A DNA stretch of 64,000 nucleotides. It comes from an uncultured Calditrichaceae bacterium. Lineage in GTDB: Bacteria > Calditrichota > Calditrichia > RBG-13-44-9. A program made the position numbers and the translations under genes. How positions within the stretch are numbered: position 1 is the first letter of the stretch; each line of letters begins with the position of its first letter. The notes beneath the pieces are model-generated. The model saw nothing but the letters and a program-made list of their open reading frames with translations, searched no databases and was not told the origin of the DNA. This document shows positions 1-64,000 of the stretch, piece by piece. Location: contig CAZBWV010000088.1 of assembly GCA_964495805.1 (NCBI GenBank), positions 28,886 to 92,885 on the forward strand. The letters are read 5' to 3'.

Positions 1-108
1 GTTAAAGCAAGAATAAAAAAAGTGGGGATACGACCGCACGTACCCCCATCTATCTTCTGGCTTACTGGAACCTGGCAGCGAACAGTGACTGCCGCCTACC
101 CACACTGG

Positions 109-480
109 TTAACTGGTGATTTTTTCTTCCGGAGTATTGGCCGACCGGGAAGCCTCTGCCGTTTCCGGTTCTTCCTTCGGCGGTGATTTTTCCTGCTGCG
201 CCCGACGCTCTTTTTCGTATTCATCCACATAATTCAATTTCAGGTCGGTCAGGGTCTGGGTCAACATACGTTCCTCTTCCGCCGTCAAATTCCCCCGTGT
301 TTTTTCCTTGAGCATATCCAGCATATCAATGCTCAGTTTGGCTAAGTCCAGATTTCGCTCAATTTTATCGGTATTCGGATTTTTCAGCTTCCCCAGACTA
401 ATCCAGGCCTGCATCTGATACTGCTGGACCAGGGTAATAAACAGATAGCTGTTTTTCTGCTCATGATTCATCTTATCCAT
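109..480 (-). CDS. hypothetical protein with an acidic/Lys-rich tail, DUF1844-like
   Basis: 123-aa ORF with no catalytic motifs. The LGKLKNP...DLAKLSIDMLDMLKEKTRGNL core resembles small conserved DUF1844-type proteins as I remember them. Confidence 0.35.
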   Translation of the reverse strand: MDKMNHEQKNSYLFITLVQQYQMQAWISLGKLKNPNTDKIERNLDLAKLSIDMLDMLKEKTRGNLTAEEERMLTQTLTDLKLNYVDEYEKERRAQQEKSPPKEEPETAEASRSANTPEEKITS

Positions 481-617
481 ACCGTTGCCTCCTGAAAAAT
501 TACCTTATTTGTATAACCGTCCCATTTGTGAAAAAGTTTCCAATTTGCTCCGGGAAACTTTTTCCGTAATTTTCCGTGAATGGTTGGGTAAACAAAACAA
601 GGTGGACCTGGAATCGA

Positions 618-1667
618 ATGGAAAAGATTTCTTTTGTCGGATTAACTCCGGAACAGATGGCCAGAGAGTTAGAGCCATTGGGTGAACCGGCGTATCGGGC
701 CAGGCAAATTTACAAATGGGTCCATCATCAGAATGTGGATTCGTTTCTGGAGATGACCAATATTCCCAAAACGTTGCGCCAGGAGCTGGAACAGCGGTTT
801 GCTTTAAAAACGCTGAAACTGGCCCGGCGCCAGATAGCCAGCGATGGAACAGAAAAATACCTGTGGCAGCTCCCGGATGGTCGGTATGTGGAAAGCGTGC
901 TCATCCCGGAAGCCCGCCGAAATACCATCTGCATTTCCTCTCAGGTCGGTTGCGCGTTAGGATGTAAGTTCTGTGCTACCGGTGCCATGGGTTTCATCCG
1001 GAACCTAACCACGGGAGAGATTGTAGAGCAGGTACTGCAGGTGCAAAAGCGAACACCGCGTCGCATAACCAATGTGGTTTTTATGGGTATGGGCGAACCG
1101 TTTCTGAACTATTCGCGCTCCGTTCAAGCCAGCCGCATTTTAGCCGACCCGGAGGGGGTGGCCATCGCCACCCGACGAATTACTTTTTCCACCAGCGGTA
1201 TTATTCCTAAAATCTACCAGTTCACCGACGAAGGTCACCCGTACAGCCTGGCAATCAGCCTGCATGCGCCCAACCAGCAGATTCGGGAATCCATTATGCC
1301 AATGGCAAAGAAATTTCCCATGGACGAACTGTTTAAAAGTGTGTACCATTATATGCGTGCCAAAAAACGCAATCGGGTGACTTTCGAATATGTGCTACTG
1401 GCTGGCATCAATGATTCGGTGGAACATGCCCGGGAACTGGTTCGACTGCTCTCTCCCATTCGCTGCAAGCTGAACGTGATTCCCTGCAATGAGAACTATC
1501 TGGGATTTAAACCGCCTACACCGGAGCAGGTTCAGCGATTTGTGGATGTACTGATGGACGCACCGTTCACGGTTACGGTACGGAAAAATCGGGGGGAGGA
1601 AATCACTGCCGCCTGCGGACAACTGGCAGTGGAGGTGAAAGAAGAGGTGAGGTTTATTCGGCTTTAA
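618..1667 (+). CDS. rlmN: 23S rRNA (adenine2503-C2) / tRNA m2A37 methyltransferase RlmN, radical SAM
   Basis: Radical-SAM motif CALGCKFCATG. The N-terminal GEPAYRARQIYKWVHHQ region is conserved in RlmN and the length of about 350 aa fits. I moved the start to the MEKISF Met, which has an AAGGTGGA SD upstream; the ORF track starts at 576. Confidence 0.9.
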   Translation: MEKISFVGLTPEQMARELEPLGEPAYRARQIYKWVHHQNVDSFLEMTNIPKTLRQELEQRFALKTLKLARRQIASDGTEKYLWQLPDGRYVESVLIPEARRNTICISSQVGCALGCKFCATGAMGFIRNLTTGEIVEQVLQVQKRTPRRITNVVFMGMGEPFLNYSRSVQASRILADPEGVAIATRRITFSTSGIIPKIYQFTDEGHPYSLAISLHAPNQQIRESIMPMAKKFPMDELFKSVYHYMRAKKRNRVTFEYVLLAGINDSVEHARELVRLLSPIRCKLNVIPCNENYLGFKPPTPEQVQRFVDVLMDAPFTVTVRKNRGEEITAACGQLAVEVKEEVRFIRL

Positions 1668-1765
1668 AAAAGATGCTCCTTTTTTACCTTTCCGCAAAAA
1701 AATTAACCGGTTCGACCTCTATCTTAGCACCTACCAATCTGTTTCCATTCCGTCTGCACACAATT

Positions 1766-2380
1766 TCAGGAGGAACCGTACCAATTGCGTAATGTTTGCT
1801 GTAATTGCTGAAAAGCCGGATCGGTACAATGGCGAAAACGAACACTCTGGGCAATTTCTTTATAAATAGAAGATGAGCGTGGAATGCCCTTTTCTTTTAA
1901 CAAACTCTCAAATGCCTCTTTGGGACGATCTGGTTTAAATTTGCCTTCCTTCCAGAAACCTTTTTGGATTAAAAAGCTTCGAATAGAAGACACATCCGGC
2001 CATTCAACGTGTTCCGCCAAATGGGGAGAATCCACCCAAGCCCATATTTCCAGTTCCGGATCGAAAACGATCACTTCAACGCGATTCCGCCATCCGTTAC
2101 GCTCTAAATCAGTTCGAATTTTCAGGGAAATTTCATCAGCTGTATCACTTTCGTGCCCACTTCCTTCCCGATCCAGAAAAACCAGGGCGTGGTGATAATC
2201 ACTGATAAATTCCCTTAAAAACTCCACAGACTCATTATACACCCCCGGATCCCGCTTTGGATGTATAAAAATTTTATACTGGATAGCGTGGATATTCAAT
2301 GCCTGATAACGTCCCAACAAACCATCCAGAGTAAACTTAGCATTCTTATCCGCAACTAACACGATCAGATCTTTCGGCAT
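1766..2380 (-). CDS. small partner protein of the AAA_21 ATPase; TOPRIM/DUF4276/RloB-like acidic motifs, candidate effector
   Basis: 204 aa, starting 18 nt downstream of the ATPase stop on the same strand. The N-terminal beta-strand LIVLVADKNAKF sits where OLD-family TOPRIM partners carry ilvEGxtE. Later acidic strands are ALVFLDREGSGHESD and VEVIVFDPELE. There is no HNH or Cys cluster. Confidence 0.5.
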   Translation of the reverse strand: MPKDLIVLVADKNAKFTLDGLLGRYQALNIHAIQYKIFIHPKRDPGVYNESVEFLREFISDYHHALVFLDREGSGHESDTADEISLKIRTDLERNGWRNRVEVIVFDPELEIWAWVDSPHLAEHVEWPDVSSIRSFLIQKGFWKEGKFKPDRPKEAFESLLKEKGIPRSSSIYKEIAQSVRFRHCTDPAFQQLQQTLRNWYGSS

Positions 2381-2398
2381 TCCCTCTTTCCCAATTTT

Positions 2399-3649
2399 TC
2401 ATTGCAAGATGCCCGCTGCATGAAGCGTTGCCAGATCGACCCCTTTTTTCCAGTTCTTCAACCCGGGATGCTCAGGCCCCCAAACCACATCAATTGCCCC
2501 GGATTCCGTTTTAGAAAAGCACAAAATATCTTTCGGCTCAGCCAATCGCAATATCACAGGAGAATGAGTGGCCAGAATGACCTGATTGTGATACACCGAG
2601 GAAAGAGATTGCATGACTGTTTCAATAGCCAGGGGATGCAACCCGTTTTCTGGTTCCTCAATTATGTAAATTCGATCCTGTTCCGGGAGGTAAGCAATGA
2701 TGGTATGGGCTAACAATCGCAAGGTACCATCGGATAACAACCACGAAGGAATATTACTATTTCGATAGCGAACGATTAAATACAGATATCGATCTTCCGG
2801 TCGTTCCTGCACTTGAATTTCCTGAACGTCGGGTAGCGCCGTTTGAATATGTTGAACCCAGCGTTTGAACATTTTCGGATAATTTTTTTGTAAAAACTGA
2901 ATTACTTTGGGCAGATTACTTCCGTCATGCTGAAGTGTAATTGAGGCATCGGGCCGACATGGCCATCTCATAGGAATGCTATTCAATTGAAGAAATTGCA
3001 CACCTTCCATTAACACCGTTTTAACCCACAACGATATAGGAAACCGATTTTCATCTTCCGGAATTCGTGCCAATGAAGCTTTGTGAGGTCCGAAACGATA
3101 GGTAATATTCCAATTTGTTTTTTCAGATCGAAAGTAATCATTTCCCTTAGCGCTTTTAGAAATGATTTTACGCCATCCGGAAGGAGTTCGGCTTCTTTGT
3201 GCCACAATATGTGACGGCGGAACAACTTCGCGGGGAAATAAATTTAACTGCTTTTGCGGAGCCCTATCACGATTCCGTAATTCCGGTTCCTTACGGATTA
3301 GCCAGAGGTTTTCATTCTCAATAATAATCCCTTCTTTTTCACTGGTACTTAAAGCAATTTCGTAGCGAGCAAACCGATAAGTTTTATTGAGTTTTGTCGG
3401 AATCTGGAATTCCACGGCAATTTCAAAATAGTCTCGTTCCTGGTTCCAGACCAGTTGCCGAAAACTACCACATCTTTTTTCAACCGCTGCGACAGGTCCA
3501 TTATTTAGCACATCCTTCAAAAAAAGCAAAATATCCAGCAAAGAGCTTTTTCCGCTGGCATTGGGACCTATCAGGATATTAAACGGTTGCAAATTGACAT
3601 GAATATATTTGAATCCTTTATAAAAAAGAGCTTCAATTCGGTGAATCAT
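2399..3649 (-). CDS. AAA_21/AAA_15 family ABC-like ATPase (OLD / RloA / AbiLi / AriA-type)
   Basis: Walker A GPNASGKSS, signature-like LSDGTLRLL, Walker B IYIIEEPENGLHP and the hallmark ATHSP motif. Length is 416 aa. Confidence 0.75.
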   Translation of the reverse strand: MIHRIEALFYKGFKYIHVNLQPFNILIGPNASGKSSLLDILLFLKDVLNNGPVAAVEKRCGSFRQLVWNQERDYFEIAVEFQIPTKLNKTYRFARYEIALSTSEKEGIIIENENLWLIRKEPELRNRDRAPQKQLNLFPREVVPPSHIVAQRSRTPSGWRKIISKSAKGNDYFRSEKTNWNITYRFGPHKASLARIPEDENRFPISLWVKTVLMEGVQFLQLNSIPMRWPCRPDASITLQHDGSNLPKVIQFLQKNYPKMFKRWVQHIQTALPDVQEIQVQERPEDRYLYLIVRYRNSNIPSWLLSDGTLRLLAHTIIAYLPEQDRIYIIEEPENGLHPLAIETVMQSLSSVYHNQVILATHSPVILRLAEPKDILCFSKTESGAIDVVWGPEHPGLKNWKKGVDLATLHAAGILQ

Positions 3650-3673
3650 AATTTACTCTCTCAAAATGTTCCA

Positions 3674-5014
3674 TCAATGTTCCAGTCCAAACCGTTCCAT
3701 CATGGAATACAACCGGCGGCGGGTGATTCCTAACAATTCCGCTGCCCGGGTTTTGTTGCCGCCAGTACGTTCCAATGCTTGCTGAATTAAAAATTTCTCA
3801 AATTCATCCAGTCGGAAGCCATCGTCCGGGATGCGAAAAGCATACGCCTCTTCCTGTTGTCCGTGCAAAGGCGGCAGGTCTTCCACCCGAATCACCGAAT
3901 CGGCCAGAATGGAGGCGCGCTCAATGACATTCTGCAGCTCCCGCACATTTCCCGGCCAGTCGTATTCCATCAGCCGACGCAATGCCCGGGGTTCAATGCC
4001 CACCACATCGCTCTCCTTCAAAAAATGATTCACCAGCTCAGGAATATCCTCCTTTCGCTCCCGAAGCGGAGGAATAACGATGGGAAACACATTGAGCCGG
4101 TAAAACAGGTCCTGGCGGAAACTGCCTTCCCGAACCATCTCTTCCAGATTGCGATTGGTGGCGGCAATTACCCGGGCATGCACCCGAATTCGTTCGTTGC
4201 CACCCAACCGATACAGTTCTTTGTTCTGAAGCACACGCAACAATTTGGATTGGAGCGCCAGACTCATGTCACCAATCTCGTCCAGAAAAATTGTGCCGTA
4301 CCCTGCTGATTCGAACTTCCCGATTTTCCGCTGGGTAGCGCCGGTAAATGCGCCTTTCTCATAGCCGAACAGTTCACTTTCCAGCAAGTTATCCGGGAGT
4401 GCAGCACAGTTGATTGCCACAAATGGGTGGTTCCTTCGTTTGCTTTGTTGATGGATGGTCTCCGCCACCAATTCCTTACCGGTGCCACTTTCCCCCAGAA
4501 TCAGCACCGTGGCATCCTTCTCCGCCGCCTTGCGAATCAGCTGATACACCTTGCGCATCTTCTCGCTGCGCCCAACAATGCGATTGAACAAAATCGGTTG
4601 TTCCGGTGCCGATTTGAGAGACCGATTTTCTTCCAGAATTCGCTTCTGTTCAATGATCCGGCGAATGCGCAGGATGAGCTCGTCCATTTCAAACGGCTTA
4701 ATCAGATAATCAAACGCTCCCTGCTTAAGCGCCTCCACTGCGGTTTTCTGGGTGGCAAAGGCAGTCATGATAATCACTTCCACATCCGGGTAACGGGATT
4801 TGATCTCTTTCAGTAATTCCAGTCCATCCATTCCGCCCATGCGCAGATCCGTTAGCACAATCTCCGCCCGATTTTGCTCCAGCCAGGTTAATGCTTCTTC
4901 GCCGGAGAGCACATAATCGGATTCAAAATTTTCCAGCTCCAGTGCCGCTTTAACCACCCGGCAGAATTTCTCTTCGTTGTCAACTATCAGTATGGGATAC
5001 ACGTCTCTGAACAA
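3674..5014 (-). CDS. sigma-54-dependent response regulator (NtrC/AtoC family): REC + AAA+ + Fis-type HTH
   Basis: Receiver domain with ILIVDNEE and the phospho-acceptor region VLTDLRMGGMDG. Sigma-54 activator motifs GESGTGKE and KGAFTGA. C-terminal HTH (RAAELLGITRRRLYSMM). Confidence 0.9.
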   Translation of the reverse strand: MFRDVYPILIVDNEEKFCRVVKAALELENFESDYVLSGEEALTWLEQNRAEIVLTDLRMGGMDGLELLKEIKSRYPDVEVIIMTAFATQKTAVEALKQGAFDYLIKPFEMDELILRIRRIIEQKRILEENRSLKSAPEQPILFNRIVGRSEKMRKVYQLIRKAAEKDATVLILGESGTGKELVAETIHQQSKRRNHPFVAINCAALPDNLLESELFGYEKGAFTGATQRKIGKFESAGYGTIFLDEIGDMSLALQSKLLRVLQNKELYRLGGNERIRVHARVIAATNRNLEEMVREGSFRQDLFYRLNVFPIVIPPLRERKEDIPELVNHFLKESDVVGIEPRALRRLMEYDWPGNVRELQNVIERASILADSVIRVEDLPPLHGQQEEAYAFRIPDDGFRLDEFEKFLIQQALERTGGNKTRAAELLGITRRRLYSMMERFGLEH

Positions 5015-5143
5015 CCTTTGGTTAAATGTGTCGATTTCCAGAAAATTGGTTTAAAATATCGCCAGACATTTAGAGGTCTTGTTTGAAAGGAAACACCGTT
5101 TAAGCTAATTGGTGACTTGCCAGATGATTAGCCGAAACGCCGC

Positions 5144-6289
5144 TTATTTTAAAATTGCCCGCAGAAGAATCATAAAACCTTTTTCGTTGCTCTTAATCAT
5201 GTCCCGATACCGTTTGGCCTCGTTGAAATTGGGAGAAAGCTCAATGGCTTTTTCAAACTCCGACAGCGCGCGCAGATACAGGCTACGGCTTTTGATTAAG
5301 TGAAACACTCCTAAATCGTTCCAGTAATCGGGATATTTCTGAATATTCCCGCCCTGGGCGTGGAAAAAAGCTTCATATTTCTCAATCGTTTCCGGGGTAA
5401 ACTCCTCTCCTCCAAACAGAAAACGCAGGTAAAATTCGTAAATTTTGTCTTTCTCCGAAGAGAAATCCACCAGCTTCAACTGAAAATTCTCAATTTCCGG
5501 AATAATCACATCGTGGTTATTATCTTTCAGTAATTCCAGCAACTGGTTGAATTCCTTCTGCCAGTGTTTCACCTGGTAACGTTCCAGATCGCGAACCTGT
5601 TTCAAATAAATAATCACCCGCGCCGGTACAGCGACAGCACGAGGATCTTTGACTCCCTCCAGGGCAGATTTGTAAAGGGCTACCCCCATATTGAACTGGC
5701 ATTCGTAATAATTGGGATTGATGTTAATGGCTTCTTTAAACAAAGTGGTGGCGCGGTGGTATTCCCCCAAAAACAGATAAGCTAACCCGGTGTAATTAAT
5801 CAGATCGGGAAATTTTTCTCCTAAAGTCAGTGCTTTTTCAAAAACTTTCAGGGCTTTGTCGTACATGCGAGATTTCAGATAGGAGATACCCAGACCAATG
5901 TAGGCACGGACATATTCCGGGTCCTGTTCAATGGCTTTGGTAAACTGCTTGATCGCTTCCGGATAAAGATTGCGTTTTAGAAATAAAGTGCCCAGATGAT
6001 AACGAGAAACCGGATGCTTAAATTTATCCAATTTCTCTTCAATCCGGTACAGAGCTTTCAGTTCCTCGATAACCGAGTTATGAAATTTTCGGGTAATGTC
6101 ATTCAGAAATTCATAGTTGACCTGGCGGGTTTCGCTGCGAAGTTCAATGGAATATTCGTGGGAGACCAAAAACATTCCCTGCTCAAATACTTCGGAAATG
6201 ATTTTCCGGTGTTCGGTAAGGGTTCCCGTGTGGATGTGAAATTCACGGCCGTCAATTTCAAGTTTATCGTGTAACCCAAAATCCTCCAA
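5144..6289 (-). CDS. TPR-repeat protein with a divergent N-terminal domain
   Basis: Several 34-aa TPR-like units, for example YPEAIKQFTKAIEQDPEYVRAYIGLGISYLKSRMYDKALKVFEKAL. It lies between the cytochrome gene and the NtrC-type regulator on the same strand. Confidence 0.5.
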   Translation of the reverse strand: MEDFGLHDKLEIDGREFHIHTGTLTEHRKIISEVFEQGMFLVSHEYSIELRSETRQVNYEFLNDITRKFHNSVIEELKALYRIEEKLDKFKHPVSRYHLGTLFLKRNLYPEAIKQFTKAIEQDPEYVRAYIGLGISYLKSRMYDKALKVFEKALTLGEKFPDLINYTGLAYLFLGEYHRATTLFKEAININPNYYECQFNMGVALYKSALEGVKDPRAVAVPARVIIYLKQVRDLERYQVKHWQKEFNQLLELLKDNNHDVIIPEIENFQLKLVDFSSEKDKIYEFYLRFLFGGEEFTPETIEKYEAFFHAQGGNIQKYPDYWNDLGVFHLIKSRSLYLRALSEFEKAIELSPNFNEAKRYRDMIKSNEKGFMILLRAILK

Positions 6290-6370
6290 AGGAGCCTCCT
6301 GAATGCATGGCCAGATATGAAAAAAGGGCTTATTAAGATAAGCCCTTTTTTCACCGAAATCAAAATTATT

Positions 6371-6922
6371 TTAATGTTGGGGAACCGGATGGGCGATTTT
6401 GCTCCAGAAAGTTTTGAAATCGAACTTTTTGTACGTGGGCGATTTTTCGTTGTGGCAGGTTTTGCAATGATTCTCATCCGGCATCATCAAACCGTAATCT
6501 TCCGCTTTCAGTTCCCCTTTGTAAATGCCCTTCATTACTTTCATGGATTTATACTCGCTACCAGGACCGTGGCATGCTTCGCAACCCACACCTTCTTCCA
6601 TTTTGAAAGAGCTGGCAAACATGGAAGCATCTTTTCCGTAGCCGGTTACATGGCAAACCAGACATTTGTCACTCTTCTGGGGATCCTCGATTCCCATCTT
6701 TTTGGCAATTGCTTTTGCCTCATCGGTGCCCAGGGTTTCGTAGGCTTTGGCGTGGGGAGAGGCTGCCCAGATTTTAAACTGCTCACCGCTCCGCTTGGAA
6801 TTGTGGCACATCTTGCACTTTTTCACACCAATGTACTGAGGCGTTTTGGCGAATCCAGCCATGTCCAGCGCAAAGAAAATCATGACTGTTAACGCCAGGA
6901 TGATGCTCAGGGATTTCTTCAT
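6371..6922 (-). CDS. tetraheme c-type cytochrome, secreted
   Basis: Signal peptide MKKSLSIILALTVMIFFA. Four CxxCH haem-binding motifs: CKMCH, CLVCH, CEACH and CKTCH. Confidence 0.8.
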   Translation of the reverse strand: MKKSLSIILALTVMIFFALDMAGFAKTPQYIGVKKCKMCHNSKRSGEQFKIWAASPHAKAYETLGTDEAKAIAKKMGIEDPQKSDKCLVCHVTGYGKDASMFASSFKMEEGVGCEACHGPGSEYKSMKVMKGIYKGELKAEDYGLMMPDENHCKTCHNEKSPTYKKFDFKTFWSKIAHPVPQH

Positions 6923-7124
6923 GGTTTAATACCTCCTCTGACTTTGATTAAAATTTCTTTTATTTTAACCTGCCGGACAAAAAAATGCAAGTTAAATCTA
7001 AATTTAGGAACAAATGAAAAAATCTGCAAAGTGCTATATTCACATATGAATTTCCTATTCCATAAAAATAAAAAAATCCATTTCAAATGGTAAACGTCCC
7101 TTTTCTTCAGAAGTTCAATCGTCG

Positions 7125-7454
7125 CTACGATTCCCCCAACTGATGTTTCGCCTGGCTTAAATCGTTCTGGAAGCGGAGATCATGTGCAAACATTTTCCGT
7201 AATGCGTCGTGGAGTTCGGCTGGTACATCGGGATGGATTCGGTAGTACACCCATTTGTCGCGTCGGCTGGAAGTCACCCAACCCGCCAGACGAAGCTGAG
7301 ACAGATGGTGGGAGACATTACTCTGAGGTAACCGAAGAATCTCGCACAACTCATTAACATTCAACGGTCGCAAATGGAGCAAAAGATTCAAAATTCGCTG
7401 CCTGGTCTCATCCGTGAGTCCTTTAAAGAAAGTAACCAGATCAATATTATTCAT
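7125..7454 (-). CDS. ArsR/SmtB-family metalloregulatory transcriptional repressor
   Basis: Winged-HTH signature ETRQRILNLLL...LNVNELCEILRLPQSNVSHHLSQLRLAGWV. Length is 109 aa. Confidence 0.8.
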   Translation of the reverse strand: MNNIDLVTFFKGLTDETRQRILNLLLHLRPLNVNELCEILRLPQSNVSHHLSQLRLAGWVTSSRRDKWVYYRIHPDVPAELHDALRKMFAHDLRFQNDLSQAKHQLGES

Positions 7455-7592
7455 TTGAACAGGAACCCTGCTTTATTTCAAATTTTTCAACAAATTATAT
7501 CCTGGTTTCGCCCGTTGCAAGATATTTTTTGAACCCATCAATTCGGCCTTACCTGCCTCTGCTGTTTTTTTCTGTTTCATTGAATAAAACAA

Positions 7593-7621
7593 TTGACACT
7601 TTCAGGAAAAAGCGATAAATT
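7593..7621 (+). promoter_or_regulatory. sigma-70-like promoter for the YHS lipoprotein gene (TTGACA, 17 nt spacer, TAAATT)
   Basis: TTGACA at 7593-7598, a 17-nt spacer, then TAAATT at 7616-7621, about 28 nt upstream of the GGAGG SD and the ATG at 7649. Confidence 0.4.
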
Positions 7622-7648
7622 TGTTCGGCAAAAAAAATTGGAGGTCCT

Positions 7649-8005
7649 ATGAAGAAGCTCGTCATTGTTTTGCTCGTCTTAACGGTTAGCCTTGGGATGC
7701 TTGTTTCCTGCGGTGGTGAGAAAAAAGCGGAAAAGGCCCAGCAACCCGCTGCTGAGAAAAAGATGAACATCACCACCGATATGCTCACCATTGCCAAAGA
7801 CCCGGTTTGCGGCATGGATCTTACCAACACCACCATCGCGGATACCGCTATTTACGAAGGACATCTCTACGGTTTCTGCAGTGCGGAATGTAAAGCGAAA
7901 TTCAAAGCCGATCCGGAGAAATATCTGGCAAATGTAGAAGGAACGGAAGAGCATGAAATGCACGAAGGTGCCGAGGAAGAAGCCGGGGAAGAACATCATC
8001 ATTAA
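7649..8005 (+). CDS. YHS-domain metal-binding lipoprotein with a His-rich C-terminus
   Basis: Lipobox LVSCGG. YHS/TRASH motif DPVCGMDL...YEGHLYGFCSAECKAKFKADPEKY. Tail HEMHEGAEEEAGEEHHH. Divergent from the ArsR gene. Confidence 0.7.
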   Translation: MKKLVIVLLVLTVSLGMLVSCGGEKKAEKAQQPAAEKKMNITTDMLTIAKDPVCGMDLTNTTIADTAIYEGHLYGFCSAECKAKFKADPEKYLANVEGTEEHEMHEGAEEEAGEEHHH

Positions 8006-8030
8006 TTGTCTCTTCCCGGTCGAAATTAGA

Positions 8031-8067
8031 AACGGGCTATTCCATGGAGGAAATAGCCCGTTTTTTT
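8031..8067. terminator. rho-independent terminator, probably bidirectional (after the YHS gene, before the pspC end)
   Basis: Stem AACGGGCTATT ... AATAGCCCGTT followed by TTTTTTT. Confidence 0.6.
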
Positions 8068-8112
8068 ATCCGACAGATCATCCCGAATCTTTCGGGGAAA
8101 ATGCGATACAGC

Positions 8113-8778
8113 CTATGCTGCTTCATTTTCTTCCGCTTCCGGGAAAACCAGAATCAGTAGCACATATACCAGAATTCCCAGACCAATGGAAGCCAGGGAA
8201 GCCAGCACCCAGAGAAGCCGCACAATGGCCGGATCGATATTGAGATACTCGGCGATACCACCGCAGACACCGGCAATCATCCGATTCTTCCGACTGCGAC
8301 GAATTTTATTGATATCCGGTAGCGCACTGGCTGTCTGTTTCTCCTCTCCTTCCACGTTTTTGGCTTTACTGGAAGAAAAAATCAGTAGCAAACCAATGGC
8401 AATTAAAAAGATTGCCCAGATGGTGGACCAGGGAATAGCCCAGATATTTAAATATCGGAATAATCCCAATTCCCGGAATAATAGTAAAAATCCCAGCACA
8501 ATAAATAACAACGCCCAGAAGAGCGTTTTATCTTCGGTTGTTTTACGCGGTTGCTCCACCTGATCCGGGTTTTCCGGGACGATGATGATGGCAATGACAT
8601 ATAGAATCAGACCGATGCCACCAATGAATGTAAATACCAGAAAGAGCAATCGAAAAATATTAGCATCCATCTGAAAATATTCACCCAATCCACCGCAAAC
8701 ACCGAACAAATAGCGATCGGCTTTCGAACGATACAACTTTTTCGTTACCTGTTTTTCTTCTTGTTTTGTCTCTGTCAT
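8113..8778 (-). CDS. PspC-domain membrane protein with two tandem PspC domains
   Basis: Two copies of the LYRS..R.L.GVCGGL..Y motif: LYRSKADRYLFGVCGGLGEYF and IRRSRKNRMIAGVCGGIAEYL. Each copy is followed by TM helices. Confidence 0.75.
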   Translation of the reverse strand: MTETKQEEKQVTKKLYRSKADRYLFGVCGGLGEYFQMDANIFRLLFLVFTFIGGIGLILYVIAIIIVPENPDQVEQPRKTTEDKTLFWALLFIVLGFLLLFRELGLFRYLNIWAIPWSTIWAIFLIAIGLLLIFSSSKAKNVEGEEKQTASALPDINKIRRSRKNRMIAGVCGGIAEYLNIDPAIVRLLWVLASLASIGLGILVYVLLILVFPEAEENEAA

Positions 8779-8883
8779 GGCGCCCCTCCAGGGTTATTGC
8801 CTCGTTTTATGAAAATCTTATGAACAAATAAACGAAATATCTTCCAGATTGTTGCACCAGTCACATCCCGGATATCCCCGGTA

Positions 8884-9363
8884 TTAAATGGTTAGTTTGA
8901 TATCCAGAATTTTATATTTTAATATTCCGGCGGGAACCTTAATCTCCACCACGTCACCCACTTCCTTTCCCAGCAGAGCTTTCCCCACCGGCGAGGTGGT
9001 GGAAATTTTATTCTGACTAAAATCGGATTCCTCGGGAGCCACCAGCGTATAGGTAAACTGCGTCCCACGATTTAAATCCTCGATGGTCACCTGAGAAAGG
9101 ATGGTGACTTTATTTTCGGCCATGTCTTCTTTTTTCAGAATTTTTGCACGGTGAAGGGTTTGTTCCAGCTGGGTAATCTTTGCCTCCAGAAGGGTCAGAG
9201 CTTCCTTGGCAGCATGGTATTCAGCATTCTCCCGCAAATCGCCAAAATCGCGCGCTTCGGATATTTTTTGCGACAGTTCCGGACGCTTTACCTGCTTCAG
9301 TTCCTCCAATTCCTTCTTTAATTTTTCATAACCTTCCCGCGATAAATAAACGTAGTCTGCCAT
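8884..9363 (-). CDS. greA: transcription elongation factor GreA
   Basis: The N-terminal coiled coil plus the DLRENAEYHAAKE motif is canonical GreA. I trimmed the start to MADYVYL. Confidence 0.9.
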   Translation of the reverse strand: MADYVYLSREGYEKLKKELEELKQVKRPELSQKISEARDFGDLRENAEYHAAKEALTLLEAKITQLEQTLHRAKILKKEDMAENKVTILSQVTIEDLNRGTQFTYTLVAPEESDFSQNKISTTSPVGKALLGKEVGDVVEIKVPAGILKYKILDIKLTI

Positions 9364-9389
9364 ACACATCCTCTCCTTTTTATTTTAAT

Positions 9390-11621
9390 TTAATTATGCA
9401 CTGCTTTCTTACGGACAAAATTTTCCACCCGTTCCACGCTGATCATTCCACGCACCTTATTGATTGCGTTGATTACCCGGGTAAGATGAGGTAAATTTTT
9501 TACTTCCACAATAATTTTCCCCATCATCAAACGGTCCTTTGCTTTTAAATCCACATGAATAATGTTGGTATTAGCCGAAGCAATGGCATTGGTAATATCC
9601 CGCAACAGATTTTTCCGATCCTCTCCCAATAGTTGTAACTGAACCTTAAAGCGCTCTTCCGCTTCCACTGTCCAGTTGACTTCGATGGTGCGGTCTTTTT
9701 TGTTTTTATCCAGCAAACGCTGGACGTTGGGACAGCTGGTGCGATGGATGGTTACCCCTTTTCCCTTGGTCACGTAACCAATGATTTCGTCCCCGGGAAC
9801 CGGCTGGCAGCACTTACCAATGTGCACCACCATGTTATCAATTCCCTCCACCTGAATGGCCGAGTGCTTTTTGCTCCGACGAAAAATTCGGTCGATGAGG
9901 GAGTCCCGGGATTCTTCGATTTTCTCTTCTGAAATGGCCGAAAATACTTTTTCGATGGTAATTTCTCCCCGACCGACCGCCGCTTTCAGGTTCTCGAAAT
10001 CATCGAAATGGAGTTTGCGCAGCATCTCAGCAATTTTCTGATCATCCAGTTTAATATGGTACCGCTTGAAGTATTTGTTCAGGATTTCCTCACCCAATTT
10101 TACGCTGTGTTGAAACTGCACCACCCGCAGGTATTTGCGAATATGATGCCTCGCTTTGCTGGTTTTCACAAAGGTAAGCCAATCCTGGCTGGGATGCTGA
10201 TTCTGACTGGTGATAATCTCCACCTGATCACCACTCATCAATTCGGACTTCAGTGGGACAATCCGTCCGTTCACTTTGGCACCGATACAATGCATCCCCA
10301 CATTGGTATGCACGGCGAAGGCAAAATCCACCGGTGTTGCCCCCTTGGGGAGCTTAATTACATCACCCTGAGGAGTAAAAACAAATACTTCATCCTGAAA
10401 GAGATTAATCTTCAGGCTATCCAGAAAATCTTTGGCGTCCACCGTCTCGCCATCTTCAAACTGTTCCAGTAACTGCCGCACCCATACCAGTTTCTGGTCG
10501 ATGTCGTCCTTGTTCTCCACTCCCCGACCTTCTTTGTACCGCCAGTGAGCTGCAATACCCATCTCGGCTATCCGGTGCATCTCCCGGGTGCGAATTTGCA
10601 CCTCCACCATGCGACCGGAGGGATCCACCACCGTGGTGTGCAGGGATTGGTATCCGTTAAATTTGGGCATGGCGATGTAATCCTTAAACCGTTCGTACAC
10701 CGGAATGAACAGATTGTGAATAATTCCCAGCACGTAATAACATTCTTCCACACTATCCACAATAATGCGAATGGCAAACAGATCATAAATTTCTTCTAAC
10801 GGTTTATTCCGGGTGCGCATCTTCCGGTAAATGCTGTAAAGGTGTTTGGGACGTCCCTGGACTTCCGCTTTTACATTGTGAGCATCCAGCTCTTTTTTAA
10901 TGGGTTCAATGATTTTACGGATGTAAGCTTCCCGCTCTTCTTTTTTCTCCCGCAGCCGCCGTGCCAGATCGGTGTACGCTTTGTTGTCGATAAACTTGAA
11001 CGCCAGGTCTTCTAACTCGCTTTTCACCTTTGCCATCCCGAAACGATGGGCCAGCGGAGCGTACACATCCCGGGTTTCCAGCGCAATGCGGAGCCGTTTC
11101 TTAGCCGCCACATGCTGAAGCGTACGCATGTTGTGCAGACGGTCGGCAAATTTAATGATTATCACCCGGATGTCCCTGGCCATGGAGAGCAACATCTTTC
11201 GGAAGGTTTCCGCCTGCCTGAGTTCCAGACTGATGGATTTGCGCCCGCTGATTTCGCTGATTTTGGTAACCCCATTTACCAGATTGGCAATATCCTTATT
11301 AAACAACTCTTTCAGGTCATCCAGAGTAAAACCAGTATCTTCCACCACATCGTGTAGTAATCCGGCGGCAATGGTGGTGCTATCCATACGCAATTCAGCC
11401 AGAATCTTCGCCACATTAATGCAATGCTCAAAATAAGGTTCACCGGAATACCGGTACTGATCGCGGTGTGCCCACAAGCCAAACCGAAAGGCTTTGTCCA
11501 GCAATTCCCGATTGCAATTGGCATTGTACTGGCACACCGAATCCACCAATTCCTGGAACTCCGGTTGGTATCTCTCTAAAAGTTCTCGATATCTTTTATC
11601 ATTTTCATCAATGCGAAACAT
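9390..11621 (-). CDS. rel: bifunctional (p)ppGpp synthetase/hydrolase RelA/SpoT (Rel)
   Basis: HD hydrolase motif HDVVEDT, synthetase domain, then TGS and ACT regions. Length is 743 aa. Confidence 0.9.
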   Translation of the reverse strand: MFRIDENDKRYRELLERYQPEFQELVDSVCQYNANCNRELLDKAFRFGLWAHRDQYRYSGEPYFEHCINVAKILAELRMDSTTIAAGLLHDVVEDTGFTLDDLKELFNKDIANLVNGVTKISEISGRKSISLELRQAETFRKMLLSMARDIRVIIIKFADRLHNMRTLQHVAAKKRLRIALETRDVYAPLAHRFGMAKVKSELEDLAFKFIDNKAYTDLARRLREKKEEREAYIRKIIEPIKKELDAHNVKAEVQGRPKHLYSIYRKMRTRNKPLEEIYDLFAIRIIVDSVEECYYVLGIIHNLFIPVYERFKDYIAMPKFNGYQSLHTTVVDPSGRMVEVQIRTREMHRIAEMGIAAHWRYKEGRGVENKDDIDQKLVWVRQLLEQFEDGETVDAKDFLDSLKINLFQDEVFVFTPQGDVIKLPKGATPVDFAFAVHTNVGMHCIGAKVNGRIVPLKSELMSGDQVEIITSQNQHPSQDWLTFVKTSKARHHIRKYLRVVQFQHSVKLGEEILNKYFKRYHIKLDDQKIAEMLRKLHFDDFENLKAAVGRGEITIEKVFSAISEEKIEESRDSLIDRIFRRSKKHSAIQVEGIDNMVVHIGKCCQPVPGDEIIGYVTKGKGVTIHRTSCPNVQRLLDKNKKDRTIEVNWTVEAEERFKVQLQLLGEDRKNLLRDITNAIASANTNIIHVDLKAKDRLMMGKIIVEVKNLPHLTRVINAINKVRGMISVERVENFVRKKAVHN

Positions 11622-11636
11622 AAAAAACCATTATTT

Positions 11637-11894
11637 CTAATTTTTCGATCCTACTCGAATCAATCCCCGCTCCCGTAAAACCCGGAAGAAGCGCGGAGTG
11701 TAAATTAATTCGAACTCCCGCTCCTTATCAGGAAACAGGAACAGAGCAAAATGGCGGACATTCTCGATGTATTGCAACGCTTCCGGTAAGGTCAGGTCGC
11801 GTACCTGGCTGAGCAACTGAAGGGTCATATCCACCATCAACTGCAAACGGCGAATCTTGCGATTCTCTTCCCGAATCAACTCATTTTTATTCAT
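11637..11894 (-). CDS. hypothetical small protein, first gene ahead of rel
   Basis: ORF on the same strand directly upstream of rel. I took the start at MNKNELIR. It does not match the RpoZ signature. Confidence 0.3.
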   Translation of the reverse strand: MNKNELIREENRKIRRLQLMVDMTLQLLSQVRDLTLPEALQYIENVRHFALFLFPDKEREFELIYTPRFFRVLRERGLIRVGSKN

Positions 11895-12141
11895 ATCCGC
11901 CCCATGTTTATTAAATAAAAAACTACGGAAACAATTCAGAAAATTCAAGCAGTTATTTCCAGTTTTTCAGACAATTCATGTTTTTATACCCAACCCATCC
12001 AATAAGTTTCCCCATCTCCCTCGCTTTCCTCTTTCATCTTTTCTCTTTTCTCTTTTTTTATTGGATACCCATAGATTTTCTCCTAAATTCGCACAACTTT
12101 TGCATTACAGCAAAATACATTTAACACAGGAGGAAATTCTC

Positions 12142-12666
12142 ATGCGATCTTTCATCATGTTTCTGGTTATCTTCTCGCTGGCCATGTTCGGTTGCGGGAA
12201 GAAAAAAAGCGAACAGACAGCCAAACCAACCGCCAGTAAACAACCAATGGCTACCCAACCGGAGGAACAAAAAGTGGGGGTAGCAGTGGATAAGCCTCAT
12301 GACATTCCGGAAGATCAGTTTACCACCACTGCCAGCGGTTTGAAATATGCAGATATTGTGGTGGGTCAGGGAGAACAGCCGGAAAAGGGTGATGTCGTGG
12401 TGGTGCACTACACGGGCTGGTTAACCGATGGCAAGCGGTTCGATAGTTCGGTTCTACGCGGCAAACCGTTTAAATTTCCGCTGGGAATGCACCGGGTAAT
12501 TGCCGGTTGGGACGAAGGTGTAGCCAGTATGCATGTGGGTGGTGTGCGCCAGTTGATTATTCCGCCGGAACTGGCCTATGGTGGTCGCGGCGCCGGTGGG
12601 GTGATTCCACCCAATGCCACCCTGATTTTTGAAGTCCAAATGCTCGGTATCGAAAAGGCCAAATAA
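12142..12666 (+). CDS. FKBP-type peptidyl-prolyl cis-trans isomerase, lipoprotein
   Basis: AGGAGG SD at 12128-12133. Lipobox FGCGKK. FKBP domain GDVVVVHYTGWLTDGKRFDSS...GWDEGVASMHVGGVRQLIIPPELAYG. The ORF-track start at 11857 is a spurious 5' extension. Confidence 0.85.
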   Translation: MRSFIMFLVIFSLAMFGCGKKKSEQTAKPTASKQPMATQPEEQKVGVAVDKPHDIPEDQFTTTASGLKYADIVVGQGEQPEKGDVVVVHYTGWLTDGKRFDSSVLRGKPFKFPLGMHRVIAGWDEGVASMHVGGVRQLIIPPELAYGGRGAGGVIPPNATLIFEVQMLGIEKAK

Positions 12667-12671
12667 TGAAA

Positions 12672-12699
12672 GGGCGAAATCCGTTTCGCCCTTTTTTTC
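12672..12699 (+). terminator. rho-independent terminator after the FKBP gene
   Basis: GGGCGAAAtccgTTTCGCCC followed by TTTTTTT. Confidence 0.7.
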
Positions 12700-12948
12700 T
12701 TTCATGATGATCTCACTTGCCACATATCAAGCAAAAACAAATTCTCCCTCTGCCATGGTTGAATAGTCAGAATTTCGTTATTTTCCGCATCTCAATCTCT
12801 CAAAGAGAACCGTCTGCCCCCTTTTCATCCAGATGGCTAAATTGTATTTATTCGGACAGAAGCATATAAGATTACACAAACTAACCACTATTCATATACA
12901 CACTTTTTCACACTAAATATGGAATATCTTTGCTTTCGCCATTACCCT

Positions 12949-13359
12949 TTACCCCAATCCTGTCTCATCCTTCCGCAGGAATAACATGAAAGCGTCGTTC
13001 ACGTCTTCGAATTCCAGCGCGTGGCGCTTGCAGCCGTTGCGGGAACAGATTTTAATCGTTCCACCATATTCCAGTTGCAAGCCAATCATGGGTGCTTTGC
13101 ATTCACATATCTGTAGAACCGGAAAAGGTTCGTGGCAGTGGGGACAGGAAAAAGCAGCAATGGCACCAACCACGTCTTTCACACCTTCAAATTTTTTTTC
13201 GTAGCTCCCGTAAATCTGACTTAAATAAATTTTCCCCAGTTTACCGCCCATCTTTGCTTCCAGCTCAATAGCCGGTAAACCATCCAGCTTCACTTTATCG
13301 GTCAGTAACGATTTGCCACAATTCGAACACTTAACTGGTATGTTAATCTGGTGGCCCAT
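12949..13359 (-). CDS. Cys-rich zinc-ribbon protein, last gene of the NuoEF-fusion operon
   Basis: Four Cys pairs: CSNCG, CPHCH, CEC and CSRNGC. It starts 88 nt downstream of the fusion gene on the same strand. Confidence 0.5.
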   Translation of the reverse strand: MGHQINIPVKCSNCGKSLLTDKVKLDGLPAIELEAKMGGKLGKIYLSQIYGSYEKKFEGVKDVVGAIAAFSCPHCHEPFPVLQICECKAPMIGLQLEYGGTIKICSRNGCKRHALEFEDVNDAFMLFLRKDETGLG

Positions 13360-13447
13360 ACCACCTCCCGGATTATTGATTTCGTATTTTTTTAAACTTC
13401 CCGGATTCCGGGAAGTTCTTCCCGATACAGTTATTTCAACGATTCCC

Positions 13448-16400
13448 TTATACTTTTAGCACAAAATGCAAATCGTCGGTTCGGTATTTCACATTTCGAG
13501 AGGCCGAAAACGAATCGAACCACTTGAGCAGGAAGTTTCCGCCATAAGGCACCGTCTGAATACGGGCTTTTTTCAGAAGCTCCGGTTTCGGGATGTACCC
13601 ATTCCGGAACAGAGCAATTTCCTGGCGATATTCCGGAATCATCTGCTCAATTTCTGCGGTTACTTCCTCTCCGCGTTGCAATTTAAATATTCGCCCCAGA
13701 GATGCGCTCAAATCCACCAGAATTTGCCAGTTCTCCCGACCAATCCTGGAGGGAAGGGCGGCTCGAAATCGTTGTACCCGACCTTCTGCATTGGTGATGG
13801 TTCCGCTGTTTTCCGCAAACGGTGCCAGAGGGAATACAACATCCGCCTGTTTTGCCGTTTCGGTCATAAACATATCTGCAACAATCAGGAATTGGTGGTC
13901 TGATTTTTTCCATTTCATCTCAGCGGTTCCCAGCGGATCCTGTGCCCAGAAGATGGCTGCAGGAATTCGACCCAATCGCCACTCTTTCAGCAGTGCTGCT
14001 GTGGAACGCCCCGGGCGTCGGGGTAACTCTGCTTCCCACTCCTGATTAAACCGCTCGATAACCTGGGGATTGTCCACCCGCTGGTAGCCGGGTAAATATT
14101 CCGGTAACATCCCCATATCCAGCATCCCCTGGAAGTTTACCTCTTCGGGAACCGAAAGCAGAATTTCGCTTTTACCCAGCACATAAGCCAGGGTATTCAA
14201 CCAGTGCACGGTTTCCGCATCTCTGCGCGAACGATGACACACAAAGAGAGGACGTTCCGCTTTCAGCAGTTTTCGGAAGAATTTTTTCAACTCACCGGTA
14301 CTCAAGCCAAAATCGCTCGCTTTCTTTTTACGCGAGATTTCTCCAAGCTCGTTGCGCAGCATCTCCAGGGTGGAAGCGGGAATATGGCGGGCATATTTCT
14401 CCTGTTCGATTACAGAATCCACCAGAAATTTAAGGAATTCCACCCGATGTTCTTCAGAAACGGGTAAATTCTCGCCCCAGCGCGCCAGACGGGAATCCGG
14501 TTGATTCAGGATGTAGAGCGGTTGCCCGCGTCGGGCGGCTTTGTGCAGTTTAATGTAAAGCACGGGATGCGTTTCCATGGGGTCGAAATTGCCCACCAGC
14601 AGGAAGTCGCTGCTTTCAATCTTCTCGAATGTAGCATTGGACATGGAAGCGCGGAGCAACTCCTCGGGTAGTTCATTGAGATTGGCCAGTGAGCCCACAT
14701 TGTTGGTGCCCAGCACCACACGGGCAAACTTTTGTAACAGATAGTTCTCCTCATTGGTTACCGTCGGAGAACCAAAGACTGCCCATTCGGTATCTTCTTT
14801 TTGCAGATCCATAATACGTCGCGCAGTAAACAGGTACGCCTCGTCCCAGCTCACCGGTTGCAACTCACCATCTTTGCGGATATGGGGTTGAGTGAGCCGT
14901 TCATCGCTATTCACATAGCGGAACCCATACCGTCCCTTCACGCACAGATTGCCAAATTCGTTAACCACTGCTTCGCGGTCGGCAGAAGTTTTCATCCAGC
15001 GGTCGTCCAGAATTTCCGCCTGCAGGCTGCAGCCCACACTACAATACTGGCAGATGGTTTTCTCCTTTTCCAGAATCCACGGACCGGGTTTTACGGCATC
15101 CGGTTTGTCCACCAGAGCACCGGTGGGACAGGTTTCCACGCACTGTCCGCAGGAGATGCACTGGCTCTCTGCCAGCGGAACTTCCAGCGTCGGTTTGACC
15201 TTGGTGTCGAATCCACGCTTCACAAACCCGAACACACCCAATCCCATCACCTCGTCGCAGATGCGCACACAGCGGCCGCAAAGGATGCACTTATTCAATT
15301 CAATCTTAATGAAAGGATGACTGTCATCGGGTGGCAGGTCATGGAATTCTCCCTGAAATGCAGTCTGGTCCGCCTGATAATCGGTGGAATGTTTCTGTAA
15401 GTCGCACTCGTAGAATGCCTGGCATCCACACTCCAGGCAGCGCAGGGATTCCTGATACACCTGCTCTTCACTGAAGCCCAGTTCCACTTCTTCCCAGCTG
15501 TGCGCCCGCTCCCGGGCATCCCGGACGGGCATCTTCTGACGCGGAATTTTTGGAACATCAGCAAAATCTTCCGGTTGCGGCGGTCTCAGATTTTCCCGAC
15601 GACTGATGAACGGCTTCCTGGGATAGGCCAGTTCCTCTCCGGTAATGTATTTGTGAATGGCCTGGGCAGCTTTTCCTCCCTGAGCGATGGCTTCGATGGC
15701 AGTGGCTGGTCCCAGCACTACATCTCCCCCGGCAAACACACCGGGAATGTTGGTTTCCATGATTTCCGGTTTGACTTCCAGAGTACCCCAGCGGGTGGTT
15801 TTAATCTCCAGCAGCTTGCCATCCTTCCCGGCATACTCCAGGTCCGGCTTCTGCCCGATGGCGGCAATGACCCAATCCACCTCAATAACATAGTTGGAAC
15901 CCTCGATGGGAATGGGACGGCGACGTCCACTGGCATCGGGTGGTCCAAGCTCCATTTTCACACACTCAATGCCGGTTACCCGATTGTTTTCGTCGGTAAG
16001 AATTTTCACCGGTGCGGTCAGAAAGGTGAATTTGACTCCTTCTTCCCGGGCTTCTTCGATTTCAATTTTATTGGCAGGCATTTCTTTGATGGTGCGCCGG
16101 TAAACGATGTTGACCTCATCGGCTCCCAGGCGCAGCGCAGTCCGGGCGGCATCCATGGCTGTGTTTCCACCACCAATTACAGCTACTTTGCCAGAAAGCT
16201 TTTTCACCTTGCCCAGCTTTACCTCTTCCAGAAACTCGATTCCAGCCAGCACTCCTTCGGCATCTTCATTCTCCACACGCATACTGGTGCTGGCTTGCGC
16301 ACCCAATCCCAGAAAAATAGCTTCGTAACCGTCGTCAAATAGCGAATCGATGGTGAAATCCCGTCCCAGAGCTTTATTGCAATAGATTTCCACCCCCAGT

Positions 16401-17164
16401 TTTGTGATGCCTTCAATTTCTTTATCCAGGATTTTTTCCGGAAGGCGGTATTCGGGAATTCCCCAGCGCAGCATGCCACCGGGTTTGGGCTTGGCATCGA
16501 AAATGTGCACAGTGTGGCCTTCCTGACGCAGGTAATAGGCAGCAGAAAGTCCCGCCGGACCGGCGCCGATTATGGCAATCCGATGACCGGTATCCGGTTT
16601 TACCTCGGGGAAGTAACGGTCGGGACTCTCCAGATCGTAGTCCGCCAAAAAACGTTTAACGTGGTCGATGGCTTCCGCTTCATCCACCAGATTTCGCCGA
16701 CATGCCAGCTCGCAAGGTCGCGTACACACCCGACCGCATACCGTGGGGAGCGGATTGGTTTGTTTGATGAGCGCAATGGCTTCCTTGTATTTGCCCAGGG
16801 CGGCCAGCGCCAGATATCCCTGTACATCCACCCCGGCAGGACAGGTTAGTTTACACGGTCCCAGACAATCTGCATAATGGTTGCTCAGCATCAGCTCCAG
16901 CGCCATTTTGCGCGCTTCGCGAATCGCCTCGCTGTTGGTGGTAATCTTCATCCCGGGGTTTACTTTAGTGGCACAGGACGGTACAAACGTTCGGGCACCC
17001 TCCACCTGCACCACACATAGAAAACAGGAGGTAAACGGTTCCAGCTGATCATCGTGGCAAAGTGTGGGAATGTGAATTCCCTGTTCCCGACACACCTGCA
17101 AAATCGTCTGACCGCTTTCGGCAATCACCGTCTTCCCGTCTATAAATACCTGCACTTTGCTCAT
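13448..17164 (-). CDS. multidomain FeS flavoprotein: 2Fe-2S ferredoxin + GltD-like NAD(P)H oxidoreductase + NuoG-type FeS clusters + degenerate formate-dehydrogenase-like (MopB) domain
   Basis: N-terminal 2Fe-2S fold (CHDD...C..C). GltD motifs CLGPCKLTCP...NPLPTVCGRVCTRPCELAC, FAD/NAD folds IAIIGAGPAGLSAA and VAVIGGGNTAMDAA. Cluster motifs CLECGCQAFYEC, CILCGRCVRIC and CISCGQCVETCP. MopB N-terminal cluster CQYCSVGC...LCVKG. The catalytic Cys/Sec-His region is replaced by SLANLNELPEEL. Confidence 0.8.
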   Translation of the reverse strand: MSKVQVFIDGKTVIAESGQTILQVCREQGIHIPTLCHDDQLEPFTSCFLCVVQVEGARTFVPSCATKVNPGMKITTNSEAIREARKMALELMLSNHYADCLGPCKLTCPAGVDVQGYLALAALGKYKEAIALIKQTNPLPTVCGRVCTRPCELACRRNLVDEAEAIDHVKRFLADYDLESPDRYFPEVKPDTGHRIAIIGAGPAGLSAAYYLRQEGHTVHIFDAKPKPGGMLRWGIPEYRLPEKILDKEIEGITKLGVEIYCNKALGRDFTIDSLFDDGYEAIFLGLGAQASTSMRVENEDAEGVLAGIEFLEEVKLGKVKKLSGKVAVIGGGNTAMDAARTALRLGADEVNIVYRRTIKEMPANKIEIEEAREEGVKFTFLTAPVKILTDENNRVTGIECVKMELGPPDASGRRRPIPIEGSNYVIEVDWVIAAIGQKPDLEYAGKDGKLLEIKTTRWGTLEVKPEIMETNIPGVFAGGDVVLGPATAIEAIAQGGKAAQAIHKYITGEELAYPRKPFISRRENLRPPQPEDFADVPKIPRQKMPVRDARERAHSWEEVELGFSEEQVYQESLRCLECGCQAFYECDLQKHSTDYQADQTAFQGEFHDLPPDDSHPFIKIELNKCILCGRCVRICDEVMGLGVFGFVKRGFDTKVKPTLEVPLAESQCISCGQCVETCPTGALVDKPDAVKPGPWILEKEKTICQYCSVGCSLQAEILDDRWMKTSADREAVVNEFGNLCVKGRYGFRYVNSDERLTQPHIRKDGELQPVSWDEAYLFTARRIMDLQKEDTEWAVFGSPTVTNEENYLLQKFARVVLGTNNVGSLANLNELPEELLRASMSNATFEKIESSDFLLVGNFDPMETHPVLYIKLHKAARRGQPLYILNQPDSRLARWGENLPVSEEHRVEFLKFLVDSVIEQEKYARHIPASTLEMLRNELGEISRKKKASDFGLSTGELKKFFRKLLKAERPLFVCHRSRRDAETVHWLNTLAYVLGKSEILLSVPEEVNFQGMLDMGMLPEYLPGYQRVDNPQVIERFNQEWEAELPRRPGRSTAALLKEWRLGRIPAAIFWAQDPLGTAEMKWKKSDHQFLIVADMFMTETAKQADVVFPLAPFAENSGTITNAEGRVQRFRAALPSRIGRENWQILVDLSASLGRIFKLQRGEEVTAEIEQMIPEYRQEIALFRNGYIPKPELLKKARIQTVPYGGNFLLKWFDSFSASRNVKYRTDDLHFVLKV

Positions 17165-17436
17165 TTCTTGCTCCCATTCTTTAAAAAATTCCCGACATTC
17201 ATCCCCTCACCTCCGCTTTTCCGTCTATCTCTCAAAGCCATAACTTGCTCGCAATTCATTTCCATGTAAAAACCACATGTGCACAAAAATGAAACAGCTT
17301 CACCCCATCATCCCGTTCATTTTTTCCTGATCCACAATTTCCAATTCCCCAACACCTGGACTCCCCCACTTCTTTCAACCCTTTAAACCCCCATTCCCTT
17401 ACATCCCTTTCATTTTACATTTTACATTTCAACACC

Positions 17437-17520
17437 TCCCCTATCCCCCCATTTCCCCTATTCCCCTTATATCCCTTATATCCCCTATATCCCCTACATC
17501 CCCTATATCCCGTATTTCCC
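17437..17520. repeat. tandem 9-bp repeat, about 9 copies of ATCCCCTAT on the top strand (GGGGATATA-type G-tracts on the operon mRNA strand)
   Basis: Direct read: tcccctatc cccccattt cccctattc cccttatat cccttatat cccctatat cccctacat cccctatat cccgtattt. It lies in a 385-bp pyrimidine-rich non-coding spacer between the nuoF-like gene and the fusion gene. Confidence 0.7.
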
Positions 17521-17550
17521 TTCTACCCCTCACCTCCCTCCAACCCTTCC

Positions 17551-19371
17551 TCACGCCTCTTCCACTTCCTCCTTCACACCGGTTAAAATTTCGATGGCAT
17601 CGAACTTACACACATCGTAACAGGCGCCGCAGCGGGTACACATCTCTTCGTTGATGTAGTGCGGTTTCAGTTTTTCGCCGGTGATGGCGCCCACGGGACA
17701 GGCACGCAGGCACACCATGCAGCCAGTACAGGCGTCGGCAATAACCCGATAGGTAATCAGCGCCCGACAGCTTTTGGCGGGACATTCCTTGCGATAGATA
17801 TGGGCTTCGTACTCTTCCCGGAAGTATTTCAGCGTGGTTAGCACCGGATTGGGAGCCGTTTGCCCCAGACCGCACAGCGAACTTTTTTTGACGTTCTCCG
17901 CCAGTTTTTCCAGCTTATCCAGATCTTCCGGTTTGCCTTCGCCATTGGTGATGCGTTCCAGAATTTCCAGCATTCGTTTGGTACCCAGGCGGCAGAAGGT
18001 GCATTTACCGCACGATTCTTCCTGGGTAAAATTCAGGAAGAACTTCGCCACATCCACCATACAGGTGCGATCGTCCATGACCACCATACCACCGGAGCCC
18101 ATGATGGCGCCGGTTTTATTCAGCGATTCATAATCCACCGGTGTATCCAGCAGCTCTGCCGGGACGCACCCGCCGGAGGGACCACCCAACTGCACCGCTT
18201 TGAACTGTCGGTCGTCCTTGATGCCACCACCAATATCGAAAATGACTTCTTTCAGGGTCATTCCCATTGGTACTTCCACCATACCGCCGCGTTTAATTTT
18301 ACCGGCCAGAGCAAACACTTTGGTGCCCTTGCTTTTTTCCGTACCATAGCGGGCGAACTGGTCGGCGCCGTTCAGGATAATCCATGGCACATTGGCGTAG
18401 GTTTCCACATTGTTGATATTGGTGGGCTTCCCCCACAATCCTTTCACGGCAGGGAACGGCGGACGCAGGCGGGGCATACCACGCTTGCCTTCCACACTGG
18501 CAATCAGTGCTGTTTCCTCGCCGCACACAAACGCACCCGCTCCCAGCTTCAGCGAAATATCGAAAGAGAAATCGCTTCCCAGAATCTTCTTCCCCAGGAA
18601 TCCCTTTTCCCGCGCTTGCTGGATGGCAATTTCCAGCCGTTGCACCGCCAGAGGATACTCCGCGCGCACATAAATAATCCCTTCCTGCGCACCGATCGCA
18701 TATCCGGCAATCAGCATCCCTTCCAGCACGCTATGCGGGTCACCTTCCATGACGCTGCGATCCATAAAAGCGCCGGGGTCTCCTTCGTCTCCGTTGCAGA
18801 TGATATACTTGGTTTTTCCCGGTGACTGGCGGGCAAATTGCCATTTGATACCGGTGGGGAAACCGGCACCACCGCGTCCGCGCAAACCGGACTGCTTAAT
18901 CTCTTCAATGACCTCCTGCGGACTCATCCGGAACAGCACCTTGCGCAGCGCCTGGTAACCTTTTTGTGCCAGATAATCGTCGATATGCTCGGGATTGATT
19001 TTCCCGGCATTGCGCAGCACAATGCGAACCTGCCGCTCGAATAGCTCATTTTCCGCCTGCTCAATCCCCTCGCCTTTCACCACCCAATCTTCAATAATTT
19101 CCCTGTTCCGGAGGTGTTTTTCCAGAATCTGGGGCAGTTTCTTGGGAGTCACATCCCCGTAAATTACCGGGGGCATATCGGGCATCTGGATTTCGATGAG
19201 CGGTTCGCGGTAGCAGGCACCGATACAGCCGGTTTTTTCCAGTTCAACGGGTAAATTTTCCTGAGCAATCTTTTTCTCCAGCGCAGCGTACACATCGGCT
19301 GCTCCGGCAGCAATGCCACAACTGGCCATTCCCACCAATATCTTTATTTTTCCGTTTTTCGGGGAATTCAT
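17551..19371 (-). CDS. NuoF-like NADH-binding FMN/FeS flavoprotein (HydB/HndC/StnB-type) with a C-terminal 2x[4Fe-4S] ferredoxin domain
   Basis: GAGGAGFPTGIKW, CGKCTFCRLGT, and C-terminal motifs CTGCMVCLRACP and CTRCGACYDVC. Length is 606 aa. Confidence 0.85.
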   Translation of the reverse strand: MNSPKNGKIKILVGMASCGIAAGAADVYAALEKKIAQENLPVELEKTGCIGACYREPLIEIQMPDMPPVIYGDVTPKKLPQILEKHLRNREIIEDWVVKGEGIEQAENELFERQVRIVLRNAGKINPEHIDDYLAQKGYQALRKVLFRMSPQEVIEEIKQSGLRGRGGAGFPTGIKWQFARQSPGKTKYIICNGDEGDPGAFMDRSVMEGDPHSVLEGMLIAGYAIGAQEGIIYVRAEYPLAVQRLEIAIQQAREKGFLGKKILGSDFSFDISLKLGAGAFVCGEETALIASVEGKRGMPRLRPPFPAVKGLWGKPTNINNVETYANVPWIILNGADQFARYGTEKSKGTKVFALAGKIKRGGMVEVPMGMTLKEVIFDIGGGIKDDRQFKAVQLGGPSGGCVPAELLDTPVDYESLNKTGAIMGSGGMVVMDDRTCMVDVAKFFLNFTQEESCGKCTFCRLGTKRMLEILERITNGEGKPEDLDKLEKLAENVKKSSLCGLGQTAPNPVLTTLKYFREEYEAHIYRKECPAKSCRALITYRVIADACTGCMVCLRACPVGAITGEKLKPHYINEEMCTRCGACYDVCKFDAIEILTGVKEEVEEA

Positions 19372-19383
19372 CGGAATCGTCCT

Positions 19384-19872
19384 TTATTTTTGGTATTTCT
19401 TGAGAATTCGTTTGGTTTCCCGGTCGGTTAAACGGCCGTAAGTGGTGTCGTCTATCATCATCACCGGGGCCAGACTACAACACCCCAGGCAGGCCACCGA
19501 TTCCAGGGTAAACATGCCATCCGGTGTGGTATCCCCATCGGAGATGCCCAGAAATTCCTCGCACGCTTCGGTGATGCGTTCCGCACCGCTTACATGGCAG
19601 GCCGTTCCGTGACACACTTTGATGATATGCTTACCTACCGGTTTCAGACGAAATTGAGAATAAAATGTGGCAACCCCATAAATCTGACTCACATCGGTTC
19701 GGGTGGCCTCGGCTATGCGTACAATGGCTTCTTTAGGCAGATAACCATAAATTTTCTGCGTTTCCTGCAAAAGCTGAATAATCGTACCCGGTTTTTTGGC
19801 CAATTTTTTAAGAATACGATTCAGGGGTTTCAAATCGATGGATTCGGCGGTTTGTGCCAGACTTTCTGCCAT
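19384..19872 (-). CDS. NuoE-like thioredoxin-fold 2Fe-2S protein (HndA/StnA-type)
   Basis: CHGTACHVSG ... CLGCCSLAPV motifs of the 24-kDa subunit family. It starts 12 nt upstream of the nuoF-like gene. Confidence 0.85.
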   Translation of the reverse strand: MAESLAQTAESIDLKPLNRILKKLAKKPGTIIQLLQETQKIYGYLPKEAIVRIAEATRTDVSQIYGVATFYSQFRLKPVGKHIIKVCHGTACHVSGAERITEACEEFLGISDGDTTPDGMFTLESVACLGCCSLAPVMMIDDTTYGRLTDRETKRILKKYQK

Positions 19873-19976
19873 GGATATGCCTCGATAATTTTAATTCGGA
19901 ATATTTGTTTTTACTGAAAATAGAACTCCTGCTAAATAGCTGTTTCACACTGCCTGGTTCAGAATATGTGTAAAAT

Positions 19977-19992
19977 TGCACAATTCACAGAT
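19977..19992. promoter_or_regulatory. candidate CRP/FNR-family site TGTGT-N6-GCACA upstream of the nuoE-like operon
   Basis: Imperfect palindrome TGTGTaaaattGCACA about 105 bp upstream of the nuoE start, in a 420-bp AT-rich leader. Confidence 0.25.
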
Positions 19993-20295
19993 GGAAAATA
20001 AAAAAGAAAAAGCAAATGTTTCAATAGAAAAAATATTTTTACCATTCGGGAGCAAAAATGGCCTGTTGTTCAAACGATATTAAAATATTTTTTCATTTTC
20101 TTATGATATTACACCATACTTACTGTGTTGTGAATGATGTTACTTTTACAAATCAATCTCAATAACAATTAATCCCGGGAATAGAATTCGACAAACCATG
20201 CATTCGCTCCGGCAAAGCCATTTCTATTCTCTGAGTCGGATTTTACGCAGGGGAGGAGAATTCAGTGAAGTGCCAGGATTTCACTCCGATTACCA

Positions 20296-21207
20296 TTAAT
20301 ACAGCTTCCGCCGCTTAATCAGATACCGCAGCAGGGCTCGATCGAATGGTTCATCTATGAAAATTTGCTGAAAGTCGATGCGAAACTTCAGGCACTCCCT
20401 TTGAAGCAACCCGTAGAATGCTTCCACTGCCTGGCGATATCGCTGCTGTAAAAAATAGGGTTGCGTTTTTATCCGTTCTCCGGTTTCCATATCCACAAAC
20501 ACCGCATCATCGGTAAAATTGAAATAACGGTCGTTGGGGTCCAGGATGTTAAACACCAGGATTTCGTGCTTGTAGTGCCGGAAGTGCTTTAGTCCCTGCA
20601 AGATTCGCTCCGGATCTTCAAACAAAAAATCGGTAAGCAGGACGATCAACCCGCGCCGTTTAATTTTTTCCGCCAGTTCGTGCAGGGTATCACTTACCAC
20701 GGTGCGCCGCTGTACCGGCTGAAGTCGGGCAAGTTCCTGTAAAATAAAATGGAGATATGCCTGCGACGATTTGGGTGGTAAAAATTTTTCGATCTTATCG
20801 GAAAAGGTCACCAATCCTACCGCATCCCGCTGTTTGACGAACAGATAACTAAACGCAGCAGCCAGATAGGTGGCATACTGCAGTTTGGTCATCTTGCCGC
20901 TGCCGTAGCCCATGGAGCCAGACACATCCATTAACAGGTAAGCGCGTAAATTGGTTTCCTCTTCGTACTGCTTGATGTAGTAGCGATTGGTACGGCCATA
21001 CACCTTCCAGTCGATATCCCGGATGTTGTCGCCGGGATTGTAGGGGCGATGCTCACTGAATTCCACGCTGAAACCGTGATAGGGACTTTTGTGCAATCCT
21101 ACCAGAAACCCTTCCACAATAAAGCGGGCAATCAGCTCCAGATTTTTCAGACTGGCTACCGCTTCCGGCAAAATGGCGGCAGCCGCAGATTTTTTTTCTT
21201 CTGGCAT
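20296..21207 (-). CDS. DUF58-family protein (vWA-like, MoxR-associated family), orphan copy
   Basis: DUF58 core YHGFSVEFSEHRPYNPGDNIRDIDWKVYGRTNRYYIKQYEEE. There is no MoxR gene adjacent. Confidence 0.7.
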   Translation of the reverse strand: MPEEKKSAAAAILPEAVASLKNLELIARFIVEGFLVGLHKSPYHGFSVEFSEHRPYNPGDNIRDIDWKVYGRTNRYYIKQYEEETNLRAYLLMDVSGSMGYGSGKMTKLQYATYLAAAFSYLFVKQRDAVGLVTFSDKIEKFLPPKSSQAYLHFILQELARLQPVQRRTVVSDTLHELAEKIKRRGLIVLLTDFLFEDPERILQGLKHFRHYKHEILVFNILDPNDRYFNFTDDAVFVDMETGERIKTQPYFLQQRYRQAVEAFYGLLQRECLKFRIDFQQIFIDEPFDRALLRYLIKRRKLY

Positions 21208-21367
21208 CGTGCCGTATTTCTCCTAAATTCTCCCACAAGAAATAATCTTTTTTTTGTGGAATCAAGACTTTATTTTTAAATTCCTGTTCTTGATTCCGGA
21301 TACCCTGTAACTTCTGGTTTCGGGAAAACATCACACATGCAGCGATTTTAACAAAGGAGAGAACTAT

Positions 21368-22327
21368 ATGGCAGAGACGAAGCACTACAAGGTGATTATC
21401 ATCGGTTCCGGCCCGGCCGGTTTAACGGCAGCCATTTACACCGCACGCGCCAATTTAAATCCCCTGGTTGTGGAAGGAACCCAGCCGGGTGGTCAGCTCA
21501 CCATTACCACCGAAGTGGAAAACTTCCCCGGCTTCCCTGAAGGCATTCAGGGTCCGGAGCTGATGGATAAAATGCACGAACAGGCAGAGAAGTTCGGTAC
21601 GGAATTCTATTACGGTACAGTCACTAAAGCGGATTTAAGCAAACGACCATTTGAACTGGAGGTGGAAGAGGTCAATTTTACCTGCGACACCTTAATTATT
21701 GCCTCCGGTGCGACCGCCCGGTTGCTGGGACTGGAATCGGAAAAGCGTTTGATGGGACACGGCGTGTCCGCCTGTGCCACCTGCGATGGTTTCTTCTTTA
21801 CCGGTAAAGAAGTGGTCGTGGTGGGCGGTGGCGATTCCGCCATGGAAGAAGCAACCTTCCTGACCAAATTTGCCTCCAGAGTAACCATCATCCATCGACG
21901 CGACAAATTGCGTGCTTCCAAAATCATGCAACAACGCGCATTCGATAATCCCAAAATCGATTTTCTGTGGAACAAGGTGGTGATCGACATTCTGGGAGAT
22001 GAGGAAACCGGTGTGACCGGGGTGCGCCTGAAAGACACCATTACCGGCGAAGAGAGCGAATTCAAATGCGACGGAGTGTTCCTGGCTATCGGCCATGTAC
22101 CCAATACACAAATTTTCCGGGGACAACTGGAAATGGATGACAAGGGTTACCTGATAACCAAACCGAAAAGTATGGCTACCAGTGTACCGGGAGTGTTTGC
22201 TGCCGGGGACGTGCAGGACCCCATTTACCGCCAGGCGATTTCCGCCGCAGGAAGCGGCTGTATGGCTGCCCTGGATGCCCAGCATTATCTGGAAGAACAG
22301 GAATATCGGGAGAAAGAAGGAAAGTAA
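21368..22327 (+). CDS. trxB: thioredoxin-disulfide reductase
   Basis: FAD fold [14 protein letters not shown], redox-active [14 protein letters not shown] fold [12 protein letters not shown]. Confidence 0.9.
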
Positions 22328-22352
22328 CGTACAACTGGTTGACGACGTTCAC

Positions 22353-22386
22353 GGCGTATCGATCTCTCAACGATACGCCGTTTTTT
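22353..22386 (+). terminator. rho-independent terminator after trxB
   Basis: GGCGTATCGatctctcaaCGATACGCC followed by TTTTTT. Confidence 0.65.
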
Positions 22387-22481
22387 GATTACTCTCCACT
22401 CCATCGCACGGGGTTGAGCAAACAACCAATTCACAAGATTTGTTCGGACCGCTTACCGCCTACTTTTTTATCTTTATGATC

Positions 22482-22715
22482 TTAAGCATCTTTTTTCTTT
22501 AGCATTTCCAGAATCTCCCCATGTTCCGGGAAGCGGAAAGCTTGCTTTTTGGAGAAGATTAGACGTCCATCTGCCCGAACATCGAAAACTCCGCCCCGGG
22601 AGGCGATGAGTTCCGGCTTGATGCCGGTTGCCCGTTCAATTGCTTCTGCCAGCCTGGCAGCTTGCGGATAGTAGTTTCACTCCGTGCAATATTCAATACT
22701 GACCTTTTTTACCAT
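22482..22715 (-). CDS. SelW/Rdx-family selenoprotein with an in-frame UGA (Sec) in a CxxU motif; absent from the ORF track
   Basis: Minus-strand translation is MVKKVSIEYCTE-U-NYYPQAARLAEAIERATGIKPELIASRGGVFDVRADGRLIFSKKQAFRFPEHGEILEMLKKKDA. The TGA is at 22679..22677. It matches the Rdx consensus IEYC..U ... GG.FEV..DG.LI.SK...G.FP. Confidence 0.75.
22646..22660 (-). other. candidate bacterial SECIS hairpin inside the selenoprotein mRNA
   Basis: CUGCC-AGGCU-GGCAG hairpin beginning 18 nt 3' of the UGA, which is the spacing expected for a bacterial SECIS. It is not validated. Confidence 0.3.
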
Positions 22716-22783
22716 TTCACCACTCCCCTTTTTGAATCATCCCATTGATATCACATCATTTTCGAATTGTCGCCTGTAGCACG

Positions 22784-23716
22784 TTAAACAATGATATTCA
22801 CACCGGTATGATAGTGCAAATAATCCCGGAAAACAACTGTAAAATTGTGCAGAAGTCCGTGGCGACTATTGATGATGTACACGTGGTGGTTCAAATGGAA
22901 AATCTGGTCTTTCACCCGCTCAATGGGCATGGTGTGCAGCGATTCAATACCTTTAAGCCGAATCAGCTCCTCTTCGAACATCAGCACAATTTTGTCTTTT
23001 ACTCGCAGATGGGTATCGTCCAAAAACACAGCCAGATCGGGAAGCAGAGCCCTCACCCGCTGGAAAAAGGCAGCCACCTCCGGATTGTGAATTCCCTTTG
23101 GCGGGGCAGTTTTGGTTTCCACAAAAAGTAACTTCCCCTGCCAGAGGGCAAGCACATCGTAATCTCCACCCGCATCGCCACCCTGCAGGGAAACACTACT
23201 GATTGCCGACATCCCCAATTCACGCTGCAAAAGCAACGCCACATAATGCTCCAGAACATCGCCGATGCGGGGTGTGCCCTGCTGACGGAGCCGAACCCCC
23301 TGCTCCACTTTTTCCACCACACCAATTTCCGCAAGGGTGGTTAACATTTCCCGAATGCTCCCCTCCGAAGCATAATGGCATAACTCTTCCGTACGTTTCG
23401 GAGTGGTCGGTTCCTGCAACAAATCGTGCAGCAACAGCCGAAAAGAATATTTCTGCAGAAGTCGATAGAAAACTTGCCGGTGTTGCGAATCGGTCAGTCC
23501 AAACAACCGAAACAGTTGCTCCGGGGATTCGTATTTTACCGGAGTCAACCCGCGTGGCTGTAGCGCTTCCTTCCAGAATGTTGCCAGTTCCGGTTCACTC
23601 ATTTCATCTCCCCGATTTTTTGCCCACCATCCCGAAATCATCTGCCATCTCACCATCCGATCAATATCTTTTGAATGAATGGCAATCTGCGGGGTATGAT
23701 TCACCGTAGATTTCAA
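22784..23716 (-). CDS. hypothetical protein with a winged-helix region plus a PD-(D/E)xK nuclease-like motif
   Basis: GSIREMLTTLAEIGVVEKV looks like a wHTH. GDYDVLALWQGKLLFVETK has D ... E-x-K spacing typical of restriction-endonuclease-fold proteins. Confidence 0.4.
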   Translation of the reverse strand: MKSTVNHTPQIAIHSKDIDRMVRWQMISGWWAKNRGDEMSEPELATFWKEALQPRGLTPVKYESPEQLFRLFGLTDSQHRQVFYRLLQKYSFRLLLHDLLQEPTTPKRTEELCHYASEGSIREMLTTLAEIGVVEKVEQGVRLRQQGTPRIGDVLEHYVALLLQRELGMSAISSVSLQGGDAGGDYDVLALWQGKLLFVETKTAPPKGIHNPEVAAFFQRVRALLPDLAVFLDDTHLRVKDKIVLMFEEELIRLKGIESLHTMPIERVKDQIFHLNHHVYIINSRHGLLHNFTVVFRDYLHYHTGVNIIV

Positions 23717-23934
23717 GGGATGAGTTGGAAACCGAATAAATGACCACTATATTCCATCGCACCTGCAGTTAAAGAAAGGAGGCAGACCATTCCTGCACAG
23801 ATAGATCTTTCCGAAAATGATTTTTCCGCGCTGAGCATCGCTGCCAGTATTTTACCCTTTTCGAACCTGCGGAGACGATGCACCCATCAAAAAATAAATG
23901 TTCTGTACCATAAAATCAACCAAGGAGGTTCAAC

Positions 23935-24915
23935 ATGGATCAGCAGGCACCATTTGATCTGAACCAGTTTCGTCCCCCACAGGTGAACAAACATTTGATT
24001 AAATGGGGACTTCTGGGGCTGATTGTGCTGGTGATACTCTATTCTTCGTTTTTCACGGTGGGTCCGGAGGAAGTGGGCGTCATTTTGCGCCTGGGAAAAT
24101 ACACCCGCACGGTTAATCCGGGATTAAATTTTAAACTTCCCCTGGGAATTGAGCAGGTGTACAAAGTACCGGTGGAACGGCAGCTAAAGGAGGAATTTGG
24201 CTTTCGCACTGCCCAGGCGGGCGTACGAACCCGCTACGAAGAACGTCCCTACAAGGAAGAGTCGCTGATGCTCACCGGCGATTTAAATGCGGCGGAAGTA
24301 GAATGGATTGTGCAGTTTCGCATCAAAGACCCGTACAAATTTCTTTTCCGCGTGCGCAATGCCATCAAAACGTTTCGGGATATTAACGAAGCGGTGATGC
24401 GCGAAGTGGTAGGCGACCGCACAGTGAACGAAGTGCTTACGGTAGGACGCCAGGAAATTTCCACCACTGTCATGGAAAAAGTACAGAAGCTGTGCGACCA
24501 GTACGAAACCGGACTAAAGGTGGAACAGGTGGTTCTGCAGGACGTAACGCCACCGGACCCGGTAAAACCGGCCTTCAATGAAGTAAACGAAGCCCAGCAG
24601 GAGAAAGAGAAGCTGATTAACCAGGCCTGGTCGGAGTACAACAAGGTGATTCCCAAAGCCAAAGGGGAGGCAGCCCGCACCATTGAGGCAGCCCGCGGAT
24701 ACGCTCTGGAACGGGTTAACCGGGCCAAAGGCGAGGTGGCACGTTTCAACGCCCTATTCCGGGAATATCGGAAAGCCAAACAGGTAACCAGGGATCGTAT
24801 CTATCTGGAAACCATGCAGAATGTTCTGAAACAGGTGGGACGGACCATCATTACCGACGAAAAAGCCACGGGCATTCTGCCGCTGTTCCAATTTAATCAG
24901 GAGGGCCAGAAATGA
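23935..24915 (+). CDS. hflK: protease modulator HflK (SPFH/band-7)
   Basis: N-terminal TM then SPFH domain (VGPEEVGVILRLGKY...). AAGGAGG SD. The stop overlaps the hflC start (ATGA). Confidence 0.85.
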   Translation: MDQQAPFDLNQFRPPQVNKHLIKWGLLGLIVLVILYSSFFTVGPEEVGVILRLGKYTRTVNPGLNFKLPLGIEQVYKVPVERQLKEEFGFRTAQAGVRTRYEERPYKEESLMLTGDLNAAEVEWIVQFRIKDPYKFLFRVRNAIKTFRDINEAVMREVVGDRTVNEVLTVGRQEISTTVMEKVQKLCDQYETGLKVEQVVLQDVTPPDPVKPAFNEVNEAQQEKEKLINQAWSEYNKVIPKAKGEAARTIEAARGYALERVNRAKGEVARFNALFREYRKAKQVTRDRIYLETMQNVLKQVGRTIITDEKATGILPLFQFNQEGQK

Positions 24916-25862
24916 AAAATACACGCACCATCATCATCGCCATCGTTTTGTTTGTTGTTCTGTTGCTCCTGAATTCCGCCGCTTTTGTGGTTAACGAGCG
25001 GGAACAGGCTATTATTACTCAGTTCGGCAAACCGGTGGGCAACCCCATCACCACACCCGGCATTCATTTTAAGATGCCGTTTGTGCAGCGAGTGCACTTT
25101 TTCGATAAACGATTTTTAGAATGGGATGGCGATCCCAATCAGATTCCCACCCGGGACAAGCGATTCATCTGGGTGGACACCTACGCGCGCTGGCGCATCA
25201 GCGATCCGTTGCTCTTTTTCCAGCGGGTACGGGATGAGCGCGGCGCCCAGAGTCGCCTGGATGACATTCTGGATGGCGAAACGCGTAATGCCATCGCCAG
25301 CCACGACCTGGTGGAGATTATCCGATCCACCAACCGGACACCACAGGTGGCCGAAGACCTGGTGGAAAAATTAGAGGACATCTTCCCCACCATCAGCGTG
25401 GGACGGGAAAAAATTACCCGCGCCATTATCGAAGCGGCTTCGCAGAAAACCCGGGAGCTGGGCATCGAGCTGCTGGATTTGCGCTTCAAACGAATTAATT
25501 ATGTGGAAGATGTGCAGCGGAAAATTTACGAACGCATGATCTCCGAACGAAAACGGATTGCCGAAAAGTTCCGCTCCGAGGGTCAGGGCGAGGCGTCGAA
25601 AATTTTAGGTGATAAAGAACGGGAACTAAAGCGGATTCAGTCCGAAGCTTACAAAACCGCCGAGGAAATCCGCGGAAAAGCCGATGCGGAAGCCACTGCA
25701 ATTTATGCCTCCGCCTACAATCGCAATGCAGAAACCCGGGAATTCTATCGCTTCCTGAAAACGATGGAAACCTACCAGAACACCCTATCGGAAAAAGACT
25801 GGCTGGTGCTTTCCACCCGTAGTGACTTCTACAAATATCTGCAGAAATACATCAATAAATAG
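24912..25862 (+). CDS. hflC: protease modulator HflC (SPFH/band-7)
   Basis: TM then SPFH domain FVVNEREQAIITQFGKPV. Translationally coupled to hflK. Confidence 0.85.
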   Translation: MKNTRTIIIAIVLFVVLLLLNSAAFVVNEREQAIITQFGKPVGNPITTPGIHFKMPFVQRVHFFDKRFLEWDGDPNQIPTRDKRFIWVDTYARWRISDPLLFFQRVRDERGAQSRLDDILDGETRNAIASHDLVEIIRSTNRTPQVAEDLVEKLEDIFPTISVGREKITRAIIEAASQKTRELGIELLDLRFKRINYVEDVQRKIYERMISERKRIAEKFRSEGQGEASKILGDKERELKRIQSEAYKTAEEIRGKADAEATAIYASAYNRNAETREFYRFLKTMETYQNTLSEKDWLVLSTRSDFYKYLQKYINK

Positions 25863-25910
25863 AACGTTGAGTTCTGAGGGAAACGATACGGAATGAACAT
25901 CCCCGGTAAT

Positions 25911-25940
25911 TTTATTGCCGGGGATTGTTTTACAGTACCT
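25911..25940. terminator. hairpin between the convergent hflC and parvulin genes (bidirectional terminator candidate)
   Basis: CCCCGGtaattttattGCCGGGG. Confidence 0.45.
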
Positions 25941-27336
25941 ACCACATGTACCGATTTTTCAGCACCACCGGAATGGGCGGATCGACCATGACGCTTTCCG
26001 GATGAGCAATGTGGCGGAACAATTGATCGCGGCGCACCTGCACAGGGAATTCTTCCTGCACCCGGAACCACACCTCCCGATACCGCTTCCACTCTTCCGG
26101 ATGCCAGGCGCGAAATTCGCCGGACAAACGGCTGGCAAACTGCCTGGCCAGGAAATACTTTTGCTGGCGATGGATGCTTTGTCGCACCTGAGGATCGCCG
26201 TCCAGCCCCTCCTTCCGCGCTGCCTGCACAATTAAATCCTCCCGAATAAAATTGATGATCGCCTGAACCAGTCGGGAGCGAGTGTTCAGGTAGGGGCGCT
26301 GCAGGGGCGGCGTCTGGCGCAACCGCTTGAGCAGTTCCCGCACGGTAACGGTTCGCCGACCAAAACGAACCAGTGGCTCATCCAGCACCTGGTGAACTCC
26401 CCGATGAATTTGCTCAATCTCTGCATCCTTCATGGGGGGCACGATTCCCTGATTGGTGCGGTAGTTCTCCCCCATCACCCGGAGGATACCCTCTTCCACC
26501 ACCTTCAGCACCCGGTTGTTCACTGCAATCCGGCGTTCACCGGCTAACCTTTTCAGATACGCACGGATATTCCGATCGGCACGGCGCTGCTTGATGATGT
26601 CCCGCACCTGTGCCATCACCGCAGCCGGGGGCAGGTACTGTGCAGCGGGATTCGTCACCACACTATCCACCTGCAAAATATGGTAGCCATGGGAGGAGCG
26701 CACCACCGGCGACACTTCGCCGGAATTTAACCGGTAAATTACCTGCTCCAGTTCCGGTTCCAGATCGCCAAATGTGACATATCCCAGATCGGTTGCGTGG
26801 ACGGTATCGTTGTGAACACCGGATAAGCGGGTAAACAGCACATCAAACGAGTGGCGGTGCATCTGCTGCTGAATCCTCCGAATTGCTGATTCATCCGGGG
26901 CAAAAATCTGTCGAACGCGTCGCTTCTCCCGGAAGCGAGTCAGTCCCCGGCGCAACTCCGCCTCCGGGACGGTCAGCGTATCCAGAAAATGGCGTTTGAT
27001 AAAGGCTTTAAAAAGCTCCTGCCGTTCGATAAAATTCAATTTATCCCGCACATCGGGTTGCTGATTCAGTTTGCTTTCCACGGCAGCCAGATACTGAAAA
27101 TTCCGCTGAATCAGATAATTCAATTGACTCTGGTACACCCGAGTTAGCGGTGCACGCACGTGGTATTGCGGTTCCAGAATCAAACTTTCCTGAAGTTCCT
27201 TCGCAGAGATGGTCTCCTGCCCTACCCGGGCAATCCAGTCCGATTCTTCGGTGTGGTGCTGGCAACCCATAAGTCCAGCAAGCCAGATTCCCCACCCGAG
27301 CACCAGCCAGCCGATATGAATTCCAAAGCACTTCAT
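25939..27336 (-). CDS. parvulin-type peptidyl-prolyl isomerase / periplasmic chaperone (SurA/PpiD-like)
   Basis: N-terminal signal/anchor, a long chaperone-like helical region, and a PpiC rotamase domain (VRSSHGYHILQVDSVV). Confidence 0.7.
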   Translation of the reverse strand: MKCFGIHIGWLVLGWGIWLAGLMGCQHHTEESDWIARVGQETISAKELQESLILEPQYHVRAPLTRVYQSQLNYLIQRNFQYLAAVESKLNQQPDVRDKLNFIERQELFKAFIKRHFLDTLTVPEAELRRGLTRFREKRRVRQIFAPDESAIRRIQQQMHRHSFDVLFTRLSGVHNDTVHATDLGYVTFGDLEPELEQVIYRLNSGEVSPVVRSSHGYHILQVDSVVTNPAAQYLPPAAVMAQVRDIIKQRRADRNIRAYLKRLAGERRIAVNNRVLKVVEEGILRVMGENYRTNQGIVPPMKDAEIEQIHRGVHQVLDEPLVRFGRRTVTVRELLKRLRQTPPLQRPYLNTRSRLVQAIINFIREDLIVQAARKEGLDGDPQVRQSIHRQQKYFLARQFASRLSGEFRAWHPEEWKRYREVWFRVQEEFPVQVRRDQLFRHIAHPESVMVDPPIPVVLKNRYMW

Positions 27337-27351
27337 TTTTTACACCGTTCC

Positions 27352-27387
27352 GGATAAAAATTCCCCGACCGTTGAAACAAGTCGGGG
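27352..27387 (-). terminator. rho-independent terminator after ccmF
   Basis: On the minus strand, CCCCGAC ... GTCGGGG is followed by AATTTTTAT. Confidence 0.5.
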
Positions 27388-27432
27388 AAGATTTCGTGCA
27401 TGATTCAGAGAAAAATGTTGGACATTTTTTTA

Positions 27433-29655
27433 TCACTCTTCCGGGTGAACATTGCGGTCTAACAGCGAAACAGCAATTCCCAGAAGCAACAGGATGGAGC
27501 CTATCCACAACACGCTGATGAGCGGTTTCTCACTCACTTCAATCGCTAAAATATCCCGCGGTTCCTGCTGACCCGGTGCCGGAGCATGCAACACCAGATT
27601 GACCCGGTGAGAGGAAGCGTCCAGCGACTCAATTTGAACCTTATATGGCGTTCCGGGTATATCCACCCGATCGGACTGAAGCTTGCCGTTTTCGTACCAC
27701 ATGGCTGGCTGAAGGGTGTATTCGTGGGCACCATCCTCCCCGGTTACCGAAACGGTCAGCTCCGCTTTTACCGTCATGGGGGCACTGGTGCTGTGTTCCC
27801 CCACAATAAACCGGTTAAAGGTAATAATCAGGTTATCGATGGTCTGGGTTTCTCCATGGGTCAGGCTAATTTTGCGCGAATTCCCGAATTTGGCAGGCAT
27901 AAACGAAATAGGCGAAATGTAAATGTCCTTTTTCAAGCCCACCTGCACGTGGGGAGAAATCATGTAGCTTTTGGTGTAATCGCTGTAGTAAAACTGAGGT
28001 TCTGCTTCGTACACCCGGTTTCCCTGTTTCACCAGCAGTTTCACCCGATCCTTGCCATCCGGTTTACGCACAAAGTTGACGAATTCCACCTCATAACCGA
28101 AGCGGGTTCGTACAAACTCCCCCGCTGGCAGGGTAACTTTTTCGCTGGTATCGTACCAGGAGGAAGTGATGATGCCAATAATCATAAAAGCCAGTCCGGC
28201 ATGGGCCAGATAAGCACCGGCTTTCACCGGAACTTTTCGCAGGTAGCGAAAAATCACCCATCCGTTGGTAAAAATGGTAAACAGAGCGAGAAAGGTAAGC
28301 AAAACAGACATGGGTTGGTTCATCCCCAACAGCACGGCCACCACGGTAATCACCAGTGCCAGGCCAGCACTCACGAGAATTACGTTCCATTCGCGCAGAC
28401 GGGCGACCCTCCAGGCCAGCAGGGGAGCCAGGGCCATGGAAAGCAGCAAAAAAATTGCTACCGGCTGGCTGATGGTATTGTAAAAACTGGTGGAAACGTT
28501 GGAGGGTTGCCCCAGCAATCGGGTGTAAATGGGTGAGGATGTGGCTATGAATACGATAATGCCGGTGAACAGCAGGGTTAACATACCAATCAGAATAAAG
28601 GTCTCCCGGCTGAAAAGCCCCTCAGCAAATTTGTTCCCTTCCATGTAGCGAAAGGTTTTAAAAAAGAGGTACAGAAAGAGTCCGGCAAAGAAGGTAACAA
28701 ACGCCACCAGATACAGGTTCAAATCGGTTTCGGCGAAGGAATGGACGGAAAAATCGCCCAACACTCCGGAGCGAGTCAGAAATGAGCCCCACAGCACGGC
28801 AATAAAGGACATGCCTGCCAGGAACAGATTGGTGCGTACCAGTCCCCGTTGCCGCTGCTGAATGATCAATCCGTGGAGCAATACGGCGGTAAACAACCAG
28901 GGCACCAGGGAGGCGTTTTCCACCGGGTCCCAGGCCCAGTAACCACCCCAGCCCAGAGTTACATAGGACCAGTAGCCGCCTAAAATAATCCCGGCACCTA
29001 ACATCAGGGTGGAGAAGATGACCCAGGGGCGCGCGTCACGAATCCAGCCGTAAAAATCGCGGATGGTCATGGCGTTCAGCGCCATGGCAAATCCCACCGC
29101 AGTGGCGCTGTATCCGATAAACATTACCGGGGGATGAATAATCATCCAGGGATTTTCCAGCAAAGGATTCAGTCCGGCTCCATCGGCCGGTGTGAAACCC
29201 ACCGGTACTTCCGCATGGGTGTGCCAGATGTATGCAAAAGGACTTTTTTTCATTAAAATAAGCAGCAAAAACAGATTCACCAGCATGAAGTAGAACATCA
29301 CCAGCGGCTTTTGTCGGGTGACGGTGGAAATCAAAATCATTCCGTAAACGGTCGCAAACACCAGCCACAGCAAAAAGGTTCCTTCCTGCCCGGCCCAGAA
29401 GGTGGAAATCAAATAATACGTGGAAAGCTGGGAGGAAGTATAACTGTACACATAATTCAATTGAAAATTGTGGGTAAAAATATTGAAATAAAGCAGTGCG
29501 GAGGCAATTATCACACCGATTCCCATAAAACTGAAACCGGTGTTGGCCAGCCGCAGAAACCGCTCATCTTTTTCCTGATAATACAGCCAATACGCCGCGG
29601 TAGAAACCGCCGCAGCAATAAACGCCAGAGAAATGGATAAAATACCGCTTATCAT
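27433..29655 (-). CDS. ccmF: cytochrome c-type biogenesis protein CcmF (haem lyase component)
   Basis: WWD domain WGGYWAWDPVENASLVPWL and a multi-TM protein of about 740 aa. I took the start at MISGIL, which overlaps the ccmE stop by 4 nt. Confidence 0.85.
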   Translation of the reverse strand: MISGILSISLAFIAAAVSTAAYWLYYQEKDERFLRLANTGFSFMGIGVIIASALLYFNIFTHNFQLNYVYSYTSSQLSTYYLISTFWAGQEGTFLLWLVFATVYGMILISTVTRQKPLVMFYFMLVNLFLLLILMKKSPFAYIWHTHAEVPVGFTPADGAGLNPLLENPWMIIHPPVMFIGYSATAVGFAMALNAMTIRDFYGWIRDARPWVIFSTLMLGAGIILGGYWSYVTLGWGGYWAWDPVENASLVPWLFTAVLLHGLIIQQRQRGLVRTNLFLAGMSFIAVLWGSFLTRSGVLGDFSVHSFAETDLNLYLVAFVTFFAGLFLYLFFKTFRYMEGNKFAEGLFSRETFILIGMLTLLFTGIIVFIATSSPIYTRLLGQPSNVSTSFYNTISQPVAIFLLLSMALAPLLAWRVARLREWNVILVSAGLALVITVVAVLLGMNQPMSVLLTFLALFTIFTNGWVIFRYLRKVPVKAGAYLAHAGLAFMIIGIITSSWYDTSEKVTLPAGEFVRTRFGYEVEFVNFVRKPDGKDRVKLLVKQGNRVYEAEPQFYYSDYTKSYMISPHVQVGLKKDIYISPISFMPAKFGNSRKISLTHGETQTIDNLIITFNRFIVGEHSTSAPMTVKAELTVSVTGEDGAHEYTLQPAMWYENGKLQSDRVDIPGTPYKVQIESLDASSHRVNLVLHAPAPGQQEPRDILAIEVSEKPLISVLWIGSILLLLGIAVSLLDRNVHPEE

Positions 29656-30026
29656 GAGGAGGCTCCTTCCGCTTGATATTTCGAAGGACATTTCACCAGT
29701 AGCTTATCCGCCAGAAATTTACCATCTTCGTACCGGCCAACTACCACCACTTCCGTGGCCTGTTCCAGATTGGCTGGTTTCACTCCGTGATACACCACTT
29801 CAAACTCTTCGCCCGAATCATCTTTCATGCGAAACATCAACACCTTCCGCTGTAAATCGTAAAATTCGCTGCCCTCAATCCGCTTCCCCTTCACCTGAAC
29901 CGTAGATTGACTCTTCTTAGCCTCTTCCAGAGAAACATACGGGGTTAACGACTTGCTCAAATTGATCGCAGCAAATATGATGAACACCAGAATAATCCCT
30001 ATTCCAATGATGTATTTCGGTTTCAT
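29652..30026 (-). CDS. ccmE: haem chaperone CcmE, CxxxY variant
   Basis: N-terminal anchor then OB-fold (FRMKDDSGEEFEVVYHGVKP...VVVGRY...FLADKLLVKCPSKY). The haem-binding position carries C-P-S-K-Y instead of the canonical H-x-x-x-Y. Confidence 0.8.
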   Translation of the reverse strand: MKPKYIIGIGIILVFIIFAAINLSKSLTPYVSLEEAKKSQSTVQVKGKRIEGSEFYDLQRKVLMFRMKDDSGEEFEVVYHGVKPANLEQATEVVVVGRYEDGKFLADKLLVKCPSKYQAEGASS

Positions 30027-30044
30027 TCACAGCACTCCGCTATT

Positions 30045-30188
30045 TTATGACTTTTCTTTTTCTTCTTCCTGCAGAAAATCCAGTTGAAGTTGCAGCTTCT
30101 TCAACTGGCGGTCCAGATAAAACAGATAGGAAAAGACCCCCGCCCAGATAATCAGGCAAACCACCAGAACCACGTAAATATCGCTCAT
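30045..30188 (-). CDS. ccmD: CcmD-like small membrane protein; not in the ORF track
   Basis: 47-aa ORF MSDIYVVLVVCLIIWAGVFSYLFYLDRQLKKLQLQLDFLQEEEKEKS between ccmC and ccmE. One TM helix followed by a charged tail, as in CcmD. Confidence 0.5.
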   Translation of the reverse strand: MSDIYVVLVVCLIIWAGVFSYLFYLDRQLKKLQLQLDFLQEEEKEKS

Positions 30189-30203
30189 TCCGGAACCCTT
30201 TCT

Positions 30204-30872
30204 TTATTCTTTCAATGCTTCCAGTTTGCGTTTCATGAATACCGCGTGTACCTTCAGGCGAAGCATCCAGTAAAACAGGACGGTAAATCCGGCCAGAGAG
30301 GCCAGAAACACCTGCAGCATGCGAGCATCCATGTTGATTTTTCCCTGCTGGTTAATTAACGGATCGGGATGCAGGGATTGGTACACCCGGGGAATGATAA
30401 ACACAAAAAACGGTACGGTAACAAAGGCGATGAGAGAATAGACCGCAGAAAGTCGTGCCTTTTGTTCTTCCGTTTCGATGGCGGAGCGCAGGGCAAAATA
30501 AGCTGCGTAAATAAGCAAGAGAATAAAAATGGAGGTTTCGCGCGGGTCCCAATTCCAGAACGAATGCCAGATTTTACTGGCCCAGATGGAACCGGTCACC
30601 GTGGCTAAAATGGTGAACATTAATCCGATTTGCGCCGAGGAGGCTGCCCAAACATCGTAGCTGGCCAGCGGATTCCGCAAATAGCGAAAAGAATAAACCG
30701 CTGAGATCAAAAAAGAGAGGGTAGCTACCCAGGCACAGGGTACGTGAAAGAAAATGATTCGGGAAGTTTGCCCCAGCCCCTTTGCCGGTGGTGCATACAA
30801 AAACGCCCCGGCAATCACCAGCATCATCCAGAATCCTGTCAGATATTTCCACCAATCTTTCCGCCAGCTCAT
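30204..30872 (-). CDS. ccmC: haem exporter protein CcmC
   Basis: WWD motif WHSFWNWDPRETS and 6 TM helices. Confidence 0.85.
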   Translation of the reverse strand: MSWRKDWWKYLTGFWMMLVIAGAFLYAPPAKGLGQTSRIIFFHVPCAWVATLSFLISAVYSFRYLRNPLASYDVWAASSAQIGLMFTILATVTGSIWASKIWHSFWNWDPRETSIFILLLIYAAYFALRSAIETEEQKARLSAVYSLIAFVTVPFFVFIIPRVYQSLHPDPLINQQGKINMDARMLQVFLASLAGFTVLFYWMLRLKVHAVFMKRKLEALKE

Positions 30873-31534
30873 TATTTTCTCCAGATGAACTCAAACAGAA
30901 TCAACGACAGCGTGATAATGACCACAGAAAAAGAAAATAACACCTGCAAATCGGATATACAATTAGAAAATGTTGTACCATCCATACTCAATCGGGTTCC
31001 GTGGATAGCGGAGATGAGAATGGGAAGCGCAATAGGGAACGAAAGCACGGCGAACAGAGCTCCCCGCGCACTGGCCTGGGAGATGATAGCCGCAATCAGG
31101 GTGGAAACCGATGCCAGCCCAATGCTCCCCAGCACCAGAAATAAAAAGAATAGCCCCACGCTCTCCACGGAAAGGTTCATCATAGCAAAAAACAGGGGAA
31201 TAATAATCAGCTCCAGAGCAAACAGCAGCAACACATTAAAGAACCACTTCCCCAAAAACACTGTGTTGGGGGTGGTAACCAGTCGCAACGTATCGGCGGT
31301 TTGCTGTTCCTCCTCCCGCACAAAAATGTGAGAAAGACCGGACATGGCCGAGAAGAAAAGAATAATCCACAGCAGCGGCGCCAGAATTTCGCTGCGCAAG
31401 CGTACCGGCCCCAACGAAAAACTGATCGCAGTCAGTGTGGTGATGGCGAACATGAGAATGGCGTTCATGGCATAGCGGGTACGGAATTCCAGATGCAAGT
31501 CCTTTAAAAACACAATGTACGCTTTACCCAGCAA
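30872..31534 (-). CDS. ccmB: haem exporter permease CcmB
   Basis: Aligns with CcmB from the IVFLKDLHLEFRTRY region onward. I propose a TTG start 7 nt after a GGGAGGTG SD, overlapping the ccmA stop. The ORF-track Met start at 31585 would overlap ccmA by 62 nt. Confidence 0.7.
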   Translation of the reverse strand: MLGKAYIVFLKDLHLEFRTRYAMNAILMFAITTLTAISFSLGPVRLRSEILAPLLWIILFFSAMSGLSHIFVREEEQQTADTLRLVTTPNTVFLGKWFFNVLLLFALELIIIPLFFAMMNLSVESVGLFFLFLVLGSIGLASVSTLIAAIISQASARGALFAVLSFPIALPILISAIHGTRLSMDGTTFSNCISDLQVLFSFSVVIITLSLILFEFIWRK

Positions 31535-32141
31535 GATGCACCTCCCGATCGCCAAAGCGGATTTCCTGCGGTTCGTTGGTGGCAAGAATCAGAATCTTTT
31601 CTTTCTTTTGCTCCTGCATAATTTCGTACACAGTGGCGGTGCCCTCTTCATCCAGATTGGAGGTGGGTTCGTCCAGTATCAAAATGTCCGGCTGATGGAA
31701 CAGCGCCATCACATATTTCACCCGTTGCAGCATGCCGGAGGAATATGTACGCAGTTCGTCCATTTCGCGCCCCTTCAGCCCTAACCGCTCCATCCAGCGG
31801 CGAAATAACGATACATCCACCGGAAGTCCGCGAATGCGTGCGAAAAATGTGTAATTTTCCAGTGCGGTTAAATTGTTGTACAGCTGAAGGTAAGGACCCA
31901 CCAATCCGATATGGGGATAGATTCTCTCATTGGGAATCGCCCGGTTATCGCGCAAAAAGCGCACCTGCCCGCGATAAGGTCGAATCAACTGGCAAATGAT
32001 ACGCACCAGTGTGGTCTTTCCCGAACCGTTATGACCGGTAAGCACCAGAGATTCCCCGCTGCTTACCCGAAAAGAAATGTCCCGAAAGATAATCCGGCGG
32101 TTAAACTGCTGAGTAATATGTTCCGCTTCAATTTGCCACAT
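31524..32141 (-). CDS. ccmA: haem exporter ATPase CcmA (ABC)
   Basis: Walker A GHNGSGKTT, signature YSSGMLQRV, Walker B ILILDEPTSNLD. Confidence 0.85.
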   Translation of the reverse strand: MWQIEAEHITQQFNRRIIFRDISFRVSSGESLVLTGHNGSGKTTLVRIICQLIRPYRGQVRFLRDNRAIPNERIYPHIGLVGPYLQLYNNLTALENYTFFARIRGLPVDVSLFRRWMERLGLKGREMDELRTYSSGMLQRVKYVMALFHQPDILILDEPTSNLDEEGTATVYEIMQEQKKEKILILATNEPQEIRFGDREVHLAG

Positions 32142-32439
32142 GGTGTACTTTCTGCTTGCTGGAACCGGTTCTCAATAAGGCCAAATATAATGTATTTCGG
32201 GGAATGAAAAAAGGGATTTCGGGGAAAGAAGGTTCAAGGGGTTTATCTGACCGGAATGCGTGAAAGACCCGTGGGAGCTGGTAATCGGGTATCCCCCATC
32301 AGGCCAAAATATTTTACCGTGAGGATGGTCGGATGCCAGAGGGTCAAACGAATCGGTGCAGAGGAAACACCTTCAACCCGGGAAAATCCCGAAAATCCGG
32401 TTCCCTCTGATGAACCCATCAGCAATCATCTCCCCTGCC

Positions 32440-32679
32440 CTACTTGCGAAACTTTTCCAGAATCAGCTCTTCTAACATTTCTTTGAGGTGCGGATTGTCT
32501 ATTTTGACCATGTCCACATATTTTCCGGTACGAGTACGTTCGGAGGGCATGCCCACAAACAGACCGTTTTCTCCTTCCACCACCCGAAATCCACGAATGA
32601 CGAATCCCTCACTGGTCCGAACATCCACCAGTGCTTTTACCTTCCCATAGTTTACTTTCCGAACACCAACAATTTCCAT
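32440..32679 (-). CDS. spoVG: SpoVG-family regulatory protein
   Basis: MEIVGVRKVN...FVIRGFRVVEGENGLFVGMPSERT matches the SpoVG core. I trimmed the start to MEIV. Confidence 0.8.
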   Translation of the reverse strand: MEIVGVRKVNYGKVKALVDVRTSEGFVIRGFRVVEGENGLFVGMPSERTRTGKYVDMVKIDNPHLKEMLEELILEKFRK

Positions 32680-32756
32680 TGCGTCCCACACATCCTTTTT
32701 AAATGATCAACGCCTCCGCAGAAAGGCAAAAACAGACCTTCCCCGGTGGTAATCCA

Positions 32757-33524
32757 TTAAATAATCCCCAGCACCTGCTGCTTCACCCAACCCACTTTGC
32801 CATCCGGCAGGCTAATCTCCGCCCATTCATCCCGTACCTCTTCGATATGCACTTTCACTCCTTCGTGCAGAACGAACACATCAGCGCTGTCTTCGTTAGG
32901 AGCGCTAAGGACGGTGACCGACGGAGTCAGCACAATGGCTTCGCGGTGGGTTTTTAGCTCATCGATGCGCAGGGAGTAAATGTACGCAGCAAACACAAAC
33001 AGAATTCCCAGCACCACAGCCACCGAAACCGCCAACCGGCGAATCCGATCGTTTCGAATAAATAGCCACAGAATTAAAAATGCCACCGCCAGTACAAAAA
33101 GGGTCGGAAGCAACCGGGTGAGCTGACGAATGGAGAAGAGATACTTGACCGCATCCCACCATTCCAACAGAAAGAAACGGGGCGGTTGGTCCACTTTATC
33201 CAGAATACGCAGGTTGGCCAGTTCCAGATTGTAGCGGATGTCCGGGTCGTTGGGTGCCAGTTTGCGCGCTTTTTCGTAATACAAAATGGCTTTGCCGATT
33301 TTGTTGAGCCGGTAGTAACAGTTGCCAATATTGTAGTAAAGTTCCGGGCTTTCGTACCCCTGCGCCAGAATCTGCTGATACGCCTGCAATGCCTGCTGGT
33401 AATCCTTTTGCTGGTACGCCAGGTTCCCCTGCCGATAGAGCTCCTCCACATTGCTGGCCAACAGAGGAAAGACCATCAGAAGCAACCAGAGCCACAGGTT
33501 TGTATGTTTTCCGTTCCGAATCAT
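32757..33524 (-). CDS. batE: BatE-like protein (TPR + TM + SH3b)
   Basis: Signal, TPR units (LYYNIGNCYYRLNKIGKAILYYEKARKLAPND), a TM segment and a C-terminal SH3-like region (GKVGWVKQQVL). Its size and its position last in the cluster fit BatE. Confidence 0.65.
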   Translation of the reverse strand: MIRNGKHTNLWLWLLLMVFPLLASNVEELYRQGNLAYQQKDYQQALQAYQQILAQGYESPELYYNIGNCYYRLNKIGKAILYYEKARKLAPNDPDIRYNLELANLRILDKVDQPPRFFLLEWWDAVKYLFSIRQLTRLLPTLFVLAVAFLILWLFIRNDRIRRLAVSVAVVLGILFVFAAYIYSLRIDELKTHREAIVLTPSVTVLSAPNEDSADVFVLHEGVKVHIEEVRDEWAEISLPDGKVGWVKQQVLGII

Positions 33525-33557
33525 GTTTCCCGCTTTTCTTTGGATTTTCCGTTTGAG

Positions 33558-35423
33558 TTAAAAATACTTTGCCATTTGCACCAGAATTTTTTCCGCTCGC
33601 CGGTAGAATTGTTCCATTTCTTCCCGGTTAGGTGTCCCCGGAGCAAAGCGGCGGAAGTCCGCTTCATCCAGGCATTTGAGAAATTCCCGGGTCAGTTCAT
33701 CGTCCACCTGTTTTTCGCGGAGCAGCTGAACCACCTGCTCCCTGAGCAACCCGGCAGCTGGCTGATTGGTTTTATCCGCCAGGTAACCAATCAGTGCCCG
33801 GGAAACTTCGCCATAAAAATCACTGGCAAGCTCAGGTTTGAGCAATCCGCGGGCTTTTTTCAGATGGGCACGTGCCTGCCGGTGCGCTTTGCGACTGCGT
33901 GCGTACCGCACATCCCGGCTCATCCGCTCCAGATGCATCCGGTAACTCCAGGCCATACCCAGCAGCATCAGAGAAAACAGGGGAATTCCCCAGAACCACC
34001 ACACCCGATATGGCATTTCGCCAATTTCGTAAAAAGCAGGTAGCCGATCCTTGATGAACCGAATATCCCGACCAAGCAATTTCACCGCTTCTTTTGCCAC
34101 ATATCCGTCGCCTGCCGGAGTTCCGGCAATGGTTTTACCCGGTAAAACGTGCACTACAAATTCCGGCACGGTTAAATCGTGGTACTGACGATCGTCGGGA
34201 TTAAAATAGCTCAAATGCATCTCATCAATTTTCAAATCGCCCGGTACCCGGGGAATGAGCACATATTCGAATTCCTTGTTGCTCACCACTACGGAGCCGC
34301 TTTTACTCACCGATTGGGTGATTTTCGGCTCGTACACTTCGAAATCCGGTGAATGTTTCAGCGGCAATTCATTCAGTAACTTCAGCAACCCCTTGCCAGA
34401 GAGTTTGACTTTGTAGGAAATCGCCTCGTTGGTTTTGCAGGTTTGCTTATCCAGGGAATAATGGATTTTAAAATCGCCCACCAGTCCGGTAAAATCGGCG
34501 GGTTTTCCTTCCTGAGGTAGTGGTAACACATTAAGCTGCAGGGCACCGGAGCTTACTTTTTTACGTACCACCTGCCCGAACGGATCGCTAAAGAACTGAT
34601 CGAAAATATCCATAGGATTGCGCCGCCGGGGCACTACCAACTCCAGCATCAGCTCCATAGGCGAAATGGTAATTTTGCCCGGTCGGGAGGGAAACAGGGC
34701 AATTTTGCGTACTTCCGCCACGTTGTACTGTTTTCCGTTCACCACTTCGGTGTGCACGCTTAACCGCTGCGGTTGGGGAAATTCCTCCACCCAGCAACCG
34801 ACCGCTTCGGGCAGTTTCAGCACTTTACTATCGTTAATATTCACCCGAAAGTAGATTTTGTAGCGCAGCAACACCTGCTGGTTAACGTAAACGGTTTTTT
34901 GCGATGGGATGACGCGCAGGAAGACCAGATCGCTCAAATTTCTGCTTTTGCTTCGGCGGGAGGTGCCTCCCGGAGCGGGAGCTGTGCTCCGTGGCCGGGC
35001 ACCGGATTTAACCACCTCCACGGTAACGGAGTTGGAACGAATGGTTTTCCCCTTGTATTTCGCCCGGGCAGGGGCAATGGTAAACCGCCCCACCGATTTG
35101 GGCATTAATATAAAGGAGTACGTCTTGCTGGCACTCATTTTAAAATTAATAATCTGGAAGGATGTGGAGACGTTGGGACCGGAAAGAATGTCGAACTGGC
35201 TTAAATCGGGGAATTCTACATCGGGTAGATTTTGCTGGGAACCGCTGATCTCCACCTCGTACACGAATTGCTCGTCTTCCGGTACAGGATTTTTATCCAC
35301 CCGGGCAATGAGCTGGATGTCGCCCGCTGAGGCACCCGGAGAAAACATGAATATCAGCAACAGGATTCCCCCAATCCAGGATGTGATTCCTACTCTGTTC
35401 ATATCACCAGTCCTTTTCCACAT
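33558..35423 (-). CDS. batD: BatD-like membrane protein
   Basis: 621 aa: N-terminal BatD-type secreted domain, a central TM segment, and a C-terminal helical domain. It follows batC. Confidence 0.65.
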   Translation of the reverse strand: MWKRTGDMNRVGITSWIGGILLLIFMFSPGASAGDIQLIARVDKNPVPEDEQFVYEVEISGSQQNLPDVEFPDLSQFDILSGPNVSTSFQIINFKMSASKTYSFILMPKSVGRFTIAPARAKYKGKTIRSNSVTVEVVKSGARPRSTAPAPGGTSRRSKSRNLSDLVFLRVIPSQKTVYVNQQVLLRYKIYFRVNINDSKVLKLPEAVGCWVEEFPQPQRLSVHTEVVNGKQYNVAEVRKIALFPSRPGKITISPMELMLELVVPRRRNPMDIFDQFFSDPFGQVVRKKVSSGALQLNVLPLPQEGKPADFTGLVGDFKIHYSLDKQTCKTNEAISYKVKLSGKGLLKLLNELPLKHSPDFEVYEPKITQSVSKSGSVVVSNKEFEYVLIPRVPGDLKIDEMHLSYFNPDDRQYHDLTVPEFVVHVLPGKTIAGTPAGDGYVAKEAVKLLGRDIRFIKDRLPAFYEIGEMPYRVWWFWGIPLFSLMLLGMAWSYRMHLERMSRDVRYARSRKAHRQARAHLKKARGLLKPELASDFYGEVSRALIGYLADKTNQPAAGLLREQVVQLLREKQVDDELTREFLKCLDEADFRRFAPGTPNREEMEQFYRRAEKILVQMAKYF

Positions 35424-36222
35424 GTCGTTTTCCTGCCGGTAATCGCATCCGGCGCAGTTTCTGGTTTTCTTTTTCCTTGCTACGCAGCGCCTGCAAAATG
35501 CGTTCGGCTTCCTCTTTGCTTAACGCTTTTTTCTTCCCATGCTGAGCTTGTTGCTGCTCCCCTTTTTTATTTTTCTGCTGCTGGTTGCCCTGCTGAGGTG
35601 TTTGCAAGCTATCCCGGCGTGTTTGATTCTGTTCTCCGCTTTGCGGATTGGGTTTATTTTTCTGCTGCTGTTTTTGCTGATCGTTCGGCTTTTGTCCGGA
35701 TTGTTGTTGCTGGTTCTGGCGGGAATTCTGCTGCGAATTGGACTGTTGTTGGGGCTGTTTTTGCGCCATTTCCTTCAGCCGGGCACGAACCAGCTCCAGA
35801 TTGTGTTTGGCGTCCAGGTCATCCGGATTTATTTCCAGCGCTTTTTTATAGCTCTGAATCGCTTCCTGAAATTTGTTCATGAAATAGTAAGTATTCCCCA
35901 TGTTGTAATATATTTGCTCGCGCAGTTGCGGGTCTTCCGTCGCCAGGGCTTTCTGGTATTCCTTCAGCGCATCCTGGTACCGCTTTTTCTTGTACAGGGC
36001 TTCGGCCAGATTATAGTGCCCGATCGGATCGGTGGGATCATCCAGCTGGGCATCCTGAAAGAACTTGAGCGCTTCGTCCCACTGCTCTTTCTGAAAAGCT
36101 TGAACCCCTCGATTGGTTTTTCCCCGATCCACATCCGCACGAAGGGTGCCCACTCCCGCCATCAAAAGCAGGCATACGGCCAAACTGTTACGAAGCCATC
36201 GATACATCACTGCTCCCTGCAA
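35404..36222 (-). CDS. batC: BatC-like TPR protein with a Q/N/K-rich low-complexity tail
   Basis: TPR units (HYNLAEALYKKKRYQDALKEYQKAL...) followed by about 90 aa of QQQ/NQQ/KNK repeats. Confidence 0.6.
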   Translation of the reverse strand: MQGAVMYRWLRNSLAVCLLLMAGVGTLRADVDRGKTNRGVQAFQKEQWDEALKFFQDAQLDDPTDPIGHYNLAEALYKKKRYQDALKEYQKALATEDPQLREQIYYNMGNTYYFMNKFQEAIQSYKKALEINPDDLDAKHNLELVRARLKEMAQKQPQQQSNSQQNSRQNQQQQSGQKPNDQQKQQQKNKPNPQSGEQNQTRRDSLQTPQQGNQQQKNKKGEQQQAQHGKKKALSKEEAERILQALRSKEKENQKLRRMRLPAGKRHVEKDW

Positions 36223-37243
36223 TTTTCATTTGACGGATTCGTTTTCGTTCGCTCAGTACGGATTCCAGCACCAGCACCAGCAGTGCCAGCAACAGAAAAA
36301 TCTGAAACCGGTCCTCGAACTGACTGAACTTCCGGGAGGCAAGCTCTTTTTTCTCCATGGCAGAAATTTCGCCGTAAATCTTTTCCAGCTCGCTTTCGCC
36401 AGTGCTACTAATATAGTATTTTCCTCCCGTTTCGAAAGCAATCTTTTCCAGTGTTAACACATCCAGTTTGGTCGTCACAATCTGCCCCTGACGATCCTTT
36501 TTGTAACCAATCCGATTGCCATAGCGGTCGTACTCCGGAATGGGAGCACCCTGCGGCGAACCGATTCCGATAGTATAGATGACAATTCCTTCCTGAGCAG
36601 CTTCCTTGGCGGCTTTCACCGGATCGCCTTCATGGTCCTCGCCATCGGTAATTAAAATGAGCACTTTGTGCTTGTATTCCTTGGTGACGAAGGATTTCAT
36701 CGCTGTGCGGATAGCGCTGGCTATGGCGGTGCCAGGCTGTGGAATGACATCGGTATCCACTGAGCTCAGAAACAGCTTGGCGGCGGAGTAATCCAGCGTC
36801 AGGGGGCACTGTACAAAAGCGATGCCAGCAAAACAGATGAGTCCAATGCGGTCGCCGTTCAGGTGATCGATAAACGTGGCAATTTCATGTTTGGCTTTCT
36901 CCAATCGGTTGGGTGGAACATCTTCTGCCAGCATGCTTTTGGATACATCCAGCGCCACAAAAATATCCACCCCTTTGCGTTTGACCTGCACCAGCCTGGT
37001 ACCAATTTGCGGATCGGCCAGCGCCAGAATCAGCAACGAAACAGCCAACACCACCAGCACACTTTTCCACACCTGCTTTTTACGGCTTACTGTACCCGTC
37101 AGCCTTGCCACCAATTCTTCGTCTCCAATCCGCTTCAGAAGGCGACGCTTTTCCCGGAAGCTCCACCAGAAAAACAGGATGAGCGCTGGCACCAGCCAGT
37201 ACAGATGAAAAAAATATGGATTGGCGAAACGCAACATAGTCAA
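36188..37243 (-). CDS. batB: BatB-like vWA-domain membrane protein
   Basis: N-terminal TM helices and a vWA domain with MIDAS (DVSKSM ... ITDGEDHEGD). Confidence 0.75.
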   Translation of the reverse strand: MTMLRFANPYFFHLYWLVPALILFFWWSFREKRRLLKRIGDEELVARLTGTVSRKKQVWKSVLVVLAVSLLILALADPQIGTRLVQVKRKGVDIFVALDVSKSMLAEDVPPNRLEKAKHEIATFIDHLNGDRIGLICFAGIAFVQCPLTLDYSAAKLFLSSVDTDVIPQPGTAIASAIRTAMKSFVTKEYKHKVLILITDGEDHEGDPVKAAKEAAQEGIVIYTIGIGSPQGAPIPEYDRYGNRIGYKKDRQGQIVTTKLDVLTLEKIAFETGGKYYISSTGESELEKIYGEISAMEKKELASRKFSQFEDRFQIFLLLALLVLVLESVLSERKRIRQMKIAGSSDVSMAS

Positions 37244-37309
37244 TCAACAAGTTTGAACTAAAAATTCTGAACTCATATAAAATCAGGCTCTCAATGAACC
37301 GGAAATTGC

Positions 37310-38305
37310 TCAGGGTAATTTGCGCAAATAGGTATGCGCCAGAGCAACTTCCAGCAACAGCAGCAGGAATCCGATGCCGGCATAGTTTACAAACAGTTCC
37401 CGATATCTGGTAAACTCTTTCACCTCGATTTTGGTCTTCTCCATCTGATTAATCTGCTTGTAAATTTCGCGCAGACTTTCCGTATCGGTGGCACGGAAAT
37501 ATTTCCCACCGGTTTGAGCTGCAATTCGTCGCAAAAGTTCCTCATCAATTTGCACGGGCATGGGCACATAGCGACGTCCGAAGATCGGACTATCGACCGG
37601 ATAAAGAGCTGTTCCCCGCTTTCCGGCACCGATGGTATAAATGCGGATGTTGAATGCCTGAGCAATCTGCGCAGCGGTCATGGGATCAATTTCACCGGCG
37701 TTGTTGCGCCCGTCTGTCAGTAAAATAATCACCTTACTTTTGGCTTTACTGCTTTTCAGGCGTTCCACCGCAGTGGCAATACCGTTTCCGATAGCTGTTC
37801 CGTCCCATTCCTGCGGCGCCACCTGCACTTTGTCCAGTAACTCAATCAGTACGCCGTAATCCAGCGTTAACGGACATTGAGTAAACGCCTCGCCCGCAAA
37901 AATCACCAGTCCAATGCGGTCGTTCGTGCGGCTTTCGATAAATTCTCTGGCGACAATTTTAGCGGCTTCCAGCCGGTCTTTCGGCTTAAAATCCACCGCA
38001 CGCATACTGGTGCTCACATCCAGCACCAGCATGATGTCAATTCCCTCGGTAATAATTTTCTGCTTACGAACACCGGACTGAGGCCGCGCCAATCCCAGAA
38101 TAATCAGGGTCAGAATCATCAGCCGCAGCACAAACAGATAGCGGCGCAAGCGCTGTTTCAGGCTCACCGGCACATTTCGGGCGAATTTCAATGTGGAAAA
38201 TTTGAAATTGCCCGAAAGCTTTTGCCCGTAACGCCAGTGGTACCAGCCTAACAGCGGCACAATGACCAGTAAAATCAAATATTCCGGGTTCGCAAAGCGA
38301 AACAA
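37310..38305 (-). CDS. batA: BatA-like vWA-domain membrane protein
   Basis: TM helices and a vWA MIDAS (LDVSTSM ... LLTDGRNNAGE). Confidence 0.75.
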   Translation of the reverse strand: MFRFANPEYLILLVIVPLLGWYHWRYGQKLSGNFKFSTLKFARNVPVSLKQRLRRYLFVLRLMILTLIILGLARPQSGVRKQKIITEGIDIMLVLDVSTSMRAVDFKPKDRLEAAKIVAREFIESRTNDRIGLVIFAGEAFTQCPLTLDYGVLIELLDKVQVAPQEWDGTAIGNGIATAVERLKSSKAKSKVIILLTDGRNNAGEIDPMTAAQIAQAFNIRIYTIGAGKRGTALYPVDSPIFGRRYVPMPVQIDEELLRRIAAQTGGKYFRATDTESLREIYKQINQMEKTKIEVKEFTRYRELFVNYAGIGFLLLLLEVALAHTYLRKLP

Positions 38306-38449
38306 CCGACCGTTCCTCCTGTTGCCTTTAGCTTATCATGAGCACATCGGTTTGTTCCCCCGATGCGCTTTTTAAAATTCGTTGGCGGAGGGAGCCGACA
38401 CGCAAAGTGTGCTCCGCCCCGCCAATGGACCCCTTCCCATTGAGAAGCA

Positions 38450-39841
38450 TTAGCTCACATTTTGTTTGTCCGAATTATTCGTTTTCGGTTGTTGCCCGGT
38501 CTGGGGCTTCTTCAAAATGTCATCCAATTTCAACTTCAGGCGATCCACATCATTTTTATCCACCAGATACACCGAATCGTTCTGATTGCTCCAGGCATAC
38601 AACTGATTTCCCTTCTGCTTACCGAACTTCATTTCCACCTGCAGATTTCCTTCCTTGTACAGGCAAATTCGGAGCACCGGTTTATCCAGTCCGTATCGCG
38701 CCTGGTTGATGTTTCCGTCCTGAACAAATTTTTTGGCCAGTGTAAACTCCATGTTGGAGAAAAAGTTGTCCATCTTACCATCTTTCAACGGCGTACGGGT
38801 ACTATCGCCGAGCAGCCAGCGTCGGTTAATCTTATCCTTGGTAAATGCCAGAGCAGTACCGTCGTATTCCAGGTACACGCTGTCGATGGCATCCCGTACA
38901 AAGCGGACGATCCGGTTACTGCGGAATTCATTTAACCTTTTGTCCAGCGTCTCCACCAGCCCGTTCCCAATTTCGAAAATTGGTTTGCGCGATTCGTCCT
39001 TCGCATAGTATTTGCCATTGATTTTCCGGCTGACGATGAGCTTCTTCATCCCTTTATCCGGACCCAGATTGAGCTCCACAAAATAAGCCGGATGACTCAA
39101 GCCGTATTTCTTCAGCTGCGTTCCGGTCTCGTCCACAAACTCTTTGGCTTGTTCCCAGCTCAATTTGTTTAAAATAGCCCGAATTTTCCCTTCATCAGCC
39201 AATCGTTTAATCGAAACAATCTGCCACTGATCCGGTCCGATCATCTCGAACTCAAACACACCGTGGGGATTTTTCACCCGAACGCGTTTGACATCGTTCA
39301 CGGTAAACGTGAGCAGATGTTTGTCCCGCAGATCAAACAGTTTCTTATCGAATTGATTGCGGATGTACTCGTTGACCGTAAATACCAGAGTATCCACTTT
39401 GTTGGCGAAGACAAATCCGCCGACCGGTGTTTTGTCGCCAAACCGGACGGAATCCTGTTCACCGCTACGGTCTTTCACCCGAACGGTGAGCGCATTTTCA
39501 CCCAGGCCGTACTCGGAGAGTTCATTCGGTTTAACAGAAAATTCATTGTTCTTTTTCGCCGTTTCCAGATTGCTCAGCATGGAGCGCACATTGTTTTTAT
39601 CCGCATCCGTTTCCACCGGCTGGACAATCTTCCAGCTACCGGCCCGGTTCTCCAGCACGAAATCGCCATACTGGTTGTGAATGGTAATGGTTTGCACGCT
39701 GTCCTTCTGAAAATGGAAAATCTTCTGGGCAACCGCCTTTTTCTGCTCCACCGCTTTCTGGTGCTTAATTTCCACAAAATAGACGTACGCGCCCAGAGCA
39801 ATCAGCAAAATCAGTAATATAAGTGTGCGACCTATTTTCAT
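38450..39841 (-). CDS. DUF4340-like secreted or anchored protein, downstream of the gldG-like gene
   Basis: N-terminal anchor then repeated beta-rich modules. Proteins with this architecture commonly follow GldG-type genes. Confidence 0.45.
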   Translation of the reverse strand: MKIGRTLILLILLIALGAYVYFVEIKHQKAVEQKKAVAQKIFHFQKDSVQTITIHNQYGDFVLENRAGSWKIVQPVETDADKNNVRSMLSNLETAKKNNEFSVKPNELSEYGLGENALTVRVKDRSGEQDSVRFGDKTPVGGFVFANKVDTLVFTVNEYIRNQFDKKLFDLRDKHLLTFTVNDVKRVRVKNPHGVFEFEMIGPDQWQIVSIKRLADEGKIRAILNKLSWEQAKEFVDETGTQLKKYGLSHPAYFVELNLGPDKGMKKLIVSRKINGKYYAKDESRKPIFEIGNGLVETLDKRLNEFRSNRIVRFVRDAIDSVYLEYDGTALAFTKDKINRRWLLGDSTRTPLKDGKMDNFFSNMEFTLAKKFVQDGNINQARYGLDKPVLRICLYKEGNLQVEMKFGKQKGNQLYAWSNQNDSVYLVDKNDVDRLKLKLDDILKKPQTGQQPKTNNSDKQNVS

Positions 39842-39918
39842 GTTCTCCTCCGGAATAATCGTTCTTCTCGTTCCATGAATCCGTTTCTGCCGGGATTCAT
39901 CCTTCCTATTCAGTTAAG

Positions 39919-41457
39919 TTAGCGACGTCGGTAATACACCACAATACCGGCAATGACAATGAGCAACGGCAAAGCAATGACGCTGGTGTAAAGGATGATC
40001 TTGCTATCCTTCATGGAGAGGTTCACCCGGCGATCGTCAATTTCCTTGGGACGGATGGTGATCATGTCTTCCTCTTCAGCCAGCCAGTTCACTATGTTCA
40101 AAAACAGGTCGTAATTCCCGGAATTGCGGATGTAAGCGTTTCCGGCAAAATCGGAATCGCCAATCACCAGAATGCGGGTTTTCTTGTTGCCATTCACCGT
40201 TTTGGTGGAGACCACCGCCAGCGGAACCGGTCCCTTCACATCCCGGTCCGGATCGAATTTCACTTTCGGATTGCGGTAATCGGTTTCTCCCCAGCTACTG
40301 GCAGTGGTTTTAAACAGTTCCAGAGCGGAGTAACCACTCTCCCCTTCGGTGGTGGCCTGCACCGAACAGGCAACCGGGAAGAAGGTCATAATGTTGAAAT
40401 CCTTAAATAACTCGTGTTTGGCATATTTGTTAACCAGCGGAATTTCCGGTCCCATTCCAAATAACTGCCCTACACCGCTGGCATCCACCACAATGTTGTC
40501 GCCCACTTTAATTTTGTACTTTTTCAGAAATTCCGGAAGTGAGGGCTTCCATTCCGGATCAATCATCACAAACAGTTTACCGCCGTTCTCCAGATATTTT
40601 TTTATGGTGTCCAGTTCAAAGGGGAAGAAGTCCGATTTCGGTCCGGCAATCACCAGCACCGCACAATCGTCCGGAATTTTTTTATCCTGAGCCAGATTGA
40701 GGGTTTTCACCACATAGTTCTCTTTTCGAATCCCCTCTGCGGCCTGCTTAAAACCCTGCGGATCGTCCGACTCGATATCCTTTTCGCCATGACCGGTGGT
40801 AAAATAAATCACCTTATCCAGGTCTCGGGTTACTTTGATGATGGCATTGGTCAAATTACTCTCGGTCAGCTCGTCGATGGTTTCTCGCTTACCACCGCAT
40901 TCCACCACGGTGGTGCCGTATTGGGTAATGCCATAACGGCGTGCCATCTGAGGTTTCTGGTTGGGATCAATAATTTCGTACTTAATGTAGCGGGAACGAT
41001 AGGCGTATTCTTCCAGCTTGTCCTTCACCGCCACTTCATCGGACTTCTTAAAAAATGCATAGATGGTCACCTCTTTGTCCAGCCCGTTCAGCACAGATTT
41101 GGTTTGTTCAGAAAGGCTGTACAGGCCTTTTTCAGTCAGGTCTGCCCGCACATGATGGCGGTTGGTAATGAATGCCAGCAGAATAACAATACCAGACACA
41201 ATCAGTGCGGTTAGTAAAGAATTGGCACCGTACTGCAGCGATTTTCGGCTGATTTCCTTCTTTCGAAACCGGGCGCGATAGTATATTCCCACCCCGGTGA
41301 TAAGAATCCCTAAAACCAGAGAAATGGTGGAAACCCAATCCCACAACTGATTCAGGGAAAAGTTCACAAAGCTGTAAAGAAACAGAACAATTCCCACAAT
41401 CAGGGTTATATTGGCATATCGTTTCATTGTTCTCTTCGCCTCCTTATGATTCCACAT
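39919..41457 (-). CDS. GldG-like auxiliary component of an ABC-type system
   Basis: 512 aa with TM segments at both the N- and C-termini flanking a large extracytoplasmic domain. It lies in an operon after an ABC ATPase and an ABC-2 permease, as in the GldA/GldF/GldG arrangement. Confidence 0.6.
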   Translation of the reverse strand: MWNHKEAKRTMKRYANITLIVGIVLFLYSFVNFSLNQLWDWVSTISLVLGILITGVGIYYRARFRKKEISRKSLQYGANSLLTALIVSGIVILLAFITNRHHVRADLTEKGLYSLSEQTKSVLNGLDKEVTIYAFFKKSDEVAVKDKLEEYAYRSRYIKYEIIDPNQKPQMARRYGITQYGTTVVECGGKRETIDELTESNLTNAIIKVTRDLDKVIYFTTGHGEKDIESDDPQGFKQAAEGIRKENYVVKTLNLAQDKKIPDDCAVLVIAGPKSDFFPFELDTIKKYLENGGKLFVMIDPEWKPSLPEFLKKYKIKVGDNIVVDASGVGQLFGMGPEIPLVNKYAKHELFKDFNIMTFFPVACSVQATTEGESGYSALELFKTTASSWGETDYRNPKVKFDPDRDVKGPVPLAVVSTKTVNGNKKTRILVIGDSDFAGNAYIRNSGNYDLFLNIVNWLAEEEDMITIRPKEIDDRRVNLSMKDSKIILYTSVIALPLLIVIAGIVVYYRRR

Positions 41458-41484
41458 TTATTGGCCATTGTGTTTGGTCACTAA

Positions 41485-42267
41485 TCAGGCTTTCCACTTC
41501 ACCGAATCCACAGACTTCATGGTGAAATACACCCCCAGTGTAACAAACAACAGATAGTAGAACACATGTTTGGTGTCGATGACACCCTGGGCGAAATCTT
41601 CGAAATGGTTGATGATGGAAAGATAGTTCAGCAAACCGGCCAGTCCCGGTCCGGAGAAATTCGCTGCCCATCCGATAATCCACAGGAACAGGGAGAAACC
41701 AAATCCGGCCACTGCGGCAATAATCTGATTCTCGGTCATGGACGAAATGAACAGCCCACCGGAAATGAAAGCAGCACCCAGAAGAATCAGTCCGATATAC
41801 CCGCTAATTACCGGCCCGATTTCCGGATTGCCATAAATGAACAGCAACGCCATAAACACCACCGTGGGTAGCAGCATGATAATGTAAAACACCAGTCCGG
41901 CCAGAAATTTGCCCAATACCAGCTGCCACACCTGAATGGGTGAGGTGTACAGCAGCTCCACCGTTCCGGCGCGTTTTTCTTCCGAATACAGACGCATGGT
42001 GACCAGCGGAAGAATGAATAAAGAAATCAGCGCCAGATTCCAGAAATATGGCCGAATCACCTGCAGATTAACATTAAATTTCGGTTGCGGTTGATGAAAT
42101 TGCTGCGCACGAATCATGGCCATGAAGGCGGCTTCCACAAAACTGCTCAGATACAGATAAAAGAAGATTCCCGCAATGACGGTAAATGCCGCAATGACGA
42201 TGTAAGCAATGGGAGAATAAAAGAAATGCTTCAACTCTTTCTGAAAAATGGCCAGTGTCTTCTTCAT
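41485..42267 (-). CDS. ABC-2 family permease (GldF-like)
   Basis: 6-TM ABC-2 architecture, 260 aa. Confidence 0.7.
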   Translation of the reverse strand: MKKTLAIFQKELKHFFYSPIAYIVIAAFTVIAGIFFYLYLSSFVEAAFMAMIRAQQFHQPQPKFNVNLQVIRPYFWNLALISLFILPLVTMRLYSEEKRAGTVELLYTSPIQVWQLVLGKFLAGLVFYIIMLLPTVVFMALLFIYGNPEIGPVISGYIGLILLGAAFISGGLFISSMTENQIIAAVAGFGFSLFLWIIGWAANFSGPGLAGLLNYLSIINHFEDFAQGVIDTKHVFYYLLFVTLGVYFTMKSVDSVKWKA

Positions 42268-42268
42268 T

Positions 42269-43222
42269 TTACGCCACCTCCTCTTTTGTGGTCAGATGCA
42301 GGAAGATATCTTCCAGAGAGTAGGCTTCTTTGCGTAATTCGTACAGATTAAATCCGCGTTCAATCAGAGCTCGGGCAATATCCTTACGAATATCCTGACT
42401 CAGTTCCACCGAAACCTGTAGATGGTTGTTTTCCGGGAGTTTTTCGATGGTGGACGATACGATTTCCGGGAAGCCACTCAGCACGGCATTCAAATCGGTT
42501 TCGTTCCCATCCACTTCGATGATGGTGCGTTCGGTACCGCGCAACCGGCGGGTCAGATTAGCCGGAGTGTCTTCAGCCACCACTTCCCCCTGATTGATGA
42601 TGACTACCCGACCGCAGGTTTGCTCTACTTCGGGCAGGATATGGGTGGAAAGGATAACCGTGTGCTCACCGCCCAGATTTTTAATCAGTTCCCGGATCTC
42701 GATAATCTGGCGTGGGTCCAGCCCCACAGTGGGTTCATCCAGAATCAGAATTTCCGGATCGCTCAACAACGCCTGAGCCAGTCCCACACGCTGCCGATAT
42801 CCCTTGGAAAGGCTGCCGATGACCTGCCGACGCACTTCGCCCAATCCGGCCTTTTCGATCGCCTCATTAATGGCCTGTTTGCGCCGATTTCCGGGAATCT
42901 CTTTAATTTTACTGACAAAATCCAGATATTCAATCACCCGCAAATCGTTGTACAACGGGGGATTCTCCGGCAAATACCCGATTCGTTTCTTTACCTCCAT
43001 AGGCTGCTCCCAGATGTCGTACCCCGCTACGCGCGCCTCTCCGGAAGTCGGTGGCATGTAACAGGTGAGGATTTTCATGGTGGTGGTTTTTCCCGCTGCA
43101 TTGGGACCCAATAACCCCAGCACCTCACCCTTCTTCACATCGAATGTCACATTGTGAATGGCGCGCTTCTCACCGTAATATCTGGTTAAATCCCTTACCT
43201 CAATCACCTTTCTCTCCTCCAT
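42269..43222 (-). CDS. ABC transporter ATP-binding protein (GldA-like)
   Basis: Walker A GLLGPNAAGKTT, signature LSKGYRQRVGLA, Walker B ILILDEPTVGLD. Confidence 0.9.
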   Translation of the reverse strand: MEERKVIEVRDLTRYYGEKRAIHNVTFDVKKGEVLGLLGPNAAGKTTTMKILTCYMPPTSGEARVAGYDIWEQPMEVKKRIGYLPENPPLYNDLRVIEYLDFVSKIKEIPGNRRKQAINEAIEKAGLGEVRRQVIGSLSKGYRQRVGLAQALLSDPEILILDEPTVGLDPRQIIEIRELIKNLGGEHTVILSTHILPEVEQTCGRVVIINQGEVVAEDTPANLTRRLRGTERTIIEVDGNETDLNAVLSGFPEIVSSTIEKLPENNHLQVSVELSQDIRKDIARALIERGFNLYELRKEAYSLEDIFLHLTTKEEVA

Positions 43223-44303
43223 CGCTTTGGTTCAACGTCCAGCTATTTTCTGAGGTAGCTTGTAGTTGATTCTGTGAATTCACCGGTTCCGGAGCAACGG
43301 TTTCTCCGGTCACCCGGGTTGCTTCCGTCTGTTCCGGTGTCTGTTCCAGAATCAATCTGGTGTGATGAATAAACTGCTCTAATTGTTCCAGCGCCTGATC
43401 CAGCTCTTCCCCTTCGGGGATGTATCGGGCAAATTTTACCCGATCAGCCAGCTCCAGAACCGCCATGGCCAGCCGAAAATCCTGCTCGGGTAAATTTAGC
43501 TCCCGAAGCGACTGCTCGATCTCAAACGTCGTTTCTTCCATTGCGGTCATAAAATAACGGTTTTCCAGATATCGACGAAGAATACCGGAAATTTCGGTGA
43601 AAATGATTTTGTATTTCCCCTGCTCCCGGAGCTCCGGCAAAGCGCGCTTCAACTGCTCCAGCTCTTCCAGAGCAATCTCGTGAGCCGGACGAACCGTCTC
43701 GCGCTTCAAAAAAGGAATCATCTGTTTGCGATATTTCCGGAAGTAGTATCCACCCAGCACAGCCGCCACAATTCCTAACACCAGTGCCAGGTAAAGCCCG
43801 TATCGGAAGTACGGAAAGGGAATGCGAACAGGAGGCTTAATATCCTTCAACGTCTGGTTTTTATCGGACAACACACTTCTGACGAAAATGGTCAGCGGTT
43901 CGGAGCGAATGATTTGATACTTCGTGGCGGTATCGGACAGGGCAAATGCCACCGGAAACGGTGGAATCACATACTTTCCGGTATCGAACACAGAAATCTG
44001 ATACTCGTACTTTTCGGAAATTAAGGTATCGGTTTTTTGCGGCGGGTAAATTTTAAAATCTTTGATTTCGAACTGCCCTAAATTGGCTCCCGGTCCGGGT
44101 TGCTGAATATGGATCCCCGGAGCATATTGAATGACCAGCGTGTACGTAATTCGATCGCCGATGGTAATGTTGGACTTATCCACGCTGGCGCGAACCCGAA
44201 TCAGTGAATTACCGGTTCCCCACATCCAGTTAGATAGTACCAGAATAAGCCCGATTCCAATAACGATACTCGTTTTTCCGATGCTAATGAAACTTCTCCT
44301 CAT
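43200..44303 (-). CDS. BatD-domain paralog (short form): secreted N-domain + TM + helical C-domain
   Basis: Signal/anchor, a beta-rich domain sharing the pattern of the BatD N-terminus (SVDKSNITIGDRITYTLVIQ ... KYVIPPFPVAF), one TM segment, and a C-terminal coiled-coil region. Confidence 0.5.
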   Translation of the reverse strand: MRRSFISIGKTSIVIGIGLILVLSNWMWGTGNSLIRVRASVDKSNITIGDRITYTLVIQYAPGIHIQQPGPGANLGQFEIKDFKIYPPQKTDTLISEKYEYQISVFDTGKYVIPPFPVAFALSDTATKYQIIRSEPLTIFVRSVLSDKNQTLKDIKPPVRIPFPYFRYGLYLALVLGIVAAVLGGYYFRKYRKQMIPFLKRETVRPAHEIALEELEQLKRALPELREQGKYKIIFTEISGILRRYLENRYFMTAMEETTFEIEQSLRELNLPEQDFRLAMAVLELADRVKFARYIPEGEELDQALEQLEQFIHHTRLILEQTPEQTEATRVTGETVAPEPVNSQNQLQATSENSWTLNQSDGGEKGD

Positions 44304-45225
44304 ATATCACAACCTGCTCCGCTTTCATTAACCGTTCCATCAGTCGCTGATAGGCTTCCTGTTGCTTTTCCTGAAGAAAATCTTTTGCCACCCTCTCTTT
44401 TATTTCGCTAAACGGGGGAATTCGTTTGATGTTCCCGTTTTTATCTTTCTCTGCGTACTTCTCTTTATTGGCTTTGTAATAAAGTTCAATATCCGCTTCG
44501 GAATATTTATTTAAATTCACTTCCTTTTGGATTTCCTGTTCCAGGAGTTTCTGGGTCATCAGTGCTTTTTCCGCTCGCAGAACCCCTTCGCGTACATCTT
44601 TATCCCTGTCCAGCCCCTTGCGTTTGGCAGATTGGTACAGTAACTCCTGAACGATGTAATTTTTCAGGAATTCCAGTTTTTGCTGCGGGGTTCGAATTTG
44701 CTGTCGAACATAATCCGGTAGTTGATTCAGCTCGTATTCCAGATCGCCGGTGGTAATCTCCCGTTTGCCAATCCGGGCAATCACCTCCCCCGGCCGGGTT
44801 TTTGGCTTCTGGGATTCGTCCAGAGCGGCGGTTTCTTCCATTACCTGCTGGGCATCGGTGGAGCGCTTGAGCCGTTCCAGACATTCCACTATGCGGCGAC
44901 TCACCTCTTTTTGCAGATGACTCTCCGGGTAGAGATACTGGATACGCAGATAATAAGCCAGTGCATTTTCGTAATCGTGCAGCCGTTCGAAGTAGATGTT
45001 GGCAATCATATAAGAAATATTCGCCTGCTCCTTTTCGCTGAGGGGGTAATTCTGTAAATAATCTTTGTACACCTGGATGGCCTGCTGGTACAACTGCTGG
45101 TTGTACAGCACATTAGCCAGTTCCCGTTGCTTTTCGGCAGAAATATTGGGCGTTGCCGAACGCTGGCATCCCATCCCGATGAGTAAAAGCCCTAACAACA
45201 AAATTCCCGGAATCGTTTTGTTCAT
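44284..45225 (-). CDS. lipoprotein with TPR-like region and SurA-N-like chaperone region
   Basis: Lipobox LLIGMGCQ. TPR-like YQQAIQVYKDYLQNYP...YENALAYYLRIQYLYPES. The C-terminal region resembles SurA/PpiD N-terminal chaperone domains. The ORF-track 5' extension to 45459 would overlap the DUF58 gene. Confidence 0.45.
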   Translation of the reverse strand: MNKTIPGILLLGLLLIGMGCQRSATPNISAEKQRELANVLYNQQLYQQAIQVYKDYLQNYPLSEKEQANISYMIANIYFERLHDYENALAYYLRIQYLYPESHLQKEVSRRIVECLERLKRSTDAQQVMEETAALDESQKPKTRPGEVIARIGKREITTGDLEYELNQLPDYVRQQIRTPQQKLEFLKNYIVQELLYQSAKRKGLDRDKDVREGVLRAEKALMTQKLLEQEIQKEVNLNKYSEADIELYYKANKEKYAEKDKNGNIKRIPPFSEIKERVAKDFLQEKQQEAYQRLMERLMKAEQVVIYEEKFH

Positions 45226-45322
45226 TGATCCGTTCCCGATACTTTGAAAAATTGTGTTTCCTGCCTTACAAAACTTCTCAACCCATCTAACCGGTGAAAC
45301 CGGTACCACCATCTTCCTGAGT

Positions 45323-46216
45323 TTAATGGAACCGCTTCTCCCGCATCCGGAAAAAGCGGGTAAGCGGTGGCACATAAGATTTGTTGGTATAAATATCCAC
45401 ATAATCCACGCCAATGGACTTAAAAAGTTTCTCCAGACGGGTACGTTCCCGCAGAGCATTTTCGGAATACGTCTGGCGAATATCCAGCTGGGAAGTGTCC
45501 AGCAACATCACCTCGCCCGTTTCCAGGTCTTCCAGTTCAATGAGTCCCACCTCGGGTAGTTTTTCTTCCAGCACATCCATGATATGAATCGCCACCAGAT
45601 CGTGTCGTTTATTGGCGATCTGCAAATCTCGTTCAAACCCTTCACTCAAAAAATCGCTAATCACAAACACGGTAGCACGACGTTTCAGAATCTGGTTCAG
45701 GTATTCCAGGGCTCGGGAGAGATTGGTGGTACCTGCCCGGGGAACCTGATCGCGTGTAGCAAAGAACAGCAATTCCCGAATGATGCGTAGCATATGCTGG
45801 CGCCCCTTGTGCGGTGGGACAAATTTCTCAATCTCGTCGCTGAAAATGATTAATCCGACTTTATCGTTATTGCGAATGGCTGAGGAAGCCAGCAGAGCCG
45901 CAATTTCCACCGCCATCTCGCCTTTCATCTGATTCCGGCTACCAAAATGTTCCGACGCACTGGCATCGAACAGCAACATCACGGTTAACTCGCGTTCTTC
46001 TTCAAAAATCTTCACATAGGGATGATTCATGCGCGCGGAAACGTTCCAATCGATGGTGCGAACATCATCACCGGGCAGGTATTCGCGCACTTCGGCGAAT
46101 TCCATTCCCCGCCCTTTGAATACCGAATGGTATTCACCGGCAAACACTTCGTTTACCACACCGCGAATGCTGATTTCGATTTGCCGAACTTTTTTCAGTA
46201 GCTCTTTGGTATCCAT
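45323..46216 (-). CDS. DUF58-family protein (MoxR partner)
   Basis: DUF58 core VFKGRGMEFAEVREYLPGDDVRTIDWNVSARMNHPYVK, immediately downstream of the MoxR gene. Confidence 0.75.
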   Translation of the reverse strand: MDTKELLKKVRQIEISIRGVVNEVFAGEYHSVFKGRGMEFAEVREYLPGDDVRTIDWNVSARMNHPYVKIFEEERELTVMLLFDASASEHFGSRNQMKGEMAVEIAALLASSAIRNNDKVGLIIFSDEIEKFVPPHKGRQHMLRIIRELLFFATRDQVPRAGTTNLSRALEYLNQILKRRATVFVISDFLSEGFERDLQIANKRHDLVAIHIMDVLEEKLPEVGLIELEDLETGEVMLLDTSQLDIRQTYSENALRERTRLEKLFKSIGVDYVDIYTNKSYVPPLTRFFRMREKRFH

Positions 46217-46306
46217 TTCCGCTTTTCCAGTCGTCTCGTCCGATTCCTTCTACAAAACGGCTCTTTAAGCCTCACTTTCTGGGGATTCGATAGCTTCCGT
46301 CTTTTA

Positions 46307-47296
46307 TTATGGCACTTCAATCTGATTCAGCACCCGGCGCACCACATCCTCCGGACGCACTTCTTCGGCTTCCGCTTCGTAAGTTACGATGATGCGATGG
46401 CGCAACACGTCCATGCCAATGGCTTTCACATCCTCCGGGGTTACATAGCCCCGCCGACGCAGAAAAGCGTGGGCTTTTGCTGCCAGCTTCAAATTGATCG
46501 AAGCACGGGGAGATGCTCCATACGCAATGAGCGGTTGCAAATCCTTTAAACCGTACTCTTCGGGATTTCGGGTAGCAAAAACGATATCCACAATGTAGCG
46601 GTCAATTTTTTCGTCCATATACACTTCGTTGACCACCTGGCGGGCGCGAATGATATCCTGCGGCGTTACCACCGGATTAACCTGAATTTCCTGACCGGTG
46701 GTCATACGCTGCATGATTTGCAATTCTTCTTCTTTGTTTGGGTAAGTTACCTCTAATTTGAGCATAAAGCGATCCACCTGGGCTTCGGGTAAAGGATAGG
46801 TTCCCTCCTGCTCAATGGGGTTTTGTGTGGCCATTACCAGAAACGGTTCTTCCAGCGGGTAGGTGGTATCGCCAATGGTGACCTGACGTTCCTGCATGGC
46901 TTCCAGCAGGGCACTCTGTACCTTGGCCGGAGAGCGGTTAATTTCGTCCGCCAGAATCAGATTAGCGAAGATAGGACCTTTGCGGACGGTAAACTCCCCG
47001 GTTCGCTGGTTGTAAATCAACGTACCAATCAGGTCTGCCGGTAACAGGTCCGGGGTAAACTGAATCCGTTGAAATTTGGTTTGAATAACTGAGGAAAGGG
47101 TTTTCACCGTCATGGTTTTGGCCAGTCCCGGAACACCTTCCAGCAAAATATGCCCGTTACTCAACAGGCCAATCAGCAACCGTTCCACCATGTACGTCTG
47201 GCCTACAATAACTTTGCCCACCTCGGCGGTAATTTTTTCGACGAATTCACTTTCCTGCTGGATTTTTTCATGAATCGCTTGAATATCGACACTCAT
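46307..47296 (-). CDS. moxR: MoxR-family AAA+ ATPase
   Basis: Walker A GVPGLAKT and Walker B LILADEINR. AAA_3 architecture, 329 aa. Confidence 0.9.
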   Translation of the reverse strand: MSVDIQAIHEKIQQESEFVEKITAEVGKVIVGQTYMVERLLIGLLSNGHILLEGVPGLAKTMTVKTLSSVIQTKFQRIQFTPDLLPADLIGTLIYNQRTGEFTVRKGPIFANLILADEINRSPAKVQSALLEAMQERQVTIGDTTYPLEEPFLVMATQNPIEQEGTYPLPEAQVDRFMLKLEVTYPNKEEELQIMQRMTTGQEIQVNPVVTPQDIIRARQVVNEVYMDEKIDRYIVDIVFATRNPEEYGLKDLQPLIAYGASPRASINLKLAAKAHAFLRRRGYVTPEDVKAIGMDVLRHRIIVTYEAEAEEVRPEDVVRRVLNQIEVP

Positions 47297-48261
47297 TTCG
47301 CCTCCTGTGCTTGAACCGAATCCATTTTTGTTTGCGCTTTACGTTTCAATAAGAAGTTTTCGATCGCTCCATAAATGCCGGTAAATTCTGCCGGATCGAC
47401 ATTTTTTCCGGCAAATTTTATTAAATCCAGACGCTGAAGCACATCTTTCAGTTTGGTCAGTTCCGAATCTTCCAGCCCCAATTTTTCCAGTTCCCTTAAT
47501 AACTCCCGGGTACTTAATTCCCGGGCGGGAATTCCGAAATCCTGATCCAGATATTCCCGAAAGATACGGGAAAGACGCTGGGTCATTTCTGCCAGATTGG
47601 TGCCGCGGGGATCGACCTCCTGGGATAGGCGGGTGAGGAATTTCTCCGGAATGCTAATCACCGGTGCTTCCGGAGAGGACGCTTCTTTTCTTTTGCGGAA
47701 ATACATGACCACACCGTACAGAAGTAAGGCAAAAAACAGAAGCAACAGCACCGAATAAATTATTGCCTTCCCGTGCCCGCTACCGGCTTCGTCCACCGGT
47801 TCGGTAATTTCAATCATGATGCGCTGGGATTTTAACTCATTCTCCTGACCGGTTACCCGATCGGTATATTTCACCACCAGCCCATCGATGTACGCCATCC
47901 CCATTTCCAGCGGTTTAAAACGATAGGTAATGGATTTTACGGCGCGGTGTTCGCCATTGGGCAAAGGTTCCAACCGATTTTCCGCCCCGCTGCCTTCCAG
48001 CAATAAGTTGGTTAAAATTGGTTGGGTGGTTAAATCAATCTGATAATCGCTCAAATCGCCCAGCCAGGACACCTCCAGATGAAAAATAACCGGACGATTC
48101 AGAGGAACACGGCTCTCCTCCACATACGTGCGAAGTTGAATTTGATGAACTCCTTGCCGGGACGAATCGGCTGCAGTCAGAGAATCGGAATGAGTCCGGG
48201 CAACCAATCCCAAAGGAACCAGACCAAGCACCACAAGCGCAATGAATAGTTTCCTCTTCAT
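47293..48261 (-). CDS. BatD-domain paralog (short form) upstream of moxR
   Basis: Signal, BatD-N-like beta domain (HQIQLRTYVEESRVPLNRPVIFHLEV ... AYIDGLVV), one TM segment and a helical C-domain. Its stop overlaps the moxR start. Confidence 0.5.
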   Translation of the reverse strand: MKRKLFIALVVLGLVPLGLVARTHSDSLTAADSSRQGVHQIQLRTYVEESRVPLNRPVIFHLEVSWLGDLSDYQIDLTTQPILTNLLLEGSGAENRLEPLPNGEHRAVKSITYRFKPLEMGMAYIDGLVVKYTDRVTGQENELKSQRIMIEITEPVDEAGSGHGKAIIYSVLLLLFFALLLYGVVMYFRKRKEASSPEAPVISIPEKFLTRLSQEVDPRGTNLAEMTQRLSRIFREYLDQDFGIPARELSTRELLRELEKLGLEDSELTKLKDVLQRLDLIKFAGKNVDPAEFTGIYGAIENFLLKRKAQTKMDSVQAQEAK

Positions 48262-48330
48262 AGGGCCCCATCAATTATCAGTAAGAAATAAAAAAAATTT
48301 AACTCATCTTTTTTCGGAAAGTTTCCATCA

Positions 48331-48363
48331 AACAAAAACCCTGTTTCCGGAAAAACAGGGTTT
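48331..48363 (-). terminator. rho-independent terminator after the TPR lipoprotein gene
   Basis: On the minus strand, AACCCTGTTTttccggAAACAGGGTT is followed by TTTTGTT. Confidence 0.55.
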
Positions 48364-48402
48364 AGCGGATTCAGAAAAAAACACCTTTATCCTGATGCTG
48401 AG

Positions 48403-48828
48403 TTACTTCGAGGTCACCTGTTGCTGAGCATTATTTCCACTCTGTTCACCGGTATCACTATCCTTCAGGAACGGCAAATCGTCGATATTTTTGCCCAGAT
48501 TTTCTAATTCGTAACGGGCATCATCGGCCAGATCGTGATTGGGATATTTCTTCAGGAATTCCGTATAGTATTTCTTTGCCTTGTCATAATTCTTTAAATA
48601 ATTTGCATTGATGAATCCCACCATAAAAAGAGCTTTGGAAGAATACACCCCGTTGGGATATTCATCTAAAATCTTCTGGAAATATTTCTCCGCATCACTC
48701 CACTTCTCTTTACCCATGTATTGATAGGCTAAATCGAAATACTCTTTTTCCCCCACCTTTTTACTACAACCGGTACTCAACATCCACAGAACAGAAATGC
48801 TCAGGAACAATAACACAACTTTTTTCAT
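48403..48828 (-). CDS. TPR-like lipoprotein (YbgF/CpoB- or BamD-like)
   Basis: Lipobox LSTGCSKK. TPR-like YFQKILDEYPNGVYSSKALFMVGFI and YYTEFLKKYPNHDLADDARYEL. Confidence 0.55.
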   Translation of the reverse strand: MKKVVLLFLSISVLWMLSTGCSKKVGEKEYFDLAYQYMGKEKWSDAEKYFQKILDEYPNGVYSSKALFMVGFINANYLKNYDKAKKYYTEFLKKYPNHDLADDARYELENLGKNIDDLPFLKDSDTGEQSGNNAQQQVTSK

Positions 48829-49020
48829 AAGACCTCCAGATTCTTTGATACCGAATTTGCGCCCAAATTTATGGGCATTCCTTAAAAAAATCAAGTTAAT
48901 CCCAAAAATGTTCCATGGAATGAGCAGCCGGAGCGATGGGATATCCTGTCGCGGTGCGATATTGCTCCTTTCGCTCTCCGGTACAGGTGTACATATATTC
49001 CCTATTTTTTCAAAAACTTC

Positions 49021-49049
49021 TTGACAGGAGAAGTGAAATTTGCTAAAAT
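49021..49049 (+). promoter_or_regulatory. sigma-70 promoter of lexA (TTGACA, 17 nt spacer, TAAAAT)
   Basis: TTGACA at 49021-49026 and TAAAAT at 49044-49049 with a 17-nt spacer, about 35 nt upstream of the lexA ATG. Confidence 0.55.
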
Positions 49050-49053
49050 ATAG

Positions 49054-49067
49054 GTGTACGTTTGTTC
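49054..49067. promoter_or_regulatory. candidate LexA operator (GTAC-N3-tGTTC-like) just downstream of the -10 element
   Basis: TGTACgttTGTTCA resembles the GTAC-N3-GTWC class of LexA boxes. Its position is right for autoregulation. Confidence 0.3.
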
Positions 49068-49084
49068 AACACAGGAGAACACGC

Positions 49085-49702
49085 ATGAAAGGGTTAACCC
49101 GTCGGCAGCAAGAAATTTTGCAGTACATTTCGGATTACATTAGCCGTCACCACTATCCCCCTTCGTATCAGGAGATTGCCGATGCGTTTCACATCACCTC
49201 CAAACACGGGGTAGCGCGGCATCTGGAAGCGCTGGAACGGAAAGGTTACATCGAGCGCCACACCACCCGGGCACGTAGCATTCAGATTGTTCATCCGGAA
49301 TTTCAGCCTGCTTCCGGGACGGTGCAACTACCGGTGATCGGGCGGGTCGCAGCCGGTTATCCCGTGCTGGCGGAGGAAAACATTGAGGGATATGTGGAGC
49401 TTCCCCGGGGGATGATTCGTCAGGAGGGGCGCTATTTTGCCCTGCGGGTTCAGGGAGACAGTATGGTTAATGCCGGGATTCTGGACGGAGATCTGGTGAT
49501 TGTTCAGTCCGCTCGCACGGCTCGTCCCCGCGATATTGTAGTGGCGCTGGTGGGCGACGAAGTAACGGTTAAACGCCTGATGCAACAGGACGGACAAACT
49601 TACTTAAAAGCAGAAAATCCTGATTATCCGGATATCTTTCCGGAAGGGGAATGGAGTATTCAGGGGAAAGTAATTGGCCTGATCCGCGAAACGGTGCAAT
49701 AA
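49085..49702 (+). CDS. lexA: SOS repressor LexA
   Basis: N-terminal wHTH (YPPSYQEIADAFHITSKHGVARHLEALERKGYI). Ala-Gly cleavage site VAAGYP. S24 Ser-Lys dyad motifs GDSMVNAGI and TVKRL. Confidence 0.9.
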   Translation: MKGLTRRQQEILQYISDYISRHHYPPSYQEIADAFHITSKHGVARHLEALERKGYIERHTTRARSIQIVHPEFQPASGTVQLPVIGRVAAGYPVLAEENIEGYVELPRGMIRQEGRYFALRVQGDSMVNAGILDGDLVIVQSARTARPRDIVVALVGDEVTVKRLMQQDGQTYLKAENPDYPDIFPEGEWSIQGKVIGLIRETVQ

Positions 49703-49735
49703 CGCGGACCGCCGCCATATCCACAGGAGTCGCAT

Positions 49736-50182
49736 ATGATGAAATTAGTCAGTCAATCTCGAAAGGCATCTTCTTCGCCCTCCCGGGAGGCGGGGGAGGA
49801 ATTTGTTCGGCTGCCCCGGGGAGAGGATTTGCTCAGCGTTTCGCGCGAAATGGAGGTGGACCACCTGGAGGGTTTCATTACCAACACCACCGTGCGCTTG
49901 CCGGAACGGCGCACGCTGCAGGTCACCGACAACTCCATGAGTGGTGCCGACATTCGCGCAGGCGACTTTGTCATCGTGCAAAATCGGAAGGACTACTCGA
50001 ACGGTACCATCGTCGCTGTGCAACTGGGAGAACAGCAGCTTGTCCGGCGCTACTTCTACCGCAGCGGACGCATCCACCTGGAATGCGATCCGCCCCAAAA
50101 ACAATTGCTCATCCTGGAAAAAAATACCCCGGACTTCCAGATTCTGGGGCAGGTGATTCAAATCATCCGGGAAATTAAATAG
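49736..50182 (+). CDS. LexA/UmuD-like S24 peptidase-domain paralog, predicted non-cleavable
   Basis: AGGAG SD. S24 core DNSMSGADIRAGDFVIV retains the Ser. The cleavage-site position has EG in place of AG, and the general-base Lys is Arg (LVRRY where LexA has TVKRL). There is no HTH domain. Confidence 0.65.
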   Translation: MMKLVSQSRKASSSPSREAGEEFVRLPRGEDLLSVSREMEVDHLEGFITNTTVRLPERRTLQVTDNSMSGADIRAGDFVIVQNRKDYSNGTIVAVQLGEQQLVRRYFYRSGRIHLECDPPQKQLLILEKNTPDFQILGQVIQIIREIK

Positions 50183-50265
50183 TTGCCATGGCGACTGAGC
50201 CCTGTAGTCCTTTTCCGCCATGTTTTCCGAATTGTTCGTGATGCTTTAACCAGGGAGGTGTGCCC

Positions 50266-50520
50266 ATGTATTACGAAGAATTATTCGAACCCATCGAGGT
50301 GATCACCTATTTTCGAAACGGGCAGATCATTCCCTTGAAATTTCGCTGGAACGGCCGAGTATATAAAATAAAGCAGGTTGTGGGACACTGGAAGGAGAAC
50401 CAGGGATATGCCCAGCAGCATCACTTTTCCGTTCAGGTGGACAATTCGGATAATTTTGAACTGCTCTTCGATTCGGCCGATTTTTCCTGGCAACTGGCCC
50501 GGGTATGCCTGGAAGGCTGA
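50266..50520 (+). CDS. hypothetical 84-aa protein in the lexA cassette
   Basis: GGGAGG SD 7 nt upstream of the ATG. No recognisable motif. Confidence 0.45.
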   Translation: MYYEELFEPIEVITYFRNGQIIPLKFRWNGRVYKIKQVVGHWKENQGYAQQHHFSVQVDNSDNFELLFDSADFSWQLARVCLEG

Positions 50521-50589
50521 TGTTCCCCTCTTCCGCGGGAAACCCGGTTCTCCGTTAGGGAAACAAATTTAAATCAAGGAGGACGCATC

Positions 50590-50898
50590 ATGAATACAAC
50601 ATTGCAACTTCCTTTGCGCCGAACGCGCCAGCATACCCGGCATGCCGGTCATATCGATTTGAATCCGGACCTGGTGCTTCAACTGTATGAGCTGTTAGAA
50701 GGGGAACGGGACACCATTCGCCTGTACAGCAAAGCGCTGAATGGTGAAGTGCTCTTTGTGAATCCCGAGCGGGTGAATCCGGATCTGTTGGCTCACGATT
50801 GTCCGGTGTACACCACCCGCGAGCTGGCTTACGTGCTTTCCCTGTCGGAAGAGGAATTTCGCCGTTTCCACTACCTGAAAACAAAACTGGTGGGCTAA
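50590..50898 (+). CDS. hypothetical 102-aa protein in the lexA cassette
   Basis: AGGAGG SD. Basic N-terminus (LPLRRTRQHTRHAGH). No recognisable motif. Confidence 0.45.
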   Translation: MNTTLQLPLRRTRQHTRHAGHIDLNPDLVLQLYELLEGERDTIRLYSKALNGEVLFVNPERVNPDLLAHDCPVYTTRELAYVLSLSEEEFRRFHYLKTKLVG

Positions 50899-50989
50899 TC
50901 CGTTACCGGCCGAAATCAATCACTTTTTTGGTTAATCAATTTATTGAAATTCTTATCATCATCGGTAAACCTAAAAGGCATTTTTCCGG

Positions 50990-51709
50990 ATGAAAAACCA
51001 GCTTCTCATTGTGCAAAATATTTCCCGGGAAACGCCAGGTTATTTTCTGGACAGACTGAAGGCGTGGTCGGTTCCCCATTTTATTGTGGATTTGAGCCGC
51101 GGAGAACAATTTCCTGACCTTTCGGACTACCGCGCTCTGGTGGTATTTGGCGGACCGGACAGTGCAAACGATTCTTCCCCTAAAATTCGCTCCGAACTGG
51201 AACACATTGCCCGGGTGGTGGAGAACGAAATGCCGTATCTGGGAATTTGTCTGGGAATGCAATTGCTGGTGAAAACAACCGGCGGGAGCGTCGTTCCATG
51301 TCCGGTGAAAGAGATTGGATTCCGCAATGAACAGGGAACCTGGTTCCGCATTTCCCTGACCGAAGCAGGTCGGAACGATCCTTTATTCCGCGGAATTTCG
51401 TCCCCCTTTCCCATCTTTCATCTCCATGGCGAAACGGTTGTACCATCCCATTCCACTGTTCTTCTGGGCACCTCGCCCGATTGTCCCATGCAAATTGTCC
51501 GGGTGGGTAAAAACGCCTACGGTTTTCAGGGGCATCTGGAACTCACCGAATCTTTGTTAAAACGGTGGTTACAGGAAGACCCCGATTTGCAGCGTCTTTC
51601 TCCGACCCGGGTGGTAAACGACTTTCACTTCCTGTTGGCTGACTATCGGAATACCGCGGAAACCATTTTTCGGAACTTCCTGACCATTTCCGGATTTTTA
51701 TCCGGTTAA
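50990..51709 (+). CDS. class I glutamine amidotransferase-like protein (GMP-synthase-type GATase1, stand-alone)
   Basis: Nucleophile elbow GICLGMQLL and His/Glu region GHLELTE. 239 aa with no synthetase domain. Confidence 0.7.
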   Translation: MKNQLLIVQNISRETPGYFLDRLKAWSVPHFIVDLSRGEQFPDLSDYRALVVFGGPDSANDSSPKIRSELEHIARVVENEMPYLGICLGMQLLVKTTGGSVVPCPVKEIGFRNEQGTWFRISLTEAGRNDPLFRGISSPFPIFHLHGETVVPSHSTVLLGTSPDCPMQIVRVGKNAYGFQGHLELTESLLKRWLQEDPDLQRLSPTRVVNDFHFLLADYRNTAETIFRNFLTISGFLSG

Positions 51710-51754
51710 TCTGCCAATCTTGCACTTCGACATAAAAACATAAGGAGGAGCCCT

Positions 51755-52267
51755 ATGAAACCGTCCGTGCAACTGTATGTCGATGGACTGGAGGCTTACC
51801 CCATCGGTCGAATCGTTCTGGCCAACATCATCATGATACTCTGGATCGCTCTGGGGAGTCTGGCCAGTGCCACCGTCTGGCCTGTAGCGGGCTGGATATT
51901 TTTGATTTACGCAGTGTTCATGGTTTATTTTGTGATGCGTAAACTGGTTTGTACCAACTGTTACTACTACGACAAATGGTGCAACATTGGCTGGGGAAAA
52001 CTGGCAGCCCGCTTGTTTCGACAGGGGAATATTGAACATTTTGCCAGTTGCCGTGGAATAAAAATCGCACCTTTCTTTTACGCCTCCCTGACGGTGATTC
52101 CGCTCATTTTACTGGTCATTGCCCTGATTCAACAATTTACTTTTACCCGATTGCTGATTCTCATTCTGTTGGTGGGAATCGGTTTTTATAGTGGCGCGGT
52201 TAGTCGTGCACGCGCCTGTGCGCAGTGCAAAATGCGTTTCATTTGCCCGGGAAGTGCGGCAAAATAA
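51755..52267 (+). CDS. hypothetical 4-TM membrane protein with Cys motifs
   Basis: AAGGAGG SD. TM helices. CTNCYYYDKWC and CAQCKMRFIC motifs. Confidence 0.5.
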   Translation: MKPSVQLYVDGLEAYPIGRIVLANIIMILWIALGSLASATVWPVAGWIFLIYAVFMVYFVMRKLVCTNCYYYDKWCNIGWGKLAARLFRQGNIEHFASCRGIKIAPFFYASLTVIPLILLVIALIQQFTFTRLLILILLVGIGFYSGAVSRARACAQCKMRFICPGSAAK

Positions 52268-52486
52268 ATCATTTATCGTCCCCAGGATTGGGTGGGAGGT
52301 ACTCAATTTTTCCCTTGCATTTTTAAACAAAATGATTATATTCAATTCAAAGAATAGATTAAGAGGAATCTTTCTATCGCCCGTCTGTTACCATAATTTT
52401 GGCTTCAAAAAAAATAAGGAGAGGAGTCTCGAGTTTTTTGTTACCACGCACTGGGGCAACAACAACCATAAACTGCGGAGGATATC

Positions 52487-52732
52487 ATGCGTGGTAACCC
52501 GTTGCGGGAATTCATTCCCGACGAGCTCTTCTACAAACTGCAAGAAAAGGGATTTTTAAACGAACGCGCTGTACGCGATTATTACATGAAAAAGCAGTTC
52601 GAGAAGCTGCGCAAACACCACCAGCCCAAACGTATTTTCGAAATGTTGCAACAGGAATTCCCCTATCTTTCCGTGGATACCGTGCGGAAGATCATCTACA
52701 GCCGGGAGGTCCTTCCGTTCTGGGGGGAATAA
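52487..52732 (+). CDS. hypothetical 81-aa protein
   Basis: GGAGG SD. Charged helical protein. A candidate promoter, TTGCAT then 16-17 nt then TATATT, lies near 52314-52342. Confidence 0.4.
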   Translation: MRGNPLREFIPDELFYKLQEKGFLNERAVRDYYMKKQFEKLRKHHQPKRIFEMLQQEFPYLSVDTVRKIIYSREVLPFWGE

Positions 52733-52831
52733 AAAGGGACGTCCGGAAAAACCCCGCAAGAAATCCGGTCAGAAATCCCGGAAGAAATCCCGGCGGAAAA
52801 AGAAAAGTAAGTGAATTAATTTTTACTGAGC

Positions 52832-53989
52832 TCACGTTTCTGGTTGGGGAGACAAATCTAAAAAATTGACAATTTTCTCCGCCGCCCGCCGGGATGCCCC
52901 GGGCGTCCCTAAAATGTCGGGGATGCGCTTGAGCTCCCCTGCTACCTTGTGGTAATATTCGGAATCGTTCAGCATGCTCCAGAACCATTCCACAATACAC
53001 TCAGCGCGGGCATCCTGCTGGATCAGTTCCGGCACCACTTTTTTGCCCAGCACGATATTGGCCAGGGCAATTTGGTCAATTTTAACCAGCCGTTTTCCGA
53101 TGAAATAGGTAAGCGGCGAAACACGATAAAGTACAATCATAGGTGTGCCCAGATACCCGGTTTCTAACGTAGCGGTGCCACTGGCTACCACCGCCAGATG
53201 CGCATGCTTCATCAACGCATAGGTATCCCGGGCGATTAATCGAAGGTTTTCCTCCCCCTGCACAATTTCCCGATAAACCGACTCTTCCACCGCATCGGAC
53301 ATTCCCACCACCCATTGGTACCGGTGACTCAAACAAAATTCCTGTTTTGCCTGAACCATCAGGGGCAGCAGTTGCCTTACCTCGTTCATCCTGGAACCCG
53401 GTAACAGCGCAATGATTGGTTTTTCCTTCCCCAGCGAATGGCGCTTCAGAAAAGCCTCCTTCCCGTTTACCTGCTGAAGCTGATCCACCAGCGGGTGTCC
53501 CACAAAATGAGCGACGATTCCGTGCTTTCGGTAGAATGCTTCTTCAAAGCGAAAAATGACCAGAGGTAAATCCACATACCGCCGGATTTTTTCCACTCTT
53601 CTCTCGCCCCATGCCCACAGTTGCGGGCAGATGTAGTACACTACCGGAATCCCCATTTTTTTAGCCAGGCGTGCCAGCTTCAGATTAAATCCGGGGTAAT
53701 CCACTAAAATCACGGCTACCGGTCGATGAGATTTAATCCACTGCCGCAGGTGTCGGAAAACCCGCCGAATAAAGGGCAGATGCCGGATCACCTCCGCCAG
53801 TCCTAAAAAAGCCATCTGCCGAATGTGGTAAAGTAACTCCACCCCTTCTGCGGCCATCCGATCGCCACCAATTCCGGTAAACCGCAGAGCCGGGTGCCGT
53901 TGCTTCAGTGCCTGCACCAGGTCTGCTGCATGCCGATCGCCAGAAGGCTCACCGGCGACAATCAATATTTCCGGTCCGGATTCACTCAT
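52832..53989 (-). CDS. lpxB: lipid-A-disaccharide synthase
   Basis: N-terminal ILIVAGEPSGDRHAADL motif and GT19 architecture, 385 aa. Confidence 0.85.
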   Translation of the reverse strand: MSESGPEILIVAGEPSGDRHAADLVQALKQRHPALRFTGIGGDRMAAEGVELLYHIRQMAFLGLAEVIRHLPFIRRVFRHLRQWIKSHRPVAVILVDYPGFNLKLARLAKKMGIPVVYYICPQLWAWGERRVEKIRRYVDLPLVIFRFEEAFYRKHGIVAHFVGHPLVDQLQQVNGKEAFLKRHSLGKEKPIIALLPGSRMNEVRQLLPLMVQAKQEFCLSHRYQWVVGMSDAVEESVYREIVQGEENLRLIARDTYALMKHAHLAVVASGTATLETGYLGTPMIVLYRVSPLTYFIGKRLVKIDQIALANIVLGKKVVPELIQQDARAECIVEWFWSMLNDSEYYHKVAGELKRIPDILGTPGASRRAAEKIVNFLDLSPQPET

Positions 53990-54145
53990 CTGCCTGTTTT
54001 CCCACTTCCAATCGGTTCTCTAAAAAAATAGCGAGCCGGAGCTCGCTAATCTACCTGAAAAAAGATTGATGAAATCAACCCATCATTTCCCGGAATTATT
54101 TCGAATTCATATTTCTCACCATGGGTTCGGCTGAACCCGTTTCCA

Positions 54146-54706
54146 TTAATCTTCCAGGATTTCCTTTTCTTTCATCTTAAAGAGTTCATCGACTTCTTCA
54201 ATAAATTCGTTGGTGAGTTTCTGGATTTCGTCCAGTTTCAGGTGGCTTTCGTCTTCAGAAATTTCGTGTGCTTTTTCCAGCTTTTTCACATGCTCATTGG
54301 CATCCCGTCGAATGTTCCGGATGGCAATACGGGTTTCTTCACAGAACTTTTTCACCAGCTTCAGCAGGTCCTGACGTCGTTCTTCGCTAAGCTCGGGAAT
54401 GGGAATTCTGACCACGTTGCCATCGTTGGTGGGGTTTAGTCCCAGATCGGACTGCATGATGGCTTTTTCGATTTCGGCAATCATCCGTTTTTCCCACGGC
54501 TGGACCACCAACAGGCGCGGTTCCGGTGCGGTAATAGTCGCCACCTGATTTAACGGCACCTTCTGACCATAATACTCCACTTTGACCACATCTAACAGCG
54601 CCGGTGTCGCACGGCCGGTGCGAATCCGGGCCAGTTCATGCTGCAAATGCTCAATGGATTTTTGCATACGGTTTTTGGCATCCTGATAGATTTCTTTTGT
54701 GGTCAT
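54146..54706 (-). CDS. frr: ribosome recycling factor
   Basis: 186 aa with the typical RRF sequence ([34 protein letters not shown]). Confidence 0.9.
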
Positions 54707-54708
54707 AA

Positions 54709-56023
<1,315 letters not shown>

Positions 56024-56098
56024 TCCTTTGTCTCCTGTTCAAATGGTTTACCACAACTTTCTGTTGCGAATCATTCCTGTATGGGTTCAGGCCAGGCG

Positions 56099-56848
56099 TT
56101 ATCCGCCTGCCACTTCAGCTTTCTGTTTATTTTCCATTTCCGCTTCTTCCGCCGCGCGGGCTTGCATCACCTCGCGCCCTTCAATTACCGCATCGGCAAT
56201 AATGCGGGAAATCAGCGCAATGGATTTGGTGGAATCGTCGTTCCCGGGAATGGGATAATCCACCTCGTCGGGATCGCAGTTGGTGTCCACAATCGCCACA
56301 ATGGGAATGCCCAATTTGCGCGCTTCTTTTACTGCAATATCTTCCTTTTTAATATCCACGACAAAGAGCATGCCGGGCAAACGCTTCATCTCCTGAATAC
56401 CGGCAAATACTTTCTTCATTTTAGCGATTTCGCGTTCGATGCGCAGACGCTCTTTTTTGGTATATTTCTCGATGGTACCATCCAGCACCATTTTTTCCAG
56501 GCCTTCCAGATGTCGGATACTCTTTTTAATGGTGGCGAAATTGGTTAGCGTGCCACCCAACCAGCGTTCCACAATATAGGGTTGTCCGCAACGGATGGCT
56601 TCGTCGCGCACTACATCCTTAGCCTGGTTTTTGGTTCCCACAAACAGAATGGGTTCGTTCTGCATGGCAATTTCTTTTACGGCATCGTAGGCGCGCTGCA
56701 AACTTTTCAGGGTTTTCTGCAAATCGATGATGTGAATCCCGTTCCGTTCCATAAAAATGTACGGTTTCATTTTGGGATTCCAGCGGCGGGTGAGATGGCC
56801 GAAATGGACACCGGCCTTCAGTAGATCTTCCAGTGTTACCTTAAACAT
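56099..56848 (-). CDS. rpsB: 30S ribosomal protein S2
   Basis: LKAGVHFGHLTRRWNPKMKPYIF is a canonical S2 N-terminus. Confidence 0.9.
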   Translation of the reverse strand: MFKVTLEDLLKAGVHFGHLTRRWNPKMKPYIFMERNGIHIIDLQKTLKSLQRAYDAVKEIAMQNEPILFVGTKNQAKDVVRDEAIRCGQPYIVERWLGGTLTNFATIKKSIRHLEGLEKMVLDGTIEKYTKKERLRIEREIAKMKKVFAGIQEMKRLPGMLFVVDIKKEDIAVKEARKLGIPIVAIVDTNCDPDEVDYPIPGNDDSTKSIALISRIIADAVIEGREVMQARAAEEAEMENKQKAEVAGG

Positions 56849-56954
56849 AGCAAACTCCTTGATTTTGGGTTAAACCTCCACCGCCCCATGGCTTTTACCA
56901 TCCGGCGCCTGCCGGACACCCCGTAAAAGCGGCGACGGTGTGTGTGATTTTTAG

Positions 56955-56987
56955 AACAAAAAACCCTTCCATGGTGGTGCAGGAAGG
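56955..56987 (-). terminator. rho-independent terminator after rpsI
   Basis: On the minus strand, CCCTTCCtgcaccaccatGGAAGGG is followed by TTTTTTGTT. Confidence 0.6.
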
Positions 56988-57003
56988 GCGAAATCGTGCC
57001 AGA

Positions 57004-57390
57004 TTAACGTTTGGAGAACTGGAAACGTTTCCGGGCTTTGGGGCGACCGTACTTTTTGCGTTCCACCTCGCGGGGATCGCGGGTCAGGAAGCCGCCAGCG
57101 CGCAGCTCGGGACGCAACTCCTCGTTCCACTTCAGCAATGCCCGGGCAATGCCATGGCGCAGTGCTTCCGCCTGACCGGAGAGCCCACCACCTACAATGG
57201 TGGCTTTCACGTCAAACTTCCCCAGCGTCTCGGTGGCCGCAAAAGGCTGCTCAATCACCATCTTCAAAATAGGACGTTTAAAATAATCTTCCACACTACG
57301 GCCGTTTACAATGATTTCCCCTTTCCCGGGATACAAGCGAACTCTCGCTGTTGCCGTTTTCCTTCTACCGGTTGCGTAATAAACTTCCAT
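57004..57390 (-). CDS. rpsI: 30S ribosomal protein S9
   Basis: [19 protein letters not shown] and a C-terminal [16 protein letters not shown] tail. Confidence 0.9.
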
Positions 57391-57406
57391 GGACAGTTTC
57401 CTCTAT

Positions 57407-57841
57407 TTAAAACTTTAACGGTTCCGGTTGTTGTGCCTGATGCGGATGTTCCGGACCGGCATAGACTTTCAGTTTTTTGAACATTTTGCGACCCAGCGCG
57501 TTCTTGGGCAACATCAGCCGCACGGCATGTTCAATAATTCGCTCGGGATGTTTCTCCAGCATGCGGCGATAAGGAATGTGCTTCTCGCCACCGGGATAAC
57601 CGGAATGGGTAAAATAGGTTTTCTGTTCAGCCTTCCGACCGGTCACCTTCACCTTTTCCGCATTGATAACAATCACAAAATCACCCACATCCTGATGGGG
57701 CGCAAAATTGGGTTTATGTTTTCCCCGTAAAATTCGAGCAATATGGGATGCCAATCGACCCAGTACGTAATCCTGTGCATCCACTACATACCATTTTCGG
57801 TCTTGAGCAATTTCCTCAGGTTTCGAATAATCCGTTCTCAA
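57407..57841 (-). CDS. rplM: 50S ribosomal protein L13
   Basis: [20 protein letters not shown] is a canonical L13 N-terminus. Confidence 0.9.
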
Positions 57842-58155
57842 AGTAATATCCTCCTAAAAAATTTTATAGCCCGCAAATATACGGTTAATGCATAAGTCTG
57901 TCAAGCTTATTTAAATTTTTTAAGGGAACCCGGGAACGAGCAGAGCGCTCATTTTTTCTTGATCTTTTCCGAGCATCCGCTCATTTTCAGGCCGCTAATG
58001 TAAGCAAGAAATAGGATGAATCCAATGATAGAATGGAAAAAATCGATAAATTCATAAAGCATCCATGCAATTGAACAAACGAATAAATCAGAACTTTAAC
58101 GAATTTTTCTCCACTTCTCCATAGTTATCCATCCACCAGTTCAACTTGTAACTCA

Positions 58156-58171
58156 TGGTACCCGGAATGCA
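58156..58171 (+). promoter_or_regulatory. candidate sigma-54 (-24/-12) element TGGTAC-N5-ATGCA upstream of etfBA
   Basis: The GG and GC dinucleotides have correct 10-bp spacing, matching 5/6 and 4/5 to TGGCAC-N5-TTGCA. It lies about 380 nt upstream of the etfB ATG. Confidence 0.25.
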
Positions 58172-58285
58172 GCGCCATTACTCAGCGCCCAACAGCCTTT
58201 CCGGTAATATGATTTTACTTTCCTGCCTAAAATCAGACAAAAATCATTTAGGGCTCACCGTTCGGAATGCAACATTGCCAAAACA

Positions 58286-58320
58286 ATCCCCCCTATATCC
58301 CCTATGTCCCTACTCCCCTT
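58286..58320. repeat. second locus of the 9-bp CCCCTAT(A/G)T G-tract repeat, about 4 copies
   Basis: atcccccct atatcccct atgtccct actcccct lies in the divergent rplM/etfB intergenic region. The G-rich strand is again the minus strand, upstream of rplM. Confidence 0.5.
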
Positions 58321-58550
58321 GCATCCTCCTTCCCCATCACCAAATTTTAAGAAGGTTTGCATTCCGGATTTCGAGTTATTATTATAGAAATGCGTAAGTT
58401 TATCGGGAAAATTTTCGGAAAAATCACCATCAGGAGTCGTTTAGGATTCCGCACACTTTTTTATTTACGAAAAACGATGGTTTTTCCTTGAATCCCGAGT
58501 AAAAAGCTCAGATCAACAACAACCTTTAATTAATTGAAGGAGGTAAGGCA

Positions 58551-59300
58551 GTGAATATTGCAGTGTGCATTAAACAGGTTCCCGATACGGAGACCCGGCC
58601 GAAGATTGCCGAGAACGGGAAAGAAATGGACAAAACCGGGGTGAAATGGATTGTCAATCCCTATGACGAATTTGCTATCGAAGAGGGATTGCAGCTTACC
58701 GAGAAAAACGGTGGTGAGGTCACCATCATTTCACTGGGATCGAAAGAGATTGAACCCACCATCCGGGCGGCACTGGCTATGGGTGCCAAAAAAGCCATTC
58801 GGATTGAGGGACCGGATAATATCACCGATCCCATGGTAACCGCTCGCGCACTGGCCGAAGTGCTGAAACAGGGCAATTACGACCTGATTCTGTTTGGCAA
58901 ACAGGCTATTGATGACGACATGGCTCAGGTTCCGCAGATGGTAGCAGAATTGCTGGAACTACCCTGTGCCACTGTGGTGGTAAAGCTGGAAATTACCGAC
59001 GGAAAAGCCACCGCCGAACGCGAGGTGGAAGGTGGCAAGGAACGGCTATCGTTCTCCCTGCCGGCAGTTATTTCTGCCCAGAAAGGATTGAACGAACCCC
59101 GTTATCGTTCCCTGAAGGGCATTATGCAGGCCAAGAAAATTCCCATTCAGGTGGTGGAAGCCAATCTGGACCAGTCCAGAATTGAAGTGCTGCAATTGAA
59201 GTATCCTCCCCAGAAGCAACCGGGTAAAATTGTCGGCGAAGGTGCCGACGCAGTACCCGAACTGGTGCGTCTGCTTCACGAAGAGGCAAAAGTCATTTAA
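58551..59300 (+). CDS. etfB: electron transfer flavoprotein beta subunit
   Basis: MNIAVCIKQVPDTE start and EtfB AMP-binding architecture. GGAGG SD. Confidence 0.85.
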   Translation: MNIAVCIKQVPDTETRPKIAENGKEMDKTGVKWIVNPYDEFAIEEGLQLTEKNGGEVTIISLGSKEIEPTIRAALAMGAKKAIRIEGPDNITDPMVTARALAEVLKQGNYDLILFGKQAIDDDMAQVPQMVAELLELPCATVVVKLEITDGKATAEREVEGGKERLSFSLPAVISAQKGLNEPRYRSLKGIMQAKKIPIQVVEANLDQSRIEVLQLKYPPQKQPGKIVGEGADAVPELVRLLHEEAKVI

Positions 59301-59333
59301 TTTCAATTTAGAAAATGAAAGGAGGATACCAAC

Positions 59334-60305
59334 ATGGCAAATGTGTGTGTTGTTTACGAAATTCGCGATCATCAAATAAAAAAAGTGTCGTACGAAGCCA
59401 CCAGTGCTGCGGTTAACGTGGCAGATCAGTTAGGAGGTACCGTCAGTGCACTGCTGATTGGTTCGGGCGTATCGGACCTGGCCAGCGAAGCGGGAAAGTA
59501 CGGAGCCAGCAAAGCGTACGTGGTGGACTCACCGGATTTAGCCACCTATAGTCCCGATGTATTCGCCCGACTCATTGCCAGTGCTGCCCGGGAAATGGGT
59601 GCCACCCACATCTTTATGGGGGCAACTGCCACCGGAAAAGATGTGATGCCCCGTGTCGCGCTGCACCTGAACAGCGCACTGGCTCAGGATATCATCGCTC
59701 TGAACGTGCAGGACGGTAATGTAGTGTACACCCGTCCCATTATTGCCGGTAAATTACACTCGGACATTCAGTTGAACTCGGAGGTTCAACTGGCCACAGT
59801 ACGACCCAACGTGTTTACCGCCACTGAGAAACCCACCGAAACGGAAGTGGTAACGCTGTCCCCGGATGTTCCCTCTCCCCGCGCAGTGGTGGAAGAAGTG
59901 GTCACAGAAGCGGGCGGGAAGTTAGACGTTACCGAAGCGGACATCATCGTGTCCGGTGGTCGGGGAATGAAGGGGCCGGAAAACTGGCATCTTATTGAAA
60001 GCCTGGCCGAAGTGCTGGGAGCTGCCACCGGGGCTTCCCGTGCAGCGGTGGATGCCGGCTGGCGCCCACATGCCGAGCAGGTGGGACAAACAGGAAAAAC
60101 CGTCTCCCCCAGCCTCTACATCGCCTGCGGTATTTCCGGTGCCATTCAACATCTGGCGGGAATGTCTTCCTCCAAATACATCGTTGCCATTAACAAAGAC
60201 CCGGAAGCCCCCATTTTTAAAGTGGCCGATTACGGAATTGTGGGCGATGTGATGGAGGTGCTCCCTCGCCTGACCGAAGAAATCAAAAAATTAAAAGCCG
60301 AATAG
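59334..60305 (+). CDS. etfA: electron transfer flavoprotein alpha subunit
   Basis: C-terminal FAD-binding region ([11 protein letters not shown] ... [17 protein letters not shown]). Confidence 0.85.
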
Positions 60306-60331
60306 TTAACTCTTTCAACCGGAAAAGAAAA

Positions 60332-60358
60332 GGGCGGAAAATTTTCCGCCCTTTTTTA
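60332..60358 (+). terminator. rho-independent terminator after etfA
   Basis: GGGCGGaaaattttCCGCCC followed by TTTTTT. Confidence 0.7.
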
Positions 60359-60428
60359 TTGACCGCCTGTCAGTCAGATTGCTAATCAACCCGCCCAGAA
60401 CGTTTCACCGTGCCCTTTTAAATCAATT

Positions 60429-61688
60429 TTACTCCCACGCTTCAAACTTCTCCACCAGATAATCTTTTTGTTGCTCAAAGATCCGGGCCTGCTGCTGGAT
60501 CACTGCTTCAGCTTCGGAATCACTCAGTTCGGCAACCTCCCGACAATACGAACCAACCCGACCGAAATATAGCGGTGTGATAATATCCACCAATCGCCGC
60601 CGGTTTCGCGACCAGGTCTGGTAAATAAACGCAAAATCGTACAAAATGCGCGCCCACAATTCAGACTGAAATTCCAGCACGTGCTCCTTCTTTGCCTTCT
60701 GATACACAGTTTCCAGACCCTCCAGGTTCTCCCGGGTCAGCACGTTTTCGTACAACGGCCGGAACTGCTCGTAGCCTTCGCAAAACTCCCGTTCCATCTT
60801 GCTTAAAGTGACCGCCACCGGCGGAATTTTCGGAATTTTTTTCAGCTCGTTCCAGATGGGTACCGCACTGTACGGCACATGGTCGCGCCATTTGTTTTCG
60901 TAGGTTCCCATTAAATAAAACATGGTGCTCACAACCTGCTGAAACATCGGTCCCAGGTCTTCGGCCGGGTCTTTGGGATCGTGGATTTTTGCACCCAGGT
61001 TGGCCTGTGTCAGCCGGTAACCTTCCGCAATGGCGGAGGTGGTCATCCAGATGTCGATGCCAAAGCGGGCAACATCGGTTAGCCATACATCCTGCCGGGC
61101 GTAAAAAGCCGCCAGCGTGCCGGAAAAACCAAAATCCCCGCCAATGGGCTGACGAATATCTTTACCATACAATGCGCGCGTCATGGGATACACAATGTGG
61201 TTGGTGATGGTGCCATCGTACTTGTGCCGGGTGTAATACGGGGCGACAAAGTCTGCTTTGCCTTCCAGAACAGGATGTACCAGAAAATGCACCCAATCCG
61301 GTTCGATGCTGCGCAAATCGGCATCCAGAACCGCACAGGCATCCGCTTTGGTGAGTACCGCAAATTCGAATACTGCCCGAAAAGAGGTGCCTTTGCCGGG
61401 AATTCCCCGGTAAATGCTCACCCGCCGGTGTATTTTCTCCGGAATCTTTGCCGCCTCCGCCTCTTCGCGGGTGTCATCCAGCGACCCACCGTCAGAAACC
61501 AGAATCGCCGACCGTTTATCCGGATAAAATTCGGCCAGCCCTTCTCCCACCATCTCCAGCACATGCCGAATGGTATCTTCATTATTAAAAGAAGGAATTC
61601 CAATTAAAATGTCAATCTCCCCCAACTCCTTTCCCCATTCCACCACACTTTTTCGTAAAGCAGAACTGTAATATTTCAGCTTTTTCAT
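60429..61688 (-). CDS. family-2-like glycosyltransferase resembling glucosyl/mannosyl-3-phosphoglycerate synthases
   Basis: GT-A fold markers (ILIGIPSFNNEDTI, DxD-like VLDADL). The overall layout resembles GpgS/MpgS-type enzymes. The assignment is tentative. Confidence 0.5.
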   Translation of the reverse strand: MKKLKYYSSALRKSVVEWGKELGEIDILIGIPSFNNEDTIRHVLEMVGEGLAEFYPDKRSAILVSDGGSLDDTREEAEAAKIPEKIHRRVSIYRGIPGKGTSFRAVFEFAVLTKADACAVLDADLRSIEPDWVHFLVHPVLEGKADFVAPYYTRHKYDGTITNHIVYPMTRALYGKDIRQPIGGDFGFSGTLAAFYARQDVWLTDVARFGIDIWMTTSAIAEGYRLTQANLGAKIHDPKDPAEDLGPMFQQVVSTMFYLMGTYENKWRDHVPYSAVPIWNELKKIPKIPPVAVTLSKMEREFCEGYEQFRPLYENVLTRENLEGLETVYQKAKKEHVLEFQSELWARILYDFAFIYQTWSRNRRRLVDIITPLYFGRVGSYCREVAELSDSEAEAVIQQQARIFEQQKDYLVEKFEAWE

Positions 61689-61864
61689 TGTGCCTCCCGT
61701 TCGAATTCTTTTTTCACGTTACAGTATAGCCTTTTTCGATCGAAAATTCAACGGTTTCTGCGGAAAATTCATTTTTAGTCCCCCATCTGCACGGACAGAG
61801 GGATGAAAAAGAAATTGCCTTACCCGGAAGATTTTCGCTATTTTGAAAATAAAAACAATTTTTC

Positions 61865-62374
61865 ATGAAAACTGACACCATCATCATTGACGGATATAAT
61901 TTAATCAAGCTAAACCTTCAGCACTTTCCGGAGAATCTTTCCCTGGAACAGCAGCGGGAACATTTACTTCGTTTGTTGCACTCTTCTTCCCTGTCGCGCA
62001 ACCACCGCATTCTGGTGGTATTCGATGGTTCGCAGCCGGTGCTACCAGGCAACCGCTTCCGTTACCGGGGGATTCAGGTGCTTTTTTCCGGGTCAGGGAA
62101 AACAGCAGACGACCGCATTCGCCAGTACATTCTGAACTCTCCGCAACCCGAATCCATCGAAGTGGTGACCTCCGACCGGGAAATCCAACACACTGCGCGG
62201 AACCTGGGTTGTCAGATCATCTCTTCTTCCGATTTCTGGAAACAGTTAACTCGCTCGGCGGAACCAGAGAAGCATTCCCGGGAAGTGGGTGAGTCCGATC
62301 GGGAACTCTCTGACCGGGAGGTAAAAGAATGGTTAAACCTGTTCCAGCAACGCGGGGCAGATGATGAAGACTAA
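61865..62374 (+). CDS. YacP-like NYN (PIN-like) domain protein
   Basis: IIIDGYNLI ... ILVVFDG ... VVTSDREIQ are the conserved acidic positions of NYN/YacP. Confidence 0.6.
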   Translation: MKTDTIIIDGYNLIKLNLQHFPENLSLEQQREHLLRLLHSSSLSRNHRILVVFDGSQPVLPGNRFRYRGIQVLFSGSGKTADDRIRQYILNSPQPESIEVVTSDREIQHTARNLGCQIISSSDFWKQLTRSAEPEKHSREVGESDRELSDREVKEWLNLFQQRGADDED

Positions 62375-63683
62375 ACCGGCTTTTTCGCGGAAATTGGTGT
62401 ACGGATTGATTGTGCTGGGCTTTGTCGCCGTGGCACTGATTAATTTTCTGTCCTGGTTTTTCCTGCAGGGACTGAAGACGGAAATCACCGGGGAACTCAA
62501 ATCACAGATCAAACACCTGGGCAACATCTCCACGCGACTGATTAACGGAAACGATCTGGAAAAAATCGTTCCGGGGATGGAAAGCCATCCTCTGGTAATT
62601 TATTACCAGCAATTACTTTACGAACTGAAGCTGCAAAACAACCTGGAAAACATCTTGCTGCTGGACCCGGCCGGTCATCTGTTAGTGGACTTTCGGGTCA
62701 ATTTCCGTATTGGCGATAGCCTGCTGGCTTTCCCCATCCAGCCGGAACTCCTTCGGCAGGCTTCGCTGGGGAAAATTCCTGAGCCCCACCTGCTGCACTG
62801 GAAAGGACAATATTTCCTGACCGCTTACTTCCCTATTTTCAATGATTTAGAGGAACCCACCGGGGTGCTGGTGGTGGATGCACCCATGGAGTTTTTCCGC
62901 ACCCTGTACAAGTTTGAACGCGGTAGTTTATTGTTAGGTGCCAGCGGACTGCTGGTTACCTTCTTGTTCGCCGTACTGGTGATCTGGGCAACCCATCGCC
63001 AGTTACTTGCCGAAGCACGCCTGCGGGAGCAGGAACGGCTGGCACAACTGGGACAGATGGCAGCAACCGTCGCCCACGAAATTCGTAATCCCCTGAGCAT
63101 CATGAAAGGCTCTGCAGAGGTGCTGGCACGGAAATTTGGCCAGCAGGGGCAGGAGATGGTCTCCTTCATCATCGAAGAAATTGATCGACTTAACCGCCTG
63201 GTGGACAATTTTTTGCGCTTTGCCCGGCAACCCCAGCTCAATATGGCGCCCATTTCGCTCCCGGAATTTTTCCAGGAGCTGCTTGCACCCATGCAACCGG
63301 ACGGCGTTCGGGCAGAGATACCGGAAGGCCTGCCCCCGGTTCTGGCGGACCGTGACGCTCTGCAGCAAATTCTGCTAAACCTGATTCGCAATGCCCGGGA
63401 GGCCTGCCAGAAGGATTGTACCATTATCATCACCGCGCAAAGTGTCCGGCGTCCCGGGCGCGGGGTGTTGATTCGGGTTGCAGACACCGGTCCGGGAATT
63501 CCCCCGGAAGTGCTCTCCCGGGTGTTCGAACCGTTTTTTTCCACCCGCGCTACCGGCAGTGGGCTGGGCCTTGCCATCTGCAAACAGCTAACCGAAGCCA
63601 TGGGCGGAACCATCCACATCTCCAGTGAGCCTGGCAAAGGAACCACGGTGAGCGTGTGGTTACCGGAGGGAAAAGCCGCATGA
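62361..63683 (+). CDS. sensor histidine kinase (2 TM + periplasmic domain + HisKA + HATPase_c)
   Basis: H-box ATVAHEIRNPLS, N-box LLNLIRNAREA, G-boxes DTGPGIPPE and GSGLGLAI. It overlaps the NYN gene end by 14 nt. Confidence 0.85.
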   Translation: MMKTKPAFSRKLVYGLIVLGFVAVALINFLSWFFLQGLKTEITGELKSQIKHLGNISTRLINGNDLEKIVPGMESHPLVIYYQQLLYELKLQNNLENILLLDPAGHLLVDFRVNFRIGDSLLAFPIQPELLRQASLGKIPEPHLLHWKGQYFLTAYFPIFNDLEEPTGVLVVDAPMEFFRTLYKFERGSLLLGASGLLVTFLFAVLVIWATHRQLLAEARLREQERLAQLGQMAATVAHEIRNPLSIMKGSAEVLARKFGQQGQEMVSFIIEEIDRLNRLVDNFLRFARQPQLNMAPISLPEFFQELLAPMQPDGVRAEIPEGLPPVLADRDALQQILLNLIRNAREACQKDCTIIITAQSVRRPGRGVLIRVADTGPGIPPEVLSRVFEPFFSTRATGSGLGLAICKQLTEAMGGTIHISSEPGKGTTVSVWLPEGKAA

Positions 63684-63724
63684 ACCACATCATCCACACT
63701 TCATAAATCGAATGCGGAGTTTGT

Positions 63725-64000
63725 ATGATAGAGCTTGCCCGGATTAGTGAAATCTCGTTCTCTCTCAAACCCCTTCTGATGCTGGGAGCATTGATTTTTC
63801 TGGCTTATGCGGAAATTCACTTTCGCTATCCGCATCTGCCCAGCCTGATTTTCCGCAAAGAACCGGAAATTTTGTTCGACCTGCCTTTGCGCAGCCTCCA
63901 CGGAGAAGAAGTGCTTCTTTTCCTGCTGGTCAAAGATGCCGATCGCTTTCCCGTTACACTGATCGACGGAACGGTTAGCGTGTCTGCTGACGCAACAGGT
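63725..64000 (+). CDS. hypothetical membrane protein, 5' part only (runs off the window)
   Basis: ATG at 63725 followed by a hydrophobic segment. Incomplete. Confidence 0.3.
   Translation, partial: MIELARISEISFSLKPLLMLGALIFLAYAEIHFRYPHLPSLIFRKEPEILFDLPLRSLHGEEVLLFLLVKDADRFPVTLIDGTVSVSADATG

What the first reader, a model, noticed from the sequence alone, without database searches (positions are those of the whole stretch)
17165..17550. 385-nt polypurine (on mRNA) intercistronic spacer with a 9-bp tandem G-tract repeat inside the NuoEF-fusion operon; potential G-quadruplex or protein-titration element
There is a 385-bp non-coding gap between the nuoF-like stop and the fusion-gene start. It is almost purely pyrimidine on the top strand and so purine-rich on the transcribed strand. 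From 17437 to 17520 it carries about nine tandem copies of ATCCCCTAT. On the mRNA this reads GGGGAUAUAGGGGAUGUAGGGGAUAUAGGGGAUAUAAGGG..., which is four or more G3-4 tracts with 5-nt loops and satisfies the canonical G4 motif. It also contains many GGA motifs of the kind bound by CsrA/RsmA-type proteins. Such a long structured spacer inside an energy-metabolism operon is unusual. It could uncouple expression of the downstream fusion gene.
Basis: seen in the sequence. Interest (0 to 1): 0.6.

Follow-up and report, generated by a model that had tools for sequence, protein, structure and literature searches.

The report
Hypervariable G-tract repeat in operon spacer
The long G-rich gap between two genes of this redox operon is a fast-changing, strain-specific pile-up of short tandem repeats made by DNA copying slippage; it is a known kind of bacterial repeat that could fold into G-quadruplexes, but nothing here shows it has a conserved regulatory job.

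Summary
A 386-nt gap (17165-17550) separates the nuoF-like stop from the start of the 1238-aa fusion gene. It holds about 13 phased 9-nt units (TAGGGGATA on the mRNA strand), a 7-nt AAATGTA array and further degenerate G-tracts. G makes up only 4.4% of the top strand, and 150 nt contain no G at all. This is the strongest G-quadruplex signal in the 64 kb.

The spacer is not conserved. Five of six orthologous operons, including the closest one at 84% protein identity, have spacers of 41-72 nt without G-tracts. A sixth carries an unrelated palindromic insert. Three strains that are about 99.5% identical carry three different alleles, two of them read in full (386 and 423 nt). Every indel is an exact multiple of 9 or 7 nt. 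SNP density is about 18 times that of the flanks, and two assemblies break at the array. A short second copy lies at 58283-58340.

Best reading: a lineage-specific compound microsatellite made by slippage. It is the same kind as the G4-forming GGGNATC repeats of Xanthomonas and Nostoc, which also sit just after stop codons on the coding strand and have no known function. G4 potential is supported in silico only. CsrA titration, a riboswitch, an internal promoter, a small gene and a mobile element are not supported. Interest is low to moderate.

The parts
17551..19371 (-). nuoF-like gene (606 aa; Complex1_51K, NADH_4Fe-4S, 2x Fer4). Its TGA stop at 17551-17553 abuts the repeat array.
17165..17550 (-). 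386-nt intercistronic spacer. On the mRNA strand it is G 40%, C 4%, purine 73%. It is lineage-specific: 41-72 nt in five orthologous operons.
17435..17550 (-). Array of about 13 phased 9-nt units, consensus TA(A/G)GGGATA, each with a G3-6 tract. The well-kept core found by TRF is 17437-17520. Unit number is polymorphic: +1 unit in L110.
17411..17429 (-). 7-nt AAATGTA array, 2.7 copies here. It has +2 copies in L001 and +4 copies in L110.
17340..17410 (-). Degenerate G-tract segment with irregular 9-17-nt spacing and small 9-nt two-copy repeats. It carries several strain SNPs, and those that touch G-runs are at the run edges.
17361..17510 (.). 150 nt with no G on the plus strand, so no C in the mRNA.
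17165..17277 (-). Proximal 113 nt, identical in all three strain alleles. It contains the fusion gene's Shine-Dalgarno-like GGGAG (17171-17175), 6 nt before the ATG.
17274..17285 (.). Overlapping palindromes TGTGCACATGTG. The other two strains have CACGTG here. It is a possible protein site or small hairpin, with no evidence of function.
17203..17214 (-). Promoter-proximal copy of the 12-nt direct repeat GGAGGTGAGGGG. Its partner is at 17526-17537. The pair brackets 323 nt, and deleting that stretch would leave a 63-nt spacer. The repeat is only marginally non-random (p about 0.07).
17526..17537 (-). Stop-codon-proximal copy of the 12-nt direct repeat GGAGGTGAGGGG.
13448..17164 (-). 1238-aa fusion gene (Fer2_4, GltD-like Fer4_20 + Pyr_redox_2, Fer4_Nqo3, Molybdop_Fe4S4, Molybdopterin). 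The N-terminus MSKVQVFIDGK is conserved in relatives.
58283..58340 (-). Short second copy of the same G-tract repeat. It shares the exact 15-mer TAGGGGATATAGGGG and contains one G4 motif. It lies in the divergent rplM/etfB intergenic region and is identical in three strains.

Best explanation
The spacer is a lineage-specific, hypervariable compound microsatellite. It consists of a phased array of 9-nt G-tract units, a 7-nt AAATGTA array and decayed G-tract units. The array grew, and still changes, by slipped-strand mispairing during replication. It sits inside an intercistronic gap that is only about 40-70 nt in relatives.

It belongs to the known kind of G-rich, quadruplex-prone simple-sequence repeats of bacterial intergenic DNA. 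Those repeats also sit directly after stop codons on the coding strand.

Shown here: the repeat exists, it is far beyond chance, it is absent from orthologous operons, its unit number differs between strains, it has excess SNPs, and its G4 propensity is very high in silico.

Inferred: it has no dedicated, conserved function. Its main consequence is to lengthen the untranslated gap between nuoF and the fusion gene, so translational coupling is lost. The fusion gene is then translated from its own GGGAG ribosome-binding site, which lies in the invariant proximal 113 nt. The insert is tolerated in this orientation because a G-rich, almost C-free RNA with no hairpins offers neither an intrinsic terminator nor a Rho loading site; Rho prefers C-rich, G-poor RNA (established knowledge). 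Operon transcription therefore reads through. Any G4 or R-loop formed on the mRNA or the non-template strand would at most damp downstream expression, in a way that depends on unit number.
For: Existence and non-randomness:
- TRF finds 9.4 copies. A two-unit 18-mer matches 7 times against 0.03 expected.
- There are 150 nt without G, and this is the most skewed window of the 64 kb.

Lineage specificity:
- The nuoE-nuoF-fusion-136aa operon is syntenic in L002, L003, L091, L092, L093 and L094.
- The spacer is 66, 229 (an unrelated nested-palindrome insert), 72, 41, 44 and 41 nt respectively, with no G4 motif in any of them.
- BLAST homology to L002 stops at the stop codon and resumes 20 nt before the ATG.

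Instability:
- Three alleles occur in strains about 99.5% identical: 386 nt in the window, 423 nt in L110 and a truncated L001.
- The indels are +9, +14 and +28 nt, exact multiples of the 9- and 7-nt units.
- There are 8 SNPs in 346 nt of spacer against 8 in 6167 nt of flanks.
- Contigs L001 and L096 end inside the array.

No other function detected:
- No Rfam hit on either strand at E <= 10.
- No promoter-like site in the spacer and no terminator-like site.
- Watson-Crick folding is weaker than in shuffles.

Same kind as a known class: Rehm et al. 2015 (PMC4692102) describe G4-forming GGGAATC / GGGGA(C/T)T repeats of 2-26 units. [quoted passage not shown]

The motif arises repeatedly: similar 9- and 10-nt G-tract arrays occur sporadically in unrelated contigs.
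Against: Some features hint at constraint on the G-tracts.
- Every one of the roughly 13 units keeps at least three Gs, while the loops vary. Columns 5-6 are invariant and 22 mismatches fall elsewhere.
- The 5-6 strain SNPs that touch G-runs all hit run edges and never reduce a run below G3. The numbers are small. Exchange between variant units could also produce this pattern.

An exact 15-mer is shared with a second intergenic locus. This means the motif is not a one-off accident, and a sequence-specific process or factor is not excluded.

The origin of the 175 nt of non-repetitive spacer (17165-17340) is unexplained.

Tolerance through Rho evasion is inference only. No transcript data exist.
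Confidence: 0.6

Rival explanations
1. Functional G-quadruplex element. Four or more of the G-tracts fold into RNA G4s on the operon mRNA, or into DNA G4 or R-loops on the non-template strand. This attenuates or uncouples expression of the fusion gene. Unit-number changes would act as a tunable, contingency-like rheostat for subunit stoichiometry.
For: - This is the highest G4Hunter score of the window, and it holds 4 of the window's 5 canonical motifs.
- The G4-aware MFE is -77.4 against -35.5 kcal/mol without the G4 term, and there are no C residues to compete.
- The G-rich strand is the transcribed-sense strand.
- G3 cores are kept in all units and all alleles.
- The class-level positional bias near stop codons reported in PMC4692102 suggests that position matters.
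Against: - The element is absent from every orthologous operon outside the strain cluster.
- It is hypervariable, with an elevated SNP load.
- About 24 G-runs is far more than the four needed for a G4.
- No function was found for the best-studied repeats of this kind.
- RNA G4s are reported to be depleted in bacteria (title of Guo & Bartel 2016, listed as a reference in PMC6974567); that they are deleterious there is from my own recollection of that paper, which was not read here. This argues for tolerance rather than use.
Confidence: 0.2
2. The inserted DNA brought or created an internal promoter or operator. The fusion gene would then be transcribed separately from nuoEF, under its own regulator. 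The operator would be in the proximal, non-repetitive 175 nt that contains the palindrome TGTGCACATGTG.
For: - The proximal 113 nt are invariant in three alleles while the distal part varies.
- There is an overlapping 8-bp palindrome pair at 17274-17285.
- 386 nt is long enough to hold a promoter.
Against: - The sigma-70 scan finds no promoter-like site in the spacer on the minus strand and no terminator after nuoF.
- The palindrome itself is polymorphic: A to G at 17278.
- With so few SNPs, invariance of 113 nt is not significant (p about 0.07 at the spacer's own rate).
- Relatives are clearly co-transcribed units with 41-72-nt gaps.
Confidence: 0.08
3. A roughly 323-nt foreign or duplicated segment was inserted at a 12-nt target, GGAGGTGAGGGG. 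The direct repeats would then be target-site or duplication boundaries, and the microsatellites came with it or grew inside it.
For: - A 12-nt exact direct repeat (15 of 17) brackets 323 nt. Removing it leaves a 63-nt spacer, within the 41-72-nt range of relatives.
Against: - The repeat is only marginally unexpected in this composition (p about 0.07).
- There are no terminal inverted repeats.
- The non-repeat part has no other copy in the window or in any fetched locus.
- The reconstructed 63-nt spacer does not align significantly with that of L002.
Confidence: 0.06
4. Protein-titration RNA (a CsrA/RsmA sponge), or a small coding gene: the 37-aa ORF at 17441-17554 with (G/R)D(I/V) repeats, whose GTG start is coupled to the nuoF TGA.
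For: - There are 27 GGA motifs.
- An ORF stays open through the array because the unit is 9 nt, and it has a GTGA start/stop overlap.
Against: - GGA is 27 against 20.4 +/- 3.2 from composition alone.
- No hairpins present the GGA motifs.
- There is no Rfam match and no own promoter or terminator.
- The ORF is absent in relatives.
- Two of three frames are open across the array.
- One strain difference read inside the ORF, G to A at 17485, changes a Gly codon to Arg (my reading of the L001 allele).
Confidence: 0.04

Closest known systems
G-quadruplex-forming G-rich simple-sequence repeats of Xanthomonas (GGGAATC) and Nostoc/Anabaena (GGGGA(C/T)T), Rehm et al. 2015, PMC4692102
   Same: - Head-to-tail short units, each with one G3-4 tract followed by an AT-containing linker that starts GGGGAT.
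- Arrays of 2-26 units.
- Non-coding bias.
[quoted passage not shown] Here the array starts at the first base after the stop.
- Length and sequence variation between close relatives.
- Probably transcribed as part of operons.
- No function known.
   Different: - The unit is 9 nt (TAGGGGATA), not 7 nt.
- The host is an uncultured bacterium whose nearest named relatives are Calditrichia MAGs.
- The array is compounded with a 7-nt AAATGTA array and 175 nt of unique sequence.
- Genome-wide abundance is unknown. Only two loci were seen in 64 kb.
- G4 folding has not been measured.
Phase-variation (contingency) simple-sequence repeats of Haemophilus and Neisseria
   Same: - Unit-number polymorphism arising by slipped-strand mispairing.
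- An intergenic SSR could change expression of the downstream gene.
   Different: - The units are 9 and 7 nt and lie in an untranslated intercistronic gap. They are neither within a reading frame nor between -35 and -10 elements.
- The neighbouring genes are core redox enzymes, not surface or restriction genes.
- No on/off logic is evident.
Bacterial regulatory RNA G-quadruplexes (for example those reported in E. coli and Pseudomonas by rG4-seq, PMC6974567; PE/PPE transcripts of M. tuberculosis, PMC10801317)
   Same: G-tracts on the sense strand of an mRNA, close to a translation start.
   Different: - Those are single G4 motifs, not a 24-G-run variable array. That their positions are conserved or fixed is my assumption; neither paper was read for it.
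- No experimental signal exists here.
REP/MITE-type intergenic insertions
   Same: - Lineage-specific extra DNA in an intercistronic gap.
- The relative L003 carries a nested-palindrome element at exactly this site.
   Different: - The window's insert has no inverted repeats at all.
- It is made of tandem repeats, not palindromic ones.

Membership tests
G4-prone G-rich SSRs of bacterial intergenic DNA (Rehm et al. 2015 kind) | Head-to-tail repeats of a short (6-9 nt) unit, each carrying one G3-4 tract | tested here: met
   TRF finds period 9 with 9.4 copies. Eleven ungapped units plus two more all carry G3 or longer.
G4-prone G-rich SSRs of bacterial intergenic DNA (Rehm et al. 2015 kind) | At least four consecutive intact G-tracts with short loops, so the sequence is G4-capable | tested here: met
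   Four non-overlapping (G3+N1-7)x4 matches in the gap. G4Hunter reaches -2.40.
G4-prone G-rich SSRs of bacterial intergenic DNA (Rehm et al. 2015 kind) | Located between co-oriented ORFs, within 50 bp of the upstream stop codon, G-rich on the coding strand | tested here: met
   The array begins at 17550, the first base after the nuoF TGA. Both genes are on the minus strand, which is the G-rich strand.
G4-prone G-rich SSRs of bacterial intergenic DNA (Rehm et al. 2015 kind) | Unit number varies between closely related genomes | tested here: met
   +9 nt in L110; +14 nt in L001 and +28 nt in L110 in the 7-mer array.
G4-prone G-rich SSRs of bacterial intergenic DNA (Rehm et al. 2015 kind) | Many copies dispersed over the genome with a non-coding bias | tested here: inconclusive
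   Two loci in 64 kb, both intergenic, share an exact 15-mer. The rest of the genome was not available, and my two large-collection scans used a mis-phased pattern.
G4-prone G-rich SSRs of bacterial intergenic DNA (Rehm et al. 2015 kind) | Heptamer consensus GGGNATC / GGGGA(C/T)T | tested here: not met
   The unit is the 9-mer TA(A/G)GGGATA. It is the same kind of repeat but not the same sequence family.
G4-prone G-rich SSRs of bacterial intergenic DNA (Rehm et al. 2015 kind) | K+-dependent G4 folding of the repeat in vitro (CD, melting) | not testable with these tools
   Only an energy-model prediction is available: -77.4 against -35.5 kcal/mol.
CsrA/RsmA-titrating RNAs (CsrB/RsmZ type) | Multiple GGA motifs exposed in hairpin loops | tested here: not met
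   There is no stable secondary structure: z = +1.4, and 91 of 100 shuffles fold at least as well. GGA is only 27 against 20.4 expected.
CsrA/RsmA-titrating RNAs (CsrB/RsmZ type) | Independent transcription unit (own promoter and terminator) and a match to a known RNA family | tested here: not met
   No promoter-like site in the spacer and no terminator-like site. No Rfam hit at E <= 10.
Riboswitch or leader RNA upstream of a molybdopterin-type oxidoreductase (e.g. Moco RNA) | Match to a curated covariance model; conserved structured leader in orthologues | tested here: not met
   No Rfam match. The orthologous spacers are 41-72 nt and unrelated.
MITE / IS-derived insertion | Terminal inverted repeats | tested here: not met
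   0 inverted-repeat pairs in 17100-17620.
MITE / IS-derived insertion | Target-site duplication flanking the insert, and further copies elsewhere | tested here: inconclusive
   A 12-nt direct repeat brackets 323 nt, but p is about 0.07. The unique part has no other copy in the DNA held.
Phase-variable contingency locus | The SSR is placed so that unit number switches a reading frame or the promoter spacing | tested here: not met
   The repeats lie in an untranslated intercistronic gap. No promoter hexamers flank them, and the only ORF across them is not conserved.

The most novel reading that the evidence does not exclude
The array is an adaptive, copy-number-tunable 'Rho-proof' G-quadruplex spacer. 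By folding into RNA G4s or G-loops, it would set the translation or transcription ratio between the NuoEF-like flavoprotein module and the 1238-aa Fe-S/GltD/molybdopterin-type subunit. Slippage would generate heritable expression variants in the population. The 9-mer family would mark a set of such tunable junctions across this uncultured, probably Calditrichota, genome.
Probability: 0.1. Interest if true: 0.6.

Novelty: new member of a known kind. Interest (0 to 1): 0.27.

Why it matters
For annotation, the result says this 386-nt gap should be labelled a variable tandem repeat. It is not a riboswitch, an sRNA or a missed gene. It also explains why short-read assemblies of this organism break at this point.

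Biologically, it extends the little-studied class of G4-prone 6-9-nt repeats to a 9-nt unit and to a lineage outside xanthomonads and cyanobacteria. [quoted passage not shown] That recurrence is the part worth following. Either the replication or repair machinery creates such arrays preferentially there, or only G-rich, C-poor expansions are tolerated inside operons.

If unit number were shown to tune downstream expression, this would be a natural example of an SSR rheostat inside a core redox operon.

Tried and rejected
1. Large-collection scans. The pattern I used, GGGRATRTARGGGRATRTARGGG, has a 10-nt period and does not match the window's 9-nt unit. I noticed this only. Both single-use scans of genome contigs and metagenome contigs were therefore spent without testing how the 9-mer family is distributed. 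They showed only that 10-nt G-tract arrays occur sporadically in many taxa; 5 of the 20 genome hits are cyanobacteria or Melainabacteria. The correctly phased pattern was verified on the window and run on viral contigs. It found 6 unrelated contigs with short arrays.

2. Rfam at E <= 10 on both strands: nothing.

3. Promoter and terminator scan: nothing in the spacer.

4. A decayed duplicate of the fusion gene's 5' end inside the spacer (ATAGACGGAAAAGCGG against ATAGACGGGAAGACGG). The local alignment score is 21 against 18.6 +/- 2.8 in shuffles, so it is not significant and was dropped.

5. Reconstructed 63-nt ancestral spacer aligned with the 66-nt spacer of L002: not significant outside the last 20 nt.

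6. A third G4Hunter peak at 61611-61646 lies in the coding sequence of a glycosyltransferase and is unrelated.

7. Extra strain alleles sought through NuoE and the 136-aa protein: only fragments that do not reach the spacer.

8. Organism names through exact cluster look-up: none given. The Calditrichia assignment rests only on the names of homologues at 46-65% identity.

9. An ATGA overlap between a 34-41-aa upstream ORF and the fusion start. The overlap depends on the second codon and is not conserved in relatives, so it was rejected as a leader peptide.

Full report
**What is there**

Three ORFs lie on the minus strand. A nuoE-like ORF is at 19384-19872. A nuoF-like ORF is at 17551-19371, with Complex1_51K, NADH_4Fe-4S and two Fer4 domains. 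A 1238-aa ORF is at 13448-17164; it joins a 2Fe-2S domain, a GltD-like FAD/NAD(P) module, and NuoG/FdhA-like Fe-S and molybdopterin-oxidoreductase domains.

Between the nuoF TGA and the fusion ATG lie 386 nt, 17165-17550. The top-strand composition is C156, T125, A88, G17. That is 73% pyrimidine, so it is not 'almost pure'. The real extreme is G depletion, which means C depletion in the mRNA: 4.4% overall, and none at all in 17361-17510. It is the most strand-skewed 385-nt window of the 64 kb.

**Anatomy of the spacer**

TRF reports a 9-nt unit with 9.4 copies at 17437-17520 and a 7-nt unit CATTTTA with 2.7 copies at 17411-17429.

Read on the mRNA strand in an ungapped 9-nt register, the array starts at the very first base after the stop codon. 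The units are GGAAGGGTT, GGAGGGAGG, TGAGGGGTA, GAAGGGAAA, TACGGGATA, TAGGGGATG, TAGGGGATA, TAGGGGATA, TAAGGGATA, TAAGGGGAA and TAGGGGAAA, followed by TGGGGGGA and TAGGGGAGG. That is about 13 units. All keep at least G3, while the linkers vary.

After the array come (AAATGTA)n and about 70 nt of irregular G-tracts. The last 175 nt have ordinary composition and end in GGGAG-N6-ATG.

A two-unit 18-mer matches 7 times in the window against 0.03 expected. All five canonical G4 motifs of the 64 kb fall in this gap (four) or in a short second copy at 58288-58318.

**Structure predictions**

Watson-Crick folding is weaker than in shuffled controls: -35.5 against -39.7 +/- 2.9 kcal/mol, z = +1.4. When ViennaRNA's G-quadruplex term is allowed, the MFE falls to -77.4 kcal/mol with several G4s. 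G4Hunter reaches -2.40 at 17434, the only place in the window with a score of 2.0 or more.

There is no Rfam match on either strand at E <= 10. There is no sigma-70-like promoter in the spacer and no intrinsic terminator.

**Comparison with orthologous operons**

The fusion protein has many homologues. The nearest named ones are Calditrichia MAG proteins.

I fetched six orthologous loci. All keep the order nuoE, nuoF, fusion, then a 136-aa ORF. The nuoF-fusion spacer lengths are:

| Locus | Protein identity to window | Spacer (nt) |
|---|---|---|
| L002 | 84% | 66 |
| L091 | 70% | 72 |
| L092 | 66% | 41 |
| L093 | 65% | 44 |
| L094 | 66% | 41 |
| L003 | 69% | 229 |

- In L002 the gene call starts 22 codons too early, at an in-frame ATG.
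- In L003 the extra DNA is an unrelated element built of three nested perfect inverted repeats.
- None of the six spacers has a G4 motif.
- Nucleotide homology between the window and L002 stops at the stop codon and resumes 20 nt before the ATG.

The roughly 320 extra nucleotides are therefore specific to the window's own lineage.

**Comparison among strains**

Three independent assemblies of near-identical strains (99.5-99.9% nucleotide identity) cover the site.

- L110 (GCA_054029175.1) spans it with a 423-nt spacer. It has one extra 9-nt unit and four extra AAATGTA units.
- L001 (JGI 3300028908) starts inside the 9-mer array and has two extra AAATGTA units.
- L096, a second contig of GCA_054029175.1, ends 38 nt into the spacer.

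Every indel is an exact multiple of the unit length, which is the signature of slipped-strand mispairing.

Against L001 the spacer has 8 SNPs in 346 nt, while the flanks have 8 in 6167 nt. The 113 nt next to the fusion start are identical in all three alleles. The 5-6 SNPs that touch G-runs all lie at run edges, and no run falls below G3. This is a weak hint of constraint on the tracts. It could also result from exchange between the two unit variants, TAGGGGATA and TAAGGGATA.

**The second copy**

At 58283-58340 the minus strand reads GGGGAAGGAGGATGCAAGGGGAGTAGGGACATAGGGGATATAGGGGGG. It shares the exact 15-mer TAGGGGATATAGGGG with the main array. It lies in the 709-nt divergent region between rplM (minus strand) and etfB (plus strand). 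It is identical in three strains. The motif is thus a small dispersed family in this genome, and short copies appear to be stable.

I could not measure its genome-wide abundance. My two large scans used a pattern with a 10-nt period that does not match the 9-nt unit (recognised). A correctly phased pattern hits the window three times. In viral contigs it finds six unrelated short arrays. Together with the 10-mer hits, this shows that such G-tract arrays arise repeatedly in unrelated genomes.

**Closest known kind**

Rehm et al. 2015 (PMC4692102) describe the GGGAATC repeats of Xanthomonas and the GGGGA(C/T)T repeats of Nostoc.

- Arrays have 2-26 units.
- The authors identified 186 and 183 repeat patterns in the two Xanthomonas genomes, over-represented in non-coding DNA.
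- The repeats fold into G4 in vitro.
- They vary in length between close relatives.
- Most are transcribed.
- No function was identified.

The present element matches that description in unit architecture, G4 capacity, position and variability. It differs in unit length (9 rather than 7 nt), in host, and in being compounded with a second microsatellite and 175 nt of unique sequence.

**Most likely mechanism**

The element is a slippage-generated compound microsatellite that inflated a short intercistronic gap. That much is shown.

Its consequences are inferred. Translational coupling between nuoF and the fusion gene is lost. The fusion gene then relies on its own ribosome-binding site in the invariant proximal segment. 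The G-rich, C-free, unstructured RNA provides neither a terminator nor the C-rich, G-poor substrate that Rho prefers (established knowledge about rut sites). This would explain why such a long untranslated stretch is tolerated in this orientation inside an operon. G4 or R-loop formation could damp downstream expression in a way that depends on unit number, but nothing here shows that it does.

**Rivals**

- A selected G4 rheostat (probability about 0.2).
- An internal promoter or operator in the proximal part (about 0.08).
- Insertion of a 323-nt segment bracketed by the 12-nt direct repeat GGAGGTGAGGGG (about 0.06). Removing that segment would leave a 63-nt spacer like those of relatives, but the repeat is only marginally non-random, p about 0.07.
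- CsrA titration, or the 37-aa (G/R)D(I/V)-repeat ORF (about 0.04 together). GGA is 27 against 20.4 +/- 3.2 expected, and there are no hairpins, no Rfam hit and no conservation.

**Verdict**

The element is a new member of a known kind of bacterial repeat, with no demonstrated function. Interest is low to moderate.

Noticed in passing
window 58163-58366: The short second copy of the G-tract repeat sits in the 84-nt loop of a perfect 10-bp inverted repeat, CGGAATGCAA / TTGCATTCCG. All three exact CGGAATGCA sites of the 64-kb window cluster within these 200 nt of the rplM/etfB divergent intergenic region. This may be a regulator-binding motif or a small palindromic element.
   Followed up: partly
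window 11990-12056: This is another purine-rich (minus strand) simple repeat: (AGAAAAG) x4.7 followed by the G-tracts GAGGGAGATGGGG. It lies in the divergent intergenic region between an FKBP-type gene (plus strand) and a gene on the minus strand called as 85 aa in L001. It suggests that this genome accumulates purine-rich SSRs in non-coding DNA.
   Followed up: no
L003 4809-4948: A relative at 69% protein identity carries an unrelated element of about 140 nt in exactly the same nuoF-fusion spacer. The element is made of three nested perfect 10-11-bp inverted repeats (REP/MITE-like). This junction has therefore been hit independently by different repeat types.
   Followed up: partly
L002 5001-5066: The public gene call for the fusion protein of the closest relative (1260 aa) starts at an in-frame ATG directly after the nuoF stop. 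That is 22 codons upstream of the conserved MSKVQVFIDGK start, so the start is probably mis-annotated.
   Followed up: partly
window 12949-13359 (minus strand): A 136-aa ORF with no Pfam match directly follows the fusion gene in the window and in all orthologous loci fetched. It is probably an uncharacterised fourth subunit or accessory protein of this NuoEF-fusion complex.
   Followed up: no
window 17441-17554 (minus strand): A 37-aa ORF, MRKGWREVRGRREIRDIGDVGDIGDIRDIRGIGEMGG, has a GTG start that overlaps the nuoF TGA (GTGA). It stays open only because the repeat unit is 9 nt. It is not present in relatives.
   Followed up: partly
window 17274-17285: Overlapping palindromes TGTGCACATGTG lie in the non-repetitive part of the spacer. 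The other two strains read TGTGCACGTGTG. No function has been assigned.
   Followed up: no
window 52743-52799: A 12-nt / 24-nt tandem repeat (CCGGAAGAAATC x4.3) was reported by TRF. Its context was not examined.
   Followed up: no
L012, L015, L020 (Oscillatoria genomes) and L017, L041, L049, L077: The mis-phased scan turned up 10-nt G-tract arrays, (GGGGAATGTA)n, in Oscillatoria. It also turned up a recurring unit in which CCCCC-containing and GGGGGATATAGGGGGATATAGGGGG segments face each other as an inverted pair. These are further, unrelated examples of G4-prone repeat families.
   Followed up: no

What the first reader, a model, noticed from the sequence alone, without database searches (positions are those of the whole stretch)
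22482..22715. Unannotated SelW/Rdx-family selenoprotein with in-frame UGA and a candidate SECIS hairpin
The ORF track has nothing in the 22482-22715 interval. The minus strand encodes MVKKVSIEYCTE-UGA-NYYPQAARLAEAIERATGIKPELIASRGGVFDVRADGRLIFSKKQAFRFPEHGEILEMLKKKDA. This matches the Rdx/SelW consensus: IEYC..U, GG.F.V..DG.LIFSK and FP. The UGA sits in the CxxU redox position. A CUGCC-AGGCU-GGCAG hairpin starts 18 nt downstream, which is compatible with a bacterial SECIS. It implies the organism has selABCD and uses selenium. The gene lies next to trxB on the opposite strand.
Basis: partly seen in the sequence, partly recalled or inferred. Interest (0 to 1): 0.6.

Follow-up and report, generated by a model that had tools for sequence, protein, structure and literature searches.

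The report
Uncalled SelW-like selenoprotein gene with SECIS
This is a real but ordinary 77-residue SelW-like (Rdx-family) selenoprotein gene that gene callers skipped because its selenocysteine is encoded by an in-frame UGA, which is followed by a conserved, covarying recoding hairpin.

Summary
Window 22482-22715 (-) reads RBS, ATG, 12 codons, UGA, 64 codons, TAA. With U written as C it passes three curated profiles: Pfam Rdx (65.8 bits, cutoff 22.6), TIGR02174 (54.8/34.2) and NCBIfam NF041051 (92.2/88).

All 30 orthologous loci I retrieved keep TGA at codon 13, and two natural homologues have TGC (Cys) there. Those loci come from Calditrichota, KSB1 and Thermodesulfobacteriota MAGs and from metagenomes.

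Purifying selection is the same before and after the UGA (pN/pS 0.20 and 0.24).

The hairpin fits the published bacterial SECIS model. Across orthologues it is 96% paired with compensatory changes at two pairs, and synonymous sites in its stem are frozen or covary.

The organism uses UGA as a normal stop, so an alternative genetic code is excluded.

selA, selB, selC and selD were not found, but only about 72 kb of the genome was visible, so that absence is uninformative.

Bacterial SelW-like proteins are a well-known selenoprotein family with curated models. This is a new member of a known kind and of low interest.

One side lead: in Calditrichia/KSB1-type genomes the gene is consistently paired with an uncharacterised upstream winged-helix plus PD-(D/E)xK nuclease-like protein.

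The parts
22723..22728 (-). Shine-Dalgarno GGGGAG, 7 nt upstream of the ATG
   Evidence: Read directly. Orthologues carry AGGAG or GGAG at the same distance.
22482..22715 (-). SelW-like (Rdx family) selenoprotein CDS: 77 residues including Sec13, then a TAA stop
   Evidence: Translation. Pfam PF10262 65.8 bits, TIGR02174 54.8 bits, NF041051 92.2 bits. PDB relatives 2fa8, 3dex and 2p0g.
22677..22688 (-). C10-T-E-U13 redox motif (CxxU)
   Evidence: In the model of the Cys homologue, the CxxC lies between strand b1 and helix a1.
22677..22679 (-). In-frame UGA read as selenocysteine (codon 13)
   Evidence: TGA in all 30 orthologous loci. TGC in the Cys homologues P0008 and P0009. The organism otherwise uses TGA as a stop.
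22646..22660 (-). bSECIS hairpin: CUGCC(A)-GGC-(U)GGCAG, with apical loop AGGCU at 22651-22655. It overlaps codons Ala19-Ala20-Arg21-Leu22-Ala23-Glu24.
   Evidence: dG -8.4. Covariation. Frozen or covarying synonymous sites. pS 0.27 against about 0.7 elsewhere.
22784..23602 (-). Upstream same-strand partner gene: 272 aa, uncharacterised, winged helix plus PD-(D/E)xK nuclease-like fold. It lies 68 nt from the selW-like ATG. Whether it belongs to the same functional unit is inferred only.
21368..22327 (+). trxB (thioredoxin-disulfide reductase), the convergent neighbour
   Evidence: TIGR01292, 423.5 bits against a cutoff of 343.45. Pfam Pyr_redox_2. Adjacent only in close relatives L004, L005, L012 and L021.
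22351..22387 (+). Intrinsic terminator between the convergent genes: 11-bp stem followed by UUUUUU on the + strand. It serves trxB. It may also stop the selW-like transcript, although there is no U-tract on that side.
   Evidence: dG -17.9, z -3.59, 1 of 200 shuffles fold as well.

Best explanation
A small monocistronic or bicistronic gene encodes a 77-residue thioredoxin-fold protein of the Rdx (SelW/SelT/SelH) family, with a C10-x-x-U13 redox centre.

**Translation (Sec insertion inferred).** The ribosome starts at AUG 22715. At UGA codon 13 it is recoded. A hairpin 16 nt downstream, with apical loop A-G-G-C-U 21-22 nt from the UGA, acts as the bacterial SECIS. It recruits SelB-GTP-Sec-tRNA(Sec), selenocysteine is inserted, and translation continues for 64 more codons to UAA.

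**Protein function (inferred from the family).** The mature protein presumably cycles between a selenol/thiol form and a selenenylsulfide form, acting as a thiol-dependent oxidoreductase or antioxidant.

**Shown here:** the sequence anatomy, family membership, strict UGA conservation with Cys in homologues, protein-level selection on both sides of the UGA, and RNA-level selection on the hairpin.

**Inferred:** actual Sec insertion, redox chemistry, and the reductant. The thioredoxin/TrxB system or a low-molecular-weight thiol are both possible.
For: **Family**
- PF10262: 65.8 bits against a cutoff of 22.6. A further 40.1 bits come from the part after the UGA alone.
- NF041051: 92.2 against 88. 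TIGR02174: 54.8 against 34.2.
- PDB hits 2fa8, 3dex, 2ljk, 2obk, 2ojl, 2oka and 2p0g over residues 4-71.
- The model of the 60%-identical Cys homologue has b1-CxxC-a1-b2-b3-b4-a2 topology. It matches SelW-related crystal structures at TM about 0.8, and mouse SelW 2npb.

**Recoding**
- TGA at codon 13 in 30 of 30 loci from at least three phylum-level lineages.
- Cys (TGC) at that position in P0008 and P0009.
- pN/pS is 0.195 for codons 2-12 and 0.238 for codons 14-72, with pS about 0.7. The 36 nt before the ATG are only 40% identical.
- Standard genetic code: 8 of 28 supported ORFs end in TGA, and there are 0 in-frame TGA in 10,746 codons.

**SECIS**
- It fits the constraints quoted in PMC13188914. 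Those are a 3-9 nt loop, a 4-16 bp stem, the N1-G-[G|U]-N-N2 loop pattern, 16-37 nt spacing and MFE <= -7.5. Here the stem is 5-6 bp, the loop is AGGCU, the spacing is 21-22 nt and dG is -8.4.
- 96.2% of cells are paired. Pair 21-33 appears as UA16/CG4/AU3/GC1/UG1 and pair 24-30 as CG24/UA1.
- The covariation score is 0.258 against 0.121 for shuffles (0 of 500 reach it). Register-shifted controls pair at 51% or less.
- Ala20 is GCC and the third base of Leu22 is G in 26 of 26 sequences. Every other conserved degenerate codon carries 1.0-1.8 bits of entropy.
- pS in the hairpin codons is 0.27 against 0.71-0.73 in the flanks.
- The loop Arg uses AGG, which is 3% of Arg codons in this genome. In the listed sequences the loop Ser is always AGU.
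Against: - No selA, selB, selD or tRNA-Sec was found in the window, in about 8 kb beyond its right end, or in any fetched locus. That is about 72 kb of a multi-megabase genome, so the absence is uninformative.
- The hairpin is short, and in this single sequence it is not thermodynamically exceptional (z -0.11).
- The bare 6-bp helix without flanking bases evaluates to -7.1 kcal/mol, just short of the -7.5 threshold.
- The Ala-Ala-x-Leu-Ala peptide itself favours a hairpin. 15-17% of synonymous recodings keep the stem.
- One Cys-form homologue (L035) still folds a 5-bp hairpin there, though its loop is AGCCU.
- There is no experimental evidence of selenium incorporation.
Confidence: 0.93

Rival explanations
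1. It is a pseudogene: a former CxxC Rdx gene whose second Cys codon (TGC or TGT) mutated to TGA, so that no full-length protein is made.
For: TGY to TGA is a single-base change. Cys-form homologues exist. Two retrieved copies, L011 and L032, do look degraded downstream.
Against: - TGA is present in all 30 loci across distant lineages.
- Both halves of the gene are under purifying selection, with pN/pS about 0.2 and saturated synonymous divergence.
- The RBS and ATG are conserved at a fixed distance.
- The hairpin shows compensatory substitutions.
Confidence: 0.02
2. The organism reads UGA as a sense codon (Trp in code 4, Gly in code 25), so this is an ordinary ORF. Several database entries imply this by carrying W or G at the position.
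For: P0001-P0005, P0007 and P0010 carry W at the position, and P0006 carries G.
Against: - In the window, 8 of 28 profile- or call-supported ORFs terminate at TGA.
- None of 10,746 in-frame codons is TGA, against 129 TGG.
- The W and G entries come mostly from short metagenomic contigs (356-1073 bp, except P0007 and P0010). The position aligns with the catalytic Cys, not with Trp or Gly, in solved family members. These are therefore probably gene-calling artefacts.
Confidence: 0.01
3. The gene is real and the UGA is read through, but the hairpin is only a by-product of the conserved Ala-Ala-x-Leu-Ala peptide. On this reading, recoding would rely on another element or on SECIS-independent suppression.
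For: - 15-17% of synonymous recodings keep the stem.
- The folding z-score is -0.11.
- One Cys-form still has a hairpin at the same place.
Against: - Synonymous sites in the stem are frozen (entropy 0) or covary, while all other degenerate sites in the gene drift.
- pS drops 2.6-fold in the hairpin codons.
- There are compensatory double changes at two pairs, and the broken stem occurs only in a degraded copy.
- Loop codon choice always gives G followed by G or U, using a rare Arg codon here.
Confidence: 0.04

Closest known systems
Bacterial SelW-like selenoproteins (Zhang & Gladyshev; NCBIfam NF041051 'SelT/SelW/SelH family (seleno)protein', TIGR02174 CXXU_selWTH)
   Same: - Small single-domain protein of about 75 residues, with CxxU at the N-terminus, the GG-x-F-[DE]-V motif, and a bSECIS directly after the UGA.
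[quoted passage not shown]
- It occurs in Deltaproteobacteria, Clostridia and other groups (PMC1794560).
- The window protein scores above the NF041051 equivalog cutoff.
   Different: - Nothing structural or mechanistic differs.
- The host lineage differs: a Calditrichota-like MAG. A full-text search found no paper linking Calditrichaeota with selenocysteine.
- The conserved upstream partner gene has not, as far as I could find, been described.
Solved bacterial CxxC Rdx proteins (2fa8 Atu0228, 3dex SAV_2001, 2p0g, 2obk, 2oka, 2ojl)
   Same: Same fold, and the same position of the redox motif between b1 and a1.
   Different: They are Cys forms of about 100 residues with 18-30% identity. They have no UGA or SECIS, and their functions are also unknown.
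Mammalian selenoprotein W (2npb) and MIEN1/C17orf37 (2ljk)
   Same: Rdx family, CxxU (SelW) or CxxC (MIEN1), and a thioredoxin-like fold.
   Different: The eukaryotic SECIS lies in the 3' UTR and has a different structure. The eukaryotic partners, such as 14-3-3 and glutathione, are known to me from memory and were not tested here.
E. coli fdhF-type bacterial SECIS
   Same: It lies inside the coding region just after the UGA, with a small apical loop carrying an essential G followed by U or G (PMC13188914).
   Different: The stem here is much shorter (5-6 bp), there is no evident bulged U, and there is no sequence similarity. SelB binding was not tested.

Membership tests
Rdx / SelW-SelT-SelH family (PF10262, TIGR02174, NF041051) | Scores above the curated profile cutoffs | tested here: met
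   PF10262 65.8 against 22.6. TIGR02174 54.8 against 34.2. NF041051 (equivalog) 92.2 against 88. U was written as C for the search.
Rdx / SelW-SelT-SelH family (PF10262, TIGR02174, NF041051) | CxxU or CxxC motif at the end of strand b1, before helix a1 | tested here: met
   C10-T-E-U13 follows VSIEY. It aligns with CTQC of 2fa8 and 3dex. In the model of homologue P0008, the CxxC at residues 8-11 lies between E3-8 and H14-28.
Rdx / SelW-SelT-SelH family (PF10262, TIGR02174, NF041051) | Thioredoxin-like b1-a1-b2-b3-b4-a2 fold | tested here: met
The AF2 model of the 60%-identical natural Cys homologue has pLDDT 89.4. Its Foldseek top hits are 2fa8, 3dex, 2p0g, 2obk and 2ojl at TM about 0.8, then mouse SelW 2npb, then thioredoxins.
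Rdx / SelW-SelT-SelH family (PF10262, TIGR02174, NF041051) | Conserved G-x-F-E-[IV]-type motif, as stated in PMC10650576 | tested here: met
   G41-G42-V-F44-D-V46. G42, V46 and other residues are invariant in A1, and F44 is invariant in A2.
Rdx / SelW-SelT-SelH family (PF10262, TIGR02174, NF041051) | Thiol/selenol oxidoreductase activity | not testable with these tools
   This needs biochemistry. The review states that even for the family the exact functions remain unknown (PMC10650576).
Bacterial selenoprotein gene (UGA-Sec with bSECIS) | In-frame UGA aligned with Cys in homologues, and conserved among orthologues | tested here: met
   TGA in 30 of 30 loci. TGC in P0008 and P0009.
Bacterial selenoprotein gene (UGA-Sec with bSECIS) | The coding sequence is under selection on both sides of the UGA | tested here: met
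   pN/pS 0.195 upstream and 0.238 downstream.
Bacterial selenoprotein gene (UGA-Sec with bSECIS) | Hairpin meeting the bSECIS model: 3-9 nt loop, 4-16 bp stem, G in the first two loop positions, 16-37 nt from the UGA, MFE <= -7.5 | tested here: met
   - Loop AGGCU, matching N1-G-[G|U]-N-N2.
- Stem of 5-6 bp.
- Spacing 21-22 nt.
- dG -8.4 with flanking bases.
- The bare helix gives -7.1, so the energy criterion is met only narrowly.
- Model constraints are quoted from PMC13188914.
- bSECISearch itself was not available.
Bacterial selenoprotein gene (UGA-Sec with bSECIS) | The RNA structure is supported by covariation | tested here: met
   Two pairs carry compensatory changes (9 cells). Covariation is 0.258 against 0.121, with 0 of 500 shuffles reaching it. 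Register-shifted controls pair at 51% or less. Synonymous-site entropy and pS are reduced in the stem.
Bacterial selenoprotein gene (UGA-Sec with bSECIS) | The genome encodes selA, selB, selD and tRNA-Sec (selC) | not testable with these tools
   None found in the 64-kb window, in about 8 kb beyond its right end, or in any fetched locus. The rest of MAG GCA_054029175.1 could not be read.
Bacterial selenoprotein gene (UGA-Sec with bSECIS) | Selenium is actually incorporated | not testable with these tools
   Needs 75Se labelling or mass spectrometry.

The most novel reading that the evidence does not exclude
In Calditrichia/KSB1-type bacteria the SelW-like selenoprotein may form a functional two-gene module with the uncharacterised protein encoded directly upstream. 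That protein has a winged helix plus a Can2/Card1-like PD-(D/E)xK nuclease domain, has no CARF domain and has no Pfam family.

The pair stays together while the surrounding genes change. The two genes overlap by 17 nt in L038, where the partner is only 47% identical. The selenoprotein could therefore redox-control, or be controlled by, a DNA-binding or nuclease-like protein. That would give a first functional handle on bacterial SelW-like proteins, whose function is unknown.
Probability: 0.2. Interest if true: 0.45.

Novelty: new member of a known kind. Interest (0 to 1): 0.17.

Why it matters
The main value is for annotation.
- A real gene is missing from the gene calls of this MAG.
- Its public homologues are largely mis-recorded. 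Some carry W or G at the Sec position because the gene was called under the wrong genetic code. Others are truncated to start after the UGA.
- The gene also gives indirect evidence that this Calditrichota-like lineage decodes selenocysteine. I found no paper stating that.

It does not change what is understood about selenoproteins. SelW-like proteins are among the commonest bacterial selenoproteins, and NCBI already has a curated model that this protein passes.

The one open thread is the conserved pairing with an unknown nuclease-fold protein. It could hint at what bacterial SelW-like proteins do.

Tried and rejected
- **Single-sequence significance of the hairpin.** Neither the folding z-score nor synonymous recoding of the window peptide makes the hairpin significant on its own. 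I therefore relied on comparative evidence.
- **Sec machinery.** Searches came up empty each time.
  - ARAGORN and Rfam on the window.
  - Pfam or NCBIfam on every ORF whose size is compatible with SelA, SelB or SelD.
  - Extension beyond the right end of the window.
  - The left-end look-up, which failed because the exact protein is not on record.
  - tRNA scan of 38 fetched loci.
- **Other selenoprotein genes in the window.** A UGA read-through ORF scan found no other candidate with any redox-motif or family signature.
- **trxB as a conserved functional partner.** Rejected as general. It is adjacent only in the closest relatives, and the genes are convergent.
- **Upstream partner as a universal partner.** Rejected. 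Distant family members (L039-L041) lack a selW-like neighbour. Thermodesulfobacteriota selW-like genes sit instead next to an enolase-superfamily gene and a Zn-ADH gene.
- **Structure prediction of the window protein itself.** I used a natural Cys homologue instead.
- **Permissive Rfam scan of the locus.** Only chance-level hits.
- **First genome scan with the 15-sequence alignment.** It failed for lack of a conserved stretch. I repeated it with 7 closer sequences.
- **Literature on Sec in Calditrichota or Caldithrix.** Nothing relevant.

Full report
**1. What is in the sequence**

The order of features is:
- a GGGGAG ribosome-binding site at 22728-22723;
- a 7-nt spacer;
- ATG at 22715;
- twelve codons (MVKKVSIEYCTE);
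- TGA at 22679-22677;
- sixty-four further codons;
- TAA at 22484-22482.

Mechanical ORF listing finds only 40- and 45-aa ORFs in other frames in this interval. The window matches MAG GCA_054029175.1. The public gene calls on that contig leave a gap precisely here, between trxB and the next gene (L001 4816-5273). The only correction is that the hairpin stem begins at the 17th nucleotide after the UGA, not the 18th.

**2. Family membership**

With the UGA written as Cys, the 77-residue product passes three curated profiles:

| Profile | Score (bits) | Cutoff (bits) |
|---|---|---|
| Pfam Rdx PF10262 | 65.8 | 22.6 |
| TIGR02174 CXXU_selWTH | 54.8 | 34.2 |
| NCBIfam equivalog NF041051, 'SelT/SelW/SelH family (seleno)protein' | 92.2 | 88 |

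- The 64 residues after the UGA alone already score 40.1 bits.
- Sequence search of the PDB hits residues 4-71. The matches are the bacterial 'selenoprotein W-related' structural-genomics entries 2fa8, 3dex, 2obk, 2ojl, 2oka and 2p0g, and human MIEN1 2ljk. The query's CTEC aligns with their CTQC.
- The structure tool would not accept my edited sequence. I therefore modelled the natural Cys homologue P0008, which is 60% identical. Its pLDDT is 89.4, and its topology is b1, CxxC loop, a1, b2, b3, b4, a2.
- That model's best PDB matches are the same SelW-related structures at TM about 0.8, then mouse SelW 2npb, then thioredoxins.
- The family's G-x-F-E-[IV] motif (PMC10650576) is present as GGVFDV.

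**3. Is the UGA decoded?**

Fourteen database homologues were found, all carrying PF10262. At the UGA column:
- seven carry W and one carries G, which is what gene callers produce when they pick code 4 or code 25 on short contigs;
- four are truncated to start after that position;
- two (P0008, P0009) have a true Cys.

I then fetched DNA: 8 loci from species-representative genomes, 21 from metagenomes and 1 more through the upstream gene (L038). The genome loci come from MAGs labelled Calditrichia/Calditrichota, KSB1, 'Deltaproteobacteria'/Thermodesulfobacteriota/Syntrophaceae, and one unclassified bacterium.

- All 30 loci have TGA at codon 13, behind a conserved RBS-ATG-MVK.[IV]SIEYC.[ED].
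- The two Cys forms have TGC.
- Among 26 distinct orthologous coding sequences, Nei-Gojobori pN/pS is 0.195 for codons 2-12 and 0.238 for codons 14-72. Synonymous divergence is near saturation, at pS 0.72 and 0.66.
- The 36 nt upstream of the ATG are only 40% identical, compared with 78% for codons 1-12.

Both halves of the gene are therefore translated as one protein, which excludes a pseudogene.

An alternative genetic code is also excluded. Eight of 28 supported ORFs in the window stop at TGA, and none of 10,746 in-frame codons is TGA, compared with 129 TGG.

**4. The SECIS**

RNAfold gives CUGCCA-GGC-UGGCAG (equivalently CUGCC-AGGCU-GGCAG) at 22660-22646.

In this sequence alone the hairpin is unremarkable:
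- the 60-nt folding z-score is -0.11;
- 15-17% of synonymous recodings of the same peptide still allow the 5-bp stem.

It does fit the published bacterial SECIS model: a 3-9 nt loop, a 4-16 bp stem, the loop pattern N1-G-[G|U]-N-N2, 16-37 nt from the UGA and MFE <= -7.5 (PMC13188914). Here the loop is A-G-G-C-U, the stem is 5-6 bp, the spacing is 21-22 nt and dG is -8.4 with flanking bases. The bare helix gives -7.1, so the energy criterion is met only narrowly.

The decisive evidence is comparative.
- **Pairing across 26 distinct sequences.** The six pairs are 96.2% paired. Pair 21-33 joins the third positions of Ala19 and Ala23 and occurs as U-A (16), C-G (4), A-U (3), G-C (1) and U-G (1). 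Pair 24-30 is C-G (24), with one U-A double change in L038.
- **Controls for that pairing.** The covariation score is 0.258 against 0.121 in shuffles, and 0 of 500 shuffles reach it. Register-shifted controls pair at 51% or less.
- **Independent prediction.** RNAalifold predicts the same helix.
- **Synonymous sites.** Ala20 is GCC and the third base of Leu22 is G in 26 of 26 sequences, so both have zero entropy. Every other conserved degenerate codon in the gene has 1.0-1.8 bits.
- **Synonymous divergence.** pS falls to 0.27 in the hairpin codons, from 0.71-0.73 in the flanks.
- **Loop codon choice.** The loop always reads G followed by G or U. In the listed sequences Ser is always AGU, Gly is GGU or GGG, and Arg is AGG. 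AGG is only 3% of Arg codons in this genome.
- **The one unpaired Leu UUA.** The only copy with UUA and no compensating change is L032, and it also has a disrupted reading frame.

The Cys-form control is small and mixed. L033 keeps only a 4-bp stem (dG -4.0). L035 keeps a 5-bp hairpin but with loop AGCCU. That could be a remnant of the kind described for Sec-to-Cys conversions (PMC1794560).

**5. Sec machinery**

Not found. There is no tRNA and no Rfam hit in the window. There is no SelA-, SelB- or SelD-like ORF among those scanned. Nothing relevant lies in the roughly 8 kb beyond the right end, and there is no tRNA-Sec in any fetched locus. This covers about 72 kb of the genome, so it says nothing either way. 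The rest of the MAG could not be read with these tools. A UGA read-through scan found no second selenoprotein candidate in the window.

**6. Gene context**

- **trxB** (21368-22327, +) scores 423.5 bits on TIGR01292 against a cutoff of 343. It converges on the selW-like gene across 154 nt. That gap holds a strong terminator at 22351-22387, with an 11-bp stem followed by U6 and z -3.6. trxB is adjacent only in the closest relatives, L004, L005, L012 and L021.
- **The Thermodesulfobacteriota-type loci** instead have an enolase-superfamily (MR_MLE) gene about 40 nt downstream on the same strand, plus a Zn-dependent dehydrogenase gene.
- **The most stable neighbour in the window's lineage** is the gene directly upstream on the same strand (22784-23602, 272 aa). 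Homologues sit 26-90 nt upstream of the selW-like gene in L004, L005, L006, L011 and L012. In L038 they overlap it by 17 nt, even though the other neighbours differ.
- **What that upstream protein is.**
  - It has no Pfam or NCBIfam match.
  - It has more than 140 homologues, all 'hypothetical' where any name is given.
  - It has invariant GGDYD...E-x-K residues.
  - Its AF2 model is confident, with pLDDT 92.4.
- **Distant members of that family** (L039-L041) have no selW-like neighbour, and two of them follow a radical-SAM gene. The pairing is therefore lineage-specific, and its meaning is unknown.

**7. Mechanism**

Shown:
- the gene anatomy and family membership;
- the conserved UGA, with Cys in homologues;
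- selection on both sides of the UGA;
- RNA-level selection on a hairpin that fits the bSECIS model.

Inferred from the established bacterial Sec pathway and from the family:
- SelB-GTP-Sec-tRNA(Sec) binds the hairpin and inserts Sec at codon 13.
- The C10-x-x-U13 centre at the start of helix a1 cycles between a reduced form and a selenenylsulfide form, so the protein acts as a thiol-dependent oxidoreductase.

The reductant and substrate are unknown. The review I read says the exact functions of the Rdx family remain unknown.

**8. Comparison with what is known, and novelty**

- Bacterial SelW-like proteins were described in 2005. [quoted passage not shown]
- They were catalogued in Deltaproteobacteria, Clostridia and Actinobacteria (PMC1794560).
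- NCBI has an equivalog model that this protein passes.

The finding is therefore a correct identification of a new member of a known kind. The modest additions are:
- indirect evidence of Sec decoding in a Calditrichota-like lineage, for which no paper in the library links the two terms;
- mis-translated or truncated homologues in public databases;
- the conserved pairing with an uncharacterised nuclease-fold protein.

**9. Verdict**

My confidence that this is a translated Sec-containing Rdx protein with a functional bSECIS is about 0.93. Interest is low, at 0.17.

Noticed in passing
[not shown]
   Followed up: partly
proteins P0001-P0007, P0010-P0014: Public protein entries for this selenoprotein family are systematically wrong at the Sec codon. 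Seven have W and one has G, as if the genes were called under code 4 or code 25. Four are truncated to start after the UGA. The matching DNA loci I fetched all have TGA there.
   Followed up: partly
L011 851-940 and L032 493-712: Two copies look degraded. L011 hits a stop 13 codons after the Sec codon. L032 loses the reading frame near the C-terminus, and it is the only copy with Leu UUA that breaks the SECIS stem without a compensating change. These may be pseudogenes or assembly errors.
   Followed up: no
L035 1505-1762 (Cys-form P0009): This Cys (TGC) homologue still folds a 5-bp hairpin at the SECIS position, but its loop is AGCCU. That breaks the G-[G|U] loop pattern. It may be a fossil SECIS left by a Sec-to-Cys conversion.
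   Followed up: no
window 13448-17164 (-), with 17551-19371 and 19384-19872 (-): A 1238-aa fusion protein. It combines a 2Fe-2S domain, a GltD-like NAD(P)H flavoprotein module, 4Fe-4S clusters, and a NuoG/formate-dehydrogenase-like molybdopterin domain that lacks a detectable C-terminal Molydop_binding domain. It is encoded downstream of NuoF-like and NuoE-like genes. The arrangement looks like an unusual soluble NAD(P)H-linked oxidoreductase complex. The ORF has no in-frame UGA.
   Followed up: partly
L007-L010, L013, L014, L019, L024, L026 (e.g. L008 3592-4785 and 1285-2322): In Thermodesulfobacteriota-type genomes the selW-like gene is followed, about 40 nt downstream on the same strand, by a conserved 397-aa enolase-superfamily (MR_MLE) gene. 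A Zn-dependent alcohol-dehydrogenase-like gene lies nearby. This is a different conserved neighbourhood from the window's.
   Followed up: partly
window 1766-3649 (-): An AAA_21/AAA_15 ATPase (416 aa; the Pfam description reads 'putative AbiEii toxin') is followed 18 nt downstream by a 204-aa ORF with no Pfam match. The layout resembles a two-gene defence-type module.
   Followed up: no
window 20296-21207, 33558-38305, 43200-44303, 46307-47296 (-): The window holds many aerotolerance-operon-type genes (DUF58, two BatA/VWA proteins, two BatD-domain proteins and a MoxR AAA_3 ATPase). They are spread over about 27 kb rather than forming one compact operon.
   Followed up: no
window 22791-22820 (-): A sigma-70-like promoter match (TTTGCA-18-TATCAT, 9 of 12) lies inside the 3' end of the upstream gene, about 75 nt before the selW-like ATG. 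The selenoprotein gene may therefore have its own promoter as well as possible read-through from upstream. This is a consensus match only.
   Followed up: no

What the first reader, a model, noticed from the sequence alone, without database searches (positions are those of the whole stretch)
32440..48894. A roughly 16-kb co-directional super-operon: MoxR-DUF58-Bat aerotolerance genes interrupted by a gldA/F/G-like ABC transporter plus DUF4340 gene, with three BatD-domain paralogs
Seventeen consecutive minus-strand genes have overlapping or near-touching boundaries. In order they are: TPR lipoprotein, BatD-like short form, MoxR, DUF58, TPR/SurA-N lipoprotein, BatD-like short form, ABC ATPase, ABC-2 permease, GldG-like protein, DUF4340 protein, batA, batB, batC, batD, batE and spoVG. 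The moxR-DUF58-batABCDE order reproduces the Bacteroides aerotolerance locus. Insertion of a gliding-type ABC exporter module into it is not the canonical arrangement, and neither is the presence of two extra short BatD-domain proteins. The arrangement suggests a functional link between the MoxR/vWA chaperone system and an envelope ABC export machine.
Basis: partly seen in the sequence, partly recalled or inferred. Interest (0 to 1): 0.55.

Follow-up and report, generated by a model that had tools for sequence, protein, structure and literature searches.

The report
ABC cassette embedded in Bat operon
In this Calditrichota genome a four-gene ABC transporter module of unknown function sits inside the MoxR/"aerotolerance" (Bat) envelope operon; the two have been joined next to the same small membrane-protein gene in at least two, probably three, lineages, which suggests these two poorly understood systems work together.

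Summary

- **Conservation:** the 15-gene core, TPR lipoprotein to BatE, keeps its order in about 25 Calditrichota-type loci. SpoVG and the downstream ccm genes are not conserved members.
- **Transcription:** a conserved terminator hairpin follows the first gene.
- **The cassette:** ABC ATPase, ABC-2 permease, GldG-like protein and DUF4340 protein form a widespread free-standing cassette. In the sister group KSB1 it lies between rpsO and pnp, and the Bat operon there is uninterrupted.
- **Repeated joining:** trees suggest separate joinings in Calditrichota and Marinimicrobia-type operons. A KSB1-like lineage has it on the other side of the same gene. Every same-strand junction abuts the DUF4381/BatD-like gene sBatD2.
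- **The BatD paralogs:** sBatD2 is the canonical third Bat-operon gene. Only sBatD1 is extra, and KSB1 has it too.
- **Membership:** the ABC genes are GldA/F/G-like but below equivalog cut-offs.

The functional link is supported by comparative genomics. The mechanism is inferred: a two-ATPase envelope assembly machine bridged by sBatD2. This is a new variant of a known kind, of moderate interest.

The parts
48403..48828 (-). TPR lipoprotein (BamD/YfiO-like TPR). Probable start is the ATG at 48828; the signal peptide ends in Cys.
   Evidence: Pfam TPR_6, TPR_2 and YfiO. Conserved upstream of the cluster in Calditrichota, KSB1 and Marinimicrobia-type loci.
48336..48363 (-). Intrinsic-terminator-like hairpin (12-bp stem followed by a T tract) after the TPR lipoprotein gene.
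   Evidence: A hairpin at the same position, often with the same AAACCCTGTTT/AAACAGGGTTT arms, occurs in 7 of 7 relatives.
47293..48261 (-). sBatD1: signal peptide, one beta-rich periplasmic domain, a TM helix and a cytoplasmic helical domain. Divergent BatD/DUF4381-like paralog.
   Evidence: No Pfam hit. hhalign to the sBatD2 family gives 98.9%, E 1.7e-17 over 301 columns. Present in Calditrichota and KSB1-type operons. The family has 216 cluster representatives at E<=1e-10. Its stop overlaps the moxR start by 4 nt.
46307..47296 (-). MoxR AAA+ ATPase; Walker A is GVPGLAKT.
   Evidence: Pfam AAA_3 224 bits and AAA_lid_2; motif check.
45323..46216 (-). DUF58 vWA protein. Cytoplasmic (no TM helix), with an intact MIDAS motif DASAS.
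   Evidence: Pfam DUF58 273 bits and VWA_2; motif and topology.
44284..45225 (-). Lipoprotein with TPR and a SurA-N-like chaperone region. All domain hits are below threshold.
   Evidence: Pfam TPR_16 and SurA_N_3, 20.6 bits against a 27.2 cut-off. NCBIfam EpsD-like and YbgF-like hits below cut-off. Conserved in Calditrichota and KSB1-type operons.
43200..44303 (-). sBatD2: signal peptide, BatD Ig-like domain, TM helix and a cytoplasmic 5-helix bundle (DUF4381/LB_053-like). This is the gene that every same-strand cassette junction abuts.
   Evidence: Pfam BatD 30 bits and DUF4381. NCBIfam LB_053 family. AF2 model with pLDDT 81, about 97 in the bundle. Invariant RPAHEIAL and DLVKFA motifs. Synteny.
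42269..43222 (-). ABC ATPase, GldA-like, with intact Walker A, signature, Walker B and H-loop motifs.
   Evidence: Pfam ABC_tran. Best NCBIfam hit is GldA TIGR03522, 325 bits, below the 402.6 cut-off. Motifs.
41485..42267 (-). ABC-2 permease, GldF-like.
   Evidence: Pfam ABC2_membrane_2. Best NCBIfam hit is GldF TIGR03518, 148.5 bits, below the 288.5 cut-off.
39919..41457 (-). GldG-like auxiliary protein: three N-terminal TM helices and one C-terminal TM helix around a large periplasmic DUF7088 + GIFT/flavodoxin-like domain.
   Evidence: Pfam ABC_transp_aux 117 bits, DUF7088, IFT52_GIFT and weak DUF4350. NCBIfam GldG 79 bits, below the 389.9 cut-off. The only PDB sequence relatives are IFT52. 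TM prediction.
38450..39841 (-). DUF4340 protein: N-terminal membrane anchor plus three tandem alpha/beta domains, predicted periplasmic.
38383..38424 (-). GC-rich hairpin (about -27 kcal/mol) in the DUF4340-batA gap. It could be an attenuator or a stabiliser.
   Evidence: Conserved with compensatory substitutions in L001. Absent where the gap is 0-8 nt, as in L044 and L047.
37310..38305 (-). BatA: BatA_N membrane domain, vWA domain with MIDAS DVSTS, and a C-terminal TM helix. TTG start preceded by AGGAGG.
   Evidence: Pfam VWA and BatA..
36188..37243 (-). BatB: BatA_N domain, vWA domain with MIDAS DVSKS, and a C-terminal TM helix.
   Evidence: Pfam VWA and BatA.
35404..36207 (-). BatC: signal peptide, TPR repeats and a Q/N/K-rich low-complexity tail.
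   Evidence: Pfam TPR_1 and TPR_2.
33558..35423 (-). BatD: signal peptide, three BatD Ig-like domains, a TM helix and a cytoplasmic helical domain.
   Evidence: Pfam BatD 146 bits, 3 stretches. hhalign to sBatD2 gives 99%, E 3.9e-18.
32757..33524 (-). BatE: TPR repeats, 2 TM helices and an SH3 domain.
   Evidence: Pfam TPR and SH3_3.
32440..32691 (-). SpoVG. Adjacent here, but not a conserved member of the cluster.
   Evidence: Pfam SpoVG. It follows batE only in L007; other relatives have a SPOR-domain gene or unrelated genes there.

Best explanation
What it is (shown): a conserved gene cluster typical of Calditrichota. A free-standing four-gene cassette (GldA-like ABC ATPase, GldF-like ABC-2 permease, GldG-like auxiliary protein, DUF4340 protein) lies between the sBatD2 gene and batA. 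The host is an 'extended' Bat operon: TPR lipoprotein, sBatD1, MoxR, DUF58, TPR/SurA-N lipoprotein, sBatD2, BatA-E. The sister group KSB1 has the same extended operon without the cassette, and keeps the cassette between rpsO and pnp.

How it most likely works (inferred): all the products except MoxR, DUF58 and the ABC ATPase are membrane-anchored or periplasmic. I propose one inner-membrane and periplasmic assembly driven by two cytoplasmic ATPases.
1. The MoxR hexamer, with the cytoplasmic vWA adaptor DUF58, acts on the conserved cytoplasmic helical bundles of the bitopic BatD-family proteins (sBatD1, sBatD2, BatD).
2. This controls how their periplasmic Ig-like domains engage the MIDAS-bearing vWA domains of BatA and BatB and the TPR scaffolds.
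3. The ABC-2 transporter, with the large periplasmic domains of GldG and DUF4340, uses ATP either to export an envelope component or to remodel one mechanically.
4. sBatD2 is the physical or regulatory bridge between the MoxR-DUF58 engine and the ABC-GldG-DUF4340 machine.

The likely output is assembly or maintenance of an envelope structure, not oxygen detoxification as such.
For: Anatomy:
- Domain identities.
- Catalytic and MIDAS motifs are intact.
- Signal peptides and TM helices are predicted by simple hydropathy for 13 of the 16 products; periplasmic placement of the domains is inferred from these.

Conservation:
- The full order occurs in about 25 Calditrichota-type loci.
- Junction gaps are sBatD2 to ABC, median 47 nt (minimum -23), and DUF4340 to batA, median 49 nt (four loci overlap). 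Native junctions are no tighter.

Origin:
- Uninterrupted operons with the same accessory genes form the neighbour clade. That clade has 100% bootstrap support, and its join with the Calditrichota clade has 73%. Source names place it in KSB1.
- The nearest relatives of the Calditrichota cassette are free-standing rpsO-pnp cassettes from loci titled KSB1 or clustering with it.

Recurrence:
- Marinimicrobia-type loci carry TPR-MoxR-DUF58-sBatD2 followed by the cassette, with no BatA-E detected nearby. Some carry two tandem cassettes.
- Cassette-bearing operons are monophyletic in only 2% of bootstraps.
- In the cassette tree the Marinimicrobia cassettes fall outside the Calditrichota/KSB1 cassette clade, which has 100% support.
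- L015/L078, KSB1-like by best hits, has GldG-DUF4340-sBatD2-BatA.

sBatD2 as the bridge:
- It is the constant neighbour of the cassette.
- Its cytoplasmic bundle is its best-conserved part, with invariant RPAHEIAL and DLVKFA motifs and pLDDT about 97.

Precedent:
- Archaeal GldG-like DUF4350 proteins lie in operons with MoxR, vWA and Ig-like membrane proteins, and a secretion or membrane-remodelling complex was predicted from this (PMC5898192).
- In Flavobacterium, GldF is needed for stability of the lipoprotein GldK (PMC9127263).
- Leptospira bat mutants show no oxidative-stress phenotype (PMC3557215).
Against: - No transcript, interaction or phenotype data exist for any of these loci.
- The cassette proteins carry no extra domain or length change when embedded. 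Nothing in the proteins themselves marks an interaction.
- The same cassette sits in an unrelated housekeeping operon (rpsO-pnp) in other lineages. Co-location therefore need not mean physical coupling.
- In this genome hairpins follow the first gene and the DUF4340 gene, so transcription may be segmented.
- The trees are neighbour-joining on modest alignments. Support for the sister relations is 73% and 50%.
- Taxon names come from MAG record titles, and some are probably wrong. L011 is titled KSB1 but falls in the Calditrichota clade, and the Actinomycetota title of L016 is doubtful because its cassette clusters with the KSB1-titled one.
- Structural searches gave only fold-level leads.
Confidence: 0.5

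Rival explanations
1. Co-expression without physical coupling. The cassette is a self-contained envelope ABC system that tends to lodge in constitutively expressed operons. In Calditrichota and Marinimicrobia it landed in the Bat/MoxR operon and stayed because that gave suitable expression, not because the proteins interact.
For: - The same cassette sits between rpsO and pnp, or next to rimP-nusA, in other lineages.
- Embedded and free cassettes have the same domain content and lengths.
- The first-reader-style inference rests on adjacency alone.
Against: - Three differently derived arrangements all place the cassette directly beside the same gene, sBatD2.
- In the Marinimicrobia-type loci the MoxR-DUF58-sBatD2 trio is found with the cassette and no BatA-E were detected within the fetched flanks.
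- There is an archaeal precedent of GldG-like proteins with MoxR and vWA proteins (PMC5898192).
Confidence: 0.3
2. Periplasmic redox ('aerotolerance') system. The Bat proteins keep the periplasm reduced, as first proposed for Bacteroides fragilis, and the ABC module exports a reductant or removes an oxidised envelope component. In this genome that would serve the neighbouring cytochrome c maturation genes.
For: - The original Bat phenotype was partly rescued by reducing agents (Tang et al. 1999, as summarised in PMC3557215).
- ccmABCEF lie directly downstream on the same strand in this window.
Against: - The ccm adjacency is not conserved in any relative examined.
- No thioredoxin, DsbD or CydDC-type domains occur in the cluster.
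- Leptospira bat mutants have no oxidative-stress defect (PMC3557215).
- The mechanism in Bacteroides is still described as unknown (PMC12718326).
- The ABC-2/GldG type has no known reductant substrate (established knowledge, not tested here).
Confidence: 0.1
3. Separate, unrelated transcription units that are neighbours only by phylogenetic inertia, so the 'super-operon' is an illusion of gene orientation.
For: - A conserved terminator-like hairpin follows the first gene.
- A strong hairpin lies in the DUF4340-batA gap of this genome and of L001.
- In Leptospira the co-oriented bat cluster showed promoter activity inside the cluster (PMC3557215).
Against: - Order is conserved down to 33-35% DUF4340 identity.
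- The two cassette junctions overlap or lie within 8 nt in several loci.
- The joining has recurred in separate lineages.
- No strong promoter-like site lies inside the cluster beyond the shuffled expectation: 15 found against 19.9 expected. That scan may not suit this phylum.
Confidence: 0.1

Closest known systems
Bacteroides aerotolerance (Bat) operon: moxR, DUF58 (PA3071-like), hypothetical gene, batA-E. Found in B. fragilis, Sphingobacteriaceae, spirochaetes and Francisella.
   Same: All eight canonical components are present in the canonical relative order: MoxR (AAA_3), DUF58, a DUF4381/LB_053-like small bitopic protein, BatA and BatB (BatA_N + vWA), BatC (TPR), BatD, and BatE (TPR + SH3). 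The operon content is as listed in PMC7500135.
   Different: The operon is interrupted between the third gene and batA by a four-gene ABC cassette. It also carries three accessory genes shared with KSB1: an upstream TPR lipoprotein, sBatD1 and a TPR/SurA-N-like lipoprotein.
GldA/GldF/GldG gliding-motility ABC transporter of Flavobacterium johnsoniae
   Same: The three-part architecture matches: ABC ATPase, ABC-2 permease and a GldG-type auxiliary protein with a GIFT domain. These are the best-scoring NCBIfam families for all three proteins.
   Different: - All three scores are well below the equivalog cut-offs: 325/402.6, 148.5/288.5 and 79/389.9.
- A DUF4340 gene always follows.
- This GldG-like protein has three N-terminal TM helices.
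- The cassette occurs in many lineages whose record titles place them outside Bacteroidota.
Archaeal arCOG01314 (DUF4350, GldG-like) neighbourhoods with MoxR, vWA and Ig-like membrane proteins, a predicted secretion or membrane-remodelling complex (Makarova et al. 2015, PMC5898192)
   Same: A membrane-anchored GldG-like flavodoxin-fold protein is co-encoded with a MoxR ATPase, vWA proteins and Ig-like membrane proteins. The GldG-like protein here also gives a weak DUF4350 hit.
   Different: In the archaeal systems no ABC transporter or DUF4340 protein is listed among the components, and the vWA and Ig proteins belong to other families. Here a complete ABC system is attached.
Free-standing ABC / ABC-2 / ABC_transp_aux / DUF4340 four-gene cassette, uncharacterised, in loci titled Acidobacteriota, KSB1, Nitrospinaceae, Sumerlaeota, Myxococcota and others
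   Same: Same four genes, order, lengths and domains. The Calditrichota cassette nests within this family next to the KSB1-like copies.
   Different: Here the cassette is embedded in a MoxR/Bat operon instead of standing alone or lying between rpsO and pnp.

Membership tests
Bat (Bacteroides aerotolerance) operon | MoxR-family AAA+ ATPase followed by a DUF58 vWA protein | tested here: met
   AAA_3 224 bits; DUF58 273 bits; the two genes are adjacent.
Bat (Bacteroides aerotolerance) operon | Small bitopic 'hypothetical' gene (DUF4381 / LB_053-like) between DUF58 and batA | tested here: met
   sBatD2 hits DUF4381 (E 6.8e-5) and BatD and the LB_053 family. Its homologues occupy this position in 56 uninterrupted loci.
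Bat (Bacteroides aerotolerance) operon | BatA and BatB (BatA_N + vWA with MIDAS), BatC (TPR), BatD (BatD domains), BatE (TPR + SH3), in that order | tested here: met
   Pfam; MIDAS DxSxS motifs are intact.
Bat (Bacteroides aerotolerance) operon | Contiguous moxR to batE with no foreign genes | tested here: not met
   Four cassette genes (38450-43222) separate sBatD2 from batA.
Bat (Bacteroides aerotolerance) operon | Contribution to aerotolerance or stress resistance | not testable with these tools
   This needs mutants. The phenotype is not universal even in known members (PMC3557215).
GldA/GldF/GldG gliding ABC transporter (NCBIfam equivalogs TIGR03522, TIGR03518, TIGR03521) | Scores at or above the curated equivalog cut-offs | tested here: not met
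   325.2 < 402.6; 148.5 < 288.5; 79.1 < 389.85.
GldA/GldF/GldG gliding ABC transporter (NCBIfam equivalogs TIGR03522, TIGR03518, TIGR03521) | ATPase + ABC-2 permease + GldG-type auxiliary protein encoded together | tested here: met
   The ATPase and permease genes are 1 nt apart.
GldA/GldF/GldG gliding ABC transporter (NCBIfam equivalogs TIGR03522, TIGR03518, TIGR03521) | Required for gliding motility, and co-occurrence with T9SS/gld genes | not tested
   Only one 64-kb window of the genome was available, and no gld or T9SS search was made.
ABC / ABC-2 / ABC_transp_aux / DUF4340 cassette | Four genes in this fixed order with PF00005, PF12679, PF09822 (+PF23357) and PF14238 | tested here: met
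   The same order is seen in 31 loci with all four genes complete. The concatenated tree places the window within the family.
MoxR-vWA + GldG-like (DUF4350) predicted envelope complex (arCOG01314 type) | GldG-like membrane-anchored flavodoxin-fold protein co-encoded with MoxR, vWA and Ig-like membrane proteins | tested here: met
   The system is described in PMC5898192.
MoxR-vWA + GldG-like (DUF4350) predicted envelope complex (arCOG01314 type) | Orthology of the components to the archaeal arCOGs | not tested
   No archaeal sequences were compared. The only link is a weak DUF4350 hit (E 7.7e-4, below cut-off).
Known anti-phage defence systems (PADLOC), including MoxR-vWA conflict systems | Specific match of the components to defence-system models | tested here: not met
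   The only hits were generic ABC-ATPase similarities and a 20-bit DolB hit for MoxR.

The most novel reading that the evidence does not exclude
The MoxR-DUF58-DUF4381 (sBatD2) trio may be a dedicated cytoplasmic control or assembly engine for GldG-type ABC envelope machines. The Bat system and the GldAFG-like transporters would then be two halves of one widespread envelope-biogenesis pathway. sBatD2 would transmit MoxR action across the membrane through its HEPN-like cytoplasmic bundle and its TRAP-beta-like Ig domain. This would give a first mechanistic handle on both the Bat operon, whose mechanism is still described as unknown (PMC12718326), and the GldAFG-like transporters, for which no substrate or mechanism turned up in the papers read here.
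Probability: 0.25. Interest if true: 0.7.

Novelty: new variant of a known kind. Interest (0 to 1): 0.5.

Why it matters
Two widespread bacterial envelope systems still lack a known mechanism:
- The Bat/MoxR-vWA operon is linked to aerotolerance, stress resistance and virulence in Bacteroides, Francisella and Riemerella, and has homologues in spirochaetes. Its mechanism was still called unknown in December 2025 (PMC12718326).
- The GldA/F/G-like ABC + DUF4340 cassette has relatives that are required for gliding in Flavobacterium. A DUF4340 domain is essential in Verrucomicrobium spinosum (PMC12283558).

The two have been joined into one gene cluster in at least two and probably three lineages, always beside the same small bitopic gene. 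That is the kind of comparative signal that turns two unknowns into one testable hypothesis. It also names the first protein to test, sBatD2 (DUF4381-like).

I found no description of this arrangement in the open-access literature searched. The nearest precedent is the archaeal GldG-like/MoxR/vWA prediction (PMC5898192).

Tried and rejected
- **Genome scan with the 22-sequence DUF4340 alignment (A1):** It was repeated with a closer set, A2.
- **Homologue search with sBatD2:** the 120 listed hits were all Calditrichota-like, so it gave no view of distant arrangements. It was replaced by the metagenome scan.
- **Biopython BLOSUM distance tree:** it timed out. It was replaced by a numpy Kimura-distance NJ tree with bootstraps.
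- **PDB sequence searches for DUF4340 and BatD:** nothing found. GldG gave only weak IFT52 matches.
- **afdb50 library:** unavailable.
- **Defence-system reading:** rejected, because PADLOC gave no specific hit.
- **RNA elements:** no Rfam family and no tRNA in the window.
- **TRAP-beta similarity (weak Pfam TRAP_beta hit for BatD):** kept only as a fold-level lead.
- **ccm and spoVG as members of the cluster:** rejected, because neither adjacency is conserved in relatives.
- **MoxR and DUF58 genes 8 kb from a free cassette in L021:** a different MoxR subtype (42% identity), treated as coincidence.

Full report
**1. The observation**

There are 16 genes, not 17.

In transcription order they are:
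- a TPR lipoprotein (48403-48828)
- a 322-aa protein with no Pfam hit, here called sBatD1 (47293-48261)
- MoxR (46307-47296)
- DUF58 (45323-46216)
- a lipoprotein with sub-threshold TPR and SurA-N hits (44284-45225)
- a 367-aa BatD + DUF4381 protein, here called sBatD2 (43200-44303)
- an ABC ATPase (42269-43222)
- an ABC-2 permease (41485-42267)
- a GldG-like ABC_transp_aux/DUF7088/GIFT protein (39919-41457)
- a DUF4340 protein (38450-39841)
- BatA, BatB, BatC, BatD and BatE (37310-38305, 36188-37243, 35404-36207, 33558-35423, 32757-33524)
- SpoVG (32440-32691)

The Walker, signature and MIDAS motifs are all intact. A simple hydropathy and charge analysis predicts a signal peptide or TM helix for every product except MoxR, DUF58, the ABC ATPase and SpoVG, which suggests the rest lie in or beyond the inner membrane.

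The same-strand run continues past SpoVG into ccmABCEF and a PPIase gene. A divergent lexA bounds it upstream.

**2. The three BatD-like proteins**

BLASTP detects only the shared TM helix and cytoplasmic domain.

Profile-profile comparison of ortholog alignments gives more:
- sBatD1 and sBatD2 are homologous over their full length (98.9%, E 1.7e-17).
- sBatD2 matches the last Ig-like domain, TM helix and cytoplasmic domain of BatD (99%, E 3.9e-18).
- The direct sBatD1-BatD comparison is weak.

All three therefore share one plan: signal peptide, BatD-type beta-sandwich domain(s), a TM helix and a cytoplasmic helical bundle.

sBatD2 also hits DUF4381 and the NCBIfam LB_053 family. Its homologues lie between DUF58 and batA in plain Bat operons. 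It is therefore the 'hypothetical protein' of the canonical eight-gene operon (PMC7500135), not an addition. Only sBatD1 is extra.

**3. Transcription signals**

A 12-bp hairpin with a T tract follows the TPR lipoprotein gene (48336-48363). A hairpin is found at the same place in all seven relatives tested, often with the same arms. The first gene therefore probably terminates, or is attenuated, on its own.

The 144-nt DUF4340-batA gap holds a hairpin of about -27 kcal/mol (38383-38424). It is conserved with compensatory changes in the closest relative, L001. In L044 and L047 the same junction is only 0-8 nt.

Across 16 Calditrichota-type loci:

| Junction | Median gap | Tightest |
|---|---|---|
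| sBatD2 to ABC | 47 nt | -23 nt |
| DUF4340 to batA | 49 nt | four loci overlap |
| MoxR to DUF58 (native, for comparison) | 95 nt | 19 nt |

So the cassette junctions are no looser than the native ones.

**4. Relatives**

The DUF4340 protein is 100% identical to a protein on an NCBI contig, and the named relatives are Calditrichota.

A scan of one genome per species returned 43 loci, which I mapped with tblastn:
- Fifteen Calditrichota-type loci keep the window's order as far as the contigs reach.
- Three Marinimicrobia loci have TPR-MoxR-DUF58-sBatD2-ABC-permease-GldG-DUF4340, preceded by clpB and followed by unrelated genes. No BatA-E was detected within the flanks.
- About two dozen loci titled Acidobacteriota, KSB1, Nitrospinaceae, Sumerlaeota, Desulfobacterales, Myxococcota and others hold the bare four-gene cassette.
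- Two deeper metagenomic loci (DUF4340 34-35% identical) again show the full 15-gene order, followed by a SPOR-domain gene.
- SpoVG and ccm are not conserved neighbours.

**5. Where the cassette came from**

A metagenome scan seeded with sBatD2 gave 80 more loci. Over all 98 loci that hold an sBatD2 homologue, the next gene is batA in 56 and the ABC ATPase in 28.

Many uninterrupted operons carry the same accessory genes: TPR lipoprotein, sBatD1, MoxR, DUF58, TPR/SurA-N, sBatD2, BatA-E.

Bootstrap support in an NJ tree of MoxR + DUF58 + sBatD2:

| Grouping | Support |
|---|---|
| Calditrichota-type cassette-bearing operons | 100% |
| Uninterrupted extended operons (neighbour clade) | 100% |
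| The two clades above joined | 73% |
| Marinimicrobia-type operons | 100% |
| Marinimicrobia-type joined with their nearest no-cassette operons | 50% |
| All cassette-bearing operons as one clade | 2% |

Source names place the uninterrupted neighbour clade in candidate division KSB1.

In the concatenated cassette tree the Calditrichota cassettes are monophyletic (100%). They sit in a fully supported clade with free-standing cassettes from a KSB1-titled locus and related loci. The Marinimicrobia cassettes lie outside that clade.

Those free-standing cassettes lie between rpsO and pnp.

The simplest reading is that the cassette came to lie in the Bat operon in a Calditrichota ancestor, and was joined to MoxR-DUF58-sBatD2 separately in Marinimicrobia.

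Two further arrangements exist:
- L015/L078 is KSB1-like by the best hits of all its genes. The cassette there lies directly upstream of sBatD2-BatA.
- L099 has a distant GldG + DUF4340 pair on the opposite strand, convergent, just after batE.

Some Marinimicrobia-like loci carry two tandem cassettes. In every same-strand case the cassette touches the sBatD2 gene.

**6. What the parts look like**

- **ABC genes.** NCBIfam's best families are GldA, GldF and GldG, but all score well below the equivalog cut-offs. They are GldAFG-like paralogs, not the gliding genes.
- **DUF4340.** AlphaFold2 models it with pLDDT 90 as a membrane-anchored chain of three alpha/beta domains. No informative PDB relative was found.
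- **sBatD2.** The model has a beta-sandwich (residues 35-142), a TM helix (165-194) and a very confident five-helix bundle (207-314).
  - Foldseek's best matches to the Ig + TM part are TRAP-beta subunits of the Sec61-associated TRAP complex (E 2.5e-4).
  - I treat both as fold-level leads only.
  - The cytoplasmic bundle is the best-conserved part of the family, with invariant RPAHEIAL and DLVKFA motifs shared between Calditrichota and Marinimicrobia.
- **Other checks.** PADLOC gives no specific defence-system match. Rfam and tRNA scans of the window are empty.

**7. Most likely mechanism (inferred)**

MoxR and DUF58 are cytoplasmic. The BatD-family proteins are the only cluster products that expose a conserved folded domain to the cytoplasm while also reaching into the periplasm.

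I therefore propose the following chain:
1. MoxR-DUF58 acts on the cytoplasmic bundles of the BatD-family proteins.
2. This controls a periplasmic assembly made of their Ig domains, the MIDAS-bearing vWA domains of BatA and BatB, and the TPR and SurA-N-like scaffolds.
3. The ABC-2/GldG/DUF4340 machine is coupled to this assembly through sBatD2. It either exports an envelope component that the assembly handles, or supplies a second, mechanical ATP input.

What is shown: gene content, conservation, junction tightness, recurrence of the joining, and the constant sBatD2 neighbour. What is inferred: every protein-protein contact and the direction of action.

Supporting context from the literature:
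- GldG-like DUF4350 proteins sit with MoxR, vWA and Ig-like membrane proteins in archaeal operons, from which a secretion or membrane-remodelling complex was predicted (PMC5898192).
- GldF is needed for GldK stability, and GldF/GldG for membrane localisation of GldA (PMC9127263).
- Leptospira bat mutants lack an oxidative-stress phenotype (PMC3557215).
- The Bacteroides mechanism is still unknown (PMC12718326).

**8. Rivals**

- **Co-expression without interaction** is the main rival. The cassette also lodges in the rpsO-pnp operon, and it shows no domain change when embedded.
- **A periplasmic-redox reading** fits the original Bat proposal and the local ccm genes. However, the ccm adjacency is not conserved, and no redox domains are present in the cluster.
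- **Unrelated neighbouring units** fits the hairpins. It does not fit the deep conservation, the overlapping junctions or the recurrence.

**9. Novelty and verdict**

The components and both modules are known kinds. The embedding of a complete GldAFG-like ABC + DUF4340 cassette in the Bat operon, its recurrence, and the pointer to the DUF4381-like gene were not described in any paper found. The archaeal DUF4350-MoxR-vWA association is a clear precedent for the general idea.

I rate it a new variant of a known kind, with interest 0.5.

Caveats:
- The trees are neighbour-joining only.
- Taxon labels come from MAG record titles.
- The scans were pattern-based and therefore biased.
- There are no expression or interaction data.

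Noticed in passing
window 25939-32141 (-): The same-strand run continues after spoVG with ccmA, ccmB, ccmC, ccmE, ccmF (System I cytochrome c maturation) and a PPIase/SurA-like gene. This adjacency to the Bat cluster is not seen in any relative examined.
   Followed up: partly
window 49021-49702 (+): lexA lies divergent from the cluster, with an 11/12 sigma-70-like promoter match (TTGACA-17-TAAAAT, TG-extended) at 49021-49049. lexA is also the divergent neighbour in L004 and L007.
   Followed up: partly
window 38383-38424 (-); L001 about 6770-6815: A GC-rich 42-nt hairpin (about -27 kcal/mol) lies in the DUF4340-batA gap and is conserved in the 80%-identical relative with compensatory substitutions. 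A weak T run follows it. Only two sequences are available, so its role (attenuator, processing site or stabiliser) is open.
   Followed up: partly
L016, L017, L020/L048, L045/L046, L049; contig of P0082: The free-standing ABC-permease-GldG-DUF4340 cassette is repeatedly inserted between rpsO and pnp in the nusA-infB-rbfA-truB-ribF-rpsO-pnp operon. In one case it lies just upstream of rimP-nusA. This is an unexpected housekeeping context for an envelope transporter.
   Followed up: partly
L106 4611-12592; L127 2917-8132; L095: Marinimicrobia-like loci carry two tandem cassettes behind MoxR-DUF58-sBatD2. The first copy is much more divergent (GldG 22-24% identity), and in L106 a 202-aa ORF follows it where a DUF4340 gene would be expected.
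   Followed up: no
L015 34-3847; L078: A KSB1-like lineage has GldG-DUF4340-sBatD2-BatA. The cassette is on the other side of the sBatD2 gene. The contigs are too short to see what lies upstream.
   Followed up: partly
L099 14531-16827 (-): A distant GldG + DUF4340 pair (24-27% identity) lies convergent, immediately after batE of an uninterrupted extended Bat operon.
   Followed up: no
[not shown]
   Followed up: partly
window 47293-48261 (-): sBatD1 belongs to a family that no Pfam model covers. It has 216 cluster representatives at E<=1e-10 and 1809 at E<=1e-3 in the 1.84-billion-protein library; the weaker hits may include DUF4381/sBatD2-type relatives.
   Followed up: partly
window 35404-36207 (-), BatC residues about 150-235: BatC carries a Q/N/K-rich low-complexity stretch of about 90 residues between its TPR region and a basic C-terminal helix.
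   Followed up: no
window 13448-19371: A region of higher G+C (0.51-0.535 against about 0.47 around it) holds a 1238-aa ORF (13448-17164, -) and a 606-aa ORF (17551-19371, -). It was not examined.
   Followed up: no
L011 (MVCZ01000002.1) and L016 (JAACEJ010000043.1): Some record titles look inconsistent with gene content. 'KSB1 bacterium 4484_188' groups inside the Calditrichota cassette-bearing clade. An 'Actinomycetota' MAG contig carries a cassette that clusters with the KSB1-titled one, in an rpsO-pnp setting nearly identical to the untitled metagenome locus L045. These are probable mislabelling or mis-binning.
   Followed up: no
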